IMG/VR virus record: IMGVR_UViG_2778261696_000006
Direction: 5' to 3' (one strand)
Source of the DNA: a virus
Taxonomy: Duplodnaviria > Heunggongvirae > Uroviricota > Caudoviricetes
DNA: 28,988 nucleotides
In this document: piece by piece, positions 1 through 28,988 of the stretch
Position numbering within the stretch: the stretch's first letter is position 1
Layout of the letters: the number at the start of each line of letters is the position of its first letter
Position numbers and translations under genes: made by a program
The notes under the pieces: generated by a model
What the model saw: only the letters and a program-made list of their open reading frames with translations
Told to the model about the DNA's origin: nothing
Databases searched by the model: none

Positions 1-17
1 AACACGAGCAAACAGAC

Positions 18-46
18 AAAAAAAGGGCCAGCCAATTGGCCAGCCC
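18..46 (-). terminator. Putative rho-independent terminator downstream of int
   Basis: On minus-strand RNA GGGCUGGCC-AAUU-GGCUGGCCC forms a 9-bp stem (two G-U pairs) followed by a U7 run; on the plus strand the stem has two mismatches and no U-tract. Confidence 0.45.
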
Positions 47-172
47 TTCTTAACAGGATGTCGCTTAAGCGAAATCTTAGTTAAGACGCTCCTATTAACA
101 CCCCACAGCGAACAAACACTTACCATATAAAACAACTAGTTAAAGTAATTTTTAATGCAGTGAATTGCAGTG

Positions 173-1222
173 TTATGCAACCTCTGCCGCCACATTGTCG
201 CCAACATACAGCGATAACGGATTGAGGGTTACAGCTTGTTCAAGGTGGTCAGGAGCAAAGTGCGCATACTTCATTGTTTCTCGAATATTGGCATGTCCGA
301 GAATTTTCTGCAGCACCAGTATATTCCCTCCGTTCATCATAAAATGCGCACCAAAAGTATGACGCAAAACGTGCGTCTTCTGCCCTTCCGTCAATTCAAT
401 ATTCGTTAGTTTGAGCATCTTTTTAAACTCCTGATAGCAGGGTTTAAACATTCTGCCTTGACGTACGGACAACTCGTCGTACAGCCATTTAGGAATAGGA
501 ACTGTGCGATTCTTCTTACCTTTGGTTTTGGTGAACGTTAGTTTATATGGAGAAAGTTGAGGTCGGGTCAATCTCTCCGCTTCCCCCCATCGAGCGCCGG
601 TTGCAAGGCACACCTTAACAATCATGGTGAGGTCTTCTTTGCCGTATTGCTCGCAGGCTCGAAACAGCTCCGGGAGCTGAGACAAAGTTAGCCAGGACAT
701 TTCTTTCTCAGCTTCTTTGAATACTCGGATCCCATCAAGTGGATTGGGTAGGCTCCACTCCCCTAACCGGCGGAGCTCATTAAACACTGCTTCTAGGTAT
801 TGTTGTTCGCGATTGACGGTTATAGGTTTGGCGATCCATTTCGAGGGGTCTTTATGATAACCATTGTCTATTTCACCACGTAATCGACGGTCACGATAAT
901 GAGCCCAGTCTTTCGCGGTAAGGCGAGATGCAATCGGGTCGCCAAGTCCATTACATACGATTTGAAGCTTTGCAAACCTCGACTTACTGGCGACTAACGC
1001 TTGACCGTGCAAATTGTGCCAAAGCTGAATAATCTCGCTTAAGCGTCGGCGGTCTTCTTTCTTGCCGAGCCACGGCTTATCTTCACTCTCGCTTTTGGTA
1101 AATGCTTCAAATGCCTCGGCCTCACCTTTGGTATTGAACTGCCGACGTATACGCCGTCCTTCTCGACCATTTGGATAGAGTTCACACAACCATTTTCCAC
1201 TTTTTTGTTTACTTACAGTCAT
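173..1222 (-). CDS. int: Phage integrase, tyrosine recombinase (P2/186 Int family)
   Basis: 349-aa ORF with ATG start; C-terminal HVLRHTF...MKYAH catalytic motifs typical of tyrosine recombinases; position at prophage end next to repressor. Confidence 0.9.
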   Translation of the reverse strand: MTVSKQKSGKWLCELYPNGREGRRIRRQFNTKGEAEAFEAFTKSESEDKPWLGKKEDRRRLSEIIQLWHNLHGQALVASKSRFAKLQIVCNGLGDPIASRLTAKDWAHYRDRRLRGEIDNGYHKDPSKWIAKPITVNREQQYLEAVFNELRRLGEWSLPNPLDGIRVFKEAEKEMSWLTLSQLPELFRACEQYGKEDLTMIVKVCLATGARWGEAERLTRPQLSPYKLTFTKTKGKKNRTVPIPKWLYDELSVRQGRMFKPCYQEFKKMLKLTNIELTEGQKTHVLRHTFGAHFMMNGGNILVLQKILGHANIRETMKYAHFAPDHLEQAVTLNPLSLYVGDNVAAEVA

Positions 1223-1246
1223 TGCGATACCGAGGCTAAAAGAAAA

Positions 1247-1585
1247 TTAATTACAAAGGGCTGTAGCGGCATCAATCACCGGTGAAATTGAAATTTTAAC
1301 GCCGTCATACTCAGGGTCATCCTTCCATACGTCATCTAAGTTAGACCCCTCCAGCTTTCCTGATTTAACAGCATCTACCGCCATGCCATTCAGAGGATAT
1401 CTATCATCAGTTTTGATGTCATACACAAAAGCATAAGCACGGTTAACACATGATACCTTTGCCTTTTCAAAGGTTAGAGGCCACTTGTCACCATATGCAG
1501 CGCCGTCTATCTCTTTAAACTTCTCAGCGGCTATGGCTGAGGAAGAAAGTGCAATGCAGACTATCGCAAATATAAACTTTTTCAT
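1247..1585 (-). CDS. Small secreted/periplasmic protein of unknown function (moron between cI and int)
   Basis: 112-aa ORF, N-terminal signal peptide MKKFIFAIVCIALSSSAIAAE, two Cys in mature part, strong RBS AAGGAG 6 nt upstream of ATG; resembles small YebY/DUF2511-type periplasmic proteins from memory only. Confidence 0.6.
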   Translation of the reverse strand: MKKFIFAIVCIALSSSAIAAEKFKEIDGAAYGDKWPLTFEKAKVSCVNRAYAFVYDIKTDDRYPLNGMAVDAVKSGKLEGSNLDDVWKDDPEYDGVKISISPVIDAATALCN

Positions 1586-1594
1586 TACTGCTCC

Positions 1595-2440
1595 TTAAAC
1601 ATGCTTTTCCAAAGTAAAAATAACCGCACCTGATGGTGTGATATCTGAAATATTACATTCAAACTCAGCAGACTTATTTGATAACCTGACCTTTCCGCCT
1701 GGCAACCTGATTACGTCAAAAACATCGAGTGCGCCATCAATACCAATAAGCCAGCGACCATTTCCTATCTTCGAGTTAGAACTATCAACAAGCCAAGATG
1801 TGCTCACACCATCAATAAACACTAAATCATCAGTATTTGATGGAACCATAGATATATCAGGAGTCCAGCGTCCGATATCTTTGAGTTCGCCCGCCTCGAG
1901 GCGGCACTTTCTAATCGTTAAAGCATTTGCCGGTTCACCATCATTACTGTTACGCATCTGGCCTTTTCCGGTTGATAACCATTCTAACGATACGCCAGTA
2001 TCAAGGGCGCAAGTGACAACCACGTCACCGGGGAAAAAATCGCGTCTAACCCAAGTGCTTATAGTGCCGGAAGATATACCTAATAAATCTCCAAGCTCTT
2101 TTTGCAGAGTAAAACCATACGCATCGAGAATCCGACGCAGAACCGCCCTCCCTCCATTTGCCATGATTTCATCATAGAGTTGCTTACCTTTAAGCTTAGT
2201 TTTCACCACTTCAAATCTTGCATTTGCAAGCTCACCATTAATTAGCCATCGCAGGTCAGCTCCAGTATCAAGAGCACACTCAACGAAAACGTTGCTAGGG
2301 ATTACGTTTCTAGCAAGCCAGCTACTCACGTTGTTTGCATGTATGCCAAGCCTTTCGGCTAGTTCCTTTTGCTGCTTAAAGCCGTATGCAGAAAGGACAC
2401 GTTCCAATGCGGCAGACGCATTAACATCATTTTTAGACAT
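1595..2440 (-). CDS. cI: 186-type CI immunity repressor with tandemly duplicated N-terminal HTH domain
   Basis: Track ORF 1595-2629 trimmed to internal ATG at 2440 (MSKNDVNA...); two copies of motif AYGF-QKEL-LGI...W...CALDTG-L-WL-G, C-terminal region resembles 186 CI C-terminal domain (...LPGGKV...FEC...). Confidence 0.75.
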   Translation of the reverse strand: MSKNDVNASAALERVLSAYGFKQQKELAERLGIHANNVSSWLARNVIPSNVFVECALDTGADLRWLINGELANARFEVVKTKLKGKQLYDEIMANGGRAVLRRILDAYGFTLQKELGDLLGISSGTISTWVRRDFFPGDVVVTCALDTGVSLEWLSTGKGQMRNSNDGEPANALTIRKCRLEAGELKDIGRWTPDISMVPSNTDDLVFIDGVSTSWLVDSSNSKIGNGRWLIGIDGALDVFDVIRLPGGKVRLSNKSAEFECNISDITPSGAVIFTLEKHV

Positions 2441-2461
2441 ATAACACCAACAAGAATTTTG

Positions 2462-2490
2462 TTTACAACCAAAATTTAGCGATCTATATT
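2462..2490 (+). promoter_or_regulatory. Putative rightward lytic promoter (pR-like): -35 TTTACA, 17-bp spacer, -10 TATATT
   Basis: Sigma70-like hexamers in the 113-bp cI/apl intergenic region, flanked by ACACC/GGTGT inverted half-sites (2444-2448, 2491-2495, 2511-2515). Confidence 0.4.
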
Positions 2491-2543
2491 GGTGTTCACC
2501 GACCAAGATGCACACCACTGCACTACATTTCAAACAACAGGAG

Positions 2544-2572
2544 ATAATGCGATATGTCAGATGCAAAATCAA
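2544..2572 (-). promoter_or_regulatory. Putative leftward lysogenic promoter (pL-like), convergent with pR
   Basis: On minus strand TTGATT (2567-2572) -17 bp- CATTAT (2544-2549); would give face-to-face transcription with the pR candidate as described for 186. Confidence 0.25.
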
Positions 2573-2925
2573 TCTCGACGCACGACTCGCAAAACTCACA
2601 AAATCAAACTGTGCTGCTAGATCCAACACAGTTTGATGCCATCGTTACCGCCATGCTGCCAGCTCTACAGACAATGATTCGCTCCGCTATGTCAGACACG
2701 ATGACTGTGAAAGACTTCGCCGCTACTCGCGGTGTTAGCGAGCGTCTGGTCTGGCAATGGCTCGATGAGGGAGTCCTTCTCAAAGCTCCGACCAAAGACT
2801 TTTCCAACAAAGAGGAAGCTGCTAAACGAAGCCGAACCCTCGTAAATGTAAAAGCATGGCGCGATAAGCTGACTCAACAAGCGATTGATTGTCGCTACAT
2901 CGACCAGCGCACCGCTCTTAACTGA
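2554..2925 (+). CDS. Apl/Cox-like HTH protein (putative excisionase and switch regulator); start uncertain
   Basis: 123-aa ORF, RBS AGGAG 9 nt upstream, HTH-like segment TVKDFAATRGVSERLVWQWLDEGVL; first gene of rightward early operon, position equivalent to 186 apl / P2 cox. Confidence 0.5.
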   Translation: MSDAKSISTHDSQNSQNQTVLLDPTQFDAIVTAMLPALQTMIRSAMSDTMTVKDFAATRGVSERLVWQWLDEGVLLKAPTKDFSNKEEAAKRSRTLVNVKAWRDKLTQQAIDCRYIDQRTALN

Positions 2926-2957
2926 ATTTGATTATGCAAGTTAGAGGGAATTTAACC

Positions 2958-3467
2958 ATGTTTGATTTTCAGGTTTCCAAACATCCCCACTATGACGAAG
3001 CATGCCGCATTTTCGCACAGCGTCACAACATGGCGAAGCTGGCCGAGCGTGCAGGTATGAACGTTCAAACGTTACGTAACAAGCTCAACCCGGAACAGCC
3101 TCACCAGTTCACGCCGCCTGAATTGTGGCTGCTGACTGACCTGACCGAAGACTCAACCCTCATTGATGGTTTTTTAGCGCAGATTCACTGCCTACCATGC
3201 GTGCCGGTTAATGAGTTGGCTAAAGACAAATTGCAGTCTTATGTCATGCGCGCAATGCGTGAACTCGGCGAACTGGCGAGCGGCGCGGTATCTGATGAAC
3301 GTCTGACCACTGCCCGTAAGCACAACATGATTGAAAGCGTTAACTCCGGCATTCGCATGTTGTCATTGTCGGCTCTGGCGCTGCATGCACGTCTGCAGAC
3401 TAATCCAGCTATGTCGAGCGTGGTCGATACCATGAGCGGTATTGGCGCATCGTTTGGTCTGATTTGA
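2958..3467 (+). CDS. cII: 186-type CII regulatory protein
   Basis: Track ORF trimmed to ATG at 2958 (MFDFQVSKHPHYDEACR...), matches remembered 186 CII N-terminus and length (169 aa); RBS AGAGGGA upstream. Confidence 0.8.
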   Translation: MFDFQVSKHPHYDEACRIFAQRHNMAKLAERAGMNVQTLRNKLNPEQPHQFTPPELWLLTDLTEDSTLIDGFLAQIHCLPCVPVNELAKDKLQSYVMRAMRELGELASGAVSDERLTTARKHNMIESVNSGIRMLSLSALALHARLQTNPAMSSVVDTMSGIGASFGLI

Positions 3468-3468
3468 G

Positions 3469-3675
3469 GTGCGTATGCTGAAAAGTGAACCGTCATTCGC
3501 ATCTCTGCTCGTTAAGCAAAGCCCCGGCATGCACTACGGCCACGGCTGGATCGCAGGTAAGGACGGCAAGCGCTGGCACCCGAGCCACTCGCAGGCTGAT
3601 TTACTGGCTGGCCTCTCTACTCAAAAGCGGGGGGGATCATGGCTATCGAAGCTGTTTCCGCGACTGTTCCGCTAA
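3469..3675 (+). CDS. Fil-like small protein (possible host cell-division inhibitor); start GTG 3469 or ATG 3475
   Basis: 68-aa ORF directly following cII stop (translational coupling), motif SPGMHYGHGWIAGKDGKRW; position equals 186 fil. Confidence 0.45.
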   Translation: MRMLKSEPSFASLLVKQSPGMHYGHGWIAGKDGKRWHPSHSQADLLAGLSTQKRGGSWLSKLFPRLFR

Positions 3676-3977
3676 AAGCGGGTGAACGTCTGGCCGGTCT
3701 CAATCATGTTGCCGAATTGCGCGCGAGATATTGGGGCGATAGCTGGAAAGAGGTTGAACGTTTTGTCGATGATATGCGCAATAAACGTGACCCACAATTT
3801 GAAGAAAATAATCGGGCGCTGGCCGCTATTTTCTTTCTGGCAAAAATACCGGCGGCTCGTCATGAACTCGAATTAAGTGAGCTGACTACTGACGAGAAAA
3901 AGGCGCTTATTACAGCGATGAATCATTTTCGTGCAGTAGTGAGCTTATTTCCCAAACGGCTAACCATGCCGAATTAA
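3639..3977 (+). CDS. Hypothetical early protein (position of 186 dhr-region genes)
   Basis: 112-aa ORF with ATG and G-rich RBS, overlaps preceding gene by 37 nt in another frame. Confidence 0.5.
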   Translation: MAIEAVSATVPLKAGERLAGLNHVAELRARYWGDSWKEVERFVDDMRNKRDPQFEENNRALAAIFFLAKIPAARHELELSELTTDEKKALITAMNHFRAVVSLFPKRLTMPN

Positions 3978-4044
3978 TCCAAACAGAAATTTAATGGCGT
4001 AAACCCGCCGGGCATCTTATTGCCCGAAATCAGGAGAGTTAATT

Positions 4045-4272
4045 ATGCGTAATACCGAAATCCGTAGTTTTAACACTGATAGCGATGCGCTGGCCGTATT
4101 GCTGACCGATGCAAAAAAAGAAGAGCGTAAAGACCGCGCGCTCGCTGTTTCCATCCGCCTTGAGGCGCTGGCTATCCATATTACCAGAGAGGGAATGAGC
4201 GGCACCGAAGCTGCCGAACTGCTGCGCCGTGAAGCAACCCGCTTTGAGAATGAATCACAGGAGCTGCACTAA
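4045..4272 (+). CDS. Hypothetical small early protein
   Basis: 75-aa ORF, RBS AGGAG 8 nt upstream of ATG, TAATG overlap with next gene. Confidence 0.55.
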   Translation: MRNTEIRSFNTDSDALAVLLTDAKKEERKDRALAVSIRLEALAIHITREGMSGTEAAELLRREATRFENESQELH

Positions 4273-4493
4273 TGGCCGACGCAATGGATTTAGCACAACT
4301 GCGCGAGCAGGAAGACCGCGAACGCCACATCAGCAACGCACGCACCCGTATCGCTGCACCTTCCCGTTTTCTTTGCGATGAATGTGACGCACCAATCCCG
4401 GAAGCTCGCCGCATTGCGATTCCGGGCGTGGCTTTTTGCGTAACCTGCCAGCAAATCGCAGAGCTAAAAAACAAACACTATCGGGGGGTATAA
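4272..4493 (+). CDS. TraR/DksA-family C4 zinc-finger protein
   Basis: 73 aa with C-x2-C-x17-C-x2-C (CDEC...CVTC) characteristic of TraR/DksA-type zinc fingers; lies immediately upstream of replication gene. Confidence 0.7.
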   Translation: MADAMDLAQLREQEDRERHISNARTRIAAPSRFLCDECDAPIPEARRIAIPGVAFCVTCQQIAELKNKHYRGV

Positions 4494-4494
4494 A

Positions 4495-6717
4495 TTGGCT
4501 GTTCAATTCGCTTATCCGTGGAACGTTCCACGGTCGGCAATCTCCAGCCCATACCTTACTTATGCGCAACAGCATCGCCGCGACCGTATGTTCGCGGCTT
4601 TGCTGCATGCAAAAAAGGTGCTTTCTCTCCAGCCCGACTGCGTGCGGTTAGATGTTTATCGCACTGCTGCGGTGCTGGAGCAAAATCAGGGTAGTCAACG
4701 AGCCAATGCATTTTTAATCAGCTTCTGCAAAAAGGCATTGCCGCGTCTTGAACTGGTCGCAAAAAAATACGAATGCGCTGGTATCAACAGCAAGGTATCA
4801 ACCGCTGTTTTTGGAAGTCATTTTGATACTCAGCAAATGCAATATCTGTCGTCACGCATGGTTAATATGGTCGCCCGATATAACCGTCTCCCGGACATGT
4901 CGCGCGCTGATGTTGACCTGTTGGCCGCTGATATTGCTAATTTCATTCGTGGTGAACTTGCCAACATTAATGACCACGGATTCGGCGAGCTTAAAACGCT
5001 GTACACCTGGTATATTCGTGCTGGCTTTATTTCCCTCCAATTTAACGTTATCCCACCACATTGGGAGCGGGTTGAAAAAAAATATGTCGGTGCGGATGAA
5101 ATCGCACCGGCTATCGCCAAAATGTTTAACGATGGGTGGTGGCGCGGTCGTTTGCGCCGTGTTGCAGCTACGTGGCGCGAACACCTGCAAATTGCAGTCG
5201 GCAACGTCAGTAAGAAAAAAAACACTTACGCGAGTAAAAACTGCGTGACTGACTGGCGTGAACAAAAGCGCCGCACTCGTGAATTTCTCAAAGGTCTGGA
5301 TCTCGAAGACGAAGACGGCAACCGTATCAGCCTGATTGAAAAATATGATGGCTCAGTTGCTAACCCTGCGATTCGCCGCTGTGAGCTCATGACCCGCATT
5401 CGTGGGTTTGAAAACATCTGTAATGAGCTCGGTTATGTCGGTGAGTTTTACACTCTAACCGCGCCGTCAAAATATCACGCCACGACTAAAGCCGGTTACC
5501 GTAACAGCAAATGGAGCGGTGCCAGCCCGGCTGACACGCAAAACTATCTAACCGGTATCTGGGCGCGTATCCGTGCCAAACTACATCGGGAAGATGTCCG
5601 TATTTTCGGTATTCGTGTCGCCGAGCCTCATCACGACGGCACTCCACACTGGCACATGCTGATGTTCATGCTGCCGGAAGATGTTGAATATGTTCGCTCC
5701 ATCGTCCGTAAATACGCATGGAAAGAAGACCGCCACGAACTGAAAAGCGATAAATCCAAAAAAGCACGTTTCCACGCCGAGTCCATTGACCCGGAGAAAG
5801 GCAGTGCAACCGGCTATGTTGCTAAATACATCTCAAAAAATATCGACGGTTATGCTCTCGATGGTGAAACCGATGATGAAAGCGGTGAGCTGCTGAAAGA
5901 GACAGCCCCCGCCGTTTCAGCATGGGCTGCGCGCTGGCACATCCGTCAGTTTCAGTTTATTGGTGGTGCGCCGGTGACGGTTTACCGTGAGTTGCGTCGC
6001 CTCGCTGATACCGAAACCGCGCGCGGTCTGAGCGTTGAGTTTGCCGCCGTCCATGATGCCGCCGACGCTGGTGACTGGGCTGGTTATGTTAATGCTCAGG
6101 GTGGGCCGTTTGTCCGTCGCGATGATTTACAGGTGCGCACACTGTATGAACCGCGTACCGAGCTTAATCAGTACGGTGAGGAAACGGTATGTATTAAGGG
6201 GGTCTACGATTCCTCCATAGGTGCAGGGAGTCCGATTTTAACCCGGCTCACTCAGTGGAAGATTGTTCCGAAGCGTGCTGTTGATTTGGCCGTTGACCTT
6301 CAGGACGGCAAAGCCGTCCCTCGGAGTTCTGTCAATAACTGTACGGGAAGCGAAAGCGATCCACCGATACTGGATTTAACAAAACCACTGAGTCGGCGTG
6401 AAAGACGAGAATTGACCAACCGACTCAGGAAGCAAAAGCCAGCAGCACGGCGAAAACTCATCCACGGAACGGATGAGCAAAACGCAGCTATAGCTAAAAC
6501 TATCGACGAGATACATCTGACAACCGGCATTAATATCAGCCGGGGCGAAGCCCTGCACCTGATGGCCGGTGGTAAAAGTTGTTTTGATGGTAAATGGCTA
6601 CGCGGAACGGCCAAAGGAGAAATATTTTCCGCAGCACCATCGCATGAGGCTAAAGCTCGGAAAATCCTTAATCGTGTTGCGGCGATGGCTGAAGCATCAA
6701 AACCAATACATGAGTAA
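4495..6717 (+). CDS. A: Replication initiation protein A (rolling-circle HUH endonuclease); start is TTG 4495 or a downstream ATG
   Basis: 740-aa ORF containing HUH motif (TPHWHMLMF) and catalytic tyrosine motif YVAKYISKNIDGYALDG as in P2/186 gpA. Confidence 0.9.
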   Translation: MAVQFAYPWNVPRSAISSPYLTYAQQHRRDRMFAALLHAKKVLSLQPDCVRLDVYRTAAVLEQNQGSQRANAFLISFCKKALPRLELVAKKYECAGINSKVSTAVFGSHFDTQQMQYLSSRMVNMVARYNRLPDMSRADVDLLAADIANFIRGELANINDHGFGELKTLYTWYIRAGFISLQFNVIPPHWERVEKKYVGADEIAPAIAKMFNDGWWRGRLRRVAATWREHLQIAVGNVSKKKNTYASKNCVTDWREQKRRTREFLKGLDLEDEDGNRISLIEKYDGSVANPAIRRCELMTRIRGFENICNELGYVGEFYTLTAPSKYHATTKAGYRNSKWSGASPADTQNYLTGIWARIRAKLHREDVRIFGIRVAEPHHDGTPHWHMLMFMLPEDVEYVRSIVRKYAWKEDRHELKSDKSKKARFHAESIDPEKGSATGYVAKYISKNIDGYALDGETDDESGELLKETAPAVSAWAARWHIRQFQFIGGAPVTVYRELRRLADTETARGLSVEFAAVHDAADAGDWAGYVNAQGGPFVRRDDLQVRTLYEPRTELNQYGEETVCIKGVYDSSIGAGSPILTRLTQWKIVPKRAVDLAVDLQDGKAVPRSSVNNCTGSESDPPILDLTKPLSRRERRELTNRLRKQKPAARRKLIHGTDEQNAAIAKTIDEIHLTTGINISRGEALHLMAGGKSCFDGKWLRGTAKGEIFSAAPSHEAKARKILNRVAAMAEASKPIHE

Positions 6718-6777
6718 TTCATATCCATATCATGCACATACAGCAATCGCTCTATTCGTTTTTTTTCTTCCCATCTT

Positions 6778-6811
6778 TTGCCAATACGTGCTACTGTATA
6801 AATATACAGTA
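6778..6811 (+). promoter_or_regulatory. SOS-regulated promoter: -35 TTGCCA (6778-6783) with LexA box TACTGTATAAATATACAGTA (6792-6811)
   Basis: Perfect 9-bp dyad arms CTGT-N8-ACAG matching LexA consensus, overlapping the -10 region 20 nt upstream of ATG 6831. Confidence 0.75.
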
Positions 6812-6830
6812 ACCCTGTGGGAGGGATTTC

Positions 6831-7013
6831 ATGGTTGGCGAACATTTCAGCCGAACGCAGCAAAAGTGGGCTTGTGTGCAATTTATTGCCGAGGTATCTC
6901 TGATTGCAAACTGCAAGCCATCAGACTTAAAGCTCGCGCTCACTCTCATTGCAGACCTAGCAAACAGCGAAAATAACGAAACCGAAGATGATAATTTTTA
7001 TAAGGCTGATTAG
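6831..7013 (+). CDS. LexA-controlled small protein, candidate Tum-type antirepressor
   Basis: 60-aa ORF with RBS GGGAGGG, immediately downstream of LexA box; positional analogy to the 186 p95/tum operon; no sequence-level confirmation possible here. Confidence 0.4.
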   Translation: MVGEHFSRTQQKWACVQFIAEVSLIANCKPSDLKLALTLIADLANSENNETEDDNFYKAD

Positions 7014-7016
7014 ATT

Positions 7017-7247
7017 ATGAGAATCAATATCACGTTGGATAAAGAGCAAAAATTAGGGCAACAGATCATTGATGCTTTTCAGAATGAAATAACACATCGA
7101 GTACAATGCGTTTTTCCTGCAACAAAAGTTAACGTTAAGAAAGGGTCAATGACTGGTGTAGAGGCTATCGGATTCGATAAAGAGGCGGACAGAGAAACAT
7201 TAGGCAGCATATTACAAGAGATTTGGGAAGACGATAGCTGGCGTTAA
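7017..7247 (+). CDS. dinI: DinI-family protein
   Basis: 76 aa, MRINITLDKEQ...LQEIWEDDSW resembles DinI family (MRIEV...ILQETWE); second gene of the LexA-box operon. Confidence 0.75.
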   Translation: MRINITLDKEQKLGQQIIDAFQNEITHRVQCVFPATKVNVKKGSMTGVEAIGFDKEADRETLGSILQEIWEDDSWR

Positions 7248-7265
7248 ACAGAATAACCGTGCTGG

Positions 7266-7329
7266 CGCAAAAACTAGCTTTTTGCGTCGGCGGGGTTGAG
7301 TAACGAGCCCACGAGGCTTAAGTCCTGCC
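7266..7329 (+). repeat. Structured repeat copy R1 (hairpin plus GGCGGGGTTGA...AACGAGC...ACGAGGC...CCTGCC)
   Basis: Hairpin CGCAAAAA-CTAGC-TTTTTGCG followed by conserved GC-rich core; about 80 percent identical to copy at 7672-7733. Confidence 0.6.
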
Positions 7330-7446
7330 TTTCAAAATTTCTCAATGTGCTATTGATGACACCCCCATGATTAATGAGGCATGACCTGAGATGGTTTTAT
7401 AGTGGCGTTTTGACGGCACTGATTAAAATTCATTGAGGGTGATAAT

Positions 7447-7656
7447 ATGCATCGACTACCAGGTGAAATTCCGCAGCACAAAACTAAATGCATCAAACTG
7501 ATGGCCATCGTTCATCGTCTGCAGCAGATAATGGTCAATGAGAATTTGACACCCGCCGAGCTGGTCGGGTGTGCCGAAATAGTCAGGGATAATTACGGCA
7601 AGCTGGATAGCATCAGCAAGCCGACACATTACTCACCGCCACCACGTCGACCATAG
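7447..7656 (+). CDS. Orphan 69-aa protein flanked by R1/R2 repeats
   Basis: ATG with RBS GAGG about 8 nt upstream; no recognisable motif; lies in the A-to-cos accessory interval. Confidence 0.45.
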   Translation: MHRLPGEIPQHKTKCIKLMAIVHRLQQIMVNENLTPAELVGCAEIVRDNYGKLDSISKPTHYSPPPRRP

Positions 7657-7671
7657 ATAACGCCGCCGGAG

Positions 7672-7733
7672 CTGAAACTCGCTTTCAGGTCTGGCGGGGT
7701 TGAACAACGAGCTACGCGAGGCGTTAGCCCGCC
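7672..7733 (+). repeat. Structured repeat copy R2 (hairpin plus GGCGGGGTTGA...AACGAGC...ACGCGAGGC...CCCGCC)
   Basis: Hairpin CTGAAA-CTCGC-TTTCAG then conserved core; outer GGCGGG/CCCGCC can pair (R1 keeps pairing via a G-U). Confidence 0.6.
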
Positions 7734-7938
7734 CCGTAGAGACCGCTCCAAACCGTCGCACTGAATGCCGGTTTTTTTATGTTATTTTCCCGCGATTTCC
7801 CCGTTTTTTAGCCGTGCATGCATCAGGTGCATGGTTTTGCATGCGTCAGTCTTGCCCCTTCTGTCCGTGCGCCGCCAGAGCTGGCGCGGATCCAGAGTTG
7901 TCATGCAACTGCATTAAAACCGACCCATAAAGCGGGCA

Positions 7939-7957
7939 GGCGTGGCGGGGAAAGCAT
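7939..7957 (+). other. cos: cos cohesive-end site (19-nt, 186-type)
   Basis: GGCGTGGCGGGGAAAGCAT matches the remembered 186 cohesive end (P2: GGCGAGGCGGGGAAAGCAC); the following sequence TGCGCGCCAGCGGTGGTGCG...CGTCGTGACGGCGCT resembles the P2 left end as I recall it; location between A-side accessory genes and 3' end of Q. Confidence 0.65.
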
Positions 7958-8161
7958 TGCGCGCCAGCGGTGGTGCGTATTATTAAAAATTATCGTCTGA
8001 GAACGTCGTGACGGCGCTGTAGTGGCCGGGTGTGATCGTGGGCGCGTGGTGCGTCTGTGGCGTGGTGCTAAAGGATGGGATCAGTTGCACAATTTTACGG
8101 TTTCGCTTTGGCTAATATCCATATTGAGACTTTATGTTCCCCACAACAGTTGGAGGCTTTA

Positions 8162-8386
8162 ATGGATAACTATCATATTACAAAAGATGGCGATAAGTGG
8201 AAGTTGCAAAAAGAGGGCAATGATCGCCCTAGCAAGACCGCGACCACAAAGGCCGAGCTGATTAAAACAACATCTGAGTTTATGTCGAACAAAACAGGCT
8301 CGGTCAAAATTCACAAGGAAGATGGGAAAATTCAGGAAGAACGCACTTATCAGAGAAAAGATGATCCTAAAAAGTCTAAAGGCTAA
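8162..8386 (+). CDS. DUF2188-like small protein (moron between cos and portal gene)
   Basis: 74 aa, RBS GGAGG 5 nt upstream of ATG; motif YHITKDGDKWKLQKEG...KAELIKTTSEF...VKIHKEDGKIQEERTY resembles DUF2188 family from memory. Confidence 0.55.
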   Translation: MDNYHITKDGDKWKLQKEGNDRPSKTATTKAELIKTTSEFMSNKTGSVKIHKEDGKIQEERTYQRKDDPKKSKG

Positions 8387-8392
8387 CATAGC

Positions 8393-8415
8393 AAAAGCCG
8401 CCAAAATGGCGGCTT
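8393..8415. terminator. Stem-loop between convergent genes (possible bidirectional terminator)
   Basis: AAGCCGCC-AAAAT-GGCGGCTT 8-bp stem between DUF2188-like gene (+) and Q (-); no strong U-tract on either strand. Confidence 0.35.
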
Positions 8416-8424
8416 AAAAGGTGA

Positions 8425-9471
8425 TTATTCCGGGTTGTCGAGTGTGTACTCTTTGAACCTGATGACCTCCATACCGAGCCAGTCGTTTACCTCCCTGAAC
8501 CTATCCTGCAGGGGTGACAGCTCATTACGCACAAATACCTTTGCCACCTTCTCAACGTCACCGAGTGAACCGATATTCTCGGGCTTGCCGCCCATGAGCT
8601 GGAACGGCACGCGGTGCGCGTCCATCAGGTCGGCGGCGCTGGCTTTCTTAATGTTGAAAAAGTCATCCTTTGTGGCGACCTCGCTCAGTGGCACGATTTT
8701 GATGCCGTCCGGTTTTCCGCCGGGGGCGTAGAAAAACAGGTTCTTAAAGTTGCCGAGTCCCTTCGAGTTACGCATCGCCTCGCGCAGCGATTCGACGTCG
8801 GTCGCACTTTGCGCCGGGTCAGTCACATACATGATGTAGCCTGCGTGCGCGCCGTTCTGATAATACTTGCGGCGGAACAGCGTCGCGGATTCATTCAGCC
8901 AAGCGGAATTAAGCGCGCTGAGATATTCCGGCAGACCGTAAATCTCCTGATTAATGTCGGGCTCCAGCAGGTGAAACACGGTATCAGGCGCGAACTCGTG
9001 CGGCTGGGTGAAGTTTTCCACAAACCAGAAAATCGAATCGTCGACTCCGCGTCGGGTGTATTTGGCTGGCGAGGCCAGCAGTTTGATTAACTGGCCGGTG
9101 ACGCTGTGGCGCTGCTCAAGAAAGGCGTTACCGAATACCAGATAATCGAGCGCAAAGCGGCTGAAATCCTGACGGGATAACAACGGGTGCGGAATGTAGG
9201 TGCTCGCGAGCACGTTACGCTTAACATAAATTGGCGAGCTGTGATGCACGGCAGAGCGCAGGCTCTTTGCCAGCCCTGAGAAGCTGACCGGCGGCTCGTA
9301 CCATTTGCCGTTACTGATGCACTCGACGTAATCCAGAATGTCGCGCTTATCGAGTACCGGCACCGGCTCGCCGAAGGTGAACGCTGTCGTTTTTGGCGGT
9401 GCGCTGGCGGTCAGTTGTTGTGGTTTGCTGGCCTTTTGTGCGTTGGCTTTACGGGATTTTTGTTTACCCAT
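8425..9471 (-). CDS. Q: Portal protein (P2 gpQ)
   Basis: 348 aa, size and position match P2 Q; stop/start overlap with P upstream on same strand. Confidence 0.9.
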   Translation of the reverse strand: MGKQKSRKANAQKASKPQQLTASAPPKTTAFTFGEPVPVLDKRDILDYVECISNGKWYEPPVSFSGLAKSLRSAVHHSSPIYVKRNVLASTYIPHPLLSRQDFSRFALDYLVFGNAFLEQRHSVTGQLIKLLASPAKYTRRGVDDSIFWFVENFTQPHEFAPDTVFHLLEPDINQEIYGLPEYLSALNSAWLNESATLFRRKYYQNGAHAGYIMYVTDPAQSATDVESLREAMRNSKGLGNFKNLFFYAPGGKPDGIKIVPLSEVATKDDFFNIKKASAADLMDAHRVPFQLMGGKPENIGSLGDVEKVAKVFVRNELSPLQDRFREVNDWLGMEVIRFKEYTLDNPE

Positions 9472-9472
9472 T

Positions 9473-11242
9473 TTAGTTGAACTCCAGAATAGATTTAGGC
9501 TGCATGCCGCTACCGGCAGAAAGCGGTTCGTTTAACAGGGCGTGCATGGTCGCCCATGCGATATCGGCGTGGCTGGCTTCCTCGGTGCGGCTGGCCTCAT
9601 AGGTAGCGCTGCGCCCGCTGCTGGTCATGGTTTTGCGGATGGACATAAACGACTGCGTGACGTCGGTTGCTCCGGCGTCGTACTCCAGACAGCCACGGCG
9701 AATGGTGTCTTTCGCCTTGAGTACCATTGCGGTTTTCATTTCAGGTGTGTAACGGATGCCGCGTGCCGCCGGGTAAAATGAGCGCACCAGCTGGAACACG
9801 CCGAGACCGAGGCCGGTTGCGTCAATGCCGATGTATTCGACGTTGTATTTCTCGGTCAGCTTGCGGATGCCCTCTGCCTGTGCTGCAAAATCCATACCCT
9901 TCCACTGGTGGCGCTCCAGCATGCGGAACTTGCCACCAGAGACCACCGGCGGCGCGAGCACGACGCACCCGGCACTGTCGCCGGTGTGTGACGGGTCGTA
10001 GCCTATCCAGACAGGACGAGAGCCGAACGGATGGTCGGCGAACGGGGCAAAGTCCTCCCATTCCTCCATCACATCGACCATGCAGCGCTGCAGCTCCTCG
10101 AACGGGAATACCGACGCTTTATCGTCGACAAACTCGCACATAAACAGGTTCTTAAAGTCCTCATCACTGTTTTCGCGTTTGAGCTGGTCGAGGTCGAACA
10201 GGGTGCAGCCACCCGCAAGGGCGTCCTCAATGGTGACAATCTGCCGCCACTGGCCATCGTCGCAGAGCTGGCCACCGGCGAGCGCGCTGTGACTGATGTC
10301 GATTTCGATGCGGTCGGCAATCCGGCTGCGCCCCTTGTTGAACAGCTCGCCAGACCAGAAGGGGTAAGCGCCGTGCGCCAGCGTGGAAGGTGTCGAAAAA
10401 TAGGTCGAGCGCAGGTGCTTTTGCGAGGCCATGCCCGAGGCGACTTTGCGCAGTTTCTGAAAATTCGGGATCCAGAATATTTCATCGACATACAGATCGC
10501 CGTTATGGCTCTGCGCGGTGTTGGAATTGGTACCGAGAAAAATCAGTTTTGCGCCGTTGTTACCGATGACAATCGGGTCGCCAGTCAGGTCAACGTCGAC
10601 CAGTCGCGCAAACTGGATGATGTATTCGCGGAACACGTAAGCCTGCGTTTTACTGGCTGATAAAAATATCTGGTTATGGCCGGTTTTGAGTGCGCGCAGC
10701 AGTGCCTCGCGGGAGAAATAGAATGTCGCGCCAATCTGGCGGGATTTGAGAATGTCACGAATACGGTGCTCCAGTCCTGCGCGGTACCACTGCAACTGGT
10801 ACTCGAAAGACTGGTCGAAAAATAATTCCTCTAGTTTATCGATAGCCTCGTCGCTGAAAAAATTCTTTTTCGGCTTTTTGCGCTCCCCTTTGTTGCGGTT
10901 GGCGACGTTGGGGTTAAGGTCGGCTTCGTTGCCGGTCTGGCTGTAGCGGTTGACTCGCGCCAACCGTTCAATCTGCCGTCCGAGCAGGTCAATCTCTTTG
11001 AAATCACCCCCTGTCTTTTGCGGCTTGGCGATGAGCTGAATCAGCCTAGCCTCAAGGCTGCTTTCAACGCGGGAAATCGGCGCGATGCCGTCCCAGCCGT
11101 CGCGCTGCTTCCAGCTCTGCACGGTCGGGCGCTTGACCTGCAGCATTTCGGCAATCTGTGGCACGGAAAAACCCTGCCAGTAAAGCAGCGATGCCTGCCG
11201 TCGCGGGTCATGCAACAAGGTTGTATCGGTGGAAATGGTCAT
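9473..11242 (-). CDS. P: Terminase large (ATPase) subunit (P2 gpP)
   Basis: 589 aa, P2 P-like size and position, divergent from O. Confidence 0.9.
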   Translation of the reverse strand: MTISTDTTLLHDPRRQASLLYWQGFSVPQIAEMLQVKRPTVQSWKQRDGWDGIAPISRVESSLEARLIQLIAKPQKTGGDFKEIDLLGRQIERLARVNRYSQTGNEADLNPNVANRNKGERKKPKKNFFSDEAIDKLEELFFDQSFEYQLQWYRAGLEHRIRDILKSRQIGATFYFSREALLRALKTGHNQIFLSASKTQAYVFREYIIQFARLVDVDLTGDPIVIGNNGAKLIFLGTNSNTAQSHNGDLYVDEIFWIPNFQKLRKVASGMASQKHLRSTYFSTPSTLAHGAYPFWSGELFNKGRSRIADRIEIDISHSALAGGQLCDDGQWRQIVTIEDALAGGCTLFDLDQLKRENSDEDFKNLFMCEFVDDKASVFPFEELQRCMVDVMEEWEDFAPFADHPFGSRPVWIGYDPSHTGDSAGCVVLAPPVVSGGKFRMLERHQWKGMDFAAQAEGIRKLTEKYNVEYIGIDATGLGLGVFQLVRSFYPAARGIRYTPEMKTAMVLKAKDTIRRGCLEYDAGATDVTQSFMSIRKTMTSSGRSATYEASRTEEASHADIAWATMHALLNEPLSAGSGMQPKSILEFN

Positions 11243-11407
11243 TGATGCCTCGCCGTAGTGGATTCAGGGCAAGGCTACTTAATGGCCGTCAGTGATTCGC
11301 TAAGGTGCTGTTGTGTGGGCGGTTGTCCAGTCGTCATTGGTGGTCTGGCGTGTCCTGAGTCTGGAAACTGGCGGTGACCAGTAACCTCAACCTCAGGACT
11401 CCTGACA
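11243..11407. promoter_or_regulatory. Divergent late promoter region (P-Q leftward, O-N-M-L rightward)
   Basis: 165-bp intergenic region between divergent late operons as in P2; no strict TGT-N12-ACA activator motif found by eye. Confidence 0.4.
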
Positions 11408-12262
11408 ATGGCAAAAAAAGTCTCAAAATTCTTTCGCATCGGTGTCGAGGGTGACACCTGCGACGGCCGCATTATCAGCGGCAACGATATTCAGGAAATG
11501 GCCGAATCGTTTGACCCTCGCGTCTACGGTTGCCGCATTAACCTTGAGCATATTCGCGGTCTCTTTCCTGATGGCGACTTCAAACGCTTAGGCGATGTGG
11601 TTGAACTGAAAGCTGAAATAATTGACGACGATTCTGCGCTTAACGGCAAATGGGCGTTGTTCGCCAGAATCACCCCAACCGACGACCTGATTGCGATGAA
11701 TAAAAAATTGCAGAAGGTCTACACCTCAATGGAAATTCAGCCGAATTTTGCCAATACCGGCAAATGCTACCTCGTCGGCCTTGCTGTCACCGATGACCCG
11801 GCGAGCCTCGGCACTGAATACCTCGAATTCTGCCGCAACGCGAAGCACAACCCTCTGCAGCGCTTTAAGGCCAACCATGAAAACGTCTTTTCCGCTGCCA
11901 CGCTGGCCGAATTGGAATTTGAAGACGTTCCCGATACGGTGCTAAACAGCCTGGCAGATAAGGTGAAAGCCATTTTCAGCCGTAAGCAGGTCAGCGACGA
12001 TGCGCGCCTGAATGATGTGCATGAAGCGGTGACCACCGTCAGCGAGCATGTGCAGACCAACCTCACTGCGCAGGATAAGCGTCTTTCCGCTATGGAAGCC
12101 GCGCTTACCACCTTTAAACAGGAACTGACCGGCAAGATTGAAGAAACCAGCCAGGCATTTTCCGCCCTGAAAGCCACCCTCGACAAAACCGAAAGTTTCA
12201 GCCAGCCGCGACGCACGAAAGCCAGCGGCGGCGGTGGCGATGAGCTGCTGACCGACTGCTGA
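11408..12262 (+). CDS. O: Capsid scaffolding protein (P2 gpO)
   Basis: 284 aa, P2 O size and position. Confidence 0.9.
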   Translation: MAKKVSKFFRIGVEGDTCDGRIISGNDIQEMAESFDPRVYGCRINLEHIRGLFPDGDFKRLGDVVELKAEIIDDDSALNGKWALFARITPTDDLIAMNKKLQKVYTSMEIQPNFANTGKCYLVGLAVTDDPASLGTEYLEFCRNAKHNPLQRFKANHENVFSAATLAELEFEDVPDTVLNSLADKVKAIFSRKQVSDDARLNDVHEAVTTVSEHVQTNLTAQDKRLSAMEAALTTFKQELTGKIEETSQAFSALKATLDKTESFSQPRRTKASGGGGDELLTDC

Positions 12263-12338
12263 TAAACCGCAGACCAGAAACCGGGCGGTAACTCCGCCCG
12301 ATGCAGTGACTAACCGATAAATTCAAACAGGAAATACT

Positions 12339-13406
12339 ATGCGCCCGGAAACCCGTTTTAAGTTCAATGCCTATCTGACCCGCGTCGCTGAGCTGAACGG
12401 CATCAGCACTGATGACGTCAGTAAAAAATTCACCGTCGAGCCGTCCGTCACGCAAACGCTGATGAACAAAGTGCAGGAGTCATCCGCGTTTCTGCAGACG
12501 ATTAACATTCTGCCGGTCGCAGAAATGAAGGGTGAGAAAATCGGCGTCGGTGTGACCGGTACTATCGCCAGCACGACCGACACCTCGGGCGATGATGAGC
12601 GTAAGACCGCAGACTTCACCGCGCTTGAGTCCAACAAGTACGAGTGCGACCAGATTAACTTTGACTTCCATCTGAAATATAAAACCCTCGACCTGTGGGC
12701 GCGTTTTCAGGACTTTCAGCGCCGCATCCGTGACGCCATTGTTAAGCGTCAGGCGCTCGATTTCATCATGGCCGGTTTTAACGGTACCACCCGCGCCGCC
12801 ACCTCTGACCGCACCAAAAATCCGATGCTGCAGGATGTAGCCGTCGGCTGGCTGCAGAAATACCGCAACGAAGCCCCGACGCGTGTGATGAGCAATATCA
12901 CCGATGCTGACGGTAAGGTCGTTTCGGCAGTGATTCGCGTCGGTAAAAACGGCGACTATGAGAACCTCGACGCGCTGGTGATGGATGCTACCAACAACCT
13001 GATTGACGAGGTTTATCAGGATGACCCGAAACTCGTTGCCATCGTTGGCCGTAAGCTGCTGGCCGACAAATATTTCCCGCTGGTGAACAAGCCGCAAGAA
13101 AACAGCGAAGCGCTCGCGGCAGATATCATCATCAGCCAGAAGCGAATCGGCAACCTGCCTGCTGTGCGTGTACCGTACTTCCCGGCGAATGCCGTGTTAG
13201 TGACAACGCTGGAAAACCTCTCTATCTATTTCATGGATGAGAGCCACCGCCGCAGCATTGATGAAAACCCGAAAAAAGACCGCGTGGAAAACTACGAGTC
13301 AATGAATATCGACTATGTGGTCGAGGCGTATGCCGCCGGGTGTCTGCTGGAAAACATCACCCTGGGCGATTTCACCGCACCTGCAGCACCGGAAAGCGGA
13401 GAGTAA
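12339..13406 (+). CDS. N: Major capsid protein (P2 gpN)
   Basis: 355 aa, P2 N size and position, RBS AGGAAA. Confidence 0.9.
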   Translation: MRPETRFKFNAYLTRVAELNGISTDDVSKKFTVEPSVTQTLMNKVQESSAFLQTINILPVAEMKGEKIGVGVTGTIASTTDTSGDDERKTADFTALESNKYECDQINFDFHLKYKTLDLWARFQDFQRRIRDAIVKRQALDFIMAGFNGTTRAATSDRTKNPMLQDVAVGWLQKYRNEAPTRVMSNITDADGKVVSAVIRVGKNGDYENLDALVMDATNNLIDEVYQDDPKLVAIVGRKLLADKYFPLVNKPQENSEALAADIIISQKRIGNLPAVRVPYFPANAVLVTTLENLSIYFMDESHRRSIDENPKKDRVENYESMNIDYVVEAYAAGCLLENITLGDFTAPAAPESGE

Positions 13407-13410
13407 GCCC

Positions 13411-14160
13411 ATGACGAGCCCCGCACAGCGTCACATGATGCGGGTCTCGGCCTCTCAAGCCGCGCAGCGGGAACAAGCCCCGCTGCGCCATGCAACCGCC
13501 TACGAGCAGATGCTGGTAAAGCTGGCCGATGACCGCCGCACGTTGAAAACCATCCGTTCAAACGAACTGAAAGCCGCGAAAAAGCGTGAGCTGCTGCCGT
13601 TCTATGCGCCGTGGGTCGCCGGTGTGCTGGCTGATGGCCGTGGTGCGCAGGATGACATTCTGATGACCGTCATGCTGTGGCGTCTCGATGCCGGTGATAT
13701 CGCTGGCGCGCTGGAAATTGCGCCATACGCGCTGAAGTACGGCCTCACCTCTGACTATCGCCGCACGACACCTTACATGCTGATTGAGGAGGTGGCGCTT
13801 GCCGCGCTGCGCCTGCGCGATGCCGGTGAGCCTGTCGACCTCGCATTACTGCTGACCACCCTTAGCCTGACCGACGGCGCTGACGTTCCCGATATGGTGC
13901 GCGCTCGACTGCATAAGGTGACCGGTCTAACCCTGCGCGATGCCGGTCAGAGCGCCGAAGCGCTGGCACAGTTTCAGCGCGCGATGCAGCTCGACCGCAA
14001 TGCCGGTGTGCGCAAAGAGATTGAGCGACTGGAGCGCGCATTGAAGCCAAAGCCAGAGGCAGCATCCCGTAAAACGACTAAACCGCGCACGCGCAAACCT
14101 GCCAACAAACCGGCGGCAAAGCGCGGGCGTCCACCAAAGGCGGTAAAAACCGCCGGTTAA
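13411..14160 (+). CDS. M: Terminase small (endonuclease) subunit (P2 gpM)
   Basis: Track ORF trimmed to ATG 13411 (MTSPAQRHMMRVSA...), matches remembered P2 M N-terminus. Confidence 0.9.
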   Translation: MTSPAQRHMMRVSASQAAQREQAPLRHATAYEQMLVKLADDRRTLKTIRSNELKAAKKRELLPFYAPWVAGVLADGRGAQDDILMTVMLWRLDAGDIAGALEIAPYALKYGLTSDYRRTTPYMLIEEVALAALRLRDAGEPVDLALLLTTLSLTDGADVPDMVRARLHKVTGLTLRDAGQSAEALAQFQRAMQLDRNAGVRKEIERLERALKPKPEAASRKTTKPRTRKPANKPAAKRGRPPKAVKTAG

Positions 14161-14253
14161 CTGAACGCTCCCCGAGCCGGGCGGCACGCCGGTCAAAGCG
14201 GGTTTTGACCCTGACGGCGACCGGCGTCCACCGCCCAACCTAATGAGGTTGTC

Positions 14254-14763
14254 ATGACGACAGTAATACTGAATCAGCCCGACGAACCGCAGGACGTACC
14301 GGGCGTGGTGATTCCCGCACCGGAGACGGGCGACGCAGTGATTAAAAACACGTTCTTTTTCCCTGATGTGGATCCGAAGCGGGTGCGCGAACTGATGCGC
14401 CTTGAGCAGACGGTTTCCGATGCGCGCCTGCGCAACGCCATCAAGACCGGTATAGCGGAAACCAATGCGGAGCTTTACGACTACCGGCTGCGCCAGATTG
14501 CCGCAGGGTTTAAGACACTGGCCGACGTGCCTGACGCCGAGGAAATCGACGGCGAGAATGTGCGCGTTTTCCACTACCTCAGCGCCGTGACGGCGATGGC
14601 GACCGCCACCCTGTATGAGCGTTATCGCGGGGTTGAGGCCACCGGCAAGGGTGACAAAAAAGCCGACAGCGTCGAAACCACCATTGATGACCTGTGGCGG
14701 GATATGCGCTGGTCGGTCTCGCGCCTGCAGGATAAGCCGCGCTGCATCGTGGGTCAGCTCTGA
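14254..14763 (+). CDS. L: Head completion/stabilization protein (P2 gpL)
   Basis: 169 aa, P2 L size and position. Confidence 0.85.
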   Translation: MTTVILNQPDEPQDVPGVVIPAPETGDAVIKNTFFFPDVDPKRVRELMRLEQTVSDARLRNAIKTGIAETNAELYDYRLRQIAAGFKTLADVPDAEEIDGENVRVFHYLSAVTAMATATLYERYRGVEATGKGDKKADSVETTIDDLWRDMRWSVSRLQDKPRCIVGQL

Positions 14764-14966
14764 TGAAAGTCTACGCGATGCAGGGCGACACCATCGACGC
14801 GCTTTGCGCCCGGTATTACGGGCGCACTGAGGGCGTGGTCGAGGCGGTGCTGCAGGCTAATCCCGGTCTGTCTGAGCTGGGCGTCATTCTGCCGCATGGC
14901 ACGGCAATTGACCTGCCCGACGTGGCATCGTCACCCGTAACAGAAACTATCAACCTTTGGGAGTAA
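14763..14966 (+). CDS. X: Tail protein X (P2 gpX)
   Basis: 67 aa, P2 X size and position, ATGA overlap with L. Confidence 0.85.
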   Translation: MKVYAMQGDTIDALCARYYGRTEGVVEAVLQANPGLSELGVILPHGTAIDLPDVASSPVTETINLWE

Positions 14967-14969
14967 ACC

Positions 14970-15266
14970 ATGACAGAAGGGGAAAAAGGCGTCCTGTCAC
15001 TGTTTGTGATTGGCGTGATGATTGTTGTCGGAAAAGTGCTGGCGGGTGGTGAGCCCATTACCCCGCGCCTGTTTATCGGCCGCATGCTGCTCGGCGGTTT
15101 TGTTTCAATGGTCGCCGGTGTTGTTCTGGTGCAGTTTCCAGATATGTCACTGCCTGCCGTTTGTGGGATTGGATCCATGCTCGGCATTGCAGGTTATCAG
15201 GTGGTGGAAATCGCCATTCAGCGCCGCTTTAAGTCACAACAGGGGGATAGCGATGCCGGTCATTAA
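14970..15266 (+). CDS. Y: Holin (P2 gpY)
   Basis: 98 aa with hydrophobic transmembrane segments and charged C-terminus; precedes endolysin. Confidence 0.8.
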   Translation: MTEGEKGVLSLFVIGVMIVVGKVLAGGEPITPRLFIGRMLLGGFVSMVAGVVLVQFPDMSLPAVCGIGSMLGIAGYQVVEIAIQRRFKSQQGDSDAGH

Positions 15267-15750
15267 TACTCACCAGAATATCGCCGCGTTTCTGGACATG
15301 CTGGCCTATTCCGAAGGGACGGCGATGCATCCGCTGACGAAAAATCGTGGTTACGACGTCATTGTCACTGGCATTGATGGCAAGCCGGAAATTTTCACCG
15401 ACTACACCGACCACCCTTTCGCACATGGCAGACCAGCGAAAGTGTTTAATCGACGCGGCGAAAAATCCACGGCATCAGGGCGTTACCAGCAGCTTTATCT
15501 CTACTGGCCGCACTATCAGAAACAGCTCGCATTGCCTGATTTCAGCCCGTTGTCGCAGGACAAACTTGCGATTCAGTTAATCCGGGAGCGCGGTGCCATT
15601 GAGGATATTAAAGCGGGGCGTATTGAGCGAGCAATTTCACGTTGCCGCAATATATGGGCGTCGCTGCCGGGTGCAGGTTACGGCCAGCGTGAGCACAGCC
15701 TCGACAAACTGGTCACTGTGTGGCGCACGGCTGGCGGGGTGATGGCATGA
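15253..15750 (+). CDS. K: Endolysin, lysozyme (P2 gpK)
   Basis: Track ORF trimmed to ATG 15253 (MPVINTHQ...), 165 aa as P2 K; RBS GGGGGA. Confidence 0.85.
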   Translation: MPVINTHQNIAAFLDMLAYSEGTAMHPLTKNRGYDVIVTGIDGKPEIFTDYTDHPFAHGRPAKVFNRRGEKSTASGRYQQLYLYWPHYQKQLALPDFSPLSQDKLAIQLIRERGAIEDIKAGRIERAISRCRNIWASLPGAGYGQREHSLDKLVTVWRTAGGVMA

Positions 15751-16160
15751 AAATCCTGATAACGCTGCTGGTGCTGGCCGTGCTCGGGCTGCTGTGGTTG
15801 CGCCATGAGAACGGCAATTTATCCCGCTCCTTTGAGACGGCAAACCGCGTCGCAAGCGAACAAAAGACGACGATTGGCATGCTGAAAAATCAGCTCAGTG
15901 TTGCCGGTCAGCTTGCCAGACGTAATGAATCTGCGCAGGTGGCACTGCGTGAACAGCTCGCAAAGGCCAGCGAGGAAGCCAGCCGCCGCGAGCAATCAAT
16001 AACGAGGTTACTTAATGAAAATGAAGCCTTTCGCCGCTGGTATAACGCTGCTTTACCTGATGTTGTGCGTCGGTTGCACATCCGCACCGCCTGCGCCAGC
16101 GCCGGTGATTGTGGTCAACGGATGCCCGAGAGTGAGCCTTTGCCCGATGCCGGGAAGTGA
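15747..16160 (+). CDS. lysB: Rz-like i-spanin (P2 LysB-like)
   Basis: Start ATG 15747 overlapping K stop; single N-terminal TM segment then charged, probably coiled-coil, periplasmic domain. Confidence 0.7.
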   Translation: MKILITLLVLAVLGLLWLRHENGNLSRSFETANRVASEQKTTIGMLKNQLSVAGQLARRNESAQVALREQLAKASEEASRREQSITRLLNENEAFRRWYNAALPDVVRRLHIRTACASAGDCGQRMPESEPLPDAGK

Positions 16161-16305
16161 CCCGAAAACCAATGGTGACCTGAGCGCAGATATCCGCCGC
16201 CTTGAGGGCGCGCTGATCGCCTGCGCGCTACAGGTCAAAACCGTCAAACACTGTCAGGATGAACTCGATGCAGAAGCACAAAAGCCTGCGCAAAGCGCTG
16301 ATTAA
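16015..16305 (+). CDS. lysC: Rz1-like o-spanin lipoprotein (P2 LysC-like), overlapping lysB in another frame
   Basis: Signal peptide ending LCVGC followed by Pro-rich segment (SAPPAPAPV); embedded in and extending past the i-spanin gene. Confidence 0.6.
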   Translation: MKMKPFAAGITLLYLMLCVGCTSAPPAPAPVIVVNGCPRVSLCPMPGSDPKTNGDLSADIRRLEGALIACALQVKTVKHCQDELDAEAQKPAQSAD

Positions 16306-16735
16306 CGCCGTGCCGCAGCTCCGAAACAACCCCGATATGCTGCGCCTTTTTGCCGACAACGGCCATACCGATTCCAGACTGGCGAGCTCGCTGTCGTTTG
16401 AAAAGGTGTACGTGCTTAACGTGGTGGTGACCGACTTCACCGGTGACCTTGATTTGATATTCGTGCCGGTGCAGGCGTGGCTGCGTGAACATCAGCCGGA
16501 CATTATGACCACCGACGACGGGCGGGAAAAAGGATTCACCTGGATTATTGATATCAATAACGACGATTCGCTCGATATCAGTATCAGCCTGAGGCTCACC
16601 GAGCGCACGCTCGTCAAAGAGGTCGAAGGCGCGCTGCATGTCAGCTATGCCCCTGAGCCGCCGCTGCCTGAGCCGGTGACGCGCCCGGTCGAGCTGTACG
16701 TTAACGGCGAACTGGTGAGTAAGTGGGATGAGTGA
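16268..16735 (+). CDS. R: Tail completion protein R (P2 gpR); alternative start ATG 16259
   Basis: 155 aa from 16268, matches remembered P2 R length and sequence (…DIMTTD…ELYINGELVSKWDE). Confidence 0.85.
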   Translation: MQKHKSLRKALINAVPQLRNNPDMLRLFADNGHTDSRLASSLSFEKVYVLNVVVTDFTGDLDLIFVPVQAWLREHQPDIMTTDDGREKGFTWIIDINNDDSLDISISLRLTERTLVKEVEGALHVSYAPEPPLPEPVTRPVELYVNGELVSKWDE

Positions 16736-17177
16736 GTTAACTGCACTGCAGGAACGCCTTGCCGGTCTGATTGCCAGCCTGTCACCGGCGGCGCGTCGGC
16801 AAATGGCGGCTGAGATTGCGAAAAAGCTGCGTACCAGTCAGCAACAGCGTATCAAGCGCCAGCAGGCACCAGACGGCACCCCGTATGCGGCACGAAAGCG
16901 CCAGCCGGTGAGGAGCAAGAAAGGTCGGATTAAACGTGAAATGTTCGCCAAACTGCGCACCAGTCGCTTTATGAAAGCCAAAGGCAGCGACAGTGCGGCG
17001 GTGGTGGAGTTTACCGGCAAGGTGCAGCGCATGGCGCGGGTGCATCAGTACGGGCTCAAAGACAGACCAAACCGCAACAGCCGGGATGTACAGTACGAGG
17101 CGCGCCCGTTACTCGGTTTCACCCGCGACGATGAGCAGATGATTGAAGACGTCATTATCAGGCATCTCGGCAAATAA
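16728..17177 (+). CDS. S: Tail completion protein S (P2 gpS)
   Basis: 149 aa, P2 S size and position. Confidence 0.85.
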   Translation: MSELTALQERLAGLIASLSPAARRQMAAEIAKKLRTSQQQRIKRQQAPDGTPYAARKRQPVRSKKGRIKREMFAKLRTSRFMKAKGSDSAAVVEFTGKVQRMARVHQYGLKDRPNRNSRDVQYEARPLLGFTRDDEQMIEDVIIRHLGK

Positions 17178-17245
17178 ATATTGTGTGAACCACCACCGAA
17201 GCCGCGCGAATTGGCGCGACTCCAGACCAGAGGCATCCTTGCACT

Positions 17246-17881
17246 ATGAATACGTTATCCACGATACAGGAGCTCGCGCGCGCGATTCGCAACCTCATCC
17301 GCTCAGGTGTGGTGACTGAGGTTGATACCGTGCAGGGGCTGTGCCGCGTACAAAGCGGCGGGATCCAGACTACATGGCTGAACTGGCTGACCACCCGCGC
17401 CGGTCGTTCGCGGACGTGGTGGGCTCCCTCGGTCGGTGAGCAGGTTCTGCTGCTGGCAATCGGTGGCGAGCTTGATACCGCTTTCGTGCTGCCTGGAATT
17501 TTCTCCGACGATAACCCCGCCCCCTCTGCCTCGGCGGATGCGTGGCAGGTGGTTTTCCCTGATGGTGCGGTCATTGAGTACGAGCCCGAGACCAGTGCGC
17601 TGACGGTCAGCGGCATCAAAACGGCCGACGTGACGGCATCGGGATCCATCACCGCAACCGTGCCGCTGGTACTGGTGAAAGCCTCAACCAGTATCACCCT
17701 CGACACCCCCGAGGTGATTTGCACCAACAAGCTGACGACAGCGACGCTTGAGGTGCAAAAGGGCGGAACGATGAAAGGCAACATCGAGCATACAGGCGGG
17801 TCACTGTCATCTAATGGCAAGGTGCTCCACACCCATAAACACCCCGGCGACAGCGGCGGGCAAACGGGGGCTCCGTTATGA
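17246..17881 (+). CDS. V: Baseplate spike/assembly protein V (P2 gpV)
   Basis: 211 aa, P2 V size and position. Confidence 0.85.
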   Translation: MNTLSTIQELARAIRNLIRSGVVTEVDTVQGLCRVQSGGIQTTWLNWLTTRAGRSRTWWAPSVGEQVLLLAIGGELDTAFVLPGIFSDDNPAPSASADAWQVVFPDGAVIEYEPETSALTVSGIKTADVTASGSITATVPLVLVKASTSITLDTPEVICTNKLTTATLEVQKGGTMKGNIEHTGGSLSSNGKVLHTHKHPGDSGGQTGAPL

Positions 17882-18225
17882 CGGCGCGCTATCAGGGTAT
17901 GAACCGAAATACCGGCCTCGGCATCAGCGACACTGAGCACATCAGCCAGAGCATGCGCGACATACTGCTGACGCCGGTCGGCTCGCGGGTAATGCGCCGT
18001 GAATATGGCTCGCTTCTGTCGGCGCTGATTGATATGCCGCAAAACCCGGCACTCAGGCTGCAAATTATGGTGGCGTGCTATTCGGCTATCCAGAAGTGGG
18101 AGCCGCGCATCAGGCTTACCGCCATCAGCTTTGAGACCGGCGACGCTGGCGAAATGTATGTCGATATTACCGGGATGCGCACCGATACCGGTGCGTCAGT
18201 TTCAACCACTGTTTCACTGAGTTAA
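17878..18225 (+). CDS. W: Baseplate protein W (P2 gpW)
   Basis: 115 aa, P2 W size and position, overlapping stop/start with V. Confidence 0.85.
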   Translation: MTARYQGMNRNTGLGISDTEHISQSMRDILLTPVGSRVMRREYGSLLSALIDMPQNPALRLQIMVACYSAIQKWEPRIRLTAISFETGDAGEMYVDITGMRTDTGASVSTTVSLS

Positions 18226-18231
18226 ATCACT

Positions 18232-19140
18232 ATGGCAACCGTTGACCTGAGTCAGTTACCCGTTCCCGATGTGGTTGAGGAACTGGACTATGAAACCATC
18301 CTTGCGGAACGCAAAGCGACGCTGATATCGCTCTATCCAGAAGACCAGCAGGACGCTGTCGCCCGCGTGCTCGCGCTGGAGTCCGACCCGATTGTTAAGT
18401 TGCTGCAGGAAAACGCCTACCGTGAAGTTATCTGGCGTCAGCGGGTGAACGAAGCCGCGCAGGCGGTGACGCTGGCCTACTCCGCCGGTAACGACCTCGA
18501 CGTCGTAGCCGGGAACAATAATACCGAACGCCTGACCATCACCCCGGCGGATGACACCACCATCCCGCCGACACCTGCCGTTATGGAGTCTGATACCGAC
18601 CTGCGACTGCGCACGCAACAGGCGTTTGAGGGATTGAGCGTGGCGGGTCCGGTCGGTGCATATGAGTATCACGGTCGCAGCGCCGACGGGCGGGTCGCTG
18701 ACGTTTCGGTCGCCAGCCCGTCGCCAGCCTGCGTGACGATTACCGTGCTATCGCGTGAGGGTGACGGCACTGCCAGCCCTGAGCTACTGGCGATTGTTGA
18801 TAAAGCGCTGAACGCCGAAGATGTGCGCCCGGTGGCTGACCGGGTGACCGTCCAGTCAGCCGAGATTGTGCCGTACCAGATTGACGCGACGATCTACGTT
18901 TACCCCGGCCCCGAATCTGAACCCATCAGGCAGGCGTCAGAGCAGAAGCTGCAGAGCTACATCAGCGCGCAGCACCGCCTCGGGCGTGATATCCGTCTGT
19001 CAGCCATTTATGCGGCGCTGCATGTTGAGGGGGTGCAGCGTGTCGAGCTGACATCACCGCAGGCCGACATAGTGCTGAGTAAGTCGCAGGCGTCGAACTG
19101 TACCGAGTACCAGATAACTATCGGGGGCTCGGATGAATGA
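18232..19140 (+). CDS. J: Baseplate assembly protein J (P2 gpJ)
   Basis: 302 aa, P2 J size and position. Confidence 0.85.
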   Translation: MATVDLSQLPVPDVVEELDYETILAERKATLISLYPEDQQDAVARVLALESDPIVKLLQENAYREVIWRQRVNEAAQAVTLAYSAGNDLDVVAGNNNTERLTITPADDTTIPPTPAVMESDTDLRLRTQQAFEGLSVAGPVGAYEYHGRSADGRVADVSVASPSPACVTITVLSREGDGTASPELLAIVDKALNAEDVRPVADRVTVQSAEIVPYQIDATIYVYPGPESEPIRQASEQKLQSYISAQHRLGRDIRLSAIYAALHVEGVQRVELTSPQADIVLSKSQASNCTEYQITIGGSDE

Positions 19141-19741
19141 CCGGCTATTACCCGTTGGCTCGTCGCCGCTGGAAGTCGCCGCCGCCGCTGCGTTCTCTGA
19201 GATTCAGCGCGTGCCGGTACCGCTGCGCACCCTGTGGAACTGGCGCACCTGCCCGGTAAAGCTGCTGCCGTATCTGGCGTGGGCGCTGTCGGTCGACAGA
19301 TGGGATGAGAAATGGCCGGAGGCGACAAAGCGCAGCGTCTGCGCGTCCTCGTTTTTCGTCCATCAGCACAAAGGCACCATCAGCGCATTGCGTCGGGTCG
19401 TCGAGCCGCTCGGCTTTCTGATTGAGGTGCGCGAGTGGTGGCAACTCGACGAGGAGCCAGGCACATTCCGCCTCGTTGTTGGCGTCCTCGACAGCGGCAT
19501 CACTGACGAAATGTATCAGGAGCTTGAGCGCCTGATTGAAGACGCCAAACCGGCAAGTCGCCACCTGACCGGGCTGGCTATCAGTCTGAGCTCGACCGGC
19601 GAACTGTATGTCGGCGCGGGATGCTATCACGGCGACGCGCTGACTGTTTACCCCTACACCCCCGAGGAGATTGTCGTCGGCGGTGAATATTACCCGGCCT
19701 CGGCCATCCATTTGATTGATAACCTGAGAGTGAACGCATGA
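19133..19741 (+). CDS. I: Baseplate/tail protein I (P2 gpI)
   Basis: 202 aa, overlaps J end and H start as in P2. Confidence 0.8.
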   Translation: MNDRLLPVGSSPLEVAAAAAFSEIQRVPVPLRTLWNWRTCPVKLLPYLAWALSVDRWDEKWPEATKRSVCASSFFVHQHKGTISALRRVVEPLGFLIEVREWWQLDEEPGTFRLVVGVLDSGITDEMYQELERLIEDAKPASRHLTGLAISLSSTGELYVGAGCYHGDALTVYPYTPEEIVVGGEYYPASAIHLIDNLRVNA

Positions 19742-20856
19742 CCGCAAAATATTTTGCCATTCTGACCAATCAGGGCGCGGCGCGGCTGGCGAACGCGGCG
19801 GCACTCGGTACCAAACTCAACCTGACGCAGATGGCCGTCGGTGATGCGAATGGTACGTTGCCGACCCCTGACCCGTCGCAGACGAAGCTCATTAACCAGA
19901 AACGCATCGCGCCGCTGAACCTGCTGACCGTTGACCCGGCCAATACCAGTCAGATTATCGCGGAACAGATTATTCCCGAGAATGAAGGTGGTTTCTGGAT
20001 CCGCGAGATTGGTCTCTATGACGATGATGGTATTCTGATTGCCGTGGCGAACTGTCCGGAGACCTACAAGCCACAACTGCAGGAGGGAAGCGGTCGCACG
20101 CAGACCATTCGCATGATTCTGGTTGTGTCGAGCACATCGGCAATCACCCTGAAAATCGACCCGGCAGTCGTGCTGGCAACGCGCCAGTATGTCGACGACA
20201 AGATTATCGAGGTGAAAGGATATGCTGATGACCTGATGAAAAAACATGTTGAGGCCGCCAATCCACACAAGCAGTACCCGTTAATCGCTAATGCTCTGAA
20301 AGAAATGGTTGACGCGGGACTGGCCGGCGACGTTCTTAAAAACCTTGGTTTGGGAGAAGGTTCAGCATTACCGGTTGGTGTGCCTGTTCCGTGGCCTTCA
20401 GCTACACCACCGACAGGCTGGTTGAAATGCAATGGTGCAGCTTTTTCTTCTGAAGAATACCCGGAACTGGCAAAGGCTTACCCGACAAATAAATTGCCTG
20501 ATTTACGCGGTGAGTTTATTCGTGGCTGGGATGATGGACGCGGTGTGGATACGGGGAGGGCAATATTATCATCTCAGGGCGATGCCATACGTAATATCTA
20601 TGGTGAGTTCAAGACTGTAAACGCCGAAAATTATTCAATATGGGAATCAGTAGACTCTTTTAAGGGGGCAGTGGTGCCTTTGAACCCCTCAACGGACAAT
20701 AGTTATTTCTCCATAATCAATAGTATGTTGACACAAAGAACAGATAGCTCTGTTTACCCAACAGTGATTGGCCTTGATGCTTCAAGAATTGTTCCAACTG
20801 CAAACGAAAACCGTCCACGAAATATTGCATTTAACTTTATCGTGAGGGCTGCATAA
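19738..20856 (+). CDS. H: Tail fibre protein H, current-orientation variant (constant N-terminus plus variable C-terminus)
   Basis: 372 aa; crossover site inside the gene at 20333-20358 (codes ...VLKNLGLGEG...); C-terminal part carries a phage tail-collar-like motif (PVGVPVPWPSATPPTGWLKCNGAAFSSEEYPELA...LPDLRGEFIRGWDDGRGVD). Confidence 0.85.
   Translation: MTAKYFAILTNQGAARLANAAALGTKLNLTQMAVGDANGTLPTPDPSQTKLINQKRIAPLNLLTVDPANTSQIIAEQIIPENEGGFWIREIGLYDDDGILIAVANCPETYKPQLQEGSGRTQTIRMILVVSSTSAITLKIDPAVVLATRQYVDDKIIEVKGYADDLMKKHVEAANPHKQYPLIANALKEMVDAGLAGDVLKNLGLGEGSALPVGVPVPWPSATPPTGWLKCNGAAFSSEEYPELAKAYPTNKLPDLRGEFIRGWDDGRGVDTGRAILSSQGDAIRNIYGEFKTVNAENYSIWESVDSFKGAVVPLNPSTDNSYFSIINSMLTQRTDSSVYPTVIGLDASRIVPTANENRPRNIAFNFIVRAA
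20333..20358 (+). repeat. Gin/Hin-family recombination site (left), TTCTTAAAAACC-TT-GGTTTGGGAGAA
   Basis: 26-bp site matching the hix/gix/cix consensus TTnTCnnAAACC-nn-GGTTTnnnAnAA; inverted relative to the site at 22202-22227. Confidence 0.75.
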
Positions 20857-21458
20857 TGGATAACGCTGTATTAAATAGCGAGCTTATTGCCACGAAGGCG
20901 GGGAATATTACCGTCTATAGCTATGATGGTGAAACTCGGGAATATATTTCCACTTCAAATGAATATCTTGCCGTTGGTGTTGGTATCCCGGCATATTCCT
21001 GTCTGGATGAACCTGGTATACATAAGGCGGGTTATGCAATCTGCCGTTCGGCAGATTTAAACTCATGGGAATATGTGCCAGACCATCGCGGTGAAATCGT
21101 CTATAACACCGAAACGGGAGACACCAAAGAAATCACAACTCCGGGTGATTACCCCGAAAATACAACCACTATCGCCCCATTAACGCCATACGATAAATGG
21201 GATGGTGAGAAATGGGTGACCGATACTGAGGCACAGCATCGCGCCGCAGTAGACGCGGCAGAAGCACAGCGTCAGTCACTGATTGATACTGCAATGGCTT
21301 CCATTAGTCTGATTCAACTGAAATTACAGGCCGGGCGGAAACTGACGCAGGCAGAAACAACCCGGCTTAACGCTGTGCTGGATTACATTGACGCGGTGAC
21401 GGCAACAGATACCAGCACCGCGCCGGATGTCATCTGGCCTGAACTGCCGGAGGCGTAG
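20856..21458 (+). CDS. G: Tail fibre assembly protein (P2 gpG / Tfa)
   Basis: 200 aa, immediately follows H; C-terminus ...[10 protein letters not shown] typical of Tfa proteins. Confidence 0.8.
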
Positions 21459-21849
21459 GCCATTCAATATCGAGTGCTGTTGAAGTATTAATACGCATCA
21501 ATAGCACTCGATATTTTTTCCATGCCAGTAACAGTTTCGTTTCATCATCTGTTGCCATACCTAAATCAACCGCATCCTGAAGCGGAGCTATTACATTCGT
21601 TGCCTCTGCTATCAGTGCAGATTTCTTTTCATCATTTATTAAGGCTAATTGTTCTGGTGTTGGAGAAGGACGGTCAACAATGACAGGGTGACCGTTCTCA
21701 CCACAGGTAATCATTTTTGTTACACTCTGTGAGTTAATCAGTGTTTTCCACTCTGATTCCGAGATTTCCACTGCATCATCAGGAATATTGGTGCCGTGAA
21801 ATTCAGTCGAATAAAATCCGTTTGTCGATGCAGAATAAAAATATGACAT
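21430..21849 (-). CDS. Alternative tail fibre assembly protein (Tfa'), inverted orientation
   Basis: Track ORF trimmed to ATG 21849 ([13 protein letters not shown]..., the usual Tfa N-terminus); 3' end overlaps G convergently by 29 bp; C-terminus ...DIEWPTPP. Confidence 0.75.
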
Positions 21850-21853
21850 TTCG

Positions 21854-22210
21854 TTAATATCCCATTGCAATGTAATACGCATCAGAAGATGCACCATATC
21901 CTGAACCGGGCGACACAGTAATACTAAATCCAGTGTTCTGGACATTTGTCGCCGATACAGTCGGCTGCCCTGACGCGCCAGTAACGTTCAATGTAACTGT
22001 GACAGCAAGGACTCTTGAGAATGTCATCGGGAACGTCATCCCGTATGTTGAAGATACATTAGGGGAGCCATTCAACTGACCGCACTGTAAAATTAATCCA
22101 GACGGAAATTTTTGCGCAGCAGCCGTTGCGGTATTACTTGACGCGAACAGGCTCATATCAGGTATCTGATTCGCCCCTGTACCTACATTCCTTTTAGCTG
22201 CTTCTCCCAA
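21854..22210 (-). CDS. Alternative tail fibre C-terminal segment (H'), lacks own start; expressed only after inversion
   Basis: Open frame reads through the right crossover site as ...GLGEAAKRN..., in register with GLGE at the left site in H; first codon in track is TTG, not a real start. Confidence 0.65.
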
Positions 22211-22227
22211 ACCAACCTTTTAGAAAA
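22202..22227 (+). repeat. Gin/Hin-family recombination site (right), TTCTCCCAAACC-AA-CCTTTTAGAAAA
   Basis: Inner half-site plus core identical to reverse complement of left site (14/14); outer half-site deviates (CC where the half-site consensus has GG). Confidence 0.65.
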
Positions 22228-22281
22228 TGCAGATATTCCGTTCAGCTGGCATGATCCCGACTTTTTACCGGGTTATTTCTC

Positions 22282-22564
22282 ATGTTTATCGGTTATGTAC
22301 GTGTATCAACAAATGACCAGAACACCGCATTACAGCGAAATGAACTGGAGTGCGCAGGATGTGAGCTGATTTTCGAAGATAAAATCAGCGGCAAAACATC
22401 AGACTGGCCGGGGCTAAAGAGGTCACTCAGAACCTTGTCAGAGGGCGATACGCTTGTGGTCTGGAAACTGGATCGCCTCGGGTATCTCAACGCTATACAA
22501 AAAATTTCCCGCATCCGTTGCTGATGTCTCAATGTGTCAGACATCGCCCAACACTGACAAATAG
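22282..22564 (+). pseudogene. Serine DNA invertase (Gin/Hin/Pin/Cin family) remnant with internal deletion
   Basis: N-terminal 66 codons intact (MFIGYVRVSTNDQNT...VVWKLDRLG, catalytic Ser present) then frame breaks; a different frame encodes ...STLYKKFPA, which I recall as the extreme C-terminus of Gin; roughly 110 codons of catalytic and HTH domains missing. Confidence 0.75.
22524..22544 (+). promoter_or_regulatory. Candidate late-promoter activator site upstream of FI (ATGTCT-N9-AGACAT dyad)
   Basis: Perfect 6-bp inverted repeat centred about 89 bp upstream of FI ATG; P2 late promoters carry a TGT-N12-ACA-like dyad near -55, spacing here is N13. Confidence 0.3.
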
Positions 22565-22622
22565 CCCCTCAACAGACCAGCCAGGACAATAACACTTGCC
22601 CACTAACCACGGAGTTAACCGG

Positions 22623-23801
22623 ATGAGTGATTTTCACCACGGCGTGCAGGTGCTTGAGATTAACGACGGCACCCGCGTCATTTCCACTGTTGCAACCGCA
22701 ATCGTCGGCATGGTCTGTACAGCCAGCGATGCGGATGCGGCAACCTTTCCCCTCAACGAGCCGGTACTGATTACCAATGTGCAAAGCGCCATTGCGAAAG
22801 CCGGTAAAAAAGGCACGCTGGCCGCGTCCCTGCAGGCCATCGCCGACCAGTCAAAACCTGTCACAGTTGTCGTGCGCGTGGACGAAGGTACCGGCGACGA
22901 CGCCGAAGCGCAGACAATTTCCAATATCATCGGCGGAACGGATGAGAACGGTAAATACACCGGCATTAAAGCGCTGTTGACTGCCGAAGCGGTCACCGGC
23001 GTCAAGCCGCGCATTCTCGGCGTGCCGGGGCTGGACACCAAAGAAGTGGCGGTTGCACTGGCGTCGGTCTGTATTAGCCTGCGCGCGTTTGGTTACATCA
23101 GCGCATGGGGATGCAAGACCATTTCCGAAGCAATGGCCTATCGCGAGAATTTCAGCCAGCGCGAGCTGATGGTCATCTGGCCTGATTTCCTTGCATGGGA
23201 TACCACCACAAACGCCACCGCACCGGCATACGCAACTGCGCGCGCACTCGGCCTGCGTGCCTATATCGACCAGACCGTCGGCTGGCATAAAACCCTGTCT
23301 AACGTCGGCGTGCAGGGTGTCACCGGCATCAGTGCGTCAGTGTTTTGGGATTTGCAGGCATCTGGCACCGATGCTGACCTGCTCAACGAGGCCGGGGTCA
23401 CGACGCTGGTGCGCAAAGATGGTTTCCGCTTTTGGGGTAACCGCACCTGCTCTGATGACCCGCTTTTCCTGTTTGAGAACTACACCCGCACCGCGCAGGT
23501 GCTGGCCGACACGATGGCCGAGGCTCACATGTGGGCGGTCGATAAGCCCATTACCGCATCGCTCATCCGTGACATTGTCGACGGCATTAATGCCAAATTC
23601 CGCGAGCTGAAATCAAATGGCTACATCGTGGACGGTGAATGCTGGTTCGACGAGGAATCGAATGACAAGGAAACCCTCAAGGCCGGGAAACTGTATATCG
23701 ACTACGACTATACGCCGGTTCCACCACTGGAAAGCCTGACCCTGCGCCAGCGTATCACCGATAAATATCTGGTGAATCTGGCCGAATCGGTCAACAGCTA
23801 A
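22623..23801 (+). CDS. FI: Tail sheath protein (P2 gpFI)
   Basis: Track ORF trimmed to ATG 22623 (MSDFHHGVQVLEINDGTRV...), matches remembered P2 FI; RBS GGAG. Confidence 0.9.
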   Translation: MSDFHHGVQVLEINDGTRVISTVATAIVGMVCTASDADAATFPLNEPVLITNVQSAIAKAGKKGTLAASLQAIADQSKPVTVVVRVDEGTGDDAEAQTISNIIGGTDENGKYTGIKALLTAEAVTGVKPRILGVPGLDTKEVAVALASVCISLRAFGYISAWGCKTISEAMAYRENFSQRELMVIWPDFLAWDTTTNATAPAYATARALGLRAYIDQTVGWHKTLSNVGVQGVTGISASVFWDLQASGTDADLLNEAGVTTLVRKDGFRFWGNRTCSDDPLFLFENYTRTAQVLADTMAEAHMWAVDKPITASLIRDIVDGINAKFRELKSNGYIVDGECWFDEESNDKETLKAGKLYIDYDYTPVPPLESLTLRQRITDKYLVNLAESVNS

Positions 23802-23816
23802 GGAGCCTGAAACAAC

Positions 23817-24335
23817 ATGGCACTACCCCGCAAACTCAAATATCTGAACATGTTTAACGACGGCCTTAGCTACATGGGCGTTGTTGAATCCGTGACGCTG
23901 CCGAAGCTGACCCGCAAACTCGAAAACTATCGCGGCGGTGGCATGAATGGCGCGGCGGCGATTGACCTCGGTCTCGACGATGATGCGTTAACCGTCGAAT
24001 GGTCTGTCGGTGGCCTGCCTGATGTGGCGCTGTGGGCGCAGTACGCCGCGCCGGGTGCTGACGCTGTGCCGTTGCGTTTTGCTGGCTCTTACCAACGTGA
24101 CGACACTGGCGAAATCGTGGCGGTCGAGGTGGTCATGCGTGGCCGTCATAAAGAAATCGACGGCGGCGAGAATAAGCAGGGTGAAAACACCTCGACCAAA
24201 CTGTCGACCGTATGCACCTATTACCGCCTCACGATTGATGGTAGCGACGTCATCGAAATCGATACCGTCAACATGGTTGAGAAGGTGAACGGCGTCGACC
24301 GTCTGGAACAGCACCGCCGCGCAATCGGGCTGTAA
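23817..24335 (+). CDS. FII: Tail tube protein (P2 gpFII)
   Basis: 172 aa, RBS AAGGAG, P2 FII size and position. Confidence 0.9.
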   Translation: MALPRKLKYLNMFNDGLSYMGVVESVTLPKLTRKLENYRGGGMNGAAAIDLGLDDDALTVEWSVGGLPDVALWAQYAAPGADAVPLRFAGSYQRDDTGEIVAVEVVMRGRHKEIDGGENKQGENTSTKLSTVCTYYRLTIDGSDVIEIDTVNMVEKVNGVDRLEQHRRAIGL

Positions 24336-24398
24336 TTCCCTGATCGGTCAGCACTGCTGGCCGGTTATTAATCCCCATTCAGAGCAGAGAAAAACATC

Positions 24399-24734
24399 AT
24401 GGCAAAAGCACCACGTAAAACCGCTGAATTTGTTGATATGGCTGGCAATGAAATTGACACCGTAAACCCGAACGTCGTGACCCTCGACAAGCCGATTAAG
24501 CGCGCCGGTCAGACGATTGATAAAGTCACACTGATTGAGCCGAACGCCGGTACCCTGCGCGGTGTCAGTCTGGCAGCGGTGGCGCAGTCCGAAGTCGATG
24601 CGCTGATTAAGGTATTGCCACGCATGACCTACCCCGCGCTTACGGCGCAGGAGCTTACCGCAATGAACCTGCCCGATATGCTGTCGCTGGCCGCTAAGGT
24701 GATTGGTTTTTTGTCACCGGCTTCGGCGGAGTAG
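24399..24734 (+). CDS. E: Tail assembly chaperone E (P2 gpE)
   Basis: 111 aa, between tail tube and tape measure genes. Confidence 0.85.
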   Translation: MAKAPRKTAEFVDMAGNEIDTVNPNVVTLDKPIKRAGQTIDKVTLIEPNAGTLRGVSLAAVAQSEVDALIKVLPRMTYPALTAQELTAMNLPDMLSLAAKVIGFLSPASAE

Positions 24735-24886
24735 ATTTCCCGCCCGACCTGTCGACCGATGACCTGATGGCGGATATCGCGGTGATATTCCACTGGCCGC
24801 TATCAGAGCTCTATTCCCTGAGCCTGACCGAGCTCATCACATGGCGCGAAAAGGCGCTGCAGCGTAGCGGACACCACAATGAGTAA
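24399..24886 (+). CDS. Tail assembly chaperone E+E' produced by programmed -1 frameshift at T TTT TTG (24707-24713)
   Basis: Slippery heptamer in E frame (ggT TTT TTG); -1 frame continues ...DLMADIAVIFHWPLSELYSLSLTELITWREKALQRSGHHNE and stops at 24884-24886, overlapping T start. Confidence 0.75.
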
Positions 24887-27323
24887 TAACCTGAGACTTG
24901 AGGTTTTGCTGAAAGCGGTCGACCAGGCGACCCGACCGCTTAAATCCATCCAGACCGCGAGTAAAACCCTGTCGGGCGATATTCGCGACACACAAAAAGG
25001 GCTGCGTGACCTGAACGGGCAGGCCGCGAAAATCGACGGCTTTCGCAAAACCAGCGCTCAACTGGCCGTAACCGGCCAGTCGCTGGAGAAGGCAAAGCGC
25101 GAGGCTGAAGCGCTTGCCACGCAATTCAAAAATACTGAGCGCCCGACGCGAGCGCAGGCACAGGTGCTCGAATCCGCAAAACGTGCCGCCGAGGGGCTGC
25201 AGGTTAAATACAACAGCCTCACCGAGTCGGTTAAACGCCAGCAACGCGAGCTAGGTGCCGCCGGTATCAATACCCGCAATCTGGCAAACGATGAGCGGGG
25301 GCTTAAAACACGCATCAGCGAGACGACGGCGCAGCTCAACCGGCAGCGCGAAGCATTGGCGAAGGTCAGCGCACAGCAGGCGCACCTAAACCGAGTGAAA
25401 GAGCGATATAAATCGGGTAAGGAACTTGCCGGTAACATGGCCGCTGCAGGTGCTGCCGGGGTCGGTATTGCGACAGCGGGAACGATGGCCGGGGTTAAAT
25501 TGCTGATGCCCGGTTATGACTTTGCGCAAAAAAACTCCGAGCTGCAAGCTGTGCTCGGGGTCGATAAGCAGTCACCAGAAATGGAGGCGCTACGCAAACA
25601 GGCACGCCAGCTCGGTGACAATACAGCCGCTTCTGCTGATGATGCAGCCAGTGCGCAGATTATTATCGCCAAAGGGGGCGGCGATGCGGCAGCCATTCAG
25701 GCGACGACACCGGTCACCCTCAATATGGCGCTTGCCAACCGTCGCACGATGGAAGAAAACGCCGCATTACTGATGGGGATGCGCTCTGCGTTTCAGCTTT
25801 CCAATGACAAGGTGGCGCACATTGGCGACGTTCTGTCGACGGTGATGAATAAAACTGCTGCCGATTTCGACGGGCTGAGCGATGCGCTGACATACGCCGC
25901 GCCGGTGGCGAAAAATGCCGGTGTCAGCATTGAAGAAACTGCCGCAATGGTGGGCGCCCTGCATGACGCCAAAATCACCGGCTCGATGGCCGGCACCGGG
26001 AGCCGTGCGGTTTTAAGCCGCCTGCAGGCTCCGACCGGTAAAGCGTGGGATGCGCTTAAGGAGCTGGGTGTCAAAACTTCCGACAGTAAAGGCAACACGC
26101 GCCCGATTTTTACCATCCTCAAAGAAATACAAGCCAGCTTTAAGCGCAACAACCTCGGTACAGGTCAAAAAGCCGAGTATATGAAAACGATATTCGGCGA
26201 GGAAGCCAGTTCCGCTGCAAGTGTGTTAATGGCCGCAGCGGCCAGTGGAAAACTGGATGAACTGACCAAGATAATTAAGGATTCTGACGGTAAAACCGAG
26301 GAATTGGTTAAGGTCATGCAGGATAACTTAGGTGGCGACTTCAAAGAGTTTCAATCCGCTTATGAGGCCGTCGGTACCGACCTCTACGACCAGCAAGATA
26401 GCTCATTGCGTCAGCTAACTCAGACAGCAACACGGTATGTGCTAAAGCTTGATGGCTGGATCAAAGACAACAAGGAGTTAGCGGAAACTATCGGCATCAT
26501 CGCCGGTGGTGCGCTGGCGCTGATTGGTATCATCGGCGGCATTGGTCTCGTTGCGTGGCCGGTTGTCATGGGGATTAATGCCATTATCGCCGCTGCTGGC
26601 GTGCTGGGTACGGTCTTTACTGTCGTCGGTAGTGCCATTGCGACAGCGCTCGGTGCGATTACCTGGCCGATAGTGGCCGTCGGTGCGGCGATTGTGGCGG
26701 GGGCGCTACTCATCCGTAAATATTGGGAGCCCATCAGCGCATTTTTCTCGGGAGTGATTGAGGGCATCATGAGTGCCTTTGCCCCAGTCGGGGAAATGTT
26801 CGCTCCACTGGCTCCCATTTTTGATGGTCTCGGCGAGAAACTGCGCGGCGTCTGGCAGTGGTTTAAAGACCTGATAGCACCGGTTAAGGCCACGCAGGAA
26901 ACGCTTGATAGCTGCAAAAATGTCGGCGTCATATTTGGTCAGGCACTGGCCTCTGCCTTGATGGCTCCGCTCAATGTTTTTAACAAGCTGCGCAGCGGTG
27001 TCGACTGGCTTCTCGAAAAGCTCGGCATCATCAACAAAGAGTCGGACAGCCTCGACCAGACCGCCGCCAAAACCAATGCCGCCACACAGGGTAATTCCTA
27101 CATCCCGGCAACCAGCACATATGGCGGCTATCAGGCTTATCAGCCAGTTACCGCACCGGCGGGGCGCTCTTACATTGACCAGAGCAAAAGCGAATACAAC
27201 ATCAATCTGCCGGGAGGTGTTGCGCCGGGGCATCAGCTTGACAGACAACTACGCGACACGCTCGAACAGATTGAGCGCGATAAACGCGCCCGCCAGCGTG
27301 CCAACATGACCCACGACTATTGA
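24879..27323 (+). CDS. T: Tail tape measure protein (P2 gpT)
   Basis: 814 aa, low-complexity Ala/Gly-rich central region, P2 T size and position. Confidence 0.9.
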   Translation: MSNNLRLEVLLKAVDQATRPLKSIQTASKTLSGDIRDTQKGLRDLNGQAAKIDGFRKTSAQLAVTGQSLEKAKREAEALATQFKNTERPTRAQAQVLESAKRAAEGLQVKYNSLTESVKRQQRELGAAGINTRNLANDERGLKTRISETTAQLNRQREALAKVSAQQAHLNRVKERYKSGKELAGNMAAAGAAGVGIATAGTMAGVKLLMPGYDFAQKNSELQAVLGVDKQSPEMEALRKQARQLGDNTAASADDAASAQIIIAKGGGDAAAIQATTPVTLNMALANRRTMEENAALLMGMRSAFQLSNDKVAHIGDVLSTVMNKTAADFDGLSDALTYAAPVAKNAGVSIEETAAMVGALHDAKITGSMAGTGSRAVLSRLQAPTGKAWDALKELGVKTSDSKGNTRPIFTILKEIQASFKRNNLGTGQKAEYMKTIFGEEASSAASVLMAAAASGKLDELTKIIKDSDGKTEELVKVMQDNLGGDFKEFQSAYEAVGTDLYDQQDSSLRQLTQTATRYVLKLDGWIKDNKELAETIGIIAGGALALIGIIGGIGLVAWPVVMGINAIIAAAGVLGTVFTVVGSAIATALGAITWPIVAVGAAIVAGALLIRKYWEPISAFFSGVIEGIMSAFAPVGEMFAPLAPIFDGLGEKLRGVWQWFKDLIAPVKATQETLDSCKNVGVIFGQALASALMAPLNVFNKLRSGVDWLLEKLGIINKESDSLDQTAAKTNAATQGNSYIPATSTYGGYQAYQPVTAPAGRSYIDQSKSEYNINLPGGVAPGHQLDRQLRDTLEQIERDKRARQRANMTHDY

Positions 27324-27336
27324 GGGGGATTAAACG

Positions 27337-27822
27337 ATGATGCTTGCTCTCGGAATGTTTGTGTTTGAACTTCGCACCCTGCCTTACCAGTCGATGCAGC
27401 ATTCGAAAGATTATCGCTGGGTGTCCAATGACCGGGTGGGTAAACCACCTGCCTATCAGTTTCTTGGCGAGGGAGAAAATTCTATACAGCTTGCTGGTAC
27501 GCTATACCCCGCTATCACTGGCGGTTGGATCTCACTTAAGGCTGTAGAGGTGATGGCCAATGAAGGCAGAGCGTGGCCGTTGATAGAGGGAACCGGAAAT
27601 ATCCTCGGGGTGTATATCGTCGATAAAGTATCGACTACACGCACCGAGTTTTTCAGTGATGGTGCGGCCAGAAAGATTGATTTCACGCTTTCGCTAAAAC
27701 GGGTTGATGAATCGCTGACAGAGATGTTTGGTGACCTGAATAAACAGGCCAGTGAGCTTCTCGGCTCTGCCGGTAATTTGACAGATAAACTGCAGGGTAT
27801 GCCCGGAGGTTTCACTGCATGA
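27337..27822 (+). CDS. U: Tail protein U (P2 gpU)
   Basis: 161 aa, P2 U size and position. Confidence 0.85.
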   Translation: MMLALGMFVFELRTLPYQSMQHSKDYRWVSNDRVGKPPAYQFLGEGENSIQLAGTLYPAITGGWISLKAVEVMANEGRAWPLIEGTGNILGVYIVDKVSTTRTEFFSDGAARKIDFTLSLKRVDESLTEMFGDLNKQASELLGSAGNLTDKLQGMPGGFTA

Positions 27823-28988
27823 TAACGGGGATGGCAATTGACGCCGGTGCCAGCCTTGCACCGGCTTTTATGCTGACGCTGAACAGTCAGGACATTACCA
27901 GCAACTTCAGCGACCGGCTGATTTCTCTCACCATGACGGACAATAGGGGCTTTGAAGCTGACCAGCTCGACATTGAGCTCGATGACACCGATGGGAAAGT
28001 CGAGTTACCCCTGCGCGGGGCAGTGCTGACGTTGTGGCTTGGCTGGCAGGGTTCGGCGCTGCTGAATAAGGGGGATTTTACGGTCGATGAGATTGAGCAC
28101 CGGGGGGCTCCTGATACCCTGACCATCCGGGCGCGCAGCGCGGACTTTCGCGGCACGCTAAATTCCAGGCGTGAAGAGTCATGGCACGACACCACCATCG
28201 GCGAACTGGTCAGTACCATCGCAAAGCGCAACAAACTGACGGCCAGCATTGCGGAATCGCTGAAAAAAATCCCGGTACCGCATATCGACCAGTCGCAGGA
28301 ATCCGACGCGGTATTTTTGAGTCGACTGGCTGACCGCAACGGGGCAACGGTATCGGTGAAGGCAGGGAAACTGTTGTTTCTGAAAGCCGGTAGTGCGATG
28401 ACGGCCAGCGGCAAACCCGTCCCGCAAATGACGCTGACCCGCAGTGATGGTGACCGTCATCAGTTTGCCATTGCCGACCGTGGGGCTTATACCGGCGTCA
28501 CTGCTAAATGGTTGCACACCAAAGACCCGAAGCCACAAAAGCAGAAAGTAACGCTGAAACGCAAGCCAAAAGAGAAGCACCTGCGCGCACTGGAACACCC
28601 AAAAGCAAAGCCGGTCAGCAAAAAGACAAAGGTCAAAAAAGAACAGGAAGCACGTGAGGGTGAGTACATGGCCGGTGAAGCCGATAACGTGCTGGCGCTG
28701 ACGACGGTCTATGCCTCAAAGGCACAGGCGATGCGCGCCGCTCAGGCTAAGTGGGATAAACTGCAGCGAGGCGTTGCGGAGTTTTCAATCACACTGGCGC
28801 TAGGGCGAGCGGATTTATTTCCTGAGACGCCTGTACGCGTGTCAGGCTTTAAGCGCGTCATAGACGAGCAGGCATGGTTAATCAGCAAGGTGACCCACAA
28901 CCTCAATAATAACGGTTTCACGACGGGCTTAGAGCTTGAGGTTAAACTCTCCGATGTGGAGTACAGCTCAGAAGAAAATGAGGAGTGA
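27819..28988 (+). CDS. D: Tail protein D (P2 gpD), complete; stop at window end
   Basis: 389 aa, overlapping start with U stop, P2 D size and position. Confidence 0.85.
   Translation: MITGMAIDAGASLAPAFMLTLNSQDITSNFSDRLISLTMTDNRGFEADQLDIELDDTDGKVELPLRGAVLTLWLGWQGSALLNKGDFTVDEIEHRGAPDTLTIRARSADFRGTLNSRREESWHDTTIGELVSTIAKRNKLTASIAESLKKIPVPHIDQSQESDAVFLSRLADRNGATVSVKAGKLLFLKAGSAMTASGKPVPQMTLTRSDGDRHQFAIADRGAYTGVTAKWLHTKDPKPQKQKVTLKRKPKEKHLRALEHPKAKPVSKKTKVKKEQEAREGEYMAGEADNVLALTTVYASKAQAMRAAQAKWDKLQRGVAEFSITLALGRADLFPETPVRVSGFKRVIDEQAWLISKVTHNLNNNGFTTGLELEVKLSDVEYSSEENEE

Follow-up and report, generated by a model that had tools for sequence, protein, structure and literature searches.

Does this locus join the lysogeny genes of one phage to the structural genes of another, and do the few genes that lie outside its conserved core amount to a defence cargo? 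The window, by which we mean the whole 28,988-nucleotide stretch analysed here, was portrayed in a preliminary description as combining a 186-type control region with a P2-type structural block. Comparison with sequenced genomes showed that its first 78 bp are E. coli chromosome, followed by attL and by ~28.9 kb of a ~29.35 kb PSP3-type Eganvirus prophage, the insertion site being the 3′ end of E. coli rplS. The prophages of E. coli EC15 and EC18 are 100% identical to the window, as is that of EC12 once an invertible segment, which is carried inverted there, is set aside. In the EC12 sequence the second copy of the att 13-mer lies ~456 bp past the window end; ogr and attR, read in this sibling genome only, are just outside the window. 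The window is a nearly complete prophage of a well-known E. coli kind, and as such is already known.

Among the 25 nucleotide matches listed for the window, the nearest phage record was 613R3 (96.7% identity, 90% query coverage), followed in order by RCIP0057, Midge, SW9, SEN1, PSP3 and 186; P2 was absent from these 25. With the first 25 kb of the window as the megablast query, the product of coverage and identity, a rough megablast figure and not a formal intergenomic distance, was ~72% for PSP3 (82% × 87.4%), ~75% for Midge (82% × 91.5%) and ~61% for 186 (68% × 89.7%). PSP3 and Midge thus lie within the genus-level range for Eganvirus (about 70% or more by this product, over the first 25 kb). 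We consider it very probable that the window holds an intact-looking PSP3-type Eganvirus (Peduoviridae) prophage in rplS, with a 186/PSP3-like switch and accessory DNA at three exchange points. All of its modules appear, as judged from sequence, to come from the Eganvirus gene pool.

Table 1 Features of the window in order of position, with strand and supporting evidence
Feature	Coordinates	Strand	Evidence or remark
Host E. coli DNA downstream of yfiB	1..78		100% identity with EC12; yfiB end abuts position 1
attL core AGTTAAGACGCTC	79..91	+	13-mer repeated at rplS 3′ end in EC12
Tyrosine integrase, PSP3 type	173..1222	-	Pfam Int_N and Phage_integrase
YebY-like DUF2511 protein, secreted (PSP3 orf28 homologue), between cI and int	1247..1585	-	PF10709, 1e-18
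CI repressor: additional N-terminal HTH, then complete 186-like CI	1595..2440	-	Two PF07022 and PF16452
cI-apl intergenic switch region (pR and operators)	2441..2553		TTTACA, 17 nt, TATATT at about 2463-2491, by eye
Apl/Cox analogue, PSP3 gp30 type	2554..2925	+	phrog_3554 at 3e-75; weak Cox-like match
CII	2958..3467	+	PF06892 at 1e-46; 98% to 186 CII
Fil	3475..3675	+	PGAP frame; PF10893 in gene tables
DUF5347, DUF2732 and TraR/DksA zinc-finger protein (variable early genes)	3639..4493	+	Pfam matches
Replication endonuclease A	4495..6717	+	PF05840 at 2e-130; PGAP start at 4588
LexA box CTGTATAAATATACAG of p95-like SOS promoter	6794..6809	+	Perfect; sole CTGT-N8-ACAG in the window
TumA, presumed antirepressor	6831..7013	+	98% to PSP3 TumA
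TumB, DinI-like	7017..7247	+	PF06183 at 2e-17; 70% to C-terminal part of 186 Tum
Hairpin repeat copy 1, directly 3′ of tumB stop codon	7253..7308	+	56-nt direct repeat
orf69 (PSP3 gp37 homologue)	7447..7656	+	phrog_11386 at 1e-46; 90% to PSP3 gp37
Hairpin repeat copy 2, directly 3′ of orf69 stop codon	7657..7712	+	56-nt direct repeat
cos, 19-nt cohesive end GGCGTGGCGGGGAAAGCAT	7939..7957	+	GGCGTGGCGGGGAAAGCA at 7939-7956 exactly matches the searched 186-type pattern
DUF2188 protein, 74 aa, insert in cos-portal spacer	8162..8386	+	PF09954 at 7e-18
Q, P	within 8425..17177	-	Part of the head, packaging, lysis and tail-completion block; full length
O, N, M, L, X, Y, K, lysB, lysC, R, S	within 8425..17177	+	Head, packaging, lysis, tail completion; full length
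V, W, J, I (baseplate); tail fibre H, constant N-terminal part	17246..20359	+	tblastn
Left crossover site TTCTTAAAAACCTTGGTTTGGGAGAA	20334..20359	+	Inverted-repeat pair; resembles Mu gix TTATCCAAAACCTCGGTTTACAGGAA
Invertible segment	20360..22200		Inversion in EC12
Hc1 (to 20856), G (20856-21458)	in segment	+	Pfam across segment: Collar, Caudo_TAP twice, Gp53-like_C
G′ (21430-21882), Hc2 (21854-22200)	in segment	-	Same segment-wide Pfam set
Right crossover site, reverse complement TTTCTAAAAGGTTGGTTTGGGAGAAG	22201..22226	-	Inverted-repeat pair
Serine invertase pseudogene, internal deletion	22282..22524	+	Mu Gin alignment; PGAP pseudogene
FI, FII, E(+E′), T, U, D	22623..28988	+	88-99% to 186, 58-88% to P2

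The control region proved to be of the 186 type only in part. The 186-like features ascribed to it are present, namely CII, a Fil-like gene whose residues 1-36 are identical to 186 Fil in the alignment, the perfect LexA box ahead of tumA, and a CI C-terminal domain that matches PF16452 at 5e-19 and the 186 CI structure (2FJR) at 4e-21, with CI residues 100-274 aligning with 2FJR residues 10-182. By contrast, the PSP3 type is seen in the integrase, the N-terminal part of CI, the Apl analogue and the split Tum. Int is 91% identical to its PSP3 counterpart, 51% to that of 186 and 37% to that of P2 (tblastn), and CI is 73% identical to PSP3 CI and only 32% to 186 CI. The Apl analogue shares 76% identity with PSP3 gp30 and 98-99% with its Midge and 613R3 counterparts, while A is 90%, 82% and 38% identical to the PSP3, 186 and P2 proteins, respectively. 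The intergenic stretch between cI and apl, 60-68% identical to relatives, diverges along with cI. As a unit, the immunity module, with its int, DUF2511, tandem-HTH CI, Apl analogue and split TumA/TumB, is PSP3 type, not 186 type. The DUF2511 protein matches the PDB structure of YebY (7N0J) at 4e-8, and both YebY disulfide cysteine positions are cysteines in it. The gene order int-DUF2511-cI recurs in 31 of 34 IMG/VR loci, and DUF2511 alleles, which assort independently of cI, are 63-100% identical as compared to 91-100% for the flanking int.

The LexA box aligns with the annotated LexA site of 186 (29044-29063), and by sequence the window has the LexA-repressed tum operon between A and cos that is expected of an Eganvirus. 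The PSP3 record labels TumA as ‘UV induction of prophage’; a tblastn comparison of TumA with 186 Tum gave no match at E ≤ 1e-3. The two hairpin copies are 71% identical, their differences are compensating and each folds as a ~17 bp stem; in 186, the terminators t95a and t95b around orf97 hold the matching positions. The conserved cos region spans 7659-8028, and the PSP3 record notes a single cos sequence common to PSP3 and 186.

Homology to 186 and PSP3 suggests how such a prophage would work. CI, with its extra HTH and a complete 186-like repressor whose C-terminal domain would form wheels, is expected to hold the lytic pR off, with cI, the DUF2511 gene and int forming a leftward lysogenic operon and CII establishing lysogeny. 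Upon DNA damage, LexA would leave its box, turning on tumA, tumB and orf69; TumA would then inactivate CI, the Apl analogue would assist Int in excision, A would replicate the DNA and terminase would cut cos. The roles proposed for TumA, for the Apl analogue and for CI with its tandem HTH are drawn from homology to PSP3 and 186. Of the accessory sites, the first would supply a secreted YebY-like protein produced in lysogens, the second, the cos-proximal A-Q hotspot, would contribute only the SOS module, orf69 and the 74-residue DUF2188 protein, and at the third a Mu-G-like segment would swap the H C-terminus and its chaperone, changing host range.

The third of these sites, between G and FI, had been characterized as an invertase remnant, which understates a complete invertible tail-fibre cassette. 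The crossover sites are inverted 26-bp sequences with an AAACC-NN-GGTTT core, the left one close to Mu gix and the right one degenerate in its outer half. EC12 has exactly positions 20360..22200 inverted with every other base identical, while EC15 and EC18 share the orientation of the window, and the fibre stays in frame either way, with 372 residues in one orientation and 322 in the other. The site is a Mu-G-like invertible tail-fibre cassette. Residues 1-67 of the adjoining invertase align with Mu Gin 1-67, after which the reading jumps out of frame to the codons of Gin 172-186. With about residues 68-171 missing, the invertase encoded in cis cannot be active; no functional serine invertase is encoded next to the segment. 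With its own invertase dead, the segment would therefore be flipped by another, presumed, invertase in the cell, and sequences matching the invertase 5′ region occur at three places in EC12 and at two each in EC15 and EC18. RecA recombination across 21-bp repeats could in principle also invert the segment, and the difference in orientation could in principle reflect a mixed population at assembly. A Fis enhancer is expected ~100 bp from the crossover site (PMC3798978). This position, about 22326-22390, falls inside the kept 5′ remnant of the invertase gene, the DNA of which is 72% identical to the Mu gin 5′ region. The dead gene may be kept for a candidate cis enhancer, with the host-range switch driven by the invertases of other prophages. 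That a tail-fibre switch flips between sibling clinical isolates despite the deletion of its own invertase is possibly worth a small experiment.

Non-core genes had been placed only at 1247-1585, 6720-8424 and the G-FI interval. These three intervals do carry cargo, that at 6720-8424 comprising tumA, the DinI-like tumB, orf69, cos and DUF2188, and they are also the stretches of low GC content (43-47% compared to 55-62% in the late genes). However, the fil-A operon varies too, as the presence and identity of its early genes differ across 186, P2, PSP3 and Midge. Variation outside the three sites also includes the lysis cassette, which is replaced in Midge, and a 747-bp gene that lies between Q and P in 186, PSP3 and Midge and is missing from the window. 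The A-Q interval is the main hotspot of the P2 family (Rousset et al. 2022, PMC9122126), and minor hotspots are on record for the integrase-primase interval and for the region of late (tail) genes (de Sousa et al. 2026 preprint, bioRxiv 10.64898/2026.02.27.708500). Table S5A of Rousset et al. 2022 (PMC9122126) lists the series hypothetical, DinI, hypothetical and DUF2188; the accessions of the TumA, orf69 and DinI proteins of the window recur there, with a DUF2188 protein. Modular P2-like regulatory regions have likewise been described (Nilsson et al. 2011, PMC3448106), and so has the PSP3/186-type organisation, with comparisons, in earlier studies of P2-like phages (the PSP3 record; Nilsson et al. 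2011, PMC3448106). The view that the cargo consists of small uncharacterised proteins at fixed sites is thus supported and already published, although DUF2188 matches a candidate defence model. With the organisation, the hotspots (2022, 2026) and the cargo set in a published table all on record, the original finding adds nothing new. It can serve as a negative example: the cargo of this P2-family prophage sits at the hotspot positions of the family and includes no recognised defence system.

On another reading, the prophage is a recombinant of a 186-type lysogeny and induction region with a P2-type structural block. Its late genes are indeed colinear with P2 (Q P / O N M L X Y K lysB lysC R S / V W J I H G / FI FII E T U D), there is no extra gene between Q and P, as in P2, whereas 186, PSP3 and Midge have one, and endolysin K shares 93% identity with its P2 counterpart, compared to 92% with that of 186. 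However, 186 has the same P2-colinear late region and the gene order is therefore uninformative about a join, while the Q-P insert is likewise absent from 613R3, the closest relative, and cos is the 186/PSP3 sequence. Nearly every late protein, including those encoded within 8425..17177, is nearer 186/PSP3 (87-99%) than P2 (53-93%) by per-gene tblastn; for J, I and H, identity is 97-100% with 613R3 and Midge in the region compared and only 46-80% with 186, PSP3 and P2. Sliding comparison gave late-gene DNA identities of about 85-98% to 186/PSP3 and 63-88% to P2 (~92% vs ~76%), no similarity to P2 at the nucleotide level across the early region and no breakpoint toward P2-level identity anywhere in the window. 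CI and the Apl analogue had no P2 match by tblastn and do not belong with the P2 C repressor and Cox. The proposed join is not supported, and such a recombinant is scarcely credible. A 186 × P2 join did not give rise to the P2-like order of the late genes, which is ancestral in the family. True mosaicism lies in fine-scale exchange within the Eganvirus gene pool, and relative to 613R3 it is seen at DUF2511-cI (1250-2500), in the spacer between cos and Q, across the invertible segment (20360-22200) and in the central part of gene T. It is very unlikely that the variable intervals are deletion scars of a decaying cryptic element and not exchange cassettes. The invertase pseudogene, an unusually small A-Q hotspot and an empty S-V spacer would fit decay, but the 30-odd essential genes are all full length with 100% coverage against the references, the cos, att and LexA-box sites are intact, as is ogr, near-identical phages such as Midge and Yersinia Eganvirus isolates have been obtained as particles, and the invertible segment still flips.

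The cargo might also have an anti-phage or anti-defence function, with DUF2188 and perhaps also the secreted DUF2511 protein shielding the phage or its lysogen; we regard this as somewhat unlikely. In agreement with the preliminary description, no nuclease, ATPase or reverse transcriptase was found. PADLOC-DB v2 HMMs, applied as single models to 20 proteins from outside the structural genes, identified no known defence system, multi-gene ones included. DUF2188 matches the single-gene PADLOC candidate PDC-S16 (PDLC04941) at 1.3e-14 over the whole model (positions 4-72 of 75); the other matches were weak ones in the HTH regions of CI and the Apl analogue. DUF2188 homologues 72-86% identical occur in several gammaproteobacterial orders, across Enterobacteriaceae, Pseudomonas, Vibrio and Aeromonas, with the gene adjoining SIR2_2 and DpnII-like genes in Pseudomonas and P4 hotspots carrying trios of AAA_21, DUF2188 and HNH. 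The literature ties DUF2188 to defence islands and proposes a HicB-like antitoxin fold. The diversity of DUF2511 alleles points the same way, as does its structural relative MlbQ, a lantibiotic self-resistance protein. Against this, PDC-S16 is a candidate only, neither DUF2188 nor DUF2511 has an enzymatic domain, and about half of P2-like prophages have no known defence system, a complete one being detected in only 49% of P2-like elements (bioRxiv 10.64898/2026.02.27.708500). Moreover, an AlphaFold model of DUF2188 (pLDDT 84, topology strand-strand-strand-helix-strand-strand) retrieved nothing, HicB and PDB 5JN6 included, at E ≤ 0.001 in a structure search, the best relevant PDB match being the weak, HicB-like 3k6q (probability 0.82, 41 columns, E = 0.37), and our literature search found no experimental report of phage protection by DUF2188/PDC-S16.

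By tblastn the DUF2188 gene was not found in 186, P2, PSP3, Midge or 613R3, while other prophages have it in the same spot beside differing A-cos cargo. It may stay in the cos-portal spacer as the adjoining A-cos cargo changes. One possibility is that it acts as an orphan antitoxin of the HicB-like kind and counters toxin-antitoxin or abortive-infection systems of the host. The combined proposal, that DUF2188 is a broadly acting accessory factor, either such an antitoxin or a single-protein defence, and that the dead invertase is kept as a cis enhancer, is unlikely in our estimation; an antitoxin or single-protein defence role, if true, would be the first function for DUF2188/PADLOC PDC-S16. 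A highly conserved, mobile 74-residue protein at a fixed cos-adjacent site is in itself possibly worth a small experiment.

Our reading of the window as a PSP3-type Eganvirus prophage is best seen against its relatives. PSP3 (Salmonella phage, Eganvirus PsP3, NC_005340) has the same order of int, DUF2511 (orf28), CI, gp30, cII, fil ... A, tumA, tumB, gp37 and cos, its cos matches that of the window and its late proteins are 87-100% identical, the tail-fibre region aside. Its CI has 287 residues compared to 281 in the window, and it differs in cI (73%) and DUF2511 (66%), so its immunity type is probably different. Unlike the window, PSP3 has the extra Q-P gene, gp35, gp38 and a long, non-invertible H/G, and it lacks the invertase and the DUF2188 gene at cos-Q. 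Phage 186 (Escherichia phage, Eganvirus ev186, U32222) shares the CI C-terminal domain, CII (98%), the Fil N-terminus, the LexA-controlled p95 operon, the cos sequence and the late genes (87-99%), and its fibre gene has an annotated relic of a Mu-like crossover site. By contrast, 186 has a single-HTH CI, a fused Tum and no DUF2511, its int is 51% identical to that of the window and it integrates at ileY; it carries dhr, orf79-84 and orf97, all missing in the window, and its J, I and H are just 46-79% identical. The Escherichia prophage 613R3 (vB_EcoM-613R3, ON470592) occupies the same site (yfiB / rplS), is 96.7% identical over 90% of the first 25 kb and shares the crossover sites and the truncated invertase. 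It differs in its DUF2511-cI alleles, in three more genes around cos, in the lack of DUF2188, in a YjcF-like gene between S and V and in an unrelated content of the invertible segment. As for that segment, Mu G/Gin, P1 C/Cin and e14 P/Pin share with the window a fibre gene that contains inverted crossover sites of 26 bp. Din-family segments likewise contain two fibre C-termini in opposite orientations, each with its own chaperone and with a serine invertase gene adjoining, and both orientations are seen. Unlike these systems, the segment in the window resides in a P2-family phage, at the place where P2 has Z/fun.

The window corresponds to an ordinary prophage of an already described kind, and what the preliminary description observed in it is for the most part right. 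When its first 25 kb were compared with phage records by megablast, the best match was phage vB_EcoM-613R3 (ON470592; hereafter 613R3), with 96.7% identity and 90% covered, followed by RCIP0057, Midge, SW9, SEN1, PSP3, EtG, a series of Yersinia Eganvirus isolates and 186. All of the top records are Peduoviridae of the 186/PSP3 group, and P2 was not in the best 25 matches. Alignment of the whole window with the chromosome of E. coli EC12, a strain that, like EC15 and EC18, carries a sibling prophage, revealed a 100% match apart from one inverted block, and the cargo interval 6700-8450 was 100% identical to all three strains. The EC12 element is flanked by yfiB and rplS, with ogr just past the window end. 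These flanks and the two copies of the 13-bp att core indicate that positions 1-78 are host DNA. Judged from these junctions, the prophage is ~29.35 kb and the window includes everything except ogr and attR. In EC15, the full prophage occupies ~1,464-1,493 kb.

Coordinates of sites and genes in the window
Feature	Position	Remarks
13-bp att core AGTTAAGACGCTC	79-91	second copy at rplS 3' end
Fil	3475-3675	
LexA box	6794-6809	sole CTGT-N8-ACAG in the window; aligns to annotated 186 LexA site; ahead of tumA
tumA	6831-7013	downstream of LexA box
tumB	7017-7247	DinI-like
56-nt direct repeat	7253-7308 and 7657-7712	immediately 3' of tumB and orf69 stop codons
cos GGCGTGGCGGGGAAAGCAT	7939-7957	
Crossover sites, 26 bp	20334-20359 and 22201-22226	resemble Mu gix
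Invertase pseudogene	22282-22524	residues 1-67 kept, then out-of-frame jump to C-terminal stub

The preliminary description had read the window as a mosaic in which a 186-type control region is joined to a P2-type structural block. The late-gene order is indeed that of P2, and every late gene is full length; because 186 itself has a P2-colinear late region, this colinearity is a family trait. The join itself is not supported. By per-gene tblastn, the late proteins are 87-99% identical to those of 186/PSP3 versus 53-93% to those of P2, and sliding nucleotide identity in the late region is ~85-98% to 186/PSP3 versus 63-88% to P2, with no switch to P2-level identity at any point. Nor is the control region strictly 186-type, as int and CI are 51% and 32% identical to their 186 counterparts. 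The arrangement of the Apl analogue, the gene for the YebY-like DUF2511 protein and the split TumA/TumB is shared with PSP3. Nilsson et al. 2011, in whose account P2-like phages already consist of interchangeable regulatory modules, noted a longer CI in PSP3 and classed the Cox/Apl analogue of this phage as a singleton (PMC3448106). Against 613R3, sliding identity is ~99-100% save at 1250-2500, the cos surroundings, the invertible segment and mid-T, and among IMG/VR relatives the alleles of int, DUF2511, cI and apl are combined independently of one another. On these comparisons, the real mosaicism is fine-scale. In the middle of the tape-measure gene T (25500-26500), nucleotide identity to 613R3 is 66-89%, versus 99-100% in the tail operon otherwise, a dip that looks like a local recombination patch.

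The individual 186-like features listed for the control region are nonetheless real: the CI C-terminal domain (PF16452), a CII that is 98% identical to 186 CII, Fil and the LexA box. CI (1595-2440) is composed of two PF07022 HTH domains and the 186-type C-terminal domain, and its residues 100-274 align to the entire 186 CI (PDB 2FJR). The protein can be described as a tandem-HTH CI, with an additional N-terminal HTH ahead of a complete 186-like CI; the only feature that a 2011 comparison gave for CI of this type was a "longer C-terminal domain". Among relatives, CI varies most in HTH1 (47-61% identity versus 78-90% for HTH2), and this variability suggests that the additional HTH1 sets immunity specificity. 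In tblastn, a second-frame ORF overlapping fil (3485-3685) matched 186, PSP3 and Midge at 83-86%, while Pfam gave no match; the tblastn result probably reflects simply the high DNA conservation of fil.

The DUF2511 protein (1247-1585) is a secreted YebY homologue in which the positions aligned to the YebY disulfide cysteines are both Cys, and its gene is located, as in PSP3, in the leftward lysogenic operon. Across IMG/VR loci L029-L059, its alleles show 63-100% identity versus 91-100% for the flanking int and assort independently of cI, a diversity that would fit a protein meeting a variable partner. Comparison with 613R3 had raised the idea that DUF2511 and cI form a single immunity cassette. 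This is ruled out by relatives (IMG/VR L045-L048, L051) in which cI is 98-99% but DUF2511 64-65% identical.

The G-FI interval had been counted as a cargo position with an invertase remnant. Rather than miscellaneous cargo, it is an invertible tail-fibre segment, in which the crossover sites flank two alternative H C-termini with a separate chaperone for each, and an in-frame fibre is formed from either orientation (372 and 322 aa). The EC12 element (locus L006 10947-12823) carries exactly window block 20334-22226 inverted while the remaining 27 kb are 100% identical, indicating that the switch is active or recently active despite the internally deleted adjacent invertase; the segment in EC15 and EC18 has the window's orientation. 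Other lineages, represented by the prophages of TK3888 and TW10598, share this invertase pseudogene, and the invertase of 613R3 is likewise truncated. The invertase 5' end is resembled at 2-3 places per chromosome in EC12, EC15 and EC18, so that each harbors at least one further invertase-like locus. The Fis enhancer of the Hin system is 65 bp long and lies ~100 bp away from a crossover site (PMC3798978), and the position expected for a Din-family Fis enhancer, at this same distance, falls within the retained invertase remnant. By this analogy, the remnant may be kept for a cis enhancer function. The dead adjacent invertase, the further invertase-like loci and the enhancer position in the remnant together point to a trans-acting invertase, and inversion of the fibre segment in trans is likely.

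Consistent with the preliminary description, PADLOC models applied to ten cargo and ten early or fibre proteins revealed no known defence system. Besides weak matches on the HTH regions of CI and the Apl analogue, the sole PADLOC match was between the 74-aa DUF2188 protein (8162-8386) and PDC-S16, a single-gene defence candidate, at 1e-14. The DUF2188 gene is a ~290-bp insertion in the cos-Q spacer relative to 186. In other enterobacterial P2-like prophages, it is again found 37-38 bp away from the stop codon of the portal gene; the A-cos cargo beside it varies (RT and AAA ATPase; RNase_T and HIRAN; SocA and HNH). Homologues with 72-86% identity are found in Enterobacteriaceae, Pseudomonas, Vibrio, Aeromonas and assemblies labelled as other phyla. 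In Pseudomonas, its neighbours are a DpnII/MboI-like gene and a large gene with a SIR2_2 domain, a neighbourhood that suggests a defence island, and in P4 hotspots it is found as AAA_21 + DUF2188 + HNH. In the literature, the family is uncharacterised and defence-linked. A phage-database search returned one match only, a distant Streptococcus satellite, and DUF2188 is thus essentially absent from sequenced phage isolates, yet common in prophages. The AlphaFold model is confident (pLDDT 84); a structure search with it found no significant PDB neighbour, just a weak HicB-like match, and a PDB sequence search gave no match. A promoter scan found no sigma-70 promoter for the gene on the plus strand.

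Each copy of the 56-nt repeat folds to a ~17-bp stem, and the differences between copies are compensating. In 186, the terminators t95a and t95b around orf97 hold matching positions, by analogy with which the repeats may mark the exchange point of the cassette downstream of tum. No RNA family was found in the window with Rfam at gathering thresholds. The possibility that the ORF-free stretch 7657-7938 encodes a small RNA was rejected, as there was no Rfam match at gathering thresholds and a chance snoRNA match had E = 0.26; this stretch is a conserved cos-flanking region common to 186.

The three cargo intervals are real and coincide with GC troughs. The claim that cargo is confined to them was slightly too strict, as fil-A, lysis, Q-P and S-V also vary. 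The early genes between fil and A vary among relatives, the Midge holin and endolysin differ from those of the window, and P2 and 613R3 have a gene between S and V. In 186, PSP3 and Midge, an additional 747-bp gene, the terminase-gene-like "W", lies between Q (portal) and P (terminase); it is absent from the window's Q/P junction (9471-9473), 613R3 and P2. Only the DUF2188 gene and the fibre switch, apparently flipped in trans, might repay experiment. The hotspot idea is correct but already published: the main P2-family hotspot is the cos-proximal A-Q interval (Rousset et al. 2022, PMC9122126), and further sites given in a 2026 preprint are the integrase-primase interval, integrase-att and positions inside late genes (de Sousa et al., bioRxiv 10.64898/2026.02.27.708500). 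Table S5A of Rousset et al. contains the set hypothetical + hypothetical + DUF2188 + DinI, in which the tumA, orf69 and DinI accessions are those of EC12 (PMC9122126); thus, this cargo set has already been catalogued.

Follow-up and report, generated by a model that had tools for sequence, protein, structure and literature searches.

A predicted exported DUF2511 (YebY-family) protein encoded between cI and int in a PSP3-type Escherichia coli prophage

The gene between cI and int of a 186/PSP3-type E. coli prophage very probably encodes an exported protein of the DUF2511 (YebY) family that is co-expressed with the CI repressor. The DNA analysed is a stretch of 28,988 nucleotides (IMG/VR record IMGVR_UViG_2778261696_000006; this whole stretch is referred to below as the window), which is a nearly complete prophage of the Peduoviridae (Eganvirus-like). 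Positions 1–3000 are 100% identical to E. coli strain EC12, in which the prophage is located just downstream of yfiB. The first approximately 55 nt of the window precede the first phage match and are apparently host DNA from that yfiB-proximal position.

The DUF2511 gene and its product

The DUF2511 coding sequence occupies positions 1247–1585 (−) and specifies a pre-protein of 112 aa; cI, the DUF2511 gene and int are all located on the minus strand. The first gene of this lysogenic operon encodes a 186-type CI repressor of 281 aa (1595–2440 (−); Pfam, PHROG 4, RefSeq 'phage repressor protein CI') with two PF07022 helix-turn-helix (HTH) domains and a C-terminal PF16452 domain, and the last encodes the tyrosine integrase (173–1222 (−); Pfam Int_N and Phage_integrase, PHROG 1). 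The unit is very compact, with the ribosome binding site of the DUF2511 gene sharing bases with the cI stop codon. Read along the minus strand, the junction is ...GTT TAA GGAGCAGTA ATG: the cI stop is at 1595–1597, the Shine-Dalgarno sequence AAGGAG (1591–1596) overlaps it, and a further 5 nt lead to the ATG at 1583–1585, so that stop and start are separated by 9 nt. This overlap (1591–1597 (−)) may permit translational coupling. At the other end, a spacer of 24 nt (1223–1246 (−)) lies between the DUF2511 stop (1247–1249) and the int ATG (1220–1222); it has no canonical Shine-Dalgarno sequence and includes the conserved motif GCCTCGGT at 1229–1236. The same spacer in diverged loci is 21–25 nt long, likewise lacks a Shine-Dalgarno sequence and retains the motif, which may have a role in the control of int translation. 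The GC content of the DUF2511 gene (42%) is close to that of cI (44%), compared to 53% for the whole window.

The predicted product begins with a Sec signal peptide (cleaved by SPase I) encoded by codons 1–19 (1529–1585 (−)). This segment, MKKFIFAIVCIALSSSAIA, has a K/K n-region, a hydrophobic core (maximum Kyte-Doolittle mean over 10 residues of 3.3) and an A-x-A pattern at positions −3 and −1, with cleavage predicted before AEK. As no lipobox is present in the N-terminus, the protein is not a lipoprotein. The mature part (1250–1528 (−)) is an alpha/beta domain of approximately 93 residues containing exactly two cysteines, C46 (1448–1450) and C111 (1253–1255). Nearly all of the 63 distinct alleles from 91 loci specify a K/R n-region followed by a hydrophobic core, with small residues at −3 and −1 ahead of AEK, and retain the two cysteines. 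The signal peptide call is based on these features and on alignment with E. coli YebY, a protein found experimentally to be periplasmic and to contain a Cys48–Cys113 disulfide (PMC8689200); the predicted mature start corresponds to the first residues of the YebY crystal chain. The mature phage proteins have a mean net charge of −4.6 and are more acidic than YebY.

Several observations show that the frame is not a chance reading frame. It has a full-length match to PHROG 2950 (E 1.8e-55), and its dN/dS ratio (Nei-Gojobori, nine phage or prophage loci) is 0.16 over the entire gene, 0.11 in the mature part and 0.52 in the signal peptide, the features of the latter being kept, like the cysteines, despite its sequence drift.

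The protein is a member of Pfam family PF10709 (DUF2511; E 1.1e-18, 67.8 bits against a gathering score of 21), with residues 29–111 aligned to positions 5–87 of the 87-position model. Its score, its cysteine pair and its predicted signal peptide are all in keeping with membership of this family. The sole solved relative identified by sequence is E. coli YebY (PDB 7N0J; E 3.8e-8, profile E 5e-12), in which W37 aligns with W35 and C48/C113 with C46/C111. An AlphaFold2 model built from 22 homologues (pLDDT 79, pTM 0.69) matches YebY in Foldseek with an E-value of 8e-7 and a TM-score of 0.84, and is predicted to form a four-stranded antiparallel sheet packed with helices, as in 7N0J and in the MlbQ structure 2MVO. 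The mature domain thus has the YebY/MlbQ (DUF2511) fold and retains the cysteine pair of the family. An NCBIfam search with the protein gave no meaningful match. The initial annotation had described a 112-aa frame between cI and int on the same strand, an AAGGAG ribosome binding site, a 9-bp distance from the cI stop, a signal peptide and two cysteines in the mature part, and each of these agrees with the ORF listing, the bases themselves and the predicted n-, h- and c-regions with their AxA|AEK site, which recur in nearly all alleles; its tentative assignment to YebY/DUF2511 proved correct by the Pfam, 7N0J and Foldseek results.

Despite this common fold, the phage protein and YebY differ in genomic setting. 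YebY is encoded by the third gene of the yobA-yebZ-yebY copper-uptake operon, whereas the window gene is part of a prophage lysogenic operon with cI and int as its neighbours in place of CopC (yobA) and CopD (yebZ). Given this and an identity of approximately 30%, we consider the protein to be a paralogue of YebY and not an orthologue. Recent capture of a host yebY gene is ruled out by the same low identity, together with the saturated synonymous sites between alleles.

Expression from the lysogenic operon

Co-expression of the DUF2511 gene with cI in the lysogen is plausible from the architecture of the operon and from comparison with phages 186 and K139, whose lysogenic operons have been mapped. 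Between cI, the DUF2511 gene and int there is neither a promoter-like site of at least 9/12 nor a terminator-like site. We also considered a separate promoter for the DUF2511 gene within the 3' end of cI, and rejected it: the best candidate is an 8/12 match approximately 250 nt upstream, and none reaches 9/12. No Rfam match to a structured RNA was obtained in positions 1–9000 of the window.

The top promoter-like site in positions 1–3000 is a candidate pR at 2462–2490 (+) (TTTACA-17-TATATT, 10/12), which is the putative lytic promoter facing the lysogenic operon and corresponds in position to pR of 186. A weak candidate pL (TTGATT-17-CATTAT, 8/12) at 2544–2572 (−) would be the promoter of all three genes from cI to int. 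The two candidates are arranged face-to-face, as pL and pR are in 186 and in the mapped switches of both 186 and K139. The lysogenic transcript probably ends at a strong terminator-like hairpin in the host flank downstream of int (20–51 (−); a 14-bp stem followed by a T-run), since the prophage is inserted immediately beside it. Because the cI stop overlaps the DUF2511 Shine-Dalgarno sequence, no terminator-like site or promoter-like site of at least 9/12 intervenes, and the candidate switch resembles those of 186 and K139, expression in the lysogen is a well-founded expectation. Transcription would start at the lysogenic promoters, pE during establishment and pL during maintenance, and would cover the DUF2511 gene together with cI and int. 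The lysogen would thus produce the protein continuously, and after export to the periplasm its C46–C111 disulfide would be formed by DsbA.

Two other parts of the window were noted in passing. The gene in the apl/cox position (2554–2925 (+), 123 aa) has no Pfam family and a weak HTH-like PADLOC match; Nilsson et al. 2011 (PMC3448106) have likewise called the PSP3 Cox/Apl analogue a singleton. A DinI-like gene (7017–7247 (+); E 1.7e-17) and a DUF2188 gene (8075–8386 (+); E 7e-18) are located in the accessory region that separates the replication gene from the portal gene, and no cargo the size of a defence system was found there. The tail-tip and tape-measure genes of the window are homologous to P2 T, U, D, V and X.

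Distribution, relatives and allelic divergence

As a sequence feature, the gene is ordinary: it is an annotated and widespread PSP3-type accessory gene of known family and fold. It occupies the cI-int slot in Salmonella phages PSP3 (orf28/gp28), SEN1, SW9 and SI22, in Escherichia phages Midge and vB_EcoM-613R3 (Gp28), and in Klebsiella phage RCIP0057. The Midge product is annotated as a 'putative periplasmic protein' and RefSeq WP_000713422 as a 'DUF2511 domain-containing protein'; the context was also noted in 2021, when several Enterobacteriaceae were reported to encode YebY homologues flanked by a XerD-type recombinase and a phage CI HTH protein (PMC8689200). Both the gene and its setting are therefore already known. 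PSP3 orf28 and its orthologues (PHROG 2950) share with the window gene their length and their position between a double-HTH CI and int, with gaps of 8–9 nt and 22–24 nt; their proteins are 63–84% identical to that of the window (65% for the PSP3 type), and only the allele differs.

The context survey is based on IMG/VR loci and individual look-ups, the clade alignment having matched three species-representative genomes. In all 80 IMG/VR loci fetched by the clade alignment, cI is followed by the DUF2511 gene, and 79 of them have both the gap of 8–9 nt and the TAAGG(A/G) overlap of stop and Shine-Dalgarno sequence. The int gene comes next after 21–25 nt, or after approximately 606 nt if an extra gene is present; one locus stops short of int. 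Records of the identical protein come from 919 contigs. The int-to-cI region is found in 67 of 5426 complete E. coli genomes, 17 complete genomes carrying the exact allele of the window and at least 7 carrying other alleles.

In phage 186, cI and int abut and the DUF2511 gene is absent, as the initial annotation had stated. The gene is thus an optional accessory of 186-type phages. It had also been presented as a special insertion in this prophage, a view that has to be given up: PSP3-type Eganvirus phages carry it as a rule, and it had been annotated before. Most related prophages carry it at this position, which is half of what had been named as counting against the initial reading; the other half, a known function for the gene, was not found.

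Some variation in the region was also observed. An extra gene of 166 aa (Pfam bPH_3 and SHOCT) is located between the DUF2511 gene and int at 3924–4424 of locus L005 and 4475–4975 of L013/L014, and L033–L035 and L039 likewise have an extra gene and a gap of approximately 606 nt; the slot downstream of cI can therefore accept further cargo. The 281-aa CI with a double PF07022 domain is common to all PSP3-type loci, whereas the CI of 186 has 192 aa and one HTH. In a more distant prophage, L011, a short CI of 194 aa is paired with a DUF2511 gene.

More distant relatives are numerous. An exhaustive search of 1.84 billion cluster representatives returned 490 members at E <= 1e-3 and one at E <= 1e-30. 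Nine of the nearest, 33–40% identical to the window protein, were looked up for context. Three (P0025, P0026 and P0027) again come from the cI-int interval of 186-like prophages, P0025 with a short, single-HTH CI. Three others are on P2-like prophages: P0033, with an N-terminal zinc ribbon and membrane anchor, beside ogr/gpD; P0036 beside gpD; and P0031 in a different control region. P0054 is chromosomal and YebY-like, following CopC-CopD, and the contigs of the remaining two are too short for context. The DUF2511 genes at these other sites of P2-like prophages (L097 4001–4486, L099 193–555 and L101 4001–4333) include some at the prophage end beside ogr/gpD, one of them with the fused zinc ribbon and transmembrane anchor, and another after a 118-aa gene in a different control region. 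Relatives in the cI-int slot or beside ogr/gpD are 35–40% identical to the window protein. The occurrence of DUF2511 genes both in the cI-int slot and at other sites of P2-like prophages makes these genes recurrent Peduoviridae cargo.

Two further loci are of note. The degraded 186-like prophage in CP134152.1 (L013/L014, 1–4339) retains an int fragment, cI and a DUF2511 gene approximately 3.5 kb downstream of a chromosomal CopD-YebY pair, so that two DUF2511 paralogues are near neighbours; this proximity may be a coincidence or a hint at the origin of the phage gene. On a short metagenomic contig (L015, 195–1142), a DUF2511 gene follows a gene for a 198-aa protein with weak WYL and BRCT matches. 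That arrangement recalls K139 (L102, 1781–3099), in which the BRCT protein gene orf2 precedes glo; the BRCT link between L015 and K139 orf2 is non-significant (E 0.11) and was discarded.

Within the PSP3-type group, purifying selection acts on the DUF2511 gene, which has nonetheless diverged about as far as the immunity gene and is exchanged independently of both cI and int. Mean pairwise amino acid identity is 68% for the DUF2511 protein, 70% for CI and 86% for Int. The window and 613R3 have int genes that are 99% identical, but DUF2511 genes that are 65% identical. Conversely, Midge and RCIP0057 share 99.3% identity in cI and 77% in the DUF2511 gene, with dS values of 0.04 and 1.67, respectively, and several IMG/VR prophages are 98% identical to the window in cI but 64% in the DUF2511 gene. 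This combination (cI 98–99%, DUF2511 64–77%) is seen when L045–L048 and L056–L057 are compared to the window and when L003 is compared to L010. Near-identical cI genes next to DUF2511 genes with saturated synonymous divergence place recombination breakpoints a few nucleotides to either side of the DUF2511 gene.

In a set of 75 distinct alleles that includes database proteins, the mature part has 24 positions without variation. Its conserved core (WPL.F, C, FVY, RYP, GK and P) is largely common to YebY, and variability is found at positions 23–30, 49–50, 57–58, 68–71, 81–85 and 92–109. With a dN/dS far below 1 over the whole gene, the data do not demonstrate an arms race, and the deep divergence of the alleles could result merely from linkage to the hypervariable immunity region.

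Possible functions in the lysogen

The initial annotation had proposed lysogenic conversion or superinfection exclusion, and both roles are treated here as hypotheses. The function that we favour, tentatively and by analogy, is that of a periplasmic superinfection-exclusion or entry-blocking protein. The product would be a soluble periplasmic binding protein protecting the lysogen at the envelope, with exclusion of superinfecting phages as its most likely role. Its target could be a periplasm-exposed component of the incoming phage, for example the tail tip or the tape-measure protein; another possibility is that it obstructs the route of DNA entry at the inner membrane.

The closest analogue is Glo of K139, a Vibrio phage of the P2 family in which glo is directly upstream of int in a cI-orf2-glo-int operon. 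Glo is annotated as 'periplasmic protein; involved in phage exclusion', and in PMC3952083 it is cited as an exceptional soluble periplasmic exclusion protein. Like Glo, the window protein is small, has a predicted signal peptide with one N-proximal and one C-terminal cysteine, and is encoded in the cI-int slot of a P2-family prophage. Homology between the two was considered and rejected (no common Pfam family, no BLASTP match and an hhalign probability of 1%), so the analogy with Glo extends to position and predicted location and no further. A second parallel is Ltp of Streptococcus thermophilus phage TP-J34, along with the lactococcal Sie2009-type genes. Ltp is the product of a lysogeny-module gene transcribed in the prophage; it is extracytoplasmic and blocks DNA injection via the tape-measure protein. 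It is a membrane-tethered surface lipoprotein of a Gram-positive host, and is likened to the window protein here by location and operon position.

Other results point away from exclusion. As summarised in PMC3952083, the exclusion proteins besides Glo are membrane-anchored, whereas the window protein is predicted to be soluble. The functional data for the family concern copper import (YebY) and lantibiotic binding (MlbQ), and the candidate pL is weak (8/12). No family of the PADLOC-DB 2.0 defence-protein HMMs matched the window protein at E <= 0.1, and we therefore rejected its identification as a known anti-phage defence protein. In the literature on the phage copy of DUF2511, we found no paper on its function and no experimental or transcript data; of two proteomics papers mentioning a DUF2511 protein, one concerns the chromosomal YebY and the other an unassigned gene copy.

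The family data suggest two rival functions. The protein could mimic YebY, acting on the host YobA/YebZ (CopC/CopD) copper importer to damp or re-tune uptake and, as a lysogenic-conversion trait, altering copper-dependent mar induction as well. It shares its Pfam family and fold with YebY, which has been found experimentally to lower YebZ-dependent copper accumulation (PMC11923076); the phage-borne P0025 protein, 42% identical to E. coli YebY, bridges the two groups; and the degraded prophage of L013/L014 places cI and a DUF2511 gene within approximately 3.5 kb of CopD-YebY. We nevertheless regard this role as unlikely. The window protein is only distantly similar to YebY (approximately 30% identity) and E. 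coli hosts already possess yebY, while alleles within one host species differ by at least 35% and are shuffled, which would be unexpected of a protein with a conserved host partner such as YebZ. In none of the contexts examined is the gene linked to CopC or CopD on the phage, and PMC8689200 treats the cI-recombinase context as unrelated to copper. The other rival is sequestration of the type performed by MlbQ (PDB 2MVO/6QFP), the self-resistance lipoprotein for the lantibiotic NAI-107 in the Gram-positive Microbispora: a periplasmic antimicrobial peptide or bacteriocin would be bound, making the lysogen immune or tolerant. The fold and the WPLT motif fit this proposal. Sequence similarity to MlbQ is marginal (E 0.33), however. 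MlbQ also has a lipid anchor and a long linker, and its gene belongs to a cluster with lantibiotic and ABC-transporter genes, whereas the window protein is without a lipobox and no transporter or bacteriocin gene is located near its gene; a function of this kind appears improbable.

A last alternative dispenses with any envelope phenotype in the host. The product could serve the control of lysogeny or integration by the phage itself, or the frame could tune int translation by coupling. The extremely tight packing of the gene between cI and int is consistent with this, as is the spacer: int has no Shine-Dalgarno sequence and GCCTCGGT is conserved, so int translation may depend on upstream sequence. 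Retention of the signal peptide, the cysteine pair and the 24 invariant mature residues in 75 alleles under purifying selection points instead to a folded, exported protein that has its own function. In addition, 186 manages without the gene, and relatives located elsewhere in their genomes are not beside int. We consider such a control function very improbable, and the probability that remains belongs to explanations other than the four discussed here.

Returning to superinfection exclusion, a broader and more doubtful proposal is that prophage DUF2511 proteins form a distinct class of recurrently captured, soluble periplasmic proteins that are coupled to the repressor and block competing phages. 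They might do so by occluding an inner-membrane import route, much as YebY restrains YebZ. If exclusion is the correct reading, the phage branch of DUF2511 would gain its first physiological function and the Peduoviridae a second soluble periplasmic exclusion protein, unrelated to Glo, with consequences for phage therapy and for competition between prophages. If copper import were tuned instead, the prophage would be linked to copper-dependent antibiotic tolerance. In either case the gene concerned is borne by approximately 1% of complete E. coli genomes and by related prophages of Salmonella, Klebsiella, Enterobacter and Pantoea.

Follow-up and report, generated by a model that had tools for sequence, protein, structure and literature searches.

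The window, a 28,988-nucleotide stretch of DNA, encodes an immunity repressor of the 186 CI type with two helix-turn-helix (HTH) DNA-binding heads in each subunit, a variable first head (NTD1) and a conserved second head (NTD2), followed by a C-terminal domain (CTD). The explanation toward which we lean, for this CI and for PSP3-like CI in general, is a division of labor between the heads. We infer that CI would work as 186 CI does, oligomerizing through its 186-type CTD and repressing both the early promoter pR and the late-activator promoter, with DNA recognition divided between the two heads. The fast-evolving NTD1 would read immunity-specific operator DNA at pR (2441-2496, including an inverted repeat at 2455-2476), and NTD2, which is near-invariant across immunity types, would read a fixed palindrome. 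The NTD2 sites would be an FL-like site at 2217-2230, a pB-like site at the -35 of the ogr/pag promoter, and possibly a degenerate FR-like site at 2927-2940. A new immunity type would then require change only in a cassette of approximately 270 bp (NTD1 plus the pR operator), leaving the flanking and late circuitry fixed.

The cI gene (1595-2440, minus strand) runs from an ATG at 2440 to a stop codon at 1595-1597 and encodes 281 amino acids. Pfam matched PF07022 (Phage_CI_repr) to two stretches of the product, at 160 bits (cut-off, 22), and PF16452 (Phage_CI_C) to residues 176-269, at 69 bits (cut-off, 27; 4.6e-19). Domain borders were taken from purpose-built domain HMMs and place NTD1 at about residues 8-71 (2231-2419), with the recognition helix HANNVSSWLAR, NTD2 at residues 96-160 (1961-2155), with the recognition helix SSGTISTWVRR, and the CTD at residues 174-280 (1601-1921), all on the minus strand. 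The inter-head linker covers residues 71-95 (2156-2230, minus strand). In a BLASTP comparison, NTD1 and NTD2 were identical at 31 of 61 positions (51%) without gaps (E=1e-23), confirming the original prediction of two consecutive modules of about 60 residues that are half identical. 186 CI (2fjr, 189 amino acids) aligned solely with residues 100-274 (E=4e-21), PDB entry 2fkd matched the CTD at 1.3e-7, and the relatives of about 190 amino acids in the representative search all aligned with residues 95-280. The resemblance of the C-terminal region to the 186 CI oligomerization (wheel) domain is thereby also upheld. Since 186 CI and these relatives match NTD2 plus the CTD, 186 CI is single-headed, as the prediction had stated, and the additional domain of the window protein is NTD1. 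Judged from these alignments, the 186 CI head is the ortholog of NTD2. The AlphaFold2 monomer model of CI consists of two five-helix bundles and a beta-rich CTD (mean pLDDT of 76.7 overall and about 85 for the CTD), with low-confidence linkers at residues 73-80 and 165-171. In the inter-head linker, disorder is predicted at 73-80 (pLDDT of <50) and a short helix at 86-95. Among 17 Pfam families there was no S24 peptidase match, the CTD being PF16452, and CI is without the C-terminal S24 peptidase domain and Ala-Gly cleavage site of self-cleaving repressors. Both Pfam domains of the 186-type CI family are present, and because there are two heads per subunit, not one, we class the protein as a variant within that family.

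The window belongs to an E. coli prophage of the PSP3-like group (Eganvirus, P2 family) and has the SW9 immunity type. Over its full length, its CI is 92% identical to the CI of phage SW9 and 73% identical to that of PSP3, and the cI-region DNA is 100% identical in the chromosomes of E. coli EC12, EC15, and EC18. The protein shows the features of the PSP3-like subgroup (NTD1-linker-NTD2-CTD, 276 to 289 amino acids, at least 60% full-length identity), and the companion genes were also found, namely, a DUF2511 gene between cI and int, an Apl analogue of the PSP3 gp30 type, and TumA. cI is the first gene of a leftward lysogenic operon (cI-DUF2511-int) opposite pR-apl-cII, and the integrase (173-1222, minus strand; PF24624 and PF00589) is its last gene. 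The predicted pR-like early lytic promoter (2462-2490, plus strand) has a -35 of TTTACA (2462-2467), a 17-bp spacer, and a -10 of TATATT (2485-2490), matching the consensus at 10 of 12 positions in a consensus scan; the hexamers and their position are repeated in about 60 related loci. The first gene of the rightward early operon encodes the Apl/Cox analogue (2554-2925, plus strand; 123 amino acids), which matched phrog_3554, matched the Cox-like phrog_575 weakly, had no Pfam match, and is 79% identical to PSP3 gp30, previously termed a singleton (Nilsson 2011). It is followed by cII of the 186-type CP76 family (2958-3467, plus strand; PF06892, 1e-46). The order of int, cI, the apl analogue, and cII is identical to that in PSP3 and 186, and a LexA box with a tumA-like open reading frame lies at 6792-7013.

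The two-head form was present in all six PSP3-like phages and in 120 of the 120 closest protein clusters, 118 of which had lengths of 276 to 289 amino acids (the other two had 267, in a partial record, and 270). It was also found in 58 of 74 classified IMG/VR loci and in 68 of 80 genome loci, a set retrieved by peptide patterns within NTD2, which inflates NTD2 conservation in that set; the representative set is free of this bias. PSP3 (sequenced in 2002), SW9, SEN1, Midge, RCIP0057, and more than 100 enterobacterial prophage loci have this architecture. In the 186-CI family overall, the full-length 50%-identity representatives listed comprised 12 two-head and 69 one-head proteins. The two-head form is thus a minority in the whole family but normal in the PSP3-like subgroup, where it is the common form that the original prediction itself had named as a refutation.

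Mean pairwise identity was 0.71 for NTD2, 0.48 for NTD1, 0.36 for the CTD, and 0.28 for the inter-head linker. The NTD2 recognition helix was invariant over three immunity types, and between types NTD2 showed 28 to 34 synonymous versus 4 to 6 nonsynonymous codon differences. By these measures NTD2 is the most conserved part of CI and is under purifying selection. NTD1, in contrast, showed 27 to 33 nonsynonymous codon differences of 65 between immunity types, with the variable positions clustered in the recognition helix. Within one immunity type it showed 2 nonsynonymous versus 24 synonymous differences, and on these counts it is under strong purifying selection inside the type. The contrast between a variable NTD1 and a conserved NTD2, together with the DNA features that go with each head (below), appears not to have been described before.

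The palindrome (C)TTGCAnnTGCAA(G), of a 6-2-6 form, lies in the DNA coding for the inter-head linker. The window copy, CTTGCATTTGCAAG (2217-2230), codes for L71-A-N-A-R75 and is a candidate FL-like CI operator. Its exact core, TTGCANNTGCAA, occurs once in the window (2218-2229), compared to a chance expectation of 0.04 there and of 0.02 to 0.04 per genome. With at most one mismatch, the palindrome was found at the linker-coding position in 51 of 68 two-head loci versus 0 of 68 control segments. Its synonymous sites are frozen, with GCA used in 43 of 43 and 36 of 43 cases versus a background of 0.205 (p of about 1e-30 and 1e-18), and the Midge, Brenneria, and Pectobacterium groups retain it even though it is read there in a different frame and yields a different peptide. 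The frozen sites, the frame change, and the excess over control segments indicate selection on the intragenic copy at the DNA level. The core is exact at the linker position in the window, PSP3, and SW9 and has one mismatch in Midge, and it recurs at the ogr/pag promoter of PSP3, SW9, Midge, RCIP0057, and an E. coli EC12 prophage that matches the window exactly in its cI region. In every complete relative the palindrome overlaps the -35 of this late-activator promoter (in PSP3, the predicted -35), a site that falls 17 nt beyond the right end of the window. A Serratia prophage has near-perfect copies upstream of an ogr-like gene.

In phage 186, CI sites have been mapped experimentally inside cI (FL), at the B promoter pB (two sites), and just upstream of cII (FR) (GenBank U32222, PMC3675496). 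In position, the intragenic and ogr/pag palindromes correspond to FL and pB. The 186 motif, ATTCACn5GTGAAT, is unlike TTGCAnnTGCAA, as expected for a different head. A weak FR-like candidate is the degenerate half-palindrome TTTGATTATGCAAG (2927-2940), which has three mismatches to the 14-mer palindrome and lies 18 to 31 nt upstream of the cII ATG, compared to 15 to 31 nt for FR in 186 (GenBank U32222). This spot is conserved in 12 two-head loci and in single-head loci of the NC3 group, and one-mismatch copies occur near it in loci L010, L014, L015, and L027. Sites matching the pR, FL/FR, and pB positions are thus present as candidates, and the palindrome core is strongly nonrandom. These results suggest that NTD2 is a candidate reader of TTGCAnnTGCAA. 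A compensatory covariation of the palindrome with the NTD2 helix was considered as well. A TGTAAG right arm accompanied helices ending in SAW in 3 of 3 genome loci and 23 of 30 IMG/VR loci and never those ending in STW. We rejected this, as the left arm mostly stays CTTGCA and shared ancestry could explain the pattern. No isolated phage with the SAW variant or an NC3-type repressor was found in the phage collection.

Two groups of single-head repressors, NC2 (prophages of Rahnella, Ewingella, and Chimaeribacter) and NC3 (IMG/VR P2-like contigs), have a head about 85 to 90% identical to NTD2, the same recognition helix, and the same CTD family, without NTD1. The NC2 loci carry ACTTGCAAATGCAAGT, a TTGCA palindrome, in the pR spacer. 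For NC3 the identity of the head to NTD2 is about 90%, but the pR spacers contain perfect palindromes of four different sequences, and TTGCAnnTGCAA was not found in these spacers. Since the palindromes vary while the helix is the same, recognition-helix specificity cannot explain all pR-spacer palindromes of the family. This invariance of NTD2-type heads in NC3 fits a reading in which only NTD1 binds DNA, NTD2 is a docking surface for the antirepressor TumA or a spacer, and some other conserved factor reads TTGCAnnTGCAA. TumA is 98% identical between the window phage and the heteroimmune PSP3, and it must therefore contact a conserved part of CI; the conservation of NTD2 could come from that contact instead. 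We nevertheless regard this reading as unlikely. NTD2 retains a full HTH signature, and the NC2 and NC3 repressors, for which DNA binding is a necessity, have no head other than an NTD2-type one. The palindrome is located where 186 CI is known to bind and follows NTD2 rather than the type of Apl analogue, and docking of Tum is compatible with DNA binding.

In an alignment of six phages, the stretch between the cI start and the pR -10 (2441-2496), which makes up the hypervariable half of the cI/apl intergenic DNA, changes with the immunity type, while positions from about 2497 to 2600 are near-identical. The distance between operator regions correlated with the distance between NTD1 sequences (r=0.82; partial r=0.74 given NTD2; p=0.0005), whereas the DNA just downstream of the pR -10 tracked NTD1 far less (r=0.35). 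Related NTD1 helices were accompanied by shared palindrome arms at pR. The repeat finder identified in the window an inverted repeat, AATTTTG-n8-CAAAATT (2455-2476), over the pR -35, which is a candidate NTD1 operator. It is A/T-rich, and its pattern by itself is not above chance in the window. Its arms are common to SW9 and locus L010, which have an identical NTD1 helix, and they are also present in loci L031 and L009, with helices of the form H/Y-x-NN-V/I-SSWLAR in proteins only 58 to 71% identical overall. These results suggest that NTD1 is a candidate reader of immunity-specific pR operators, and the variability of NTD1 and its covariation with pR DNA agree with the original prediction that a doubled head could bear on immunity specificity. 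The covariation could also reflect linkage within a recombination cassette, NTD1 and pR being physically adjacent. A k-mer search gave no convincing distal copies of the window-type pR motif that would be NTD1 equivalents of FL and FR.

Several other repeats were rejected as operators. The inverted repeat AACACCAA (2443-2450)/TTGGTGTT (2489-2496) contains CACC, the complement of the cI Shine-Dalgarno sequence, is found in nearly all groups whatever their NTD1, and is not above chance in count (7 of 100 shuffles). NTD2 probably does not bind the TGCAC direct repeats (2509-2513 and 2519-2523), as they covary with the type of Apl analogue and show the 10-bp phasing typical of Apl/RDF sites (PMC7498355). 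Within the apl analogue, an inverted repeat at 2603-2637 is conserved neither in PSP3 nor in SW9.

The arms of the window pR repeat are 15 bp apart center to center, an unusual spacing that is wider than that of the usual HTH dimer site, and most two-head groups have a conserved CGATC(T) beside the -10 that might serve as another sub-site. Both features would fit composite operators, in which the two heads of one subunit occupy adjacent sub-sites at pR, so that the length and spacing of the operator change and not the classes of operator. This is quite improbable in our judgment. No TTGCA-type half-site adjoins the variable pR arms, the conserved palindrome stands alone, with no arms of the NTD1 type, both within cI and at the ogr promoter, and many groups have compact arms of 5 to 8 bp separated by 0 to 4 bp in the pR spacer, which resemble ordinary dimer sites. 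The idea in the original prediction that two reading heads per monomer would alter operator spacing is thus not borne out, as no composite operator was found at pR.

There is very little to recommend the converse assignment, that NTD2 alone binds operators and NTD1 is an accessory that lacks an operator, such as a decoy against foreign antirepressors or an exclusion determinant. An NTD2-type head does suffice for a working switch in the single-head relatives, and an NTD1 operator is not unambiguously definable in the window. However, NTD1 is under purifying selection within an immunity type, varies chiefly in its recognition helix, and covaries with pR DNA, and TTGCAnnTGCAA is absent from the window pR region even with one mismatch allowed. 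We give almost no credence to the conserved palindromes being hairpins, of RNA or of DNA, within the cI leader or mRNA, or chance relics of recombination junctions, for although the NC3 pR-spacer palindromes vary with symmetry kept and head identical, which has the look of stem-preserving evolution, TTGCAnnTGCAA is conserved in sequence at two unrelated places, one of them an untranscribed promoter -35, a 6-2-6 palindrome is unable to form a stable hairpin, and the folding of the window cI leader does not surpass that of shuffled sequence (z=-1.7, not significant).

The origin of the second head was considered separately from the division of labor. NTD1 and NTD2 are 29 to 50% identical in the PSP3-like clade, and NTD1 is up to 54% identical to the heads of other single-head CI proteins. 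Because NTD1 is no closer to NTD2 than to these heads, a strict tandem duplication, as originally proposed, is doubtful, and an origin of NTD1 by fusion with a foreign head is possible. The part of the proposal that fares better is the geometry, which the operator copy at the junction of the two heads fits. In single-head relatives, the DNA ahead of cI is collinear with the linker-coding DNA, the distance from the palindrome to a GGK motif is 25 codons in the same frame in both, and tblastn alignments start at residue 70/71. A tentative reading, to which we attach distinctly less confidence than to the division of labor itself, is that a unit of about 260 bp (pR operator, leader, and head) was duplicated or grafted, after which operator and head subfunctionalized. 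The old operator and leader would have become the translated inter-head linker, surviving as an operator within coding DNA. One wheel would carry two orthogonal head sets, with NTD1 holding pR while NTD2 holds the flanking and late-promoter sites. There would then be no competition for heads, unlike in the 186 switch, and immunity would evolve through swaps of the 270-bp cassette. In a neighbor-joining tree, NC2 nests within the two-head clade, and the two-head proteins alone were monophyletic in 0 of 200 bootstraps, which suggests that the single-head state of NC2 is a secondary loss of NTD1. The Rahnella single-head loci are decayed prophages that probably arose by such a loss. Their pR palindrome may thus simply be an inherited FL site, which would not count as independent evidence.

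If the division of labor is true, it would provide a test of the wheel model with two orthogonal head sets that can be mutated independently, would explain how heteroimmune phages arise without rewired late-gene control, and would be a clear case of an operator preserved within coding sequence. It would also define a minimal immunity cassette, at about 2231-2496, with which P2-family prophages of Enterobacterales could be typed or engineered. Should the model fail, the window CI is an ordinary member of the PSP3-like repressor subgroup.

The closest known systems are PSP3 (CI AAN08403, 286 amino acids), SW9, SI22, SEN1, Midge, RCIP0057, and vB_EcoM-613R3, whose CI proteins have the same three-domain architecture. 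The PSP3 group resembles that of the window in gene order, Apl analogue, TumA, and intragenic and ogr/pag palindromes. The NTD1 sequences and pR DNA of PSP3 and Midge differ from those of the window, and the two phages are presumably heteroimmune to the window phage. The extra length of PSP3 CI has been noted just as "a longer C-terminal domain" (PMC3448106), and we found no description of the double head of PSP3-type CI in the searchable literature. Two PF07022 heads with a 186-type CTD are also present in the CI of Klebsiella phage 4LV2017 (Elveevirus) and in protein clusters P0138, P0180, P0193, and P0194, with heads 54 to 69% identical. Judged from the relationships of their heads, these forms are independent duplications. 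In P0180, P0193, and P0194 each head has its nearest relatives among heads of the same lineage (the P0180 heads are mutually nearest), the closest matches to each P0138 head are single-head proteins, and in 4LV2017 NTD2 and the CTD group with other single-head proteins. The operators of the 4LV2017 type look 186-like (TTCAC/GTGAA). Clusters P0224 and P0252, which gave multi-stretch hits in the representative search, were rejected as two-head CI, being generic multi-HTH proteins in which the CI C-terminal domain is missing.

The lambdoid CI and imm regions (lambda and 434) follow the logic proposed here, an immunity repressor with an exchangeable head and operator cassette, but lambdoid CI has an unrelated C-terminal domain, RecA-stimulated self-cleavage, one head per subunit, and no wheel. 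The 186 CI switch is among the few repressor switches understood quantitatively, as a 14-mer wheel with DNA wrapping and looping to FL and FR. It shares with the window the candidate operator places (pR, inside cI, upstream of cII, and the late-activator promoter), and the Tum/LexA induction module of 186 is present in the window phage too. However, the two CI proteins are only about 33% identical, and the intragenic site lies at the boundary of head and CTD in 186 and in the head-head linker in the window. 186 CI uses one head for all of its sites, and the FL/FR/pB motif is missing from its annotated pR site region. The window CI has two heads per subunit, so that a 14-mer of this type would carry 28 heads.

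The window carries a minus-strand cI gene (ATG at 2440, stop codon at 1595-1597) encoding 281 aa. The original prediction of a duplicated N-terminal DNA-binding module in this repressor was borne out in every particular. Pfam assigned two copies of Phage_CI_repr (PF07022) and one of Phage_CI_C (PF16452), the latter confirming the 186-type C-terminal region suggested to follow both heads. The HMM borders are residues 8-71 for the outer head (NTD1), 96-160 for the inner head (NTD2), and 174-280 for the C-terminal domain (CTD). Pairwise alignment of the two heads was significant, giving an ungapped 61-residue match at 51% identity (E=1e-23). An AlphaFold2 model (mean pLDDT, 76.7) predicted two helical bundles and a beta-rich CTD, with low-confidence linkers at residues 73-80 and 165-171. 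The expectation of a single head in 186 CI also held, as its crystal-structure sequence matches residues 100-274 only, and the ~190-aa relatives in an exhaustive search of representatives all cover residues 95-280. It is thus the N-terminal head that is additional, and NTD2 is the orthologue of the 186 head.

The two-head form is the common form in the PSP3-like group. It is present in SW9 and SI22 (92% identical to the window CI), in PSP3, SEN1, and vB_EcoM-613R3 (~73%), and in Midge and RCIP0057 (67%). Its counts were 120/120 for the nearest clusters at 90% identity, 68/80 for genome loci at the species level, and 58/74 for the IMG/VR loci classified. Among the best 150 50%-identity representatives, 12 full-length proteins had two heads versus 69 with one, a ranking that enriches two-head proteins, so that their true share is lower. 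Other two-head CI proteins, those of Klebsiella phage 4LV2017 (cluster representative P0138) and of representatives P0180, P0193, and P0194, show head-to-head identities of 54 to 69%; in the last three, each head is nearest to heads of its own lineage. These lineages are of independent origin. A three-head CI-like protein (P0247) is also independent. The counts and the independent lineages indicate that this architecture is the norm among PSP3-like phages and has recurred within the family; the window CI is an ordinary member of the two-head subgroup, a real but not a rare finding. The PSP3 sequence has been public in GenBank since 2002, and its surplus length was ascribed to "a longer C-terminal domain" (Nilsson et al. 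2011, PMC3448106). The two-head architecture was not found described in the searchable literature, the coverage of which is incomplete, and this counts as no more than absence of evidence.

The gene order and proteins of this P2-family prophage agree with those of Salmonella phage PSP3. The cI region is 100% identical to that in the prophages of E. coli EC12, EC15, and EC18, the first of which lies between rplS and yfiB. On the lysogenic side, cI is accompanied by int (173-1222, minus strand), with positions 1-172 lying past the int stop codon on the attachment-site side. Between them is a YebY-like, signal-peptide-bearing DUF2511 gene (1247-1585, minus strand), found in the same interval of the lysogenic operon in PSP3, SW9, and Midge and a probable prophage-expressed lysogenic-conversion or moron gene. 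The plus-strand genes begin with an Apl/Cox analogue (2554-2925), followed by a 186-type cII (2958-3467) and replication gene A. The analogue has no Pfam domain, matches phrog_3554 (function unknown), and has an N-terminal extension of ~45 aa; its residues 48-110 weakly match a Cox-like excisionase family, and its PSP3 homologue was termed a singleton (Nilsson et al. 2011, PMC3448106). Its ORF contains a 14-nt inverted repeat (2603-2616 and 2624-2637; 93% complementary, 7-nt gap), the right arm of which is not kept in PSP3 or SW9. The right end of the window (28988) is the exact stop codon of gene D and so stops short of ogr and of the ogr promoter that carries the palindrome, located <100 nt further on in EC12.

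The two heads have evolved in opposite directions across three immunity types. The NTD2 recognition helix (SSGTISTWVRR) is unchanged across them, whereas that of NTD1 is HANNVSSWLAR in window/SW9, AKHSVSGWVQR in PSP3/613R3, and PSNSVSTWVQR in Midge/RCIP0057. Between types, 28-34 of the 65 NTD2 codons differ synonymously and 4-6 nonsynonymously; nonsynonymous differences in NTD1 number 27-33 between types, and inside one type there are 24 synonymous versus 2 nonsynonymous differences. This pattern indicates selection on both heads, with NTD1 diversifying between types and NTD2 conserved. Among representatives retrieved by whole-protein similarity, mean pairwise identity was 0.71 for NTD2, 0.48 for NTD1, 0.36 for the CTD, and 0.28 for the linker. 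Immunity repressors do not usually have a DNA-binding head as their best-conserved segment.

Directly after NTD1, the palindrome CTTGCATTTGCAAG (2217-2230) lies inside cI and encodes L71-A-N-A-R75. Its core, TTGCANNTGCAA, occurs exactly only once in the window (2218-2229; chance expectation, 0.04). At this linker position, the core with at most one mismatch was found in 51 of the 68 two-head loci (27 exact), compared to 0/68 for control segments of equal length. GCA is used for the two Ala residues in 43/43 and 36/43 loci (background, 0.205; p=3e-30 and 1e-18, uncorrected for phylogeny), Leu is CTT in 18/19, and Asn is AAT in 33/33. The Midge, Brenneria, and Pectobacterium groups keep the palindrome in a shifted reading frame, with a changed peptide. 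The frozen synonymous codons and the retention in another frame indicate selection on the palindrome at the DNA level. The form AACTTGCAAATGCAA stands past the end of gene D and ahead of the late-activator gene ogr/pag in PSP3, SW9, Midge, and RCIP0057; it overlaps the predicted -35 in PSP3, and in the EC12 prophage the palindrome begins 17 nt beyond the D stop codon, just past the window. Upstream of the ogr-like gene of a distantly related Serratia prophage stand CTTGCTTTTGCAAG and ACTTGCAAATTTAA. A degenerate copy, TTTGATTATGCAAG (2927-2940), is conserved 18-31 nt upstream of cII, with one mismatch in some loci. The palindrome is present regardless of the NTD1 or Apl-analogue type. Its TGTAAG arm variant associates with NTD2 helices of the ...SAW form, which is suggestive of a helix-palindrome link, although ancestry may be the cause.

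In NC2 loci, which encode the single-head, NTD2-type CI of Rahnella, Ewingella, and Chimaeribacter prophages, the palindrome precedes the head-opening GGK motif by 25 codons and has the frame that it has in two-head genes, and tblastn alignments with the window CI begin at residue 70/71 and cross the non-coding leader. The two-head linker is therefore collinear with the operator and leader of a single-head gene. The distance from head to head is 264 nt and that from the pR spacer to the palindrome is ~250 nt; a unit of operator, leader, and head that was duplicated or grafted would fit these sequence relations. In 4LV2017 (46-aa cI linker), the linker DNA holds GTTCAC half-sites like those of its pR operator, which hints that the operator was co-duplicated with the head there as well. 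In a neighbor-joining tree of NTD2+CTD, NC2 and representative P0135 were nested within the two-head clade (joint clade, 162/200 bootstraps; two-head proteins alone monophyletic, 0/200; NC2 basal, 5/200), and the Rahnella loci are decayed prophages without int, apl, and cII. Nesting and decay make secondary loss of NTD1 the more likely origin of these loci, the direction of change being tentative given the simple tree method. In Rahnella victoriana (L075, 2400-5000) and in loci L071-L087, the single-head cI adjoins host aroF-tyrA; gene A, a DksA-like gene, and a 91-aa ORF form the other flank, and this decayed P2-like prophage is kept across Rahnella species.

A pR-like promoter is predicted at 2462-2490 (TTTACA, 17 bp, TATATT). 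A comparison of six phages showed the stretch between the start of cI and the pR -10 (2441-2496) to be immunity-type specific and the ~100 bp rightward to be nearly identical. Across 50 non-redundant two-head loci, NTD1 distance correlated with the distance of operator DNA, taken as the 20 nt upstream of -35 plus the spacer (r=0.82; partial r=0.74 given NTD2; permutation p=0.0005), and only poorly with that of the 37 nt downstream of -10 (r=0.35). Most groups have a group-specific inverted repeat over -35 or in the pR spacer. The arms of that in the window, AATTTTG-n8-CAAAATT (2455-2476), recur in loci L031 and L009, which have related NTD1 helices in proteins otherwise 58-71% identical. We infer that pR DNA is read by NTD1; alternatively, physical linkage of NTD1 and pR could produce their correlation. 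A GATC (Dam site) directly 5' of the -10 hexamer (2481-2484) is kept in most two-head groups and missing from the Midge and Kosakonia groups. The interval from pR to the apl analogue holds TGCAC direct repeats (2509-2513 and 2519-2523) spaced one helical turn apart. They accompany the PSP3-type Apl analogue, are replaced by AACAC-type repeats where the Apl type differs, and are probably its binding sites.

The NC2 relatives carry ACTTGCAAATGCAAGT in the pR spacer, which argues for reading of the conserved palindrome by an NTD2-type head. However, NC3 repressors (single-head CI of IMG/VR P2-like contigs) share the NTD2-type head and differ only in their CTDs, and their pR spacers hold four distinct perfect palindromes (ATCTCG.., ACCTTA.., ACCTCG.., and ACCTCA..); TTGCAnnTGCAA with up to one mismatch was absent from their pR region. 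This would mean either that the recognition helix does not read these palindromes or that specificity resides elsewhere. Such differences under the same head type weaken the case made from NC2 and also that for assigning the pR palindromes to NTD1. In IMG/VR loci L150-L167, which have identical HTH heads, these four palindromes lie ~58 nt upstream of the cI GGK codon, retaining their symmetry and varying in sequence. NTD2 conservation may have a second reason. A LexA box, TACTGTATAAATATACAGTA (6792-6811), precedes a tumA-like ORF (6831-7013; 60 aa), followed by a dinI-like gene (7017-7247), and 6792-7247 is a predicted SOS-controlled antirepressor module conserved across immunity types. The ORF product is 98% identical to PSP3 TumA, although the phages are heteroimmune, and the CI target must therefore be a conserved part (NTD2 or CTD). 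Contact with TumA is compatible with a division of labour between the heads.

NTD2 is the sole conserved HTH of the immunity module; this, the presence of the palindrome whatever the NTD1 or Apl-analogue type, the NC2 pR palindrome, and site positions like those of 186 are the basis for the proposed division of labour, in which NTD1 would read immunity-specific pR DNA and NTD2 would read the conserved palindrome. On comparative grounds, we lean slightly towards this model. The comparative signal that points to subfunctionalised heads, and to an operator within coding DNA, seems not to have been reported before and can be tested directly. In the 186 record, the annotated CI sites are pR (three), FL inside cI, FR at 15-31 nt upstream of cII, and pB (two) at the late-activator promoter. 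FL, FR, and pB all carry ATTCACn5GTGAAT, a motif that the region annotated with the pR sites lacks. The wheel model has FL and FR looping to a CI 14-mer on pR, helping repression, and relieving pL (PMC3675496). The palindrome of the PSP3-like phages occupies positions analogous to the 186 sites but differs in sequence, as expected for a different head.

Follow-up and report, generated by a model that had tools for sequence, protein, structure and literature searches.

The question raised by this locus is whether the short spacer between the divergent cI and apl-like genes of a prophage carries a lysis-lysogeny switch of the phage 186 kind, in which a lytic and a lysogenic promoter face each other, and, if so, where the leftward promoter that would maintain repressor synthesis in the lysogen is located. 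The face-to-face pR/pL switch of 186, with its regulators CI, Apl, and CII, was reportedly described by Dodd, Kalionis and Egan in 1990 and by Callen et al. in 2004. The PSP3-type version of the region has been available as sequence since 2003.

The logic of the 186 and P2 switches is established and comprises convergent promoters, interference of pR with pL, relief of this interference by CI, and Apl or Cox sites between the promoters (PMC7498355, PMC6593788, PMC3675496, PMC1904268). In 186, pL is inhibited 5.6-fold by pR, mainly through a sitting-duck mechanism, and a pL− mutation disrupts the ribosome-binding site of apl, which confirms that pL and the apl translation start overlap in that phage (PMC6593788). 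The interference is relieved once CI represses pR, and three CI operators span the stretch from the cI start to pR +1 (PMC3675496). Across P2-like phages, the starts of the convergent promoters lie 40 to 60 bp apart (PMC7498355). For PsP3, the Cox/Apl analogue has been treated as an unrelated singleton, and CI has been described only by its longer C-terminal domain (PMC3448106); the records of PSP3, SW9, SEN1, and Midge carry no annotated regulatory features.

Here, we analysed the immunity region of a 29-kb window, i.e., the whole stretch of DNA under study, for which an original prediction, made from the sequence alone, had proposed a compact switch with face-to-face promoters at positions 2441 to 2580. 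Judged from sequence comparison, this interval is probably the pR/pL lysis-lysogeny switch, built on the 186 plan, of a PSP3-type Eganvirus prophage.

Prophage type and gene order

The window represents a 186-type prophage (genus Eganvirus, P2 group) whose immunity region is of the PSP3 type. A 241-bp query from this region matched the E. coli EC12 chromosome at 100% identity, and there the prophage lies between yfiB and rplS. Matches to the immunity region were present in 68 of 5,426 complete E. coli genomes (about 1%), and 17 of these 68 contained at least 80% of the query. The shorter E. coli matches listed begin at query positions 96-123, corresponding to about 2475 or further right, so that a junction between two halves of the spacer is directly visible. 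Over cI-apl, the nearest sequenced phages are the Salmonella phages SW9 and SI22 (84% DNA identity), followed by SEN1 and PSP3.

The cI and apl genes diverge, and apl opens the early lytic operon (apl, cII, fil, and later gene A), the order being that of the 186 record; on the + strand, cII is followed by a fil homologue, a DUF5347 gene, and, further downstream, the replication gene A (Table 1). The identities proposed for the cI and apl-like genes were borne out by homology to 186 CI and by an Apl-type helix-turn-helix (HTH) match, respectively. The window CI contains PF07022 twice (E=1.5e-47) and PF16452 (E=4.6e-19), is 32% identical to 186 CI over 175 aa, and matches PDB 2FJR at E=4e-21. 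PSP3, SW9, SEN1, and Midge have a CI of the same tandem-HTH family (73-91% identity) and the same Apl-like gene (76-98%), and the window joins an SW9-type CI to a SEN1/Midge-type apl allele. The right half of the region (2497-2577) is identical to PSP3 (NC_005340) and SW9 in the aligned regions. A search of positions 1-6000 for structured RNAs gave no Rfam match at E<=1.

Table 1. Annotated and predicted features of the immunity region and prophage end, in window coordinates
Feature	Position	Strand	Remarks
Three TGCA with exact 10-bp spacing	156, 166, 176 (156-179)		Prophage end, adjoining Int arm-type sites; candidate excisionase sites
int	173-1222	-	
DUF2511 gene	1247-1585	-	
cI immunity repressor gene (281 aa)	1595-2440	-	Two Phage_CI_repr HTH domains and one Phage_CI_C domain
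Type-specific left half of spacer	2441-2496		Predicted CI operator zone overlapping pR; the equivalent 186 stretch holds CI operators
Probable cI ribosome-binding site GGTGT	2444-2448	-	4-8 nt before the cI ATG; same as the first ACACC copy
pR -35 TTTACA	2462-2467	+	TTTACT in 186 pR
pR -10 TATATT	2485-2490	+	As in 186 pR; start predicted at about 2497-2499
Conserved block	2497-2572		Spans -57 to +18 relative to the apl ATG; between-starts zone, apl Shine-Dalgarno and ATG, whole predicted pL
Alternative leftward site TTGAAA-17-CATCTT	2505-2533	-	9.1 bits
TGCA-N6-TGCA	2509-2512, 2519-2522		Candidate Apl-like operators between the predicted start sites
apl-like Shine-Dalgarno GGAG	2540-2543	+	
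Predicted pL -10 CATTAT	2544-2549	-	CATGAT in 186 pL and the Brenneria variant; predicted start about 2538
Apl/Cox-like gene (123 aa)	2554-2925	+	About 45 variable N-terminal residues, then HTH and wing
Predicted pL -35 TTGATT	2567-2572	-	Within apl-like codons 5-7; TTGCGA at the same offset in 186 pL
cII	2958-3467	+	
Inverted repeat ATGTTTG-N13-CAAACAT	2958-2984		First cII codons; identical repeat inside the annotated CII-site stretch of 186

Promoter candidates in the cI-apl spacer

The spacer measures 113 bp, as had been proposed, and runs from 2441 to 2553 between the cI start codon (2438-2440, complement) and the apl-like ATG at 2554. Promoters were scored on both strands by a consensus scan with a threshold of 9/12 matches and by a simple sigma-70 weight matrix that we built from classic consensus frequencies. 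The rightward site TTTACA-17-TATATT at 2462-2490 (+) was recovered independently by the consensus scan with 10/12 matches, and with 13.3 bits it was the top sigma-70 site among ~58,000 window positions on both strands. The original prediction of a good rightward and a weaker leftward promoter thus agrees with scoring on both strands, the rightward site being the best in the window and the leftward one the best minus-strand site in 2441-3000.

The leftward candidate, TTGATT-17-CATTAT (2572-2544, -), was found at the coordinates given for it, with its -35 inside the 5' end of apl: the + strand reads ATAATG (2544-2549) and AATCAA (2567-2572), which are CATTAT and TTGATT on the - strand, separated by a 17-bp spacer. 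Its hexamers match the consensus at only 8/12 positions, and because this falls below the threshold the site was absent from the consensus-scan list. On the weight matrix it reached 9.4 bits, a score equalled or beaten at 27 of 57,916 window positions. When 2491-2610 was shuffled with dinucleotide composition preserved, such a site arose at one fixed position with a frequency of 8e-4 and anywhere in the 120 bp in 7% of cases. The hexamers by themselves are therefore mildly better than chance, and position and conservation carry the weight. Scored on the same matrix, the pL of 186 reached 8.2 bits, below the window candidate, and ranked fourth among the local minus-strand sites of 186, so matrix scores alone cannot fix the location.

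As for position, the curated 186 record gives pR as TTTACT-17-TATATT and pL as TTGCGA-17-CATGAT; in 186, the pL -10 occupies the positions 5-10 bp upstream of the apl ATG and the -35 falls 13-18 bp into the gene, and the offsets of the window candidate are identical. Further, the start-codon surroundings of the window and 186 align without gaps at 24/38 identical positions, compared with 9.7 +/- 2.8 in a null taken from the 6-kb 186 locus, where 24/38 identity was reached at 1 of 5,963 positions. This alignment and the identical pL offsets from the apl ATG support the proposed likeness to the face-to-face pR/pL arrangement of 186.

Conservation across related loci

Conservation was assessed over 27 distinct sequences, comprising the window, five phages, one E. 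coli prophage (strain S3), and 20 further loci found with the Apl-like protein as query in a protein search and a genome scan (Apl identity 98% down to 52%). The 20 loci come from Enterobacter, Citrobacter, Escherichia, Yokenella, Kosakonia, Pantoea, Erwinia, Brenneria, and Symbiopectobacterium, and Salmonella is also represented among the 27. The rightward promoter was the top + strand site in 27/27 loci. From the pR -10 through apl codon 6 there were zero indels across the 27 loci, with pR 1 bp nearer in the three Brenneria/Symbiopectobacterium loci. The predicted pL -35 reads TTGATT in 25 loci and TTGCTT in two, and the -10 reads CATTAT in 25 and CATGAT, the 186 version, in two.

Column conservation runs as a single block up to +18 and collapses at +19, bordering the outer edge of the predicted pL -35. 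Within the block, apl codons 4-6 show no silent third-position change in any of the 27 loci, whereas across the conserved HTH segment of the same protein each degenerate codon varies at its third base, indicating that the constraint acts on the DNA and not on the protein; residues 7-25 of the Apl-like protein show no conservation at all. The block is kept even in relatives with 52-53% protein identity and 57-67% CI identity. Separately, in the Salmonella phage RE2010 and the Klebsiella phage KP12, which have unrelated Apl proteins and a single-HTH CI, the best leftward site also falls at +18..-10, and this agreement with the window and 186 suggests that a pL lying across the apl start codon is general in 186-type switches. 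ESSI-2 and YenM_324 were uninformative for the pL position, since the apl starts annotated for them seem doubtful.

The sequence anatomy, the homologies, the conservation, and the positional identity with the mapped 186 promoters are direct observations. We consider 2572-2544 (-) the most likely maintenance promoter pL, a reading favoured by the end of the conserved block at +18, the fixed silent sites, the 186 pL offsets, and the need for a CII-independent promoter. This need arises because cII sits in the repressed pR operon, so that cI has to be transcribed without CII in the lysogen; relatives in Kosakonia cowanii have the same switch and no cII at all. The pL hexamers extend over the stretch between the apl SD and ATG and over the first codons, and part of the pL conservation could stem from translation signals, Apl-like operators, or recent recombination of the module.

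Possible alternative origins of cI transcription

Two other readings of the leftward transcript were weighed. The first places the maintenance promoter at TTGAAA-17-CATCTT (2533-2505), with a start near 2498; the two starts would then nearly coincide, the footprints of the polymerases would overlap, and these would directly exclude each other instead of transcribing over the facing promoter. At 9.1 bits this site is nearly equal to the favoured pL (9.4 bits), it lies in the invariant block, its score is kept in 23/27 relatives, and the matrix cannot tell the true 186 pL from neighbouring sites. It is nevertheless degraded in the remaining four (L013, L017, and L025 at 5.3 bits each, L020 at 1.9 bits), and L017 shares the CI type of the window. 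The CATCTT -10 (2505-2510) has 3/6 matches, with two positions variable, and overlaps the invariant TGCA at 2509, and the site as a whole has no positional counterpart in 186, RE2010, or KP12. We regard this location as improbable.

The second reading holds that 2441-2580 contains no working leftward promoter, that cI is transcribed from pE or from a promoter inside apl, and that the conservation reflects the apl translation start, Apl-like sites, and a recently shared recombination module. To this we give little credence. The overlap of the hexamers with the Shine-Dalgarno, ATG, and first codons, the shuffling of modules among CI types, which points to recent exchange, and the 7% of local shuffles in which an 8/12 match appears somewhere in 120 bp all speak for it. 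They have to be set against the CII-independent cI transcription that the lysogen needs and against the relatives without cII, which retain the same block. Moreover, 2441-3000 holds no better minus-strand site, the conservation reaches the relatives of 52-53% protein identity with silent sites fixed exactly to +18, and the candidate has the same offsets as the mapped 186 pL.

CI repressor and its predicted operator zone

The CI repressor carries a duplicated HTH domain, one copy of which is invariant and the other hypervariable. The inner copy, HTH2, whose recognition helix reads SSGTISTWVRR, hardly changes between E. coli and Brenneria and is the sole HTH in a 190-aa single-domain relative; the outer copy, HTH1, is hypervariable and tracks the type-specific DNA. 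That DNA is the left half of the spacer, 2441-2496, which differs between CI types (at least six seen) with the pR -35, -10, and their spacing kept. The right half, 2497-2572, is common to all CI types. The cI and apl alleles occur in all combinations, and this shuffling of the module among CI types indicates recent exchange.

A type-specific left half that coincides with the operator span of 186 suggests that CI should bind within 2441-2496, although no CI operators were identified there with confidence. Operator geometry may differ from that of 186 because the repressor has an extra HTH domain. The left half contains an inverted repeat around the -35 (AATTTTG-N8-CAAAATT) and, in the window, a direct, 21-bp-spaced repeat (TAACACCAACAA / TTACAACCAAAA); the Midge and Kosakonia types have (G/T)CGATTTA repeats, likewise spaced 21 bp. 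We put forward none of these repeats as an operator.

Two further ways of locating CI sites were tried and set aside. A search for motifs common to pR and the late-activator promoter pB, which works for 186, was defeated by a pB that is nearly the same in five phages of three CI types, and its small differences among the five do not follow CI type. In 186, the distal CI sites FL and FR, about 300 bp to each side, loop to pR. A distal operator resembling FR was sought at the apl-cII junction, where the sequence is identical in phages of three CI types, so that no type-specific operator lies there; this sets the window apart from 186, and a site read by the invariant HTH2 may be present all the same. 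With no CI site at the FR position and a pB that does not depend on CI type, the looping/wheel part of the 186 system may not apply.

The recurrence of ACACC/GGTGT around pR, taken in the original prediction as a set of half-sites, is real as far as the copies go, which lie at 2444-2448 (+), 2491-2495 (-), and 2512-2516 (+); a role in repressor binding did not gain support, the repeats being at chance level and not conserved. On average, 1.8 different 5-mers occur at least three times in a shuffled 113-bp spacer, so the triple is not special. That these repeats are CI half-sites is very improbable: three copies do fall within 73 bp, and AACACCAA (2443-2450) and TTGGTGTT (2489-2496) make up an inverted repeat of 8 bp on either side of pR, but the count is no higher than chance for a stretch of 113 bp, two relatives with the same CI HTH1 recognition helix have altered copies (CCACC and GATGT in Yokenella L017, GGTGC for the second copy in SW9), the third copy lies in the half common to all CI types and is yet variable (ACATC, ACAGC, ACGTC, AAGAC), and the first copy has the position expected of the cI Shine-Dalgarno. 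In other CI types, G-rich runs occur at about the same place as this putative cI ribosome-binding site.

Apl-like protein, TGCA repeats, and cII

The Apl-like protein has a Cox/Apl-type HTH that matches the HTH of 186 Apl, and it matched phrog_575 at E=8e-5; it had no Pfam match, and a profile search against PDB sequences gave none either. Its AlphaFold model has a mean pLDDT of 64. Foldseek with this model returned nothing at E<=0.001, and the best local fold match was P2 Cox (4lhf), with a probability of 0.99 and a TM of 0.61 over 64 columns but an E of 0.14. The protein differs from 186 Apl in its 123-aa length, with a variable 45-residue N-terminal extension, and the two are alike over the HTH only (9/23 identical).

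The TTGGCA-like Apl operator of 186 is absent from the window, and TGCA repeats stand in its place. Between the predicted start sites, the TGCA-N6-TGCA pair is invariant in all relatives, and the intervening bases vary; a further TGCA lies at 2562-2565. At the prophage end, the TGCA triplet occupies the place equivalent to that of the five Apl sites at attP in 186. As a positive control, the motif method recovered the known 186 Apl motif TTGGCA. A 186-type switch would have direct-repeat operators of the Apl/Cox-type protein, spaced 10-11 bp, between the promoters as well as at att. The TGCA repeats at these two places are plausible operator candidates for the Apl-like protein; only two clear TGCA sites lie between the promoters, and 186 Apl needs three adjacent sites. 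EcS3, considered as a test of the att repeats alongside a different integrase, was uninformative, for its int is 94% identical, yet the sequence beyond the int 3' end is unrelated.

The window CII belongs, like 186 CII, to the Pfam family Phage_CP76 (PF06892, E=1e-46), and the first cII codons of both phages contain the same repeated 7-mer pair. Because the resulting inverted repeat at 2958-2984 is identical to one within the CII stretch of 186, a CII-dependent establishment promoter pE is probably present at the cII start.

Predicted start-site geometry and proposed mechanism

Taking the 186 starts as a guide, we predict starts at about 2498 (+) and about 2538 (-), which would give transcripts overlapping by 41 nt; the overlap of about 40 nt proposed earlier is right by this analogy. 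Start-to-start distances are 62 bp in 186, near 55 bp in RE2010, and near 49 bp in KP12, and the predicted starts place the window switch at the short end of the known spacing range. The description of the switch as compact therefore holds for the size of the spacer, but the start spacing of about 40 bp falls within the 40-60 bp published for P2-like phages (PMC7498355). With a polymerase footprint of -55 to +20, open complexes at the predicted starts would just touch each other at 2518.

Start sites, promoter strengths, interference, and all protein-DNA contacts in the following mechanism are taken over by analogy. A strong lytic pR (2462-2490, start ~2498) would drive the apl-like, cII, and fil operon, and a weak lysogenic pL (2572-2544, -, start ~2538) would drive cI, the DUF2511 gene, and int. 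Since the two face each other with starts ~40 bp apart, each transcript would cross the opposing promoter. When pR is free, polymerases departing from it would sweep over pL and suppress it by transcriptional interference, as in 186, and direct competition may add to this interference, as the polymerase footprints would abut at 40 bp. CI bound to operators in 2441-2496 would shut off pR and thereby free pL, sustaining CI in the lysogen, and CII would, after infection, boost leftward transcription from pE at the cII start. For the Apl-like protein, the likely targets are the TGCA repeats at the switch and at the att arm; it may damp pL, possibly also pR, and may act as an excisionase.

Comparison with 186 and P2

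The window shares with 186 the gene order, a homologous CI (HTH plus CI_C), and pR hexamers that differ by one base. It differs in having predicted starts ~40 bp apart rather than 62, with 23 bp less between the -10 hexamers, and in the second HTH domain at the N-terminus of CI. As in the Pe/Pc switch of P2, the predicted lytic and lysogenic promoters converge at a distance of a few tens of bp, the repressor is predicted to act over the lytic promoter, and the first lytic gene is predicted to encode a Cox-type HTH excisionase/repressor that binds elsewhere (PMC1904268, PMC7498355). The P2 repressor C, in contrast, is unrelated, has ~100 aa, and binds to direct repeats, whereas the window CI is of the 186 type, and P2 is without CII or pE, whereas the window has a 186-type CII. 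The window switch is 186/PSP3-like and an ordinary representative of a layout already worked out in 186.

Discussion

Together, these comparisons leave the current understanding of such switches unchanged, and what they contribute is annotation and a comparative system that is ready to use. For the annotation, they supply promoter-level predictions for an immunity region found in about 1% of complete E. coli genomes, and the same region occurs, without annotated promoters, in PSP3-like phages of Salmonella, Klebsiella, Kosakonia, Pantoea, and Brenneria.

A broader and more tentative reading, which we consider possible though rather unlikely as a whole, is that the PSP3-type switch is a modular variant of the 186 switch, with an invariant cassette, heteroimmune sets, a two-HTH repressor, and a fixed spacing. 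In the invariant cassette (2497-2572), the TGCA sites would be combined with pL and the apl start; no fewer than six heteroimmune repressor/operator sets would join the cassette at a junction inside pR; and the repressor would have gained a second HTH domain. If this is true, immunity specificity would evolve by changes confined to HTH1 and the left half-operators, an unchanging element within or close to the pR-pL block would go on being recognised by HTH2, and the 40-bp spacing, kept without indels, would add direct polymerase competition to elongation interference.

For 186-type switches in general, a pL lying across the apl start codon appears to be a conserved hallmark, seen in at least four Apl/CI lineages. 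The PSP3-type region would thereby offer a natural 40-bp counterpart of the 62-bp convergent pair that serves as the model of transcriptional interference.

Repressor domains and the mosaic junction at pR

The window cI (1595-2440) encodes a repressor with a tandem pair of Phage_CI_repr helix-turn-helix (HTH) domains, and CI length was 278-296 aa in all 27 loci. Alignment of 13 representative relatives (from L001-L032 and L037) revealed that the inner domain, HTH2 (residues ~96-158), is near-invariant, including its recognition helix SSGTISTWVRR, and that the outer domain, HTH1 (residues ~10-70), is hypervariable, its variation tracking the type-specific DNA on the left side of the predicted lytic promoter pR. 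A metagenomic relative, L037, encodes a 190-aa CI with a single HTH, corresponding to HTH2 plus the C-terminal domain (47% identity), and this shorter cI adjoins the same Apl-like gene. In a published comparison, the PsP3 CI was noted merely as having a longer C-terminal domain (PMC3448106).

The 241-bp switch-region query matched 68 E. coli genomes, of which 17 contain at least 80% of it. The shorter matches, among those listed, start at ~2475 or farther right. Every combination of cI type and apl allele was seen among the phages (the window, SW9, PSP3, SEN1, and Midge). The invariant pR-pL block therefore seems to serve as a recombination linker joining immunity modules.

Features located around the switch, the prophage end, and the late region
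Feature	Coordinates	Position	Remarks
TGCA repeats (3x)	window 156-179	straddle the int stop codon, beside arm-type Int sites	exact 10-bp spacing
DUF2511 (YebY-like) gene	window 1247-1585	between int and cI	signal-peptide-like N-terminus
Mosaic junction	window ~2475-2497	within pR spacer, -10, and +1	E. coli genome matches and phage allele combinations
'Putative ligase' CDS	L006 (phage Midge record) 1388-1453	within cI-apl spacer, over pR region	21 codons
Late activator gene (ogr/B homologue) promoter region	L010 (E. coli EC12) 1305-1380	just past the window's right end	

Genes and sites beyond the switch

The DUF2511 gene is kept in PSP3, SW9, SEN1, and Midge and, unlike in the window, is absent from 186; the K. 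cowanii relatives also lack it. Lying between int and cI, it would be transcribed from pL in lysogens and is thus a possible lysogenic-conversion gene. The arm-type Int sites adjoining the TGCA repeats are GCCGCCAC and GTCGCCAAC. Pantoea cypripedii retains copies 1 and 2 and Kosakonia cowanii, whose arm is otherwise unrelated, retains all three repeats; these are probable excisionase sites.

The late activator promoter region is nearly identical across phages of three CI types, and no 186-like CI operator pair was seen there in these phages; the late activator may be under a different form of CI control than in 186.

Variant loci

The 'putative ligase' in the Midge record is almost certainly a spurious call. 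In Enterobacter sp. EA-1 (L029), the Apl-like gene is truncated after 24 codons and the switch DNA is intact; this is probably a prophage in decay. Two Kosakonia cowanii loci (L033 and L034) carry the same cI/apl switch but lack both cII and fil, with a DUF5347 gene directly after apl. In these phages, the establishment of lysogeny would need to proceed without a CII-activated promoter.

Follow-up and report, generated by a model that had tools for sequence, protein, structure and literature searches.

A LexA-controlled tumA-tumB operon as the probable SOS induction switch of a 186/PSP3-type Escherichia coli prophage

Introduction

Is a 60-aa ORF, placed between a LexA box and a DinI-like gene, the antirepressor through which a prophage would respond to DNA damage? 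This question is raised by the stretch of DNA analysed here (28,988 nt, hereafter the window), for which a first-pass annotation had proposed, from position, that the ORF is a Tum-type antirepressor. In coliphage 186, induction relies on the SOS derepression of the promoter p95 and on the anti-CI factor Tum (PMC7708051), which binds CI reversibly and blocks its binding to the operators (cited in PMC3121763 and PMC7708051). Tum resembles a fusion of an antirepressor with DinI (Lemire et al. 2011, PMC3121763), and in Fels-2 and PSP3 tum is split by a stop codon (PMC3121763). The same paper relays a personal communication from Christie, according to which the upstream gene of PSP3 has antirepressor activity. 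In E. coli HS, either the deletion of tum or a lexA(Ind-) allele abolishes the induction by mitomycin C of the P2-like prophage DuoHS (PMC12055606).

Results

The operon follows the replication gene of a 186-like prophage

The gene content of the window is that of a 186-like (Eganvirus-type) prophage of E. coli (Table 1). Positions 6700-7700 are 100% identical to E. coli EC12, and positions 6700-7300 are 99.3% identical to phage vB_EcoM-613R3, whose record labels its 60-aa gene "UV induction of prophage". Salmonella phage PSP3 aligns to positions 6700-7063 with 94% DNA identity. The SOS operon lies immediately downstream of the gpA replication gene (which ends at 6717), as it does in 186 and PSP3. 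Searches for Rfam families and tRNAs over the entire window gave no matches, and we thus found no hidden RNA element in the region. Two minus-strand ORFs that are antisense to the operon (6300-6881 and 6791-6949) lacked support and were set aside.

Table 1. Features of the window that are relevant to the SOS operon and its surroundings.
Feature	Position	Strand	Basis or remark
Integrase	173-1222	-	
DUF2511 gene, between int and cI	1247-1585	-	
cI, 281-aa PSP3-type immunity repressor	1595-2440	-	Pfam PF07022 in two stretches, and PF16452
123-aa ORF at the Apl/Cox position	2554-2925	+	
CII (CP76) homologue	2928-3467		
gpA replication endonuclease	4495-6717		
p95-type promoter: -35 TTCCCA (6768-6773), 18-nt spacer, -10 TACTGT (6792-6797)	6768-6797	+	alignment to annotated 186 p95
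TTGCCA, alternative -35 hexamer	6778-6783	+	would pair with AAATAT/AATATA at 6800-6806
LexA operator (SOS box) over the -10 hexamer	6792-6811	+	20-mer, PWM, PSP3/186 alignment
Shine-Dalgarno GGGAGGG before the 60-aa ORF	6819-6825		strong
tumA, putative 60-aa Tum-type antirepressor	6831-7013	+	PSP3 TumA identity, Tum homology
tumB, 76-aa DinI-like protein	7017-7247	+	counterpart of the 186 Tum C-terminal half (Tum95.5)
Hairpin right after tumB	7254-7298	+	RNA folding; place of 186 terminator t95a
69-aa ORF, PSP3 gp37 type	7447-7656	+	phrog_11386, E = 1e-46
DUF2188 ORF, 103 aa	8075-8386	+	E = 7e-18
Likely portal gene, assigned by position	8425-9471	-	

Some of the surrounding genes deserve mention in their own right. 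A homologue of the DUF2511 gene occupies the same place between int and cI in PSP3 (gp28), SW9 and Midge, and is named a putative periplasmic protein in the record of Midge; it is probably an accessory gene expressed in lysogeny. The 123-aa ORF at the Apl/Cox position had no match in Pfam, and the PSP3 protein at this position has been described as a singleton without detectable domains (PMC3448106). The DUF2188 ORF lies between the end of the SOS operon and the portal gene, where one would expect to find the cos site.

A LexA box lies over the -10 hexamer of a p95-type promoter

The sequence TACTGTATAAATATACAGTA is present once in the window and had no matches in 100 dinucleotide-preserving shuffles. 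It differs from the textbook LexA consensus TACTGTATATATATACAGTA at one central position (19/20 identical) and is a perfect CTGT-N8-ACAG with complementary 9-bp arms, in which only the central AA is not self-complementary. It has the form expected of an E. coli LexA operator, i.e., CTGT-N8-ACAG within a 20-bp AT-rich palindrome close to TACTGTATATATATACAGTA. The bare CTGT-N8-ACAG core arises by chance in 28% of the shuffles, so that the weight of the identification is carried by the full 20-mer. We scored the site with an approximate position weight matrix (PWM) made of 29 E. coli LexA sites, and obtained 29.4 bits, compared with 27.8 for the best training site, 8.9 for the next-best site in the window and 20.7 for the best site in 200 shuffled windows. 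The box is identical in PSP3 (20/20), deviates in 186 in the central spacer only and coincides, in the alignment, with the protein_bind feature given for LexA in the record of 186. The LexA dyad that the first-pass annotation had placed at the -10 region was thus recovered there, although it is separated from the ATG of the 60-aa ORF by 19 nt and not by the 20 nt that had been given.

The promoter can be placed by comparison with the one annotated in 186. The GenBank record of this phage describes p95 as a -35 hexamer TTCACA, a spacer of 18 nt and a -10 hexamer TACTGT. The block CTTC(C/A)CA(T/C)CTTTTGCCAATACGTGCTACTGTAT is near-invariant across the window, PSP3 and 186, with flanks that diverge, and is largely retained in diverged E. 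coli copies. It had been proposed that the -35 hexamer is TTGCCA. This hexamer is indeed present and conserved (186 and the E. coli copies have it, and PSP3 has TTATCA instead), but it is not the -35 hexamer annotated for 186 p95, whose equivalent in the window is TTCCCA, 10 bp further upstream and also conserved in relatives. A generic sigma-70 scan of the region flagged neither pairing, the hexamers being weak matches to the consensus, and we therefore relied on an alignment with p95, as annotated in 186, to locate the promoter. Whichever of the two -35 hexamers is chosen, the -10 hexamer lies under the LexA box. The near-invariance of the promoter and operator DNA relative to annotated p95 supports the proposal that the 60-aa ORF would be driven by a p95-like promoter repressed by LexA.

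Sensitive comparisons relate the 60-aa ORF to the N-terminal part of Tum

The product of the 60-aa ORF is identical to TumA of PSP3 at 59 of 60 positions. The GenBank record of PSP3 (AY135486) annotates tumA with the note "similar to 5' end 186 tum; UV induction of prophage", and that of 186 states for tum "expression repressed by LexA; inhibits CI DNA binding". A BLASTP comparison of the 60-aa ORF with 186 Tum returned no alignment. We did not take this as a sign of non-homology, because three more sensitive tests agree on a block of 30-40 residues. A Smith-Waterman alignment of TumA with residues 1-72 of Tum pairs TumA 15-56 with Tum 13-52 and has a score of 60 (z = 9.4), which none of 5000 shuffles reached (21.4 +/- 4.1). 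The family phrog_1993 matches both TumA (E = 1.1e-31) and residues 1-61 of Tum (E = 1.7e-23). Finally, hhalign matched an alignment of 34 sequences of the TumA family to Tum 1-72 in the same register (E = 3.5e-5). Judged by these comparisons, the 60-aa ORF and the N-terminal antirepressor region of 186 Tum are homologues. Together with the identity to PSP3 TumA, they give substance to what had been a candidacy by position, and the comparison with Tum that the first-pass annotation had suggested is significant by Smith-Waterman, even if BLASTP is blank.

There is no TumA family model in Pfam or NCBIfam, and no relative of TumA was found in the PDB. AlphaFold2 predicts helices at residues 4-25 and 30-51 followed by a disordered acidic tail, with a moderate mean pLDDT of 69.7, so that the fold may be a two-helix hairpin with an acidic tail. 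In PHROGs, the Tum N-terminal superfamily is split into at least four families (1993, 698, 8554 and 37919), all of them described as of "unknown function".

The DinI-like gene is 186-like and tumA is PSP3-like

The ORF of tumB begins 3 nt beyond the TAG stop codon of tumA. The presence of a DinI-like gene at this distance, which had been noticed from the sequence, is confirmed by a match of TumB to the Pfam family DinI (PF06183) that lies above the gathering score (E = 1.7e-17, 63.9 bits for a cut-off of 24.2) and covers positions 2-62 of the 63 of the profile. TumB also aligns over its full length with the structure of E. coli DinI (1GHH, E = 4.5e-8) and is matched by phrog_189 (E = 6e-30). 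It is 70% identical to residues 71-146 of 186 Tum, with Met1 opposite the internal GTG (codon 71) that is annotated as the start of Tum95.5. The PSP3 record describes tumB as "similar to dinI and 3' end of 186 tum". With the NCBIfam model NF007893, TumB scores 51.4 bits for a cut-off of 111, and orthology with the chromosomal DinI is not supported. From these comparisons, TumB is best described as a DinI-like phage paralogue that is closest to the C-terminal half of 186 Tum. It may bind RecA filaments, as suggested by the conserved acidic C-terminal helix that aligns with that of 1GHH.

TumB of the window is 45% identical to its PSP3 counterpart. By sequence affinity the operon is thus a mosaic, with a PSP3-like tumA and a 186-like tumB. 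The DNA similarity to PSP3 (94%) ends about 45 nt into tumB, at a junction around 7056-7063, and the similarity to many E. coli prophages (99%) also ends about 45 nt into this gene. Such a junction points to a recombination event in the conserved 5' part of the DinI-like gene.

The hairpin that follows tumB has a folding energy of -26.9 kcal/mol (z = -5.5, 0/200 shuffles) and no clean U-tract; a terminator scan flagged an inner stem followed by TTTTT within it. The PSP3 stretch aligned to it bears substitutions and seems, by eye, able to form a hairpin. This element is likely a (partial) terminator or a 3' stabiliser. Further downstream, the 69-aa ORF lies in the same place as PSP3 gp37 and a hypothetical protein of 613R3, and occupies the place of 186 orf97. 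The scan found no promoter-like site in 7300-7447, and this ORF is possibly expressed by read-through from the operon, its membership in which is uncertain. Its DNA matches E. coli regions (77-89%) annotated as DUF3850 or "meiotically up-regulated 80 protein".

tumA is widespread, under purifying selection and sometimes alone

The TumA family comprises 208 clusters at 90% identity, nearly all of 60-61 aa, which are spread over many enterobacterial genera and several members of which are named TumA in UniRef. The promoter and tumA are present in 81 of 5,426 complete E. coli genomes; in the 60 E. coli records listed, tumA is annotated as "hypothetical protein" (RefSeq/PGAP). Seven sequenced phages of the collection also carry the gene, PSP3, Midge and SW9 among them. 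Diverged E. coli copies show dN/dS values of 0.05-0.13 at dS of 0.6-1.9 and retain the LexA box. Hence, tumA is under strong purifying selection.

Three E. coli loci carry the LexA box and tumA followed by non-coding DNA, with no DinI-like gene (FORC 064, 473-655; P13-6, 472-654; MRSN346647, 477-659; positions within each locus). In P13-6, a hairpin and a T-run follow tumA. FORC 064 has an intact tumA next to a gpA pseudogene. The existence of such loci indicates that the LexA box and tumA form the minimal module, tumB being accessory.

TumA co-occurs with one type of CI repressor

The CI of the window has the domains Phage_CI_repr (PF07022, in two stretches) and Phage_CI_C (PF16452), and the Pfam search found no Peptidase_S24 domain in it. 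A repressor devoid of this autocleavage domain needs an antirepressor for SOS induction. The protein is 73% identical to the CI of PSP3 and 32% identical to that of 186. Among 50,697 phage records, TumA is encoded in 10, and these are exactly the 10 that have a full-length CI with 67-91% identity to the one of the window; the remaining 141 CI matches have at most 39% identity. We infer that this CI is the target of TumA.

In PSP3-type CI the N-terminal HTH is duplicated, as revealed by an internal repeat, whereas 186 CI has a single HTH. When six phages were compared, the identity was 47-94% for HTH1, 92-97% for HTH2 and 74-93% for the C-terminal domain of CI, the end of which is almost invariant, like HTH2. 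TumA is 98-100% identical in phages whose CI varies in HTH1. Phages that share an HTH1 variant have near-identical DNA in the 60 nt upstream of cI, and this stretch is diverged from one variant to another. A 2011 survey credited PSP3 CI with a "longer C-terminal domain" (PMC3448106); contrary to this description, the extra length corresponds to the N-terminal duplication.

Discussion

A model for the switch and its alternatives

We conclude, with a probability of roughly 0.87, that the operon is the LexA-controlled tumA-tumB SOS induction switch of a 186/PSP3-type E. coli prophage. In the lysogen, the host LexA would sit on the SOS box over the -10 hexamer of the p95-type promoter and silence tumA-tumB. 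Upon DNA damage, activated RecA would lead to the self-cleavage of LexA and the promoter would fire. TumA would then bind CI, which RecA could not cleave, and block its binding to the operators, thereby releasing the lytic promoter pR. Translation of tumB, starting so close to the stop codon of tumA, is probably coupled, and TumB, as a DinI-like protein expected to bind RecA filaments, would most likely tune the SOS signal and be dispensable for induction itself. Sequence features, homologies, selection on tumA and co-occurrence with one type of CI are what the analysis established; by analogy with the relatives, LexA would bind the box, TumA would interact with CI, the prophage would be inducible and TumB would modulate RecA filaments.

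Several other readings were weighed. The 60-aa ORF might be the dead N-terminal remnant of a broken fused tum, in a prophage that is non-inducible or induced otherwise, which would fit with the differences from 186 at the junction (an indel of about 35 nt and a stop codon), the lack of TumA-Tum similarity in BLASTP and the hypothetical-protein label given by PGAP to the E. coli copies in the 60 records listed. Yet, the ORF is preceded by a strong Shine-Dalgarno sequence and a conserved LexA box and is found in sequenced phages such as PSP3, Midge and SW9 (seven in all), a split-type tum is functional in E. coli HS (PMC12055606), and the PSP3 upstream gene is reported as an antirepressor in PMC3121763. 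The low dN/dS of tumA (0.05-0.13) at near-saturated synonymous sites and the size of its family (208 clusters, mostly of 60-61 aa, in many enterobacterial genera) led us to reject this reading, which we regard as the least credible of all. It is also very improbable that the operon is mainly a host-directed "moron", with the DinI-like protein as its cargo and the 60-aa ORF as a leader or an unrelated gene rather than a CI antirepressor. LexA-controlled DinI homologues are common prophage cargo, e.g., in the Gifsy prophages (PMC3121763), and TumB has a clear DinI fold signature, but it is tumB that is missing from several E. coli prophages with a LexA box and tumA, and tumB that is exchangeable (45% identity to PSP3 TumB, versus 98% for TumA), whereas tumA shares ancestry with the antirepressor half of Tum and strictly co-occurs with one CI type.

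A different kind of alternative accepts that TumA induces the prophage and places its action elsewhere: it could target the extra HTH of CI, disrupt CI oligomers or promote the degradation of CI. The cognate CI has a duplicated N-terminal HTH that 186 CI lacks, TumA and HTH2 are both almost invariant when HTH1 is variable, and the common core of TumA and Tum spans only 30-40 residues, all of which would be compatible with another mode of action. Homology nevertheless favours a conserved, reversible binding of CI that blocks the operators (PMC3121763, PMC7708051), and we consider another mode improbable. Our preferred reading thus remains that of an SOS switch in which TumA would keep CI from its operators. 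Within it, one may speculate that the invariant HTH2 is a docking or sensor module for TumA, that HTH1 sets immunity specificity and that tumB is an optional, exchangeable add-on that tunes the SOS response, an idea that we hold to be rather unlikely. If the docking to HTH2 were true, one type of TumA could induce heteroimmune prophages of the group in trans.

Implications for the annotation of prophages

The split tumA-tumB SOS operon is already known, since it is annotated in AY135486 and discussed in the literature, and accounts of its biology exist for 186, PSP3, Fels-2 and E. coli HS. The duplication of the HTH in CI, the loci with tumA alone and the mosaic tumB are minor points and only mildly new. 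The analysis nevertheless suggests that this prophage, and similar ones in some 80 of the 5,426 complete E. coli genomes, would sense DNA damage by a LexA-controlled antirepressor and not by the cleavage of the repressor. It is also of value for annotation: tumA is labelled "hypothetical" and lacks a Pfam or NCBIfam model, so the SOS-inducibility of P2/186-like prophages is easily missed.

Comparison with known systems

The systems that resemble the operon differ in how much of it they share. E. coli DinI (1GHH) is comparable with TumB alone, and the alignment of the two spans the whole of TumB and takes in the acidic C-terminal helix ILQE-WE; DinI is encoded by a chromosomal gene, and TumB stays below the cut-off of the NCBIfam equivalog. 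The Gifsy pairs dinI-gfoA and dinI-gftA (PMC3121763) also associate a LexA-repressed DinI homologue with a small antirepressor acting against a non-cleavable repressor. In contrast to the window, dinI comes first and the prophages are lambdoid (PMC3121763); in our reading, their antirepressor and repressor families are unrelated to those described here.

The prophage DuoHS of E. coli HS is closer in layout, with a LexA box that precedes a separate antirepressor gene of about 60 aa and, a few nucleotides downstream, a DinI-like gene. Its tum encodes 62 aa and is followed 10 nt on by the DinI-like gene, a split arrangement that we deduced from the primers used for the deletion (preprint PMC11195241) and from a matching IMG/VR locus. 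DuoHS Tum belongs to phrog_698 and TumA of the window to phrog_1993, and their direct comparison by hhalign is weak (E = 0.088); we tie the two proteins together because both are related to the N-terminus of 186 Tum.

PSP3 (AY135486, Eganvirus PsP3) shares with the window the position after gpA, the 20-bp LexA box, the gap of 3 nt between tumA and tumB, the family of long CI with two HTH and the homologous 69-aa ORF downstream. It differs in TumB, which is about 45% identical while that of the window is 186-like (70%), and in the first HTH of CI, which is another variant (53% identical).

The p95-tum-orf97 region of 186 (U32222) has in common with the window the LexA-repressed promoter, the core of Tum at residues 13-52, the Pfam families of CI and a hairpin at the position of t95a, a partial terminator in 186. 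Unlike the window, 186 encodes orf97, which is absent here, and a CI with a single HTH (32% identical), and both modules are fused in one ORF of 146 aa; in a DNA alignment the two junctions differ by an indel of about 35 nt and a stop codon. In 186, too, the DinI-like module is made as a separate protein, by way of the internal GTG start of Tum95.5. Since tumB starts at the point that corresponds to this internal start, the split operon of the window amounts to the fusion of 186 and its internally initiated product, laid out as two genes.

Follow-up and report, generated by a model that had tools for sequence, protein, structure and literature searches.

Downstream of a LexA-box-like palindrome, the window (the whole stretch of 28,988 nucleotides that was analysed) carries a tumA-like gene, the first of an SOS operon, and a tumB/dinI-like gene; a 69-aa ORF and a t95b-like intrinsic terminator lie between these and cos, which forms the right-hand side of a cargo hotspot (Table 1). 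Two copies of one repeat family, a folded sequence of ~70 bases for which we use the name element E, are set into this array in direct orientation. The earlier note had seen two copies of a single structured element here, and the comparison bears this out: copies A and B align over 56 nt with 71% identity in a repeat search, the core GGCGGGGTTGANNAACGAGC occurs twice against 0.03 occurrences expected by chance, and both copies are strong matches to the family models (Table 1). The limits given for them were set by the family alignment.

Table 1. Features of the window from the LexA-like site to cos
Feature	Position	Strand	Basis and remarks
LexA-box-like palindrome TACTGTATAAATATACAGTA, upstream of tumA	6792..6811	+	Read from sequence; p95 and a LexA site are annotated at the corresponding position of phage 186
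tumA-like gene, first of SOS operon	6831..7013	+	PSP3 TumA annotation; phrog_1993
tumB/dinI-like gene	7017..7247	+	Pfam DinI, E value 1.7e-17; PSP3 TumB annotation; stop precedes copy A
Element E, copy A (internal)	7255..7322	+	Directly 3' of tumB/dinI; nhmmer E value 1e-23, covariance model (CM) 60 bits
Copy A, hairpin 1	7255-7297	+
Copy A, diverged 3' module	7298-7322	+
69-aa ORF between the copies	7447..7656	+	PSP3 gp37 homologue; phrog_11386, E value 1e-46; PSP3 annotation
Element E, copy B (terminal, canonical)	7659..7727	+	Directly 3' of gp37-like ORF; nhmmer E value 1e-24, CM 93 bits
Copy B, hairpin 1	7659-7701	+
Copy B, near-invariant 3' module	7696-7727	+	GGGGTTGAACAACGAGC-TAC-GCGAGGCGTTAG
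t95b-like intrinsic terminator	7750..7778	+	aaaccg..cggttt, then T run, downstream of copy B; aligns with annotated 186 t95b
cos cohesive-end sequence GGCGTGGCGGGGAAAGCAT, right-hand side of cargo hotspot	7939..7957	.	Pattern match; right ends of phage 186 and PSP3 records fall here

Each copy begins almost at once after a stop codon, as had been noticed: the dinI TAA (7245-7247) precedes copy A and the TAG of the 69-aa ORF (7654-7656) precedes copy B. That ORF, previously regarded as an orphan, belongs to the PSP3 gp37 family, which is present in dozens of related loci; tblastn places homologues beside E in many of them. Copy B occupies the position of the single E copy in phage 186, just upstream of the t95b homologue, and copy A fills the slot that t95a, after tum/tumB, has in that phage. 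The window has two copies because a gp37+E module lies behind a dinI+E module; the gp37 insertion was seemingly made ~7 nt past the end of copy A and has left a CCTGCC remnant. The CCTGCC/CCCGCC sequences themselves (7324-7329 and 7728-7733), once read as a closing arm of the element, fall outside E, and in most relatives unrelated DNA follows GTTAG.

Structure and conservation of element E

E consists of a hairpin of 13-19 bp (hairpin 1) followed by a near-invariant 3' module, GGCGGGGTTGAACAACGAGC-nnn-GCGAGGCGTTAG. In the two helices of the inner 13-bp stem pairing reaches 95-98%, and nine pairs are changed on both sides; when partners are slid by one to three columns as a control, pairing over the whole structure amounts to 30-44%. 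RNAalifold independently predicts the long hairpin, whose stem is kept by compensatory changes. Wobbles in hairpin 1 (255 G-U against 16 A-C) favour the + (top, coding) strand as the one that folds. The consensus + strand reaches -37 kcal/mol (z -4.2), whereas its reverse complement, at -23 kcal/mol (z -0.6), is no better than shuffled sequence. Folding energies of the window copies are -32 kcal/mol (z -4.4) for A and -30.7 kcal/mol (z -2.9) for B. Both do open with a hairpin, as proposed earlier, but with 18-19 pairs each it is not the short A/T stem then described.

The 3' module probably forms a second, short hairpin, CGAGC-nnn-GCGAG, with tandem G.A pairs. In seven sequences the tandem G.A/A.G is replaced by U-A/C-G pairs; covariation does not decide on this second hairpin, nor on the choice between two candidate closing helices. 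A kink-turn reading of the tandem G.A pairs was dismissed on manual inspection, the geometry of the strands being unfit. On average 31.6 of the 32 positions of the 3' module match, while the cos flank is only 73-94% identical across loci (two near-identical relatives excepted), and conservation ends exactly at AAC on the 5' side and at GTTAG on the 3' side. A covarying structure together with conservation above that of the cos flank argues that E has a function of its own and is not merely shared homology. In two-copy loci the internal copies keep the hairpin, but their 3' module is looser, with matches at 27.6 of its 32 positions; the internal copy of the window likewise has retained its hairpin and is losing its 3' module.

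E is non-coding and conserved, its folding is confined to one strand, and no record inspected carries an annotation for it. An Rfam search of 6500-8500 (E value <= 10) returned six matches; the only one overlapping E is mir-998, on the - strand, whose 19.5 bits fall well short of the threshold of 52 and are put down to chance. No relevant family matches. Of the suggestion that E is a small structured RNA, structure and strand specificity stand; neither a promoter, nor a terminator of its own, nor an Rfam match was found for it. The core sequence was not met with in the literature searched, and neither of two recent papers on the hotspot (one is Rousset et al. 2022, PMC9122126) speaks of an element of this kind; an earlier account may be contained in work on the tin-old (TO) border (Nilsson et al. 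2004, Odegrip et al. 2006).

Several known signals were tried on E and set aside. An intrinsic terminator does not fit: GGGGTTGAAC, which has no U tract, follows the hairpin, and the 186 transcript ends at t95b downstream; the sole terminator-like call inside E comes from the 3' arm of copy A being misread as a T run. Chi (GCTGGTGG) differs from the family consensus GCTGGCGG by one mismatch, the window copies read GTCGGCGG and TCTGGCGG, and a true Chi was not found in the window. A sigma-70 promoter of the form TTGAAC-N17-GTTAGN has the wrong -10 hexamer, and a promoter scan finds none there; a LexA box in the hairpin (CTG-N11-CAG) has the wrong spacing and is not conserved in A-type copies. 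Neither Tus/Ter nor DnaA boxes were matched in E on manual inspection, and for a trans-acting antisense target of the invariant module within the phage the longest complementarity is 9 nt, no better than for shuffled sequence.

Distribution, and the edge of the cargo region

The family comprises more than 150 copies, 109 of them distinct, with full-length copies confined to Enterobacterales. All copies whose context was examined lie in P2/186-like prophages, between replication gene A and portal gene Q and on the strand of A; plasmid-borne copies are themselves P2-like prophages. In complete E. coli genomes E is found in 526 of 5426, at one to three places per genome, and since the contexts examined are all A-to-Q intervals of P2-like prophages, dispersed REP/BIME palindromes or MITEs are rejected. 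Among other P2-like genomes, E is present in ~57% of an unbiased sample and absent from 33 of the 75 relatives sampled (~43%); more than half of enteric P2/186-like prophages have it at the close of the conserved early/SOS gene block. With the covariance model run filters-off, P2, Fels-2, the locus L257 and the more distant phiCTX gave no match.

This distribution effectively refutes the notion, raised in the earlier note, that E serves the cos region in terminase recognition or as an accessory to packaging, a reading that we find scarcely credible. E does lie near cos in cargo-free phages (~210 nt away in this window), and it has the 7-mer GGCGGGG in common with cos and GCGAGGCG in common with the P2 cos sequence. 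However, the 7-mer is an unsupported coincidence, the distance from E to cos varies from ~210 nt to ~3.7 kb and that from E to the Q stop from 480 to ~4000 nt, and the second copy in the window is a further 400 nt away. P2, Fels-2 and ~43% of relatives lack E, and phage P4, which uses the same terminase, is not among the matches listed for the phage collection. One-strand covariation is also unexpected for a protein-binding site in duplex DNA.

Strand specificity has another possible source. E might act as single-stranded DNA: the + strand would be displaced once the A protein starts rolling-circle replication at the ori inside gene A, 1-2 kb upstream, and E on that strand would signal lagging-strand priming or primosome assembly. 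The ssi signals of plasmids and ssDNA phages resemble a covarying hairpin beside invariant unpaired bases, and E has the same look; its folding is specific to the + strand, every locus has it downstream of gene A and the ori in fixed orientation, it is retained also in loci whose upstream gene runs the opposite way, and its dispensability would suit an accessory priming site. We nevertheless judge this very unlikely. P2 and Fels-2 replicate without E, which adjoins stop codons and ribosome sites in the manner of an mRNA element, and the 3' module of the internal copy decays although a priming site should work in either position. E also bears no likeness to the P2/186 ori nick region, and a secondary A-protein nick site was rejected for want of any convincing resemblance to it.

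Most copies of E begin a few bases past the end of an ORF of 45 codons or more; a gap of 2 nt is the most frequent (57 copies), and ~115 of 154 copies have one of no more than 8 nt. In two loci (L056 and L180) the gene immediately upstream is on the opposite strand. On the other side, 47 unrelated downstream flanks start directly after GTTAG, and the lengths of the prefixes that they share are those of random expectation, so that E marks, to the nucleotide, the start of the swappable (anti-phage defence) cargo region. The cos-side border of the cargo is scattered over at least five positions, and cargo past the last E carries no second E. The number of copies per locus does not exceed two, and pairs always bracket gp37. 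E had been pictured as travelling with each cargo gene; it goes instead with the backbone genes (dinI/tumB, gp37, orf97) and marks where cargo begins.

Cargo exchange seems to have its left homology anchor in E, because this is the sole strongly conserved sequence beside the cargo. Unrelated upstream genes are found attached to an identical E with its downstream DNA. Within the 5' half of E the variable positions track the upstream flank; the loop of hairpin 2 tracks the downstream flank no less closely than the upstream flank. These patterns suggest that crossovers occur inside E. Boundary or linker sequences at the mosaic junctions of lambdoid phages are reportedly part of the modular-evolution idea of Susskind and Botstein. 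E resembles them as a short conserved stretch between exchangeable modules at which unrelated flanks meet, and it has the signs of crossover, but it differs in its covarying secondary structure and in conservation exceeding that of the cos flank. Against an anchor of this kind, exact junctions with dozens of unrelated cargos are hard to produce by homologous exchange alone.

That E is primarily a recombination site, its folded strand or duplex recognised by an enzyme so that cargo is joined precisely at the edges, as at attC, is doubtful; that it is a dedicated folded single-strand site for capture and exchange of defence cargo, an integron-like docking point working without an integron integrase, is more doubtful still. 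The likeness to integron attC (59-be) sites is real: E, too, is imperfectly palindromic, is about as long and lies at the 3' ends of ORFs, directly behind their stop codons, with AAC...GTTAG termini, an internal GTTGAAC (fitting GTTRRRY) in 108 of 109 copies, folding as a single strand, and exact module junctions at both edges, where unrelated upstream genes abut identical E and unrelated flanks follow GTTAG, unlike the scattered border near cos. The means by which cargo is swapped at the P2-like hotspot are, moreover, acknowledged to be unsettled (Rousset et al. 2022, PMC9122126). Canonical attC is rejected, however, since box consensus and strand are both wrong. There is no R''/R' consensus (of 109 copies, one matches RYYYAAC in full and ten have a terminal GTTRRRY), and the preferred strand is the coding (top) one, not the bottom. 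Complementarity from AAC/GTT runs inward (AACGCC/GGCGTT) and not outward: the AAC/GTT positions are paired in 94-98% of copies, the four outer positions in 14-64%, near chance. Cargo blocks are not ended by a second site, a locus having at most two copies and the pair always enclosing gp37, and E is not cassette-specific, since identical E has different neighbours. E is shared by phages that differ in their integrase, and no recombinase of its own accompanies it. Mismatch profiles suggest crossovers within E, as in ordinary homologous exchange, and at least one insertion, that of gp37 behind copy A, seemingly lies beyond the edge of E.

Element E as a proposed transcribed RNA module

The reading that we prefer, with a probability of about 0.4, is that E is transcribed, in a 3' UTR or between cistrons, and that as an RNA module it serves to protect the backbone mRNA or to process it. 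In phage 186, E (30344-30412) lies within the mapped p95 (SOS) transcript, whose annotated end is t95b (30436-30463), and in the window the p95/LexA-like site upstream of tumA is the likely source of an E-containing transcript. Co-oriented cargo genes often begin 16-50 nt 3' of E; because this gap fits a ribosome site and not a promoter, such cargo must be transcribed through E. An RNA role for E rests on the single annotated 186 transcript and on inference. Of the earlier proposal of a 3' terminator/UTR element, the UTR or intergenic site behind stop codons, in the 186 p95 transcript, survives; E is not the terminator, because it has no U tract and 186 transcription runs through it.

As an RNA module, E, which in many P2/186-like phages of enterobacteria stands at the end of the conserved rightward genes (A, then tum/dinI, gp37 or orf97), would work in a 3' UTR or between cistrons. 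Hairpin 1 would stop 3'-to-5' exonucleases and so shield the mRNA of the backbone; between the two hairpins, the invariant stretch GGUUGAACAAC, which contains A/U, would be read by a host factor and is perhaps an RNase E-type processing site; hairpin 2 would cap the 5' end of RNA continuing downstream. Expression of the backbone would thereby be uncoupled from that of a cargo that is interchangeable, inserted in either orientation and sometimes toxic. When cargo is swapped between phages, E would serve as the left homology anchor and cos-proximal DNA as the right one.

The nearest relatives in kind are stabiliser and processing hairpins. REP/BIME elements, the T7 early RNase III sites and lambda sib have in common with E a strand-specific stable hairpin directly after stop codons, inside a polycistronic or 3'-UTR transcript; they too are dispensable and lie between genes of differing expression needs. 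E differs from such hairpins in being restricted to one locus of one phage family, not scattered over the genome, and in its near-invariant 3' module of ~32 nt, which they lack. A processing-stabiliser module of the RNase E/RNase III type would fit E in its anatomy only (long stem, A/U-containing linker, second hairpin). The t95a and t95b terminators of the 186 p95 operon share operon and interval with E but have another sequence, E lacking a U tract and the 186 transcript being annotated to end past it. The put antiterminator RNAs of HK022, ~70 nt long with two stem-loops one base apart, act in cis on the phage transcript; they are promoter-proximal and suppress downstream terminators. E resembles put in this architecture, although in 186 t95b, which follows E at ~25 nt, is the annotated end of the transcript.

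Several facts weigh against the RNA module. Single-stranded + strand DNA would satisfy strand-specific folding equally well. In phages with no cargo an extra 3' protective hairpin looks redundant, because t95b follows E within ~25-35 nt. The gene upstream of E is on the opposite strand in the two loci already named, and ~43% of close relatives do without E altogether. Sequence conservation this strong is also unusual for a plain stabiliser hairpin.

E is a new conserved phage non-coding element whose partner could be an RNase, RNA polymerase, the replication machinery or a recombinase. The P2-like A-to-cos interval is among the richest known hotspots of anti-phage defence, and E provides a precise landmark for delimiting cargo when prophages are annotated. 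For models of exchange it supplies a specific candidate, open to mutation, for the second site of crossover. Were E a dedicated docking site, joining of cargo at a fixed nucleotide would explain the rapid turnover of the cos-proximal hotspot; were it merely a stabiliser hairpin, it would still be an annotation feature and a candidate new RNA family.

Copies, setting and fold of the element

The window phage, integrated in E. coli, belongs to the 186/PSP3-like branch of the P2 family (Peduoviridae); over the stretch compared, 7240-7760, it matches E. coli EC12 (NZ_CP060933) with 100% identity. Between gene A and cos it has the tin-old (TO) region, known in P2-like phages as their cos-proximal hotspot for cargo (PMC9122126). 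A near-perfect LexA-box palindrome, TACTGTATAAATATACAGTA, lies directly 5' of tumA, at the same place as the p95/LexA site of 186; the tumA-tumB-gp37 block, including the ~70-base folded element E, is thus probably SOS-induced. Across cos, a small accessory gene (a 103-aa DUF2188 ORF, phrog_3220; 8075-8386, +) lies between cos and the end of Q.

Features of the A-to-P region of the window
Feature	Position	Strand
Replication gene A	4495-6717	+
LexA-box-like palindrome	6792-6811	+
tumA	6831-7013	+
tumB/dinI	7017-7247	+
E copy A	7255-7322	+
69-aa ORF, PSP3 gp37 / phrog_11386	7447-7656	+
E copy B	7659-7727	+
Homologue of 186 terminator t95b	7750-7778	+
cos	7939-7957	.
Portal gene Q	8425-9471	-
Terminase gene P	9473-11242	-

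The earlier note described two copies of a structured repeat bracketing an orphan ORF. The copies are real: a repeat search of the window pairs 56 nt of them at 71% identity, the core GGCGGGGTTGANNAACGAGC has exactly two occurrences (0.03 expected), and a profile built from the pair recovers both, together with the copies of relatives, at E-values of 1e-15 to 1e-24. The ORF is no orphan, being PSP3 gp37. Each copy does begin with a hairpin, but the stem is far longer than the A/T stem first noted, with 18-19 predicted pairs in the two copies (-32 kcal/mol, z -4.4, and -30.7 kcal/mol, z -2.9). The supposed closing arm, CCTGCC or CCCGCC, is flanking DNA beyond the limits of the conserved unit, which in the family alignment starts with AAC and ends with GTTAG; the consensus is AACGCCGCCGGTGCTGAAACTCGCTTTCAGTGCTGGCGGGGTTGAACAACGAGC-nnn-GCGAGGCGTTAG.

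In an alignment of 109 distinct sequences, pairing in the two helices of the inner 13-bp stem reaches 95% and 98%; with partners shifted by 1-3 columns as a control, the whole structure is just 30-44% paired. Nine pairs of this stem have changed on both sides, several positions present four or five pair types, and RNAalifold independently lengthens the stem into a long AAC...GTT hairpin (hairpin 1). G-U predominates at three stem positions, and hairpin 1 contains 255 G-U pairs in total against 16 A-C. Predicted folding energies for the consensus are -37 kcal/mol (z -4.2) on the + strand and -23 kcal/mol (z -0.6) for the reverse complement. Strand-biased wobble and folding indicate that the folded molecule is the + strand, as RNA or single-stranded DNA, and not duplex DNA. 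A DNA version, with E as a priming signal in rolling-circle replication, would share this strand bias; the similarity of E to the ori nick site is unconvincing, and we regard that role as improbable.

The ~32-nt 3' module is near-invariant (on average 31.6 of 32 positions matched). It can form a short second hairpin, CGAGC-nnn-GCGAGG, whose loop varies and which includes tandem G.A/A.G pairs; in seven sequences with a CTCGC variant both mismatches become Watson-Crick pairs. Two partners are open to the 5' AAC, the GTT that closes hairpin 1 and another GTT close to the 3' end. Covariation does not discriminate between them, but G-to-C changes at alignment column 11 favour the two-hairpin form.

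Distribution among P2-like phages

An exact-core scan of IMG/VR yields at least 120 loci, and profile searches of all the loci fetched give 158 copies with 109 distinct sequences. In the phage collection, E is found in 85 records, among them 186, PSP3, SEN1, Wphi, P2-EC67, pro147, Erwinia EtG and Yersinia and Klebsiella phages. When one genome per species is scanned, full-length E is confined to Enterobacterales (Citrobacter, Trabulsiella, Kluyvera, Erwinia, Scandinavium, Enterobacter, Escherichia); matches in GC-rich phyla cover just part of the core and look like chance. Complete E. coli genomes carry E at one to three places in 526 of 5426 cases, with no RNA or regulatory annotation on it among the matches listed. 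The plasmid-borne copies inspected belong to P2-like prophages resident in plasmids. Prophages of this sort, with E and reverse-transcriptase cargo, sit in the IncC plasmid NZ_CP114566 and in about 14 similar plasmids of ~120-216 kb; these are conjugative, multi-host plasmids, found in Klebsiella, E. coli, Enterobacter, Citrobacter and Providencia.

For an unbiased sample, 80 loci were picked by similarity of portal protein Q, 75 of which span the whole A-to-Q interval. E is present in 42 of these 75 by profile search and in 44 by covariance model; two copies occur in five loci, and 33 lack it. Searches of the reference P2 genome, Fels-2, phiCTX and the related locus L257 found no E. The element is thus common and old among enteric P2-like phages, yet dispensable. 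In L257 a 106-aa ORF (8335-8655, -) opens like tumB/dinI, then diverges and reaches the cos-proximal hairpin, both E and t95b being missing there.

A junction between backbone and cargo

Every copy lies between A and Q on the strand of gene A, preceded by one of a few backbone families (dinI/tumB, gp37, orf97 and some others) whose stop codon is usually a few bases away. Downstream, 157 copies lead into 47 unrelated flank clusters, each beginning directly past GTTAG. Prefixes shared between clusters are about as long as chance would give (no base in 74%, one base in 20%), except in a few nested cases such as the common CTGGTTACCAGATTGACACC. These 20 nt stand directly 3' of E in eight loci (L024, L056, L080, L087, L118, L121, L136, L180), after which the continuations differ; they are either a further junction nested behind the first or a short conserved piece. 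E and the Q stop are separated by 480 nt without cargo (E, t95b, cos) and by up to ~4 kb with it. A forward gene comes first in the cargo in 44 contexts and a reverse one in 38, with reverse stops as near as 2 nt to E; occasionally cargo lies 5' of E, as does a reverse-strand Fic gene in L180.

On the cos side the cargo end is variable, homology to the window restarting near 7748, 7764, 7795-7816, 7870 or 7900. These right-hand borders cluster at a few discrete positions (7748-7764, 7895-7901), against the single exact left border at E. Many cargo blocks stop just ahead of a conserved, terminator-like hairpin at 7810-7841, GCCGTGCATGCATCAGGTGCATGGT then TTTTGCATGCG, with a repeated TGCATGC motif (repeat family D14), and homology restarts at 7810-7816; this hairpin may mark the start of an indispensable cos-proximal region.

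In some loci unrelated upstream genes meet an identical E followed by 94-96% identical downstream DNA, so that the 5' edge is a junction too, and one cargo flank recurs behind dinI-, gp37- and orf97-type backbones. Variable sites in the 5' half of E follow the upstream cluster, while the hairpin 2 loop is associated with the downstream cluster at least as strongly as with the upstream one. In mismatch profiles, pairs alike only upstream differ more in the 3' loop, and pairs alike only downstream differ more in the 5' half. These patterns give moderate support to crossovers within E, in keeping with the model put forward by Rousset et al., in which a homologous crossover follows a cos-end event as the second step and completes it (PMC9122126). 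That E is a true recombination site, as its two junction edges might suggest, we consider unlikely: it fails as a canonical attC on box consensus, direction of complementarity and strand. The Chi octamer is unmatched in E. Homogenisation by exchange alone cannot explain its conservation, since those exchanges also carry the cos flank along, and apart from two near-identical relatives the loci are no more than 73-94% identical there, against ~99% for the 3' module.

All two-copy loci have the order dinI-E-gp37-E, with ~400 nt separating the copies. A terminal E behind dinI is canonical (profile score 81-83 bits); an internal E has a relaxed 3' module (27.6 versus 31.7 matches of 32) and retains the hairpin. 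The CCTGCC after copy A matches the opening bases of the no-cargo flank, which suggests that a gp37 module once inserted ~7 nt past a terminal E.

What the element may do

The strand-specific structure, the adjoining stop codons and ribosome sites, and the place of E inside the mapped SOS-operon transcript of 186 argue for action as RNA. The long hairpin would block exonucleases and so protect the backbone message; a conserved host factor would recognise the invariant linker and second hairpin, which might be a processing site of the RNase E type; and the module would insulate backbone mRNA from whatever cargo follows, serving as a by-product as the left homology anchor in cargo exchange. We give this reading a probability of roughly 0.4, and what is left by the alternatives goes to something not yet considered.

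Two functions proposed in the earlier note, terminator and packaging element, are not supported. Against a terminator, E has no U tract and the p95 transcript of 186 is annotated as running past it to t95b; that annotated end at t95b also speaks against an antiterminator. A packaging element in this cos-proximal interval is very improbable: the distance to cos varies, P2 and Fels-2 lack E, and P4 is not among the matches listed. An Rfam scan gave no match and a promoter scan nothing like a sigma-70 promoter within E, and its occurrence at one locus only sets aside a dispersed repeat.

E is unmarked in all annotated records inspected and its sequence is absent from the literature searched; a conserved border may have been noticed in the 2004/2006 TO-region papers, and recent hotspot papers make no mention of E. 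In our view it is a new family within a general kind already known, that of structured intergenic elements at the mosaic junctions of phages, and is unusual in its exact borders and very strong sequence constraint. Forward cargo genes often start 16-50 nt past E, and in seven loci (L020, L026, L039, L060, L100, L112, L151) only a ribosome-binding site fills that gap. Such co-oriented cargo is apparently transcribed through E and, if so, would be SOS- or early-controlled, not constitutive.

Follow-up and report, generated by a model that had tools for sequence, protein, structure and literature searches.

The 69-codon reading frame at positions 7447-7656 of the window (the whole 28,988-nucleotide stretch of DNA that was analysed) is a true gene for a small protein under strong constraint. 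It belongs to the PSP3 gp37/phrog_11386 family and is here called ORF69. Very probably it is a real flank gene of an SOS operon or, in relatives, of an early operon. The best overall explanation that we can offer combines this position with an action on ClpX-dependent proteolysis; taken as a whole it is tentative, and we would put it below an even chance.

ORF69 is a constrained member of a widespread family

ORF69 is read on the plus strand from ATG to TAG (7447..7656). A Shine-Dalgarno sequence, GAGGG (7435..7439, plus strand), was read 7 nt 5' of the ATG. The translation given in an earlier, sequence-only reading of this DNA, which had also noted a reasonable ribosome-binding site, is exact. 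The surrounding block, TTCATTGAGGGyGATAATATG, is kept among the 186-like homologues. The ORF69 frame is the only one without stops in 12 of 12 homologues, every other frame containing between one and seven, and the variable alignment columns of these 12 homologues are distributed over codon positions 1, 2 and 3 as 21/13/45, a pattern dominated by the third position that fits coding. Pairwise dN/dS over codons 1-55 of 10 homologues was 0.03-0.16, with dS often above 1 and synonymous sites often saturated, and was about 0.05 in the 45-residue hairpin core. Frame conservation and Ka/Ks, both suggested as checks in the sequence-only reading, thus agree on a reading frame under purifying selection.

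The same reading had called the gene an orphan, which it is not. Residues 1-69 of the protein match positions 1-69 of the 69 in the phrog_11386 profile (E=1e-46), PSP3 gp37 is equal in length and 90% identical, and homologues fill 184 clusters in a large protein database. The identical 69-residue protein is recorded in 422 blocks of an assembly index, and in E. coli EC12 the 210-nt DNA is 100% identical. The family is widespread in Peduoviridae, already annotated as "hypothetical protein" in hundreds of genomes and, since 2002, in PSP3. Almost no variation occurs in its core among Escherichia, Salmonella, Citrobacter, Klebsiella, Enterobacter, Buttiauxella and Trabulsiella. ORF69-related DNA was found in 456 of 5426 complete E. 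coli genomes, at about 478 places as against 4605 places with a portal gene (about 10% of the P2-like loci); a profile search of contigs with the alignment of close homologues gave only 5 loci. P2 and 186 lack the gene, and in Wphi and some clusters the homologue is frameshifted. With its absence from P2 and 186 and its presence in only about a tenth of the E. coli loci, this marks its role as a dispensable one.

The sequence-only reading was right that the protein carries no recognisable motif: none was found in Pfam, NCBIfam or PADLOC, the last giving no match at E<=1 for ORF69 and two homologues. A Pfam "Vinculin Binding Site" match was discarded as noise (15 bits against a cutoff of 21). 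Rfam had no match for ORF69 or its region. The gene goes unmentioned in the literature searched, which covered PSP3 gp37, orf91, the TO region, phage ClpX zinc fingers and the hotspot papers.

ORF69 is the probable last gene of a 186-type SOS operon

The prophage is 186/PSP3-like, not P2-like, and runs in the order gpA, LexA box, tumA, dinI, R1, ORF69, R2, terminator, cos. The sequence-only reading had placed the gene in the interval between gene A and cos and likened this interval to that of P2; the placement stands, and the type is that of 186 and PSP3, with tumA and dinI, rather than that of P2 with tin and old. A perfect LexA box was read at 6792..6811 on the plus strand (TACTGTATAAATATACAGTA), within a p95-type SOS promoter 5' of tumA, an arrangement of p95 and LexA site that is annotated in 186 and also occurs in PSP3 and in the distant 186-like prophage L032. 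The first gene of the operon (6831..7013, plus strand, 60 aa) is tumA-like and encodes a predicted antirepressor (phrog_1993, E=1e-31); its homologue in PSP3 is annotated TumA, and that in 613R3 "UV induction of prophage". The dinI/tumB-like gene (7017..7247, plus strand, 76 aa) matches Pfam DinI (PF06183, E=1.7e-17) and phrog_189 (E=6e-30). The predicted end of the transcript is a t95b-type intrinsic terminator on the plus strand at 7750..7779 (AAACCG...CGGTTTTTTTA), a hairpin followed by a U-run that is collinear with the annotated t95b of 186. The layout as a whole is collinear with the p95/t95a/t95b annotation of 186: with a LexA box and promoter 5' of genes that share one strand, and a t95b-type terminator behind them, it makes up a 186-type SOS operon. 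Beyond it, with no strand assigned, lies cos (7939..7957), a 19-nt cohesive-end sequence (GGCGTGGCGGGGAAAGCAT) that, from the cos of 186 and P2, we take to be the cohesive end itself. The right ends of the linear 186, PSP3 and EtG sequences align to position 7938.

A sigma-70 scan found no consensus promoter between R1 and the ORF69 ATG. A conserved TATAGT is present at 7398-7403, 5' of the gene, and ORF69 may have a weak promoter of its own around it. In L032 a LexA box and a tumA homologue are followed, after a gap of 3 nt, by the ORF69 homologue. In P2-like prophages the homologue closes the early replication operon, its start abutting or overlapping the stop of the preceding gene, which is orf91 in most cases (for example, genes at 4549..5001 and 5001..5207), and tum and dinI are absent from this position. 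P2-like phages are not known to be SOS-inducible. Synteny, which had also been proposed as a check, is conserved across P2/186-like prophages, with the gene between gpA and cos or the portal gene; close homologues lie 3' of gpA and 5' of cos and the portal gene Q, and five of the six distant ones have a P2-like context. In 186-like prophages ORF69 would be the last gene of the LexA-repressed tum operon, reached by transcription that would read from the SOS promoter through R1. Placement in an SOS operon or an early replication operon suggests that the protein is made at induction or at the onset of lytic growth, and not in the resting lysogen.

The R element marks the left border of the hotspot

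Two copies of a direct repeat flank ORF69, as the sequence-only reading had seen. The repeat covers 56 nt (7253-7308 and 7657-7712, 404 nt apart, 71% identical) and reaches about 70 nt with a 1-nt indel. The upstream copy, R1 (7253..7323, plus strand), forms a hairpin at about 7255-7297 that no U-tract follows, as judged from the direct repeat, the alignment and folds of the consensus and of the single sequence. The downstream copy, R2 (7657..7727, plus strand), begins directly after the ORF69 stop and contains an 18-bp hairpin at about 7659-7701, as judged from the direct repeat, the alignment and the folds. R is thus a conserved element of about 70 nt with an 18-bp hairpin, and it lies directly 3' of the stop in most of the homologues examined. 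R-like DNA occurs in 527 E. coli genomes. Gene and element also occur apart: R follows orf97 in 186 and, as R1, follows dinI, and L032 has an ORF69 homologue without R. A common CTGGCGGGG core raised the idea that R might be part of cos or a terminase site, which was dropped; in cargo-bearing phages R and cos are kilobases apart.

Similarity between phages runs through ORF69 and R and breaks after GCGTTAG; at R2 the homology stops after GGCGTTAG, and R2 is the left border of the variable region. Genes of the ORF69 family stand upstream of at least six different cargoes (Dcm with an ATPase, DUF3696, ImmA/IrrE and HicAB among them) or of none. ORF69 lies outside the segment that is replaced between otherwise collinear phages and, since homology breaks only after the R that follows it, flanks the variable hotspot instead of forming part of it. 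ORF69 is an accessory gene, yet, as we infer, a left-flank gene with an R hairpin and not a swappable cargo. Of the earlier description as hotspot cargo, the accessory part survives, as 186 and P2 lack the gene and the slot in 186 holds orf97, and the part that made it variable cargo does not. The truly variable gene of the window is a DUF2188 gene across cos (8162-8386). It corresponds to the PADLOC candidate PDC-S16, and prophages that are identical in other respects lack it.

The P2/186 region that adjoins ORF69 is a proven defence hotspot (PMC9122126), and the present results clarify its anatomy. In the roughly one in ten E. coli P2-like loci that carry the gene, the left edge of the swappable region is ORF69 together with the hairpin element of about 70 nt, and not gpA/orf91. 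Screens that treat everything from gpA to Q as cargo will therefore miscount ORF69.

Predicted structure of the ORF69 protein

AlphaFold2 predicts helices at residues 10-31 and 36-57, with a core pLDDT of about 95 and low-confidence tails, that is, a two-helix hairpin followed by a flexible tail that ends in PPPRRP. The N-terminus is short and contains proline and histidine. In the model the hairpin exposes a broad hydrophobic face, and the protein probably needs a partner or forms a dimer for this reason. By prediction it is soluble, basic (pI 9.4) and free of membrane helices, and it lacks an enzymatic domain. The tail is flexible and evolves fast, with a conserved proline-rich dibasic end (PPPRR[R/P]); a variable linker and a conserved PPPRR end recur across 120 clusters, the proline-rich dibasic C-terminus is kept in the distant stand-alone homologues P0125, P0130 and P0143, and the arginine codons of the tail change synonymously in the family (CGT CGA versus CGC AGA).

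Foldseek returned nothing below E=1 for the hairpin model against PDB and BFVD, as is expected for a two-helix hairpin. A profile search of the PDB with ORF69 gave noise only. Its best match, a segment of the ClpB D2 small domain (INRLDDVLIFEGLNPEELVRIVDI, E=0.61), was rejected: it is not significant, and the matching ORF69 residues fall in modelled helices 1 and 2, unlike the AAA+ lid, the motif of which is strand-helix.

A possible link to the ClpX N-domain

An exhaustive profile search for the family yielded no more than 32 representative clusters. In six of them, of 101-122 aa, the hairpin is combined with zf-C4_ClpX, ClpX's zinc-binding domain (ZBD). This domain (PF06689) scores above the Pfam threshold in P0138, P0139, P0140, P0142, P0144 and P0146; a Pfam search found neither PF06689 nor a ZBD in ORF69 itself. 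Of the four fusion loci looked up, three are placed between gpA and the portal gene in P2-like prophages, and the ZBD fusion P0146 has a non-phage context. In the Serratia protein P0153 the ZBD equals residues 12-47 of E. coli ClpX at 33 of 36 positions. A search with a hairpin-only profile showed only the stand-alone architecture among the best 120 of 235 matches. In the AlphaFold2 model of a fusion protein (pTM 0.36) residues 61-77 form a low-confidence linker and the hairpin does not pack on the ZBD, so the model gives no structural hint of an interaction between the two. The ZBD is also fused to MerR-type regulators (P0163, P0164) and may therefore serve only as a zinc-dependent dimerisation module.

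The ClpX N-domain is the docking site at which adaptors (SspB, RssB) and some substrates arrive before degradation by ClpXP, and SOS-regulon proteins are reportedly ClpXP substrates, to go by the title of Neher 2006. The N-domain forms dimers and is bound by adaptors and certain substrates (PMC5415555), and free ZBD supplied in trans inhibits the RssB-dependent degradation of sigma-S (PMC7226468). We propose that ORF69 could act on the network around the N-domain of host ClpX. In Serratia and other P2-like prophages, an ORF69-type hairpin in the same slot is tethered, through a linker modelled as floppy, to a presumably captured ClpX ZBD, and the fusion could pair with ClpX N-domains or be an adaptor decoy. 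The stand-alone enterobacterial protein would reach its ClpX target through the hairpin or the C-terminal tail, and the net effect would be an altered choice of the proteins that ClpXP degrades during induction.

The PPPRR tail matched neither the XB motif of SspB nor the LKxh ZBD-binding consensus, and it shares with the MuA C-motif-2 degron (CILEQNRRKKAI) its basic character only. Helix 1 begins with a nearly invariant (L/I)-K-L-M; its agreement with LKxh is no more than loose, and the segment probably belongs to the fold. In architecture only, the modelled ORF69 resembles an adaptor, with a folded domain, a flexible linker and a conserved terminal peptide. No report in the literature searched connects P2-like phages with ClpX or with proteins that have a ClpX zinc finger.

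Our best guess at the function, that ORF69 is produced at induction and modulates ClpX-dependent proteolysis, is possible and somewhat doubtful. More speculative still is the extension to the whole gp37/ORF69 family as unrecognised phage modulators of the ClpX N-domain docking platform, made at induction or in early lytic growth, in which the Serratia fusion would be either a decoy or a poison subunit that heterodimerises. If true, the family would redirect the breakdown of SOS or phage proteins by ClpXP, and a hairpin fused to a near-exact copy of the ClpX N-domain makes this a concrete and cheaply testable hypothesis.

Alternative explanations

ORF69 could instead be a small dimeric regulator of lytic development (with, for instance, the repressor, the antirepressor, replication or RecA/SOS control as its target) that works beside Tum and DinI and has no link to ClpX, the ZBD serving only to dimerise. 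We regard this as rather unlikely, although several observations fit it: the shared operon with tumA, and here dinI, under LexA control; the place of the homologue at the end of the replication operon in P2-like phages; a modelled hydrophobic face of a kind typical of dimerising four-helix bundles; and a ZBD that dimerises by itself (PMC5415555) and is joined to MerR regulators as well. Against it, ORF69 has no DNA-binding or other known motif, the Serratia ZBD is closer to ClpX than dimerisation would need unless its capture is recent, and the family is found in SOS-inducible 186-like phages and P2-like phages alike, the latter without tum or dinI here, which argues against a role specific to Tum or CI. 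Less probable again, and in our view unlikely, is a role as accessory hotspot cargo, as a small exclusion, anti-phage or anti-defence factor of the kind of tin/old or orf97. The gene is variably present, it adjoins the defence hotspot, the R1/R2 direct repeats could mediate gain and loss of a cassette, and 186, MDG45 (Yersinia) and EtG (Erwinia) hold orf97, annotated "expression from plasmid blocks 186 infection", between tum and R. ORF69, however, lies left of the R border and is conserved even where the cargo beyond it varies; it is small, soluble and basic by prediction with no enzymatic domain or membrane helix, and has no PADLOC match. Moreover, old and tin have mapped transcript starts of their own, unlike ORF69, which, with no consensus promoter in the scan, is probably silent in the lysogen.

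A third explanation holds that ORF69 acts mainly in cis: translation to the stop past the PPP codons, or binding of the basic tail to the R hairpin, would control the structure of R and thereby determine how stable the transcript is or how much of it reads through into the hotspot downstream. The stop codon lies 2-5 nt from the base of the conserved 18-bp hairpin in most of the homologues examined, the stretch CCA CCA CGY MGA CNA TAG, stop included, is unusually conserved as DNA, and a ribosome at the last codons would presumably cover the 5' arm of the hairpin. Yet each partner occurs without the other (R in 186 and after dinI, the gene in L032), and the constraint on the 45 residues of the hairpin core is unexpected for a leader-type peptide; we consider this very unlikely. 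The probability that ORF69 is a chance reading frame, non-coding conserved DNA or the complement of a true antisense gene is negligible. A 57-aa antisense ORF does occupy 7456-7629, and the record of phage P24A7b annotates a minus-strand CDS across the region, but both are rejected by the stop codons and the codon-position pattern, dN/dS is far below 1, and Rfam offers no conserved RNA match there.

Comparison with known systems

The tin and old genes of P2 share with ORF69 the broad interval between gpA and cos of Peduoviridae. They are described as lysogenic-conversion exclusion genes, encode larger proteins (253 and 586 aa) and are read leftward from mapped starts of their own, whereas ORF69 is small, points rightward, is operon-distal and falls outside the variable segment. 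Closer in position is orf97 of 186, which is likewise an accessory distal gene of the p95 SOS operon and fills the same slot (tum with the partial terminator t95a, then R, t95b and cos). Its product is unrelated to ORF69, with 243 aa and a hydrophobic N-terminal stretch that resembles a membrane helix, and is annotated as blocking infection by 186.

The likeness to SspB, in which a flexible linker likewise joins a small folded domain to a short C-terminal peptide that is conserved, is one of modelled architecture, and IraP, IraD and IraM, which act on RssB, are small stress-induced proteins as ORF69, if SOS-induced, would be (PMC5415555, PMC7226468). With no match in sequence or fold to SspB or the Ira proteins, this is analogy and not membership. 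The N-terminal hairpin of ORF69 is homologous (profile E=1e-9 to 1e-11) to that of the proteins annotated "ClpX C4-type zinc finger protein" in Serratia and other P2-like prophages, which have a C-terminal ClpX ZBD (PF06689) in place of the short proline-rich dibasic tail. The nearest counterpart is gp37 of PSP3, which occupies the same slot (tumA, tumB/dinI, R1, gp37, R2 and, further on, cos). Nothing material differs between the two systems; in PSP3 a further cargo gene, gp38, which is absent from this window, stands between R2 and cos.

ORF69 is a conserved and constrained gene

ORF69 (7447-7656, plus strand) runs from ATG to TAG, encodes 69 aa and is preceded by GAGGG 7 nt before the ATG, as described in the sequence-only reading. 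It is, without reasonable doubt, a real gene. The PHROG family phrog_11386 matches it end to end (E=1e-46), 184 clusters in a large protein database are homologous to it, and tblastn found it in 37 phage records, among them PSP3 with gp37 at 90% identity. ORF69-related DNA was present in 456 of 5426 complete E. coli genomes; in E. coli EC12 all 210 nt are 100% identical and the RefSeq product is a hypothetical protein, and the identical 69-residue protein occurs in 422 blocks of an assembly index.

Pairwise dN/dS values (Nei-Gojobori, codons 1-55, 10 homologues) were 0.03-0.16, with dN around 0.1 while synonymous divergence was often saturated. Variable columns in the homologue alignment numbered 21, 13 and 45 at codon positions 1, 2 and 3, respectively, and only the annotated frame was free of stops in all 12 homologues compared. 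Frame conservation and dN/dS refute the possibility that the region is non-coding. Given the family match, the homologues and these substitution patterns, neither of the two weaknesses that the sequence-only reading had allowed for, a lost frame or non-coding substitutions, was thus found. The label of orphan, on the other hand, had to be dropped: ORF69 is a further member of the known but uncharacterised PSP3 gp37 family.

An antisense ORF (7456-7629) was rejected as a real gene by the same frame comparison, as was a minus-strand CDS annotated across the ORF69 homologue of phage P24A7b (locus L002, 2573-2872). The copy in Wphi (locus L005, about 3790-4010) can be translated in full only with two frameshifts, and gp92 is annotated as overlapping it in a different frame. 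Clusters P0023, P0059, P0090, P0098, P0112 and P0122 show decay or annotation problems, some being +1-frameshifted tails, and truncated 51-aa calls of the family are mislabelled 'meiotically up-regulated 80 protein'.

The ORF69 protein

With a pI of 9.4 the protein is basic. From an alignment of 30 sequences, AlphaFold2 predicts a core of two helices (residues 10-31 and 36-57) at a pLDDT of about 95, between two tails of low confidence. The core, (I/L)KLMAIVHRLQQIMVNENLTPxELVGCAEIVRDNY, hardly varies among enterobacterial genera, and L25 and C42 are invariant down to the most distant homologues. The linker after helix 2 varies in length and sequence and ends in PPPRR[R/P] in most clusters, including the distant stand-alone homologues P0125, P0130 and P0143; a loose Pro-x-basic-basic pattern fits 72 of 120. 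Some synonymous replacements occur in the C-terminal Arg codons, yet conservation extends to the DNA sequence of the terminal codons and of the TAG stop. The gene has stayed as anonymous as first described, since profile, domain, defence and structure searches assigned it no function in any database searched, and the literature searched makes no mention of it.

Genomic context in 186-like and P2-like phages

The prophage is 186/PSP3-like Peduoviridae. Downstream of gpA (4495-6717, plus strand), a perfect LexA box, TACTGTATAAATATACAGTA (6792-6811), overlaps a p95-type promoter upstream of a tumA-like gene (6831-7013), which is followed by a dinI/tumB-like gene (7017-7247), ORF69 and cos (about 7939-7957). 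From the position of this box the prophage is predicted to be SOS-inducible via a Tum antirepressor, like 186 and PSP3. A 60-aa ORF (7818-8000, plus strand) that is called in several assemblies (in locus L022 at 5372..5554) crosses cos and has no Pfam match on record; it is probably spurious because the cohesive-end cleavage site lies within it.

The GenBank record of 186 gives the order p95 with a LexA site, tum, t95a, orf97, t95b and cos, with t95a annotated as 'partial termination' and orf97 as 'expression from plasmid blocks 186 infection'. Whereas 186 has a fused tum gene, the window and PSP3 have tumA and dinI instead, and orf97 occupies the slot where the window has ORF69, as it also does in Yersinia phage MDG45 and Erwinia phage EtG. 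The stretch from R2, the downstream R copy, to cos is collinear with 186 (7659-7938 versus 186 30344-30624, 86% identity) and takes in a t95b-type terminator (7750-7779), whose predicted fold is a hairpin with a U-run after it. In L032, a more distant 186-like prophage (4730-5330), a LexA box and a tumA homologue (40% identity) are followed after a 3-nt gap by an ORF69 homologue and directly thereafter by cos-proximal sequence; dinI, the R element and cargo are all absent. The strongest argument for counting the family gene as part of the LexA-controlled operon is this layout. A scan for sigma-70 consensus promoters from R1 to the ORF69 ATG was negative, and the folded R1 hairpin has no U-tract after it; ORF69 would therefore most likely be expressed by read-through from the SOS promoter. 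A conserved block with the sequence TATAGT (7398-7403) might act as a weak promoter.

The homologue in P2-like E. coli prophages is 67-78 aa long, and its reading frame begins at the stop of the preceding gene or overlaps it. That gene is usually orf91 (ASCH/DUF3850; for example 4549..5001 followed by 5001..5207), and the homologue hence closes the early replication operon. The cargo 3' of it varies: Dcm methylase plus two genes, Dcm plus an ATP-binding protein, ImmA/IrrE or DUF3696 each with a hypothetical protein, a single small hypothetical gene, or a SIR2-family protein annotated over an R copy (H105). Canonical P2, in contrast, has neither the homologue nor R, and tin and old start directly after orf91. 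Portal-like DNA was found at 4605 places in E. coli genomes, ORF69-like DNA at 478 and R-like DNA at 574, which puts the ORF69-plus-R unit in at least about one tenth of P2-like loci, a lower bound because the search relied on DNA-level similarity only.

The R element borders the variable segment

ORF69 is flanked by direct repeats, as noted from the sequence (R1, 7253-7308, and R2, 7657-7712; 71% identical, 404 nt apart). They belong to an element of about 70 nt (window copies 7253-7323 and 7657-7727; also in loci L002-L006 and L010-L027) with the consensus AACGCCGCCrGyrCTGAAACTyGyTTTCAGnnCTGGCGGGGTTGAAyAACGAGnnnnGCGAGGCGTTAG. In most homologues examined, in both lineages, R starts immediately 3' of the stop codon. 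Further copies lie after orf97 in 186 and after dinI in both PSP3 and the window, the latter copy being R1, and L032 carries the family gene without R. RNAalifold on ten copies gave an 18-bp hairpin (folding term -27 kcal/mol) in which four pairs are preserved via compensatory changes, and R1 and R2 both fold into it. R has no U-tract and no Rfam match; candidate roles are RNA 3' stabiliser, processing site or recombination border. Its core CAGGTCTGGCGGGG (7686-7699) resembles the cos sequence CAGGCGTGGCGGGG (7937-7950; repeat family D2). The likeness may be fortuitous, given the GC-rich DNA, or may point to a link of the hotspot border with the packaging site.

Similarity between phages ends right after GCGTTAG, the last bases of R. 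R thus bounds the variable segment on the left, with ORF69 outside it. The segment from R2 to cos is 'empty', a layout identical to that of 186. The actual variable cargo of this window is a DUF2188 gene (8162-8386, plus strand, 74 aa, RBS GGAGG at 8152-8156) between cos and the minus-strand portal and terminase genes Q (8425-9471) and P (9473-11242). It is absent from the otherwise identical prophages L023 and L024, and matches the PADLOC candidate defence family PDC-S16 (E=1e-14) and phrog_3220. The view of ORF69 as a real, anonymous, accessory gene therefore stands, whereas its placement as variable hotspot cargo in a P2-type A-to-cos interval gives way to a 186/PSP3-like layout.

Some distant homologues are fused to a ClpX zinc finger

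Searched exhaustively with an HMMER profile, 1.84 billion representative proteins yielded only 32 clusters. In six of these (101-122 aa) a homologous hairpin is joined by a linker to a C4 zinc finger of the ClpX type, the zinc-binding domain or ZBD (PF06689, 43-68 bits versus a gathering score of 27). Of the four fusion clusters looked up, three are from P2-like prophages, where they sit in the slot of ORF69 between gpA and the portal gene; the fourth (P0146, locus L029) is outside a phage context. Fusion genes of 108-122 aa in this slot were located at 8001-8369 in L007, 8001-8345 in L008 and 5001-5327 in L030, in Serratia-type and other P2-like prophages. The P0142 group is from Serratia according to source names. 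The ZBD of P0153, one Serratia homologue of the L007 fusion protein, is identical to E. coli ClpX residues 12-47 (PDB 2DS5) at 33 of 36 positions; it is a copy captured from the N-domain of the host's ClpX. As modelled with AlphaFold2, a fusion protein consists of the hairpin, a low-confidence linker (residues 61-77) and the ZBD.

Discussion

We conclude with high confidence that ORF69 is a genuine small gene of the PSP3 gp37 family, accessory and under constraint, that the family sits at the end of an operon firing at induction (186-like) or in early lytic growth (P2-like), and that the gene is physically coupled to the hotspot-bordering R hairpin. For its mechanism we tentatively propose, on the single ground of a domain-fusion ('Rosetta stone') argument, that ORF69 might act on the ClpX N-domain network. 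SOS-regulon proteins are reportedly ClpXP substrates, to go by the title of a 2006 paper by Neher. Fused versions could use their own ZBD to decoy adaptors or to pair with ClpX N-domains; for stand-alone versions, the route to this target would be the hairpin or the Pro-rich dibasic tail. The ClpX N-domain dimerises alone, and the adaptors SspB and RssB dock on it, as do substrates such as MuA and FtsZ (PMC5415555); free ZBD in trans inhibits the RssB-dependent degradation of sigma-S (PMC7226468), and tethering to the ZBD by the SspB XB peptide is enough to drive degradation of a protein (PMC12373786).

Several observations speak against action on ClpX. The ORF69 tail matches none of the XB, LKxh and MuA C-motif-2 signals, the fusion-protein model has no sign of hairpin-ZBD contact, and the gene is dispensable, P2 and 186 lacking it and the Wphi copy being frameshifted. 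The ZBD is also found fused to MerR regulators, and in the fusions it may be a mere dimerisation module. A dimeric regulator of lytic development, independent of ClpX, is a rival only slightly less likely than action on ClpX and would suit the position at the operon end; the near-identity of the P0153 domain to ClpX speaks against it, unless the capture was recent. An exclusion or defence role, as originally proposed, seems improbable: although orf97, which fills the same slot in 186, is annotated as blocking 186 infection when expressed from a plasmid, ORF69 itself lies outside the variable segment. The coupling to the R hairpin would suit a role in cis, which we regard as very unlikely; L032 has the gene without R, and selection acts on the reading frame.

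The value of the finding lies in the ClpX-domain fusions and in a clearer definition of the hotspot border. As for the proposed action on the ClpX N-domain network, SspB-type adaptors consist of a domain, a flexible linker and a terminal peptide, and the stand-alone versions are similar in architecture.

What the first reader, a model, noticed from the sequence alone, without database searches (positions are those of the whole stretch)
8075..8424. DUF2188-like gene inserted between cos and the portal gene
The sequence right of cos resembles the P2 left end for about 110 bp; in P2 as I recall the 3' end of Q follows shortly after. Here roughly 350 bp extra lie between, holding a 74-aa gene with a strong GGAGG RBS and a stem-loop after it, convergent with Q. 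The protein resembles DUF2188 proteins from memory. This is a discrete moron at a site where insertions must not disturb packaging signals.
Basis: partly seen in the sequence, partly recalled or inferred. Interest (0 to 1): 0.55.

Follow-up and report, generated by a model that had tools for sequence, protein, structure and literature searches.

The report
DUF2188 accessory gene beside phage cos

Summary
The window is a 186-like E. coli prophage. cos is at 7939-7957 and the portal gene at 8425-9471 (-). About 325 bp (c. 8068-8392, 41% G+C against 53% for the window) lie where P2, 186 and a close sibling prophage have only about 20 bp.

The gene is 8162-8386 (74 aa). It matches Pfam DUF2188 over the full profile (66 bits, cut-off 22). 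The 8075 start used by RefSeq is an artefact. The stem-loop (8395-8415) is the conserved portal-operon terminator (tW/tQ), not a new element.

The cassette is not unique. It occurs in 11 of 5426 complete E. coli genomes. It lies next to cos in many P2-like prophages and in P4-like satellites. Rousset et al. 2022 list this gene arrangement in their P2 hotspot tables. In sibling prophages the same cos-portal interval is empty (64 of 78), holds DUF2188 (7) or holds defence-type cargo (7).

Alleles are under strong purifying selection. A CRP-like site with class II promoter geometry is conserved upstream, but this is inferred only.

No solved or characterised structure matches, so function is unknown. 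My best guess is a lysogen-expressed accessory protein that binds nucleic acid or another conserved target. Interest is low to moderate.

The parts
6831..7656 (+). Cargo on the other (gpA) side of cos, in the classical P2 hotspot: hypothetical 60 aa (6831-7013), DinI-like 76 aa (7017-7247), hypothetical 69 aa (7447-7656).
   Evidence: ORFs. RefSeq annotation of the identical EC12 prophage. Pfam DinI E = 1.7e-17. The same set of proteins plus DUF2188 is listed as one P2-hotspot arrangement in Rousset 2022 supplement file 6.
7939..7957 (.). cos cohesive-end sequence GGCGTGGCGGGGAAAGCAT.
   Evidence: Identical to the annotated cos of phage 186. One to two mismatches to P2 cosL.
7958..8067 (.). 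Right flank of cos and G/T-rich spacer, homologous to 186, P2 and the empty-site prophage CX21. It has a 21-bp deletion relative to them.
   Evidence: Alignments. 60% G+C.
8068..8392 (+). Foreign cassette that is absent from P2, 186 and CX21.
   Evidence: Alignments. 41% G+C against 53% for the window. No flanking direct or inverted repeats. No DNA match in INPHARED phages.
8076..8091 (+). CRP-like site TGGGA-N6-GCACA (8 of 10 core positions), centre at 8083.5. This is a putative activator site of the cassette promoter.
   Evidence: It is the only match to TGNGA-N7-CACA in the window. The half-sites are the conserved columns in 18 diverged alleles. The best CRP-like match lies 78-81 nt before the ATG in all enteric cos-adjacent alleles. 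Function is inferred, not shown.
8113..8118 (+). -10-like hexamer TAATAT. It implies a start site near 8125 and places the CRP-like centre at -41.5.
   Evidence: Sequence. The TAa.aT column block is conserved. The geometry follows from coordinates and established knowledge of class II CRP promoters. A canonical -35 is absent.
8152..8156 (+). Ribosome-binding site GGAGG, 5 nt before the ATG.
   Evidence: Sequence. Conserved as tgGAG in the alleles. The 5' leader is predicted to be unstructured.
8162..8386 (+). DUF2188 gene: 74 aa, pI 9.5, net charge about +5.
   Evidence: Pfam PF09954 at 66 bits. phrog_3220. PADLOC PDC-S16. 323 homologues, almost all 74 aa. pN about 0.08 against pS about 0.7. 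AF2 model with pLDDT 85. pI and charge.
8395..8415 (-). Hairpin AAGCCGCCA-AAA-TGGCGGCTT. It is the homologue of tW (186) and tQ (P2), the terminator of the portal/terminase operon. It probably also ends the convergent DUF2188 transcript.
   Evidence: Annotated terminators. Alignments. Folding at -15 and -16.5 kcal/mol, with UUUU only on the minus strand. Inverted repeat I2.
8425..9471 (-). Portal gene (186 W / P2 Q homologue), convergent with the DUF2188 gene.

Best explanation
The segment c. 8068-8392 is a self-contained single-gene accessory cassette (a moron). It lies in the cos-proximal variable region of a 186-like prophage, between the right flank of cos and the pre-existing portal-operon terminator.

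It encodes a 74-aa, basic, stand-alone DUF2188 protein with a predicted beta-beta-beta-alpha-beta-beta fold. The protein plays no part in virion assembly: P2, 186 and most relatives lack it.

Most likely it is transcribed on its own, independently of the phage early and late circuits. The candidate promoter has the geometry of a class II cAMP-CRP promoter, so the gene would be made in the lysogen, especially when carbon is limiting. Its transcript would end at the shared hairpin.

My best guess for the product is a small oligomerising protein that binds nucleic acid (possibly DNA ends) or another universally conserved target. It would benefit the lysogen, either by exclusion of other phages or by stress survival.

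Shown here:
- the insert and its boundaries
- family membership
- the correct start codon
- purifying selection
- recurrence next to cos in helper phages and satellites
- use of the same interval for defence-type cargo

Inferred only: the promoter and CRP control, expression in the lysogen, and any biochemical activity.
For: Insert and boundaries.

Foreign composition and no transposition scars.

DUF2188 membership. phrog_3220. PADLOC defence-candidate PDC-S16, E = 9e-15.

Start codon and selection:
- Homologues are almost all 74 aa and 60-86% identical across many phyla.
- The upstream extension carries stop codons in other alleles, and pN is about 0.08 against pS of about 0.7.

Promoter:
- The conserved columns upstream are tG.GA-N6-CACA followed by TAa.aT.
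- Their distance to the ATG is fixed while their distance to cos varies.
- It is the only such site in the window.

Dispensable for morphogenesis: 64 of 78 related prophages have the empty 174-198 nt interval. No isolated phage in INPHARED carries the gene.

Hotspot context:
- The gpA-gpQ interval is the published P2 defence hotspot, and this arrangement is tabulated there.
- Sibling prophages carry GmrSD_N+HEPN (PADLOC NsnA / PD-T4-2_A) or DndB-like modules in the same cos-portal interval.
- P4-like satellites carry the cassette beside an AAA_21+HNH pair.
- Homologues sit in integrase-linked islands next to SIR2, DpnII-like and toxin-antitoxin genes.

Hint of nucleic-acid binding: pI 9.5. ligD lies immediately upstream and co-directional in 12 Pseudomonas species.

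Hint of oligomerisation: tandem two- and three-repeat forms exist. The closest fold is the dimer-forming UPF0339/DUF1508 domain.
Against: No experiment or characterised homologue supports any activity.
- PDB sequence and fold searches give nothing significant.
- NCBIfam has no model.
- PDC-S16 is only a computational candidate, and I found no paper on it.

The sigma-70 consensus scan finds no + strand promoter. The CRP-like core is 8 of 10 in this allele. One such match per window is expected by chance, so the promoter rests on conservation and geometry alone.

Very high conservation across phyla is unusual for defence or counter-defence proteins, which tend to diverge quickly.

The ligD linkage is confined to one genus and may reflect shared ancestry. 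Neighbours elsewhere are not consistent.
Confidence: 0.55

Rival explanations
1. Counter-defence gene serving the phage or satellite. A small protein made early after DNA entry would neutralise a host immune system, for example by sequestering a nucleotide signal or blocking a nuclease. It would be kept next to cos because that end of the DNA enters first, or because helper and satellite exchange it there.
For: - It is small, single-domain, without enzymatic motifs, and has a strong RBS.
- DUF2188 genes occur beside CBASS, cyclase/TIR and Thoeris loci in the literature.
- In satellites it sits beside an AAA_21+HNH pair.
Against: - 60-86% identity across phyla and conserved chromosomal synteny with ligD are atypical for anti-defence proteins.
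- A CRP-type promoter suggests host-physiology control rather than immediate-early expression.
- I could not establish which P2/186 DNA end enters first.
Confidence: 0.15
2. The arrangement is ancestral rather than inserted. P2-like phages originally had DUF2188 between cos and the portal terminator, and P2, 186 and most relatives lost it by deletion. This is a rival about history only, not about function.
For: - The cassette is found with portals from 100% down to about 50% identity and in satellites. Allele divergence is saturated at synonymous sites.
- The hairpin follows the gene at the same spacing even in satellites that have no portal.
- There are no insertion scars.
Against: - 64 of 78 relatives have a tight, conserved 174-198 nt empty interval.
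- The cassette has 41% G+C against 53% for the phage.
- Prophages with 97-99% identical portals carry alleles only 78-89% identical in protein. This points to swapping by recombination rather than vertical descent.
Confidence: 0.2
3. Packaging accessory factor. A small basic DNA-binding protein encoded beside cos would bind the cos region or the cohesive ends and assist or protect them.
For: - Constant proximity to cos in helpers and satellites.
- Basic protein.
- ligD linkage in Pseudomonas, which hints at DNA ends.
Against: - Most P2/186-like phages package without it.
- Close homologues occur in chromosomal and island contexts with no cos or portal, including other phyla.
- The conserved upstream motif keeps register with the gene, not with cos.
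Confidence: 0.05
4. Chance ORF or decaying remnant with no function.
For: No function is known. No isolated phage carries it.
Against: - Full-length family match.
- 323 close homologues of identical length.
- pN/pS of about 0.1.
- Conserved RBS.
- Confident fold prediction.
Confidence: 0.02

Closest known systems
Cargo genes of the P2 cos-proximal (gpA-gpQ) hotspot, e.g. old and tin of P2 (Rousset et al. 2022, PMC9122126)
   Same: It lies inside the same gpA-gpQ interval. Its presence varies among otherwise near-identical prophages, and it is dispensable for phage growth. This arrangement (hypothetical + hypothetical + DUF2188 + DinI) is listed in that paper's supplementary table.
   Different: It lies on the portal side of cos, whereas old and tin lie on the gpA side. 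It is a single 74-aa protein with no recognised defence domain. No anti-phage activity has been reported.
Pfam DUF2188 (PF09954) / PHROG 3220 / PADLOC candidate PDC-S16
   Same: Full-length sequence membership. Typical stand-alone size.
   Different: These families carry no function, so membership explains nothing mechanistically. PDC-S16 is an untested candidate.
Classical phage morons (e.g. lambda bor and lom; HK97/HK022 morons as defined by Hendrix and colleagues; from my own knowledge)
   Same: An extra gene between two genes that are adjacent in relatives, with different base composition and apparently its own expression signals.
   Different: The terminator is borrowed from the neighbouring late operon. 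The promoter is inferred only. The cassette is shared with satellites of the phage.
UPF0339 / DUF1508 (E. coli YegP, Shewanella SO_3888, PDB 2k49)
Class II cAMP-CRP promoters (e.g. galP1; from my own knowledge)
   Same: A TGnGA-N6-nCACA site centred 29.5 nt upstream of the first base of the -10 hexamer, i.e. at -41.5, with no -35 element.
   Different: CRP binding and the transcription start site are untested. The core match is 8 of 10 in this allele.

Membership tests
Pfam DUF2188 (PF09954) | Score above the curated gathering threshold over the whole domain model | tested here: met
   66.3 bits against a cut-off of 22, E = 2.7e-18, profile positions 1-62 of 62.
Pfam DUF2188 (PF09954) | Small stand-alone protein of about 60-80 aa | tested here: met
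   74 aa. 323 homologues, nearly all 74 aa. Cluster representatives are mostly 73-80 aa, with a few tandem forms.
Phage moron | Lies between two features that are adjacent in related phages | tested here: met
   P2, 186 and CX21, and 64 of 78 related prophages, have cos and the portal terminator 174-198 nt apart with nothing between them.
Phage moron | Base composition different from the surrounding phage genome | tested here: met
   41% G+C against 53% for the window and 60% for the adjacent spacer.
Phage moron | Own promoter | tested here: inconclusive
   No sigma-70 consensus hit on the + strand. A conserved CRP-like site plus -10 hexamer at fixed distance from the ATG.
Phage moron | Own terminator | tested here: inconclusive
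   The only hairpin (8395-8415) is the tW/tQ homologue. Its U-run is on the portal strand in this allele. The same hairpin follows the gene in satellites that lack a portal.
Phage moron | Expressed from the repressed prophage | not testable with these tools
   Needs RNA-seq or reporter assays in a lysogen.
P2 gpA-gpQ defence hotspot cargo | Located between the replication gene A and the portal gene Q | tested here: met
   Replication endonuclease at 4588-6717 and portal at 8425-9471 (with the window offset). Hotspot definition. The arrangement is listed.
P2 gpA-gpQ defence hotspot cargo | Content of the locus varies among close relatives | tested here: met
   The cos-portal interval is empty in 64, holds DUF2188 in 7 and other two-gene modules in 7 of 78 loci.
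P2 gpA-gpQ defence hotspot cargo | Confers resistance to phage infection | not testable with these tools
   No report found. Needs plating assays.
PADLOC PDC-S16 (defence candidate) | Match to the candidate's HMM | tested here: met
   PDLC04941 with E = 9.3e-15 and PDLC04942 with E = 8.4e-14, both near full length.
Class II CRP-dependent promoter | CRP consensus TGTGA-N6-TCACA | tested here: inconclusive
   8 of 10 in the window (TGGGA-N6-GCACA). 7 to 9 of 10 in other alleles. The half-site columns are conserved and the spacer is variable. One match per window is expected by chance.
Class II CRP-dependent promoter | Site centred at -41.5 relative to the transcription start | tested here: inconclusive
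   The centre at 8083.5 lies 29.5 nt before the -10-like hexamer at 8113-8118. This gives -41.5 only if transcription starts near 8125, and the start site is unknown.
Class II CRP-dependent promoter | Transcription depends on cAMP-CRP | not testable with these tools
   Needs crp/cya mutants, EMSA or footprinting.
UPF0339 / DUF1508 (YegP) | Sequence match to the family | tested here: not met

The most novel reading that the evidence does not exclude
The unit 'cos - CRP-type promoter - DUF2188 - GC hairpin' is a conserved module. P2-like helper phages and their P4-like satellites would both keep it at the one locus they share. Its highly conserved 8.6-kDa product would be a new kind of single-protein effector in conflicts between mobile elements. 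It could be a DNA-end-binding protein, which would fit the ligD synteny in Pseudomonas. Or it could bind a nucleotide signal, which would fit the CBASS, Thoeris and cyclase neighbourhoods. Either way it would be switched on by the host's starvation signal.
Probability: 0.15. Interest if true: 0.55.

Novelty: already known. Interest (0 to 1): 0.27.

Why it matters
As it stands, the finding matters little. The gene is annotated in RefSeq as a DUF2188 protein. It lies in a published hotspot, and its arrangement is already tabulated.

Its modest value is as a clean test case.
- DUF2188 is a widespread, strongly conserved small protein with no known function, repeatedly seen near immune systems.
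- Here it is a one-gene cassette with defined boundaries and natural empty-site controls.
- There is a testable regulatory prediction: class II CRP control.
- It shows that the P2 hotspot extends to the portal side of cos.
- It shows that helper phages and their satellites carry the same cos-linked cassette.

Tried and rejected
Searches that found nothing useful:
- The sigma-70 and terminator consensus scan found no + strand promoter and did not flag the hairpin.
- Rfam on 7600-8500 gave only a chance miRNA hit.
- PDB sequence search gave only chance L26 hits.
- Foldseek against PDB and BFVD gave nothing at E <= 0.001 and no characterised protein. The afdb50 library was unavailable.
- NCBIfam has no model.
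- No paper mentions PDC-S16.
- The insert DNA and the protein have no P2-like match among isolated phages. The only hit is a Streptococcus satellite at 33% identity.

Papers I could not obtain: Burroughs & Aravind 2020, the source of the 'DUF2188 linked to defence' statement, could not be read. I know it only through Lau et al..

Literature on which P2/186 DNA end is packaged last or injected first was not found. The 'early-entry gene' idea therefore stays untested.

Ideas considered and rejected:
- The 103-aa ORF from ATG 8075. It is rejected because other alleles have in-frame stops there. That ATG arises from a TGAGA to TGGGA change inside the CRP-like half-site.
- An Ogr/B/Delta-type late promoter (TGT-N12-ACA near -55; from my own knowledge). 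By inspection of 8040-8118 there is no such motif. The conserved dyad spans 16 nt, not 18, and is centred at about -41.5.
- Transposon or integron-cassette origin. No direct or inverted repeats bracket 8068-8392.
- Recent helper-satellite exchange. The P4-like alleles are only 70-79% identical in DNA to any P2-like allele in the sample.
- A conserved operon partner. Neighbours differ between loci, apart from ligD in Pseudomonas.

Full report
**What the window is.** The 601 bases around the finding are 100% identical to a prophage of E. coli EC12, integrated next to yfiB. The RefSeq gene order there is:
- integrase, CI, CII, replication endonuclease
- three small genes, one of them DinI-like
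- a 'DUF2188 domain-containing protein'
- portal, terminase, capsid and tail genes

The closest characterised phage is 186 (Eganvirus). Its 19-nt cos is identical to window 7939-7957, and its portal W is 94% identical.

**The observation.** In 186 the annotated order is cos 1-19, terminator tW 164-187, portal W from 196. In P2 it is cosL 1-19, tQ 160-181, Q from 187. In the window the portal stop codon is 486 nt from the first base of cos. Alignments with 186, P2, two Eganvirus-like phages and the closely related E. coli CX21 prophage show the following:
- Homology runs from cos to about 8067, with a 21-bp deletion.
- It resumes at the hairpin AAGCCGCCA-AAA-TGGCGGCTT (8395-8415), which is tW/tQ.

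About 325 bp (c. 8068-8392) therefore replace some 20 bp, a net gain of about 290-300 bp. The segment is 41% G+C, against 53% for the window and 60% for the adjacent spacer. No direct or inverted repeats bracket it. It has no DNA match in 50,697 phage records.

**The gene.** The ORF from ATG 8162 (74 aa, stop at 8384-8386) has GGAGG five bases upstream. It matches Pfam DUF2188 end to end: 66.3 bits against a cut-off of 22. It also matches PHROG 3220 (unknown function) and the PADLOC candidate PDC-S16 (E = 9e-15).

RefSeq starts the gene at ATG 8075 (103 aa). That start is an artefact.
- Of 323 homologues, almost all are exactly 74 aa.
- In other alleles the in-frame upstream region contains stop codons.
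- The window's ATG arises from a TGAGA to TGGGA difference in a conserved non-coding motif.

Between alleles, pN is about 0.08-0.13 while pS is about 0.65-0.9, which is saturated. The protein is thus under strong purifying selection. Homologues 60-86% identical occur in Enterobacterales, Pseudomonas, Vibrio, Aeromonas, Desulfobacterota, Chlorobiales and candidate-phyla MAGs. A profile search of 1.84 billion cluster representatives finds 1134 members. Most are 73-80 aa, with a few two- or three-repeat tandem forms.

**Structure.** AlphaFold2 gives a confident model (pLDDT 85) with strand-strand-strand-helix-strand-strand order and a disordered lysine-rich tail. The protein is basic, with pI 9.5 and net charge about +5.
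- Foldseek against PDB and BFVD finds nothing at E <= 0.001, and the top BFVD hits are uncharacterised.
- DUF1508 is itself a stress-associated, dimer-forming domain of unknown function.

Structure therefore gives no mechanism.

**Expression signals.** A consensus scan finds no sigma-70 promoter on the + strand. I aligned the 100 nt upstream of the ATG from 18 diverged alleles. The conserved columns are tG.GA-N6-CACaA, then about 21 nt, then TAa.aT, then the RBS.

In the window these are TGGGA-TCAGTT-GCACA (8076-8091) and TAATAT (8113-8118). The first resembles the CRP consensus TGTGA-N6-TCACA: 8 of 10 here and 9 of 10 in the Lelliottia-type alleles. Its centre is 29.5 nt before the -10 hexamer, i.e. 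at -41.5 if transcription starts near 8125. That is the class II CRP geometry (established knowledge; not tested here).

- The best CRP-like match lies 78-81 nt before the ATG in all enteric cos-adjacent alleles.
- Its distance from cos varies from about 55 to about 140 nt. The motif therefore belongs to the gene, not to the packaging signal.
- It is the only match to the degenerate pattern in the 29-kb window, although one match is expected by chance.

The predicted 5' leader is unstructured. The hairpin has its U-run on the portal strand in this allele, but a better T-run on the + strand in other alleles. It probably terminates both convergent transcripts. All of this is inference.

**Distribution.**
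- Eleven of 5426 complete E. coli genomes carry the cassette at this site: seven nearly identical and four with an allele 80% identical in DNA, with the same boundaries.
- In IMG/VR, 28 of 37 loci encoding a relative have a P2-type portal convergent 40-52 bp downstream. More distant prophages (portal about 50-57% identical) have a D12 adenine methylase in between.
- A P2-type cos lies 125-300 bp upstream of the ATG in 32 loci (a 33rd row there, at 5 mismatches, is probably a chance match).
- Two of these loci are P4-like satellites (Psu, Ogr/Delta, integrase). In them the order is psu - cos - DUF2188 - hairpin - HNH - AAA_21 - integrase. This matches the 'AAA_21 + DUF2188 + HNH' entries in the P4 hotspot table of Rousset et al. 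2022.
- Satellite and helper alleles are 70-79% identical in DNA, so there is no evidence of recent exchange.
- Prophages with 97-99% identical portals carry alleles only 78-89% identical. This indicates allele swapping by recombination.

**What else sits at this site.** I took the 80 IMG/VR loci with the most similar portals; 78 have a recognisable cos.
- 64 have the empty 174-198 nt interval.
- 7 have DUF2188 (399-507 nt).
- 7 have 1.3-2.5 kb of other cargo.

The other cargo includes GmrSD_N plus HEPN (matching PADLOC NsnA and PD-T4-2_A), a DndB-like pair, and unknown two-gene modules. The portal side of cos is thus a minor cargo site of the published gpA-gpQ hotspot. The exact arrangement in this window ('hypothetical + hypothetical + DUF2188 + DinI', with the same protein accessions as EC12 for the three non-DUF2188 genes) is in that paper's supplementary table.

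**Other contexts.**
- In 12 Pseudomonas species the gene follows ligD directly and co-directionally.
- In another Pseudomonas it lies in an integrase/P4-type primase island with a SIR2 protein and a DpnII-like protein.
- In Vibrio it lies beside an integrase and DUF3606.
- In Reinekea it lies beside RelE/HTH.
- In P. chlororaphis it lies between a PAAR protein and a NYN protein.
- The literature only mentions DUF2188 in passing, as a neighbour of CBASS, of CapH/CapP-controlled cyclase operons and of Thoeris islands, and as 'predicted' defence-linked.

**Interpretation.** Well supported:
- This is a self-contained, horizontally mobile, single-gene cassette.
- It is dispensable for virion production.
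- It is maintained by selection.
- It sits in a locus that related elements use for defence cargo.

Plausible but unproven: autonomous, CRP-activated transcription in the lysogen.

The biochemical role is unknown. I favour a small oligomerising protein that binds nucleic acid, or some other universally conserved partner, and benefits the lysogen. The grounds are basic charge, extreme conservation, ligD synteny, tandem forms and hotspot context.

Alternatives are a counter-defence factor (about 0.15), a cos/packaging accessory (about 0.05) and a functionless remnant (about 0.02, effectively excluded). Whether the cassette was gained here or lost from P2 and 186 is open. Low G+C, the dominance of the tight empty site and incongruent allele divergence favour gain and swapping.

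**Verdict.** The feature is an already annotated member of a known family in a known hotspot. The new points are modest:
- the corrected start codon
- the borrowed terminator
- the conserved CRP-like promoter architecture
- the shared cos-linked cassette in helpers and satellites
- the use of the cos-portal interval as a cargo site

Noticed in passing
window 8075-8161: RefSeq/PGAP annotates the DUF2188 gene of the identical EC12 prophage as 103 aa starting at ATG 8075. Other alleles have in-frame stops there, and homologues are 74 aa. The long start is an annotation artefact created by a single base difference inside the conserved upstream motif.
   Followed up: yes
L114 4047-5746; L118 4047-5367; L153; L177 3981-5813; L179 4035-6504; L186 4017-6135; L187 1295-3108: In 7 of 78 related prophages the cos-portal interval holds 1.3-2.5 kb of other cargo. 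Examples are GmrSD_N + HEPN (PADLOC NsnA / PD-T4-2_A), a DndB-like pair, and two-gene modules with no family match (one with a membrane protein). The portal side of cos is a cargo site in its own right.
   Followed up: partly
L021-L023, L026, L028, L032, L034, L042, L049, L050, L055, L060 (about 2400-5225 in each): In 12 Pseudomonas species the DUF2188 gene lies immediately downstream of ligD (NHEJ DNA ligase D, 67-77% identical among species; identities are to L021's own LigD) and is co-directional with it. This is a conserved synteny that hints at a DNA-end-related role.
   Followed up: partly
L074 and L078, 4760-5270: P4-like satellites (Psu, Ogr/Delta, integrase) carry the same cos - promoter - DUF2188 - hairpin module next to a convergent HNH + AAA_21 (Septu-like) pair. 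The hairpin follows the gene even though no portal gene is present.
   Followed up: yes
L098 3718-4479 (also L059, L099-L102): Distant P2-like prophages (portal about 50-57% identical) have a D12-class N6-adenine DNA methylase between the DUF2188 gene and the portal gene.
   Followed up: partly
window 1247-1585 (-): By RefSeq annotation of the identical prophage, a DUF2511 gene sits between the integrase and the CI repressor. This is another small cargo gene at a second minor hotspot of P2-like phages.
   Followed up: no
window 7817-7833 (+) and 7923-7937 (-): Two terminator-like hairpins lie just left of cos. The first may end rightward transcription from the DinI-like/tum region before it reaches cos and the DUF2188 cassette.
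   Followed up: no
window 8000-8067; L006 2515-2715: The G/T-rich spacer right of cos is conserved in 186, P2 and siblings but is missing in several DUF2188-bearing phages, where the cassette starts about 55 nt from cos. In CX21 a 66-aa 'hypothetical protein' is annotated across this spacer, which is probably spurious.
   Followed up: partly
P0121 (154 aa), P0126 (326 aa), P0168 (211 aa): Some family members are tandem arrays of two or three DUF2188 domains. This suggests the single-domain protein works as an oligomer, as described for the structurally closest DUF1508 domain.
   Followed up: no
L108 5001-5415: In Vibrio fluvialis the gene is followed 14 bp later by a 58-aa DUF3606 gene and then an integrase. 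A 9 of 10 CRP-like site lies 66 nt upstream of the ATG.
   Followed up: no
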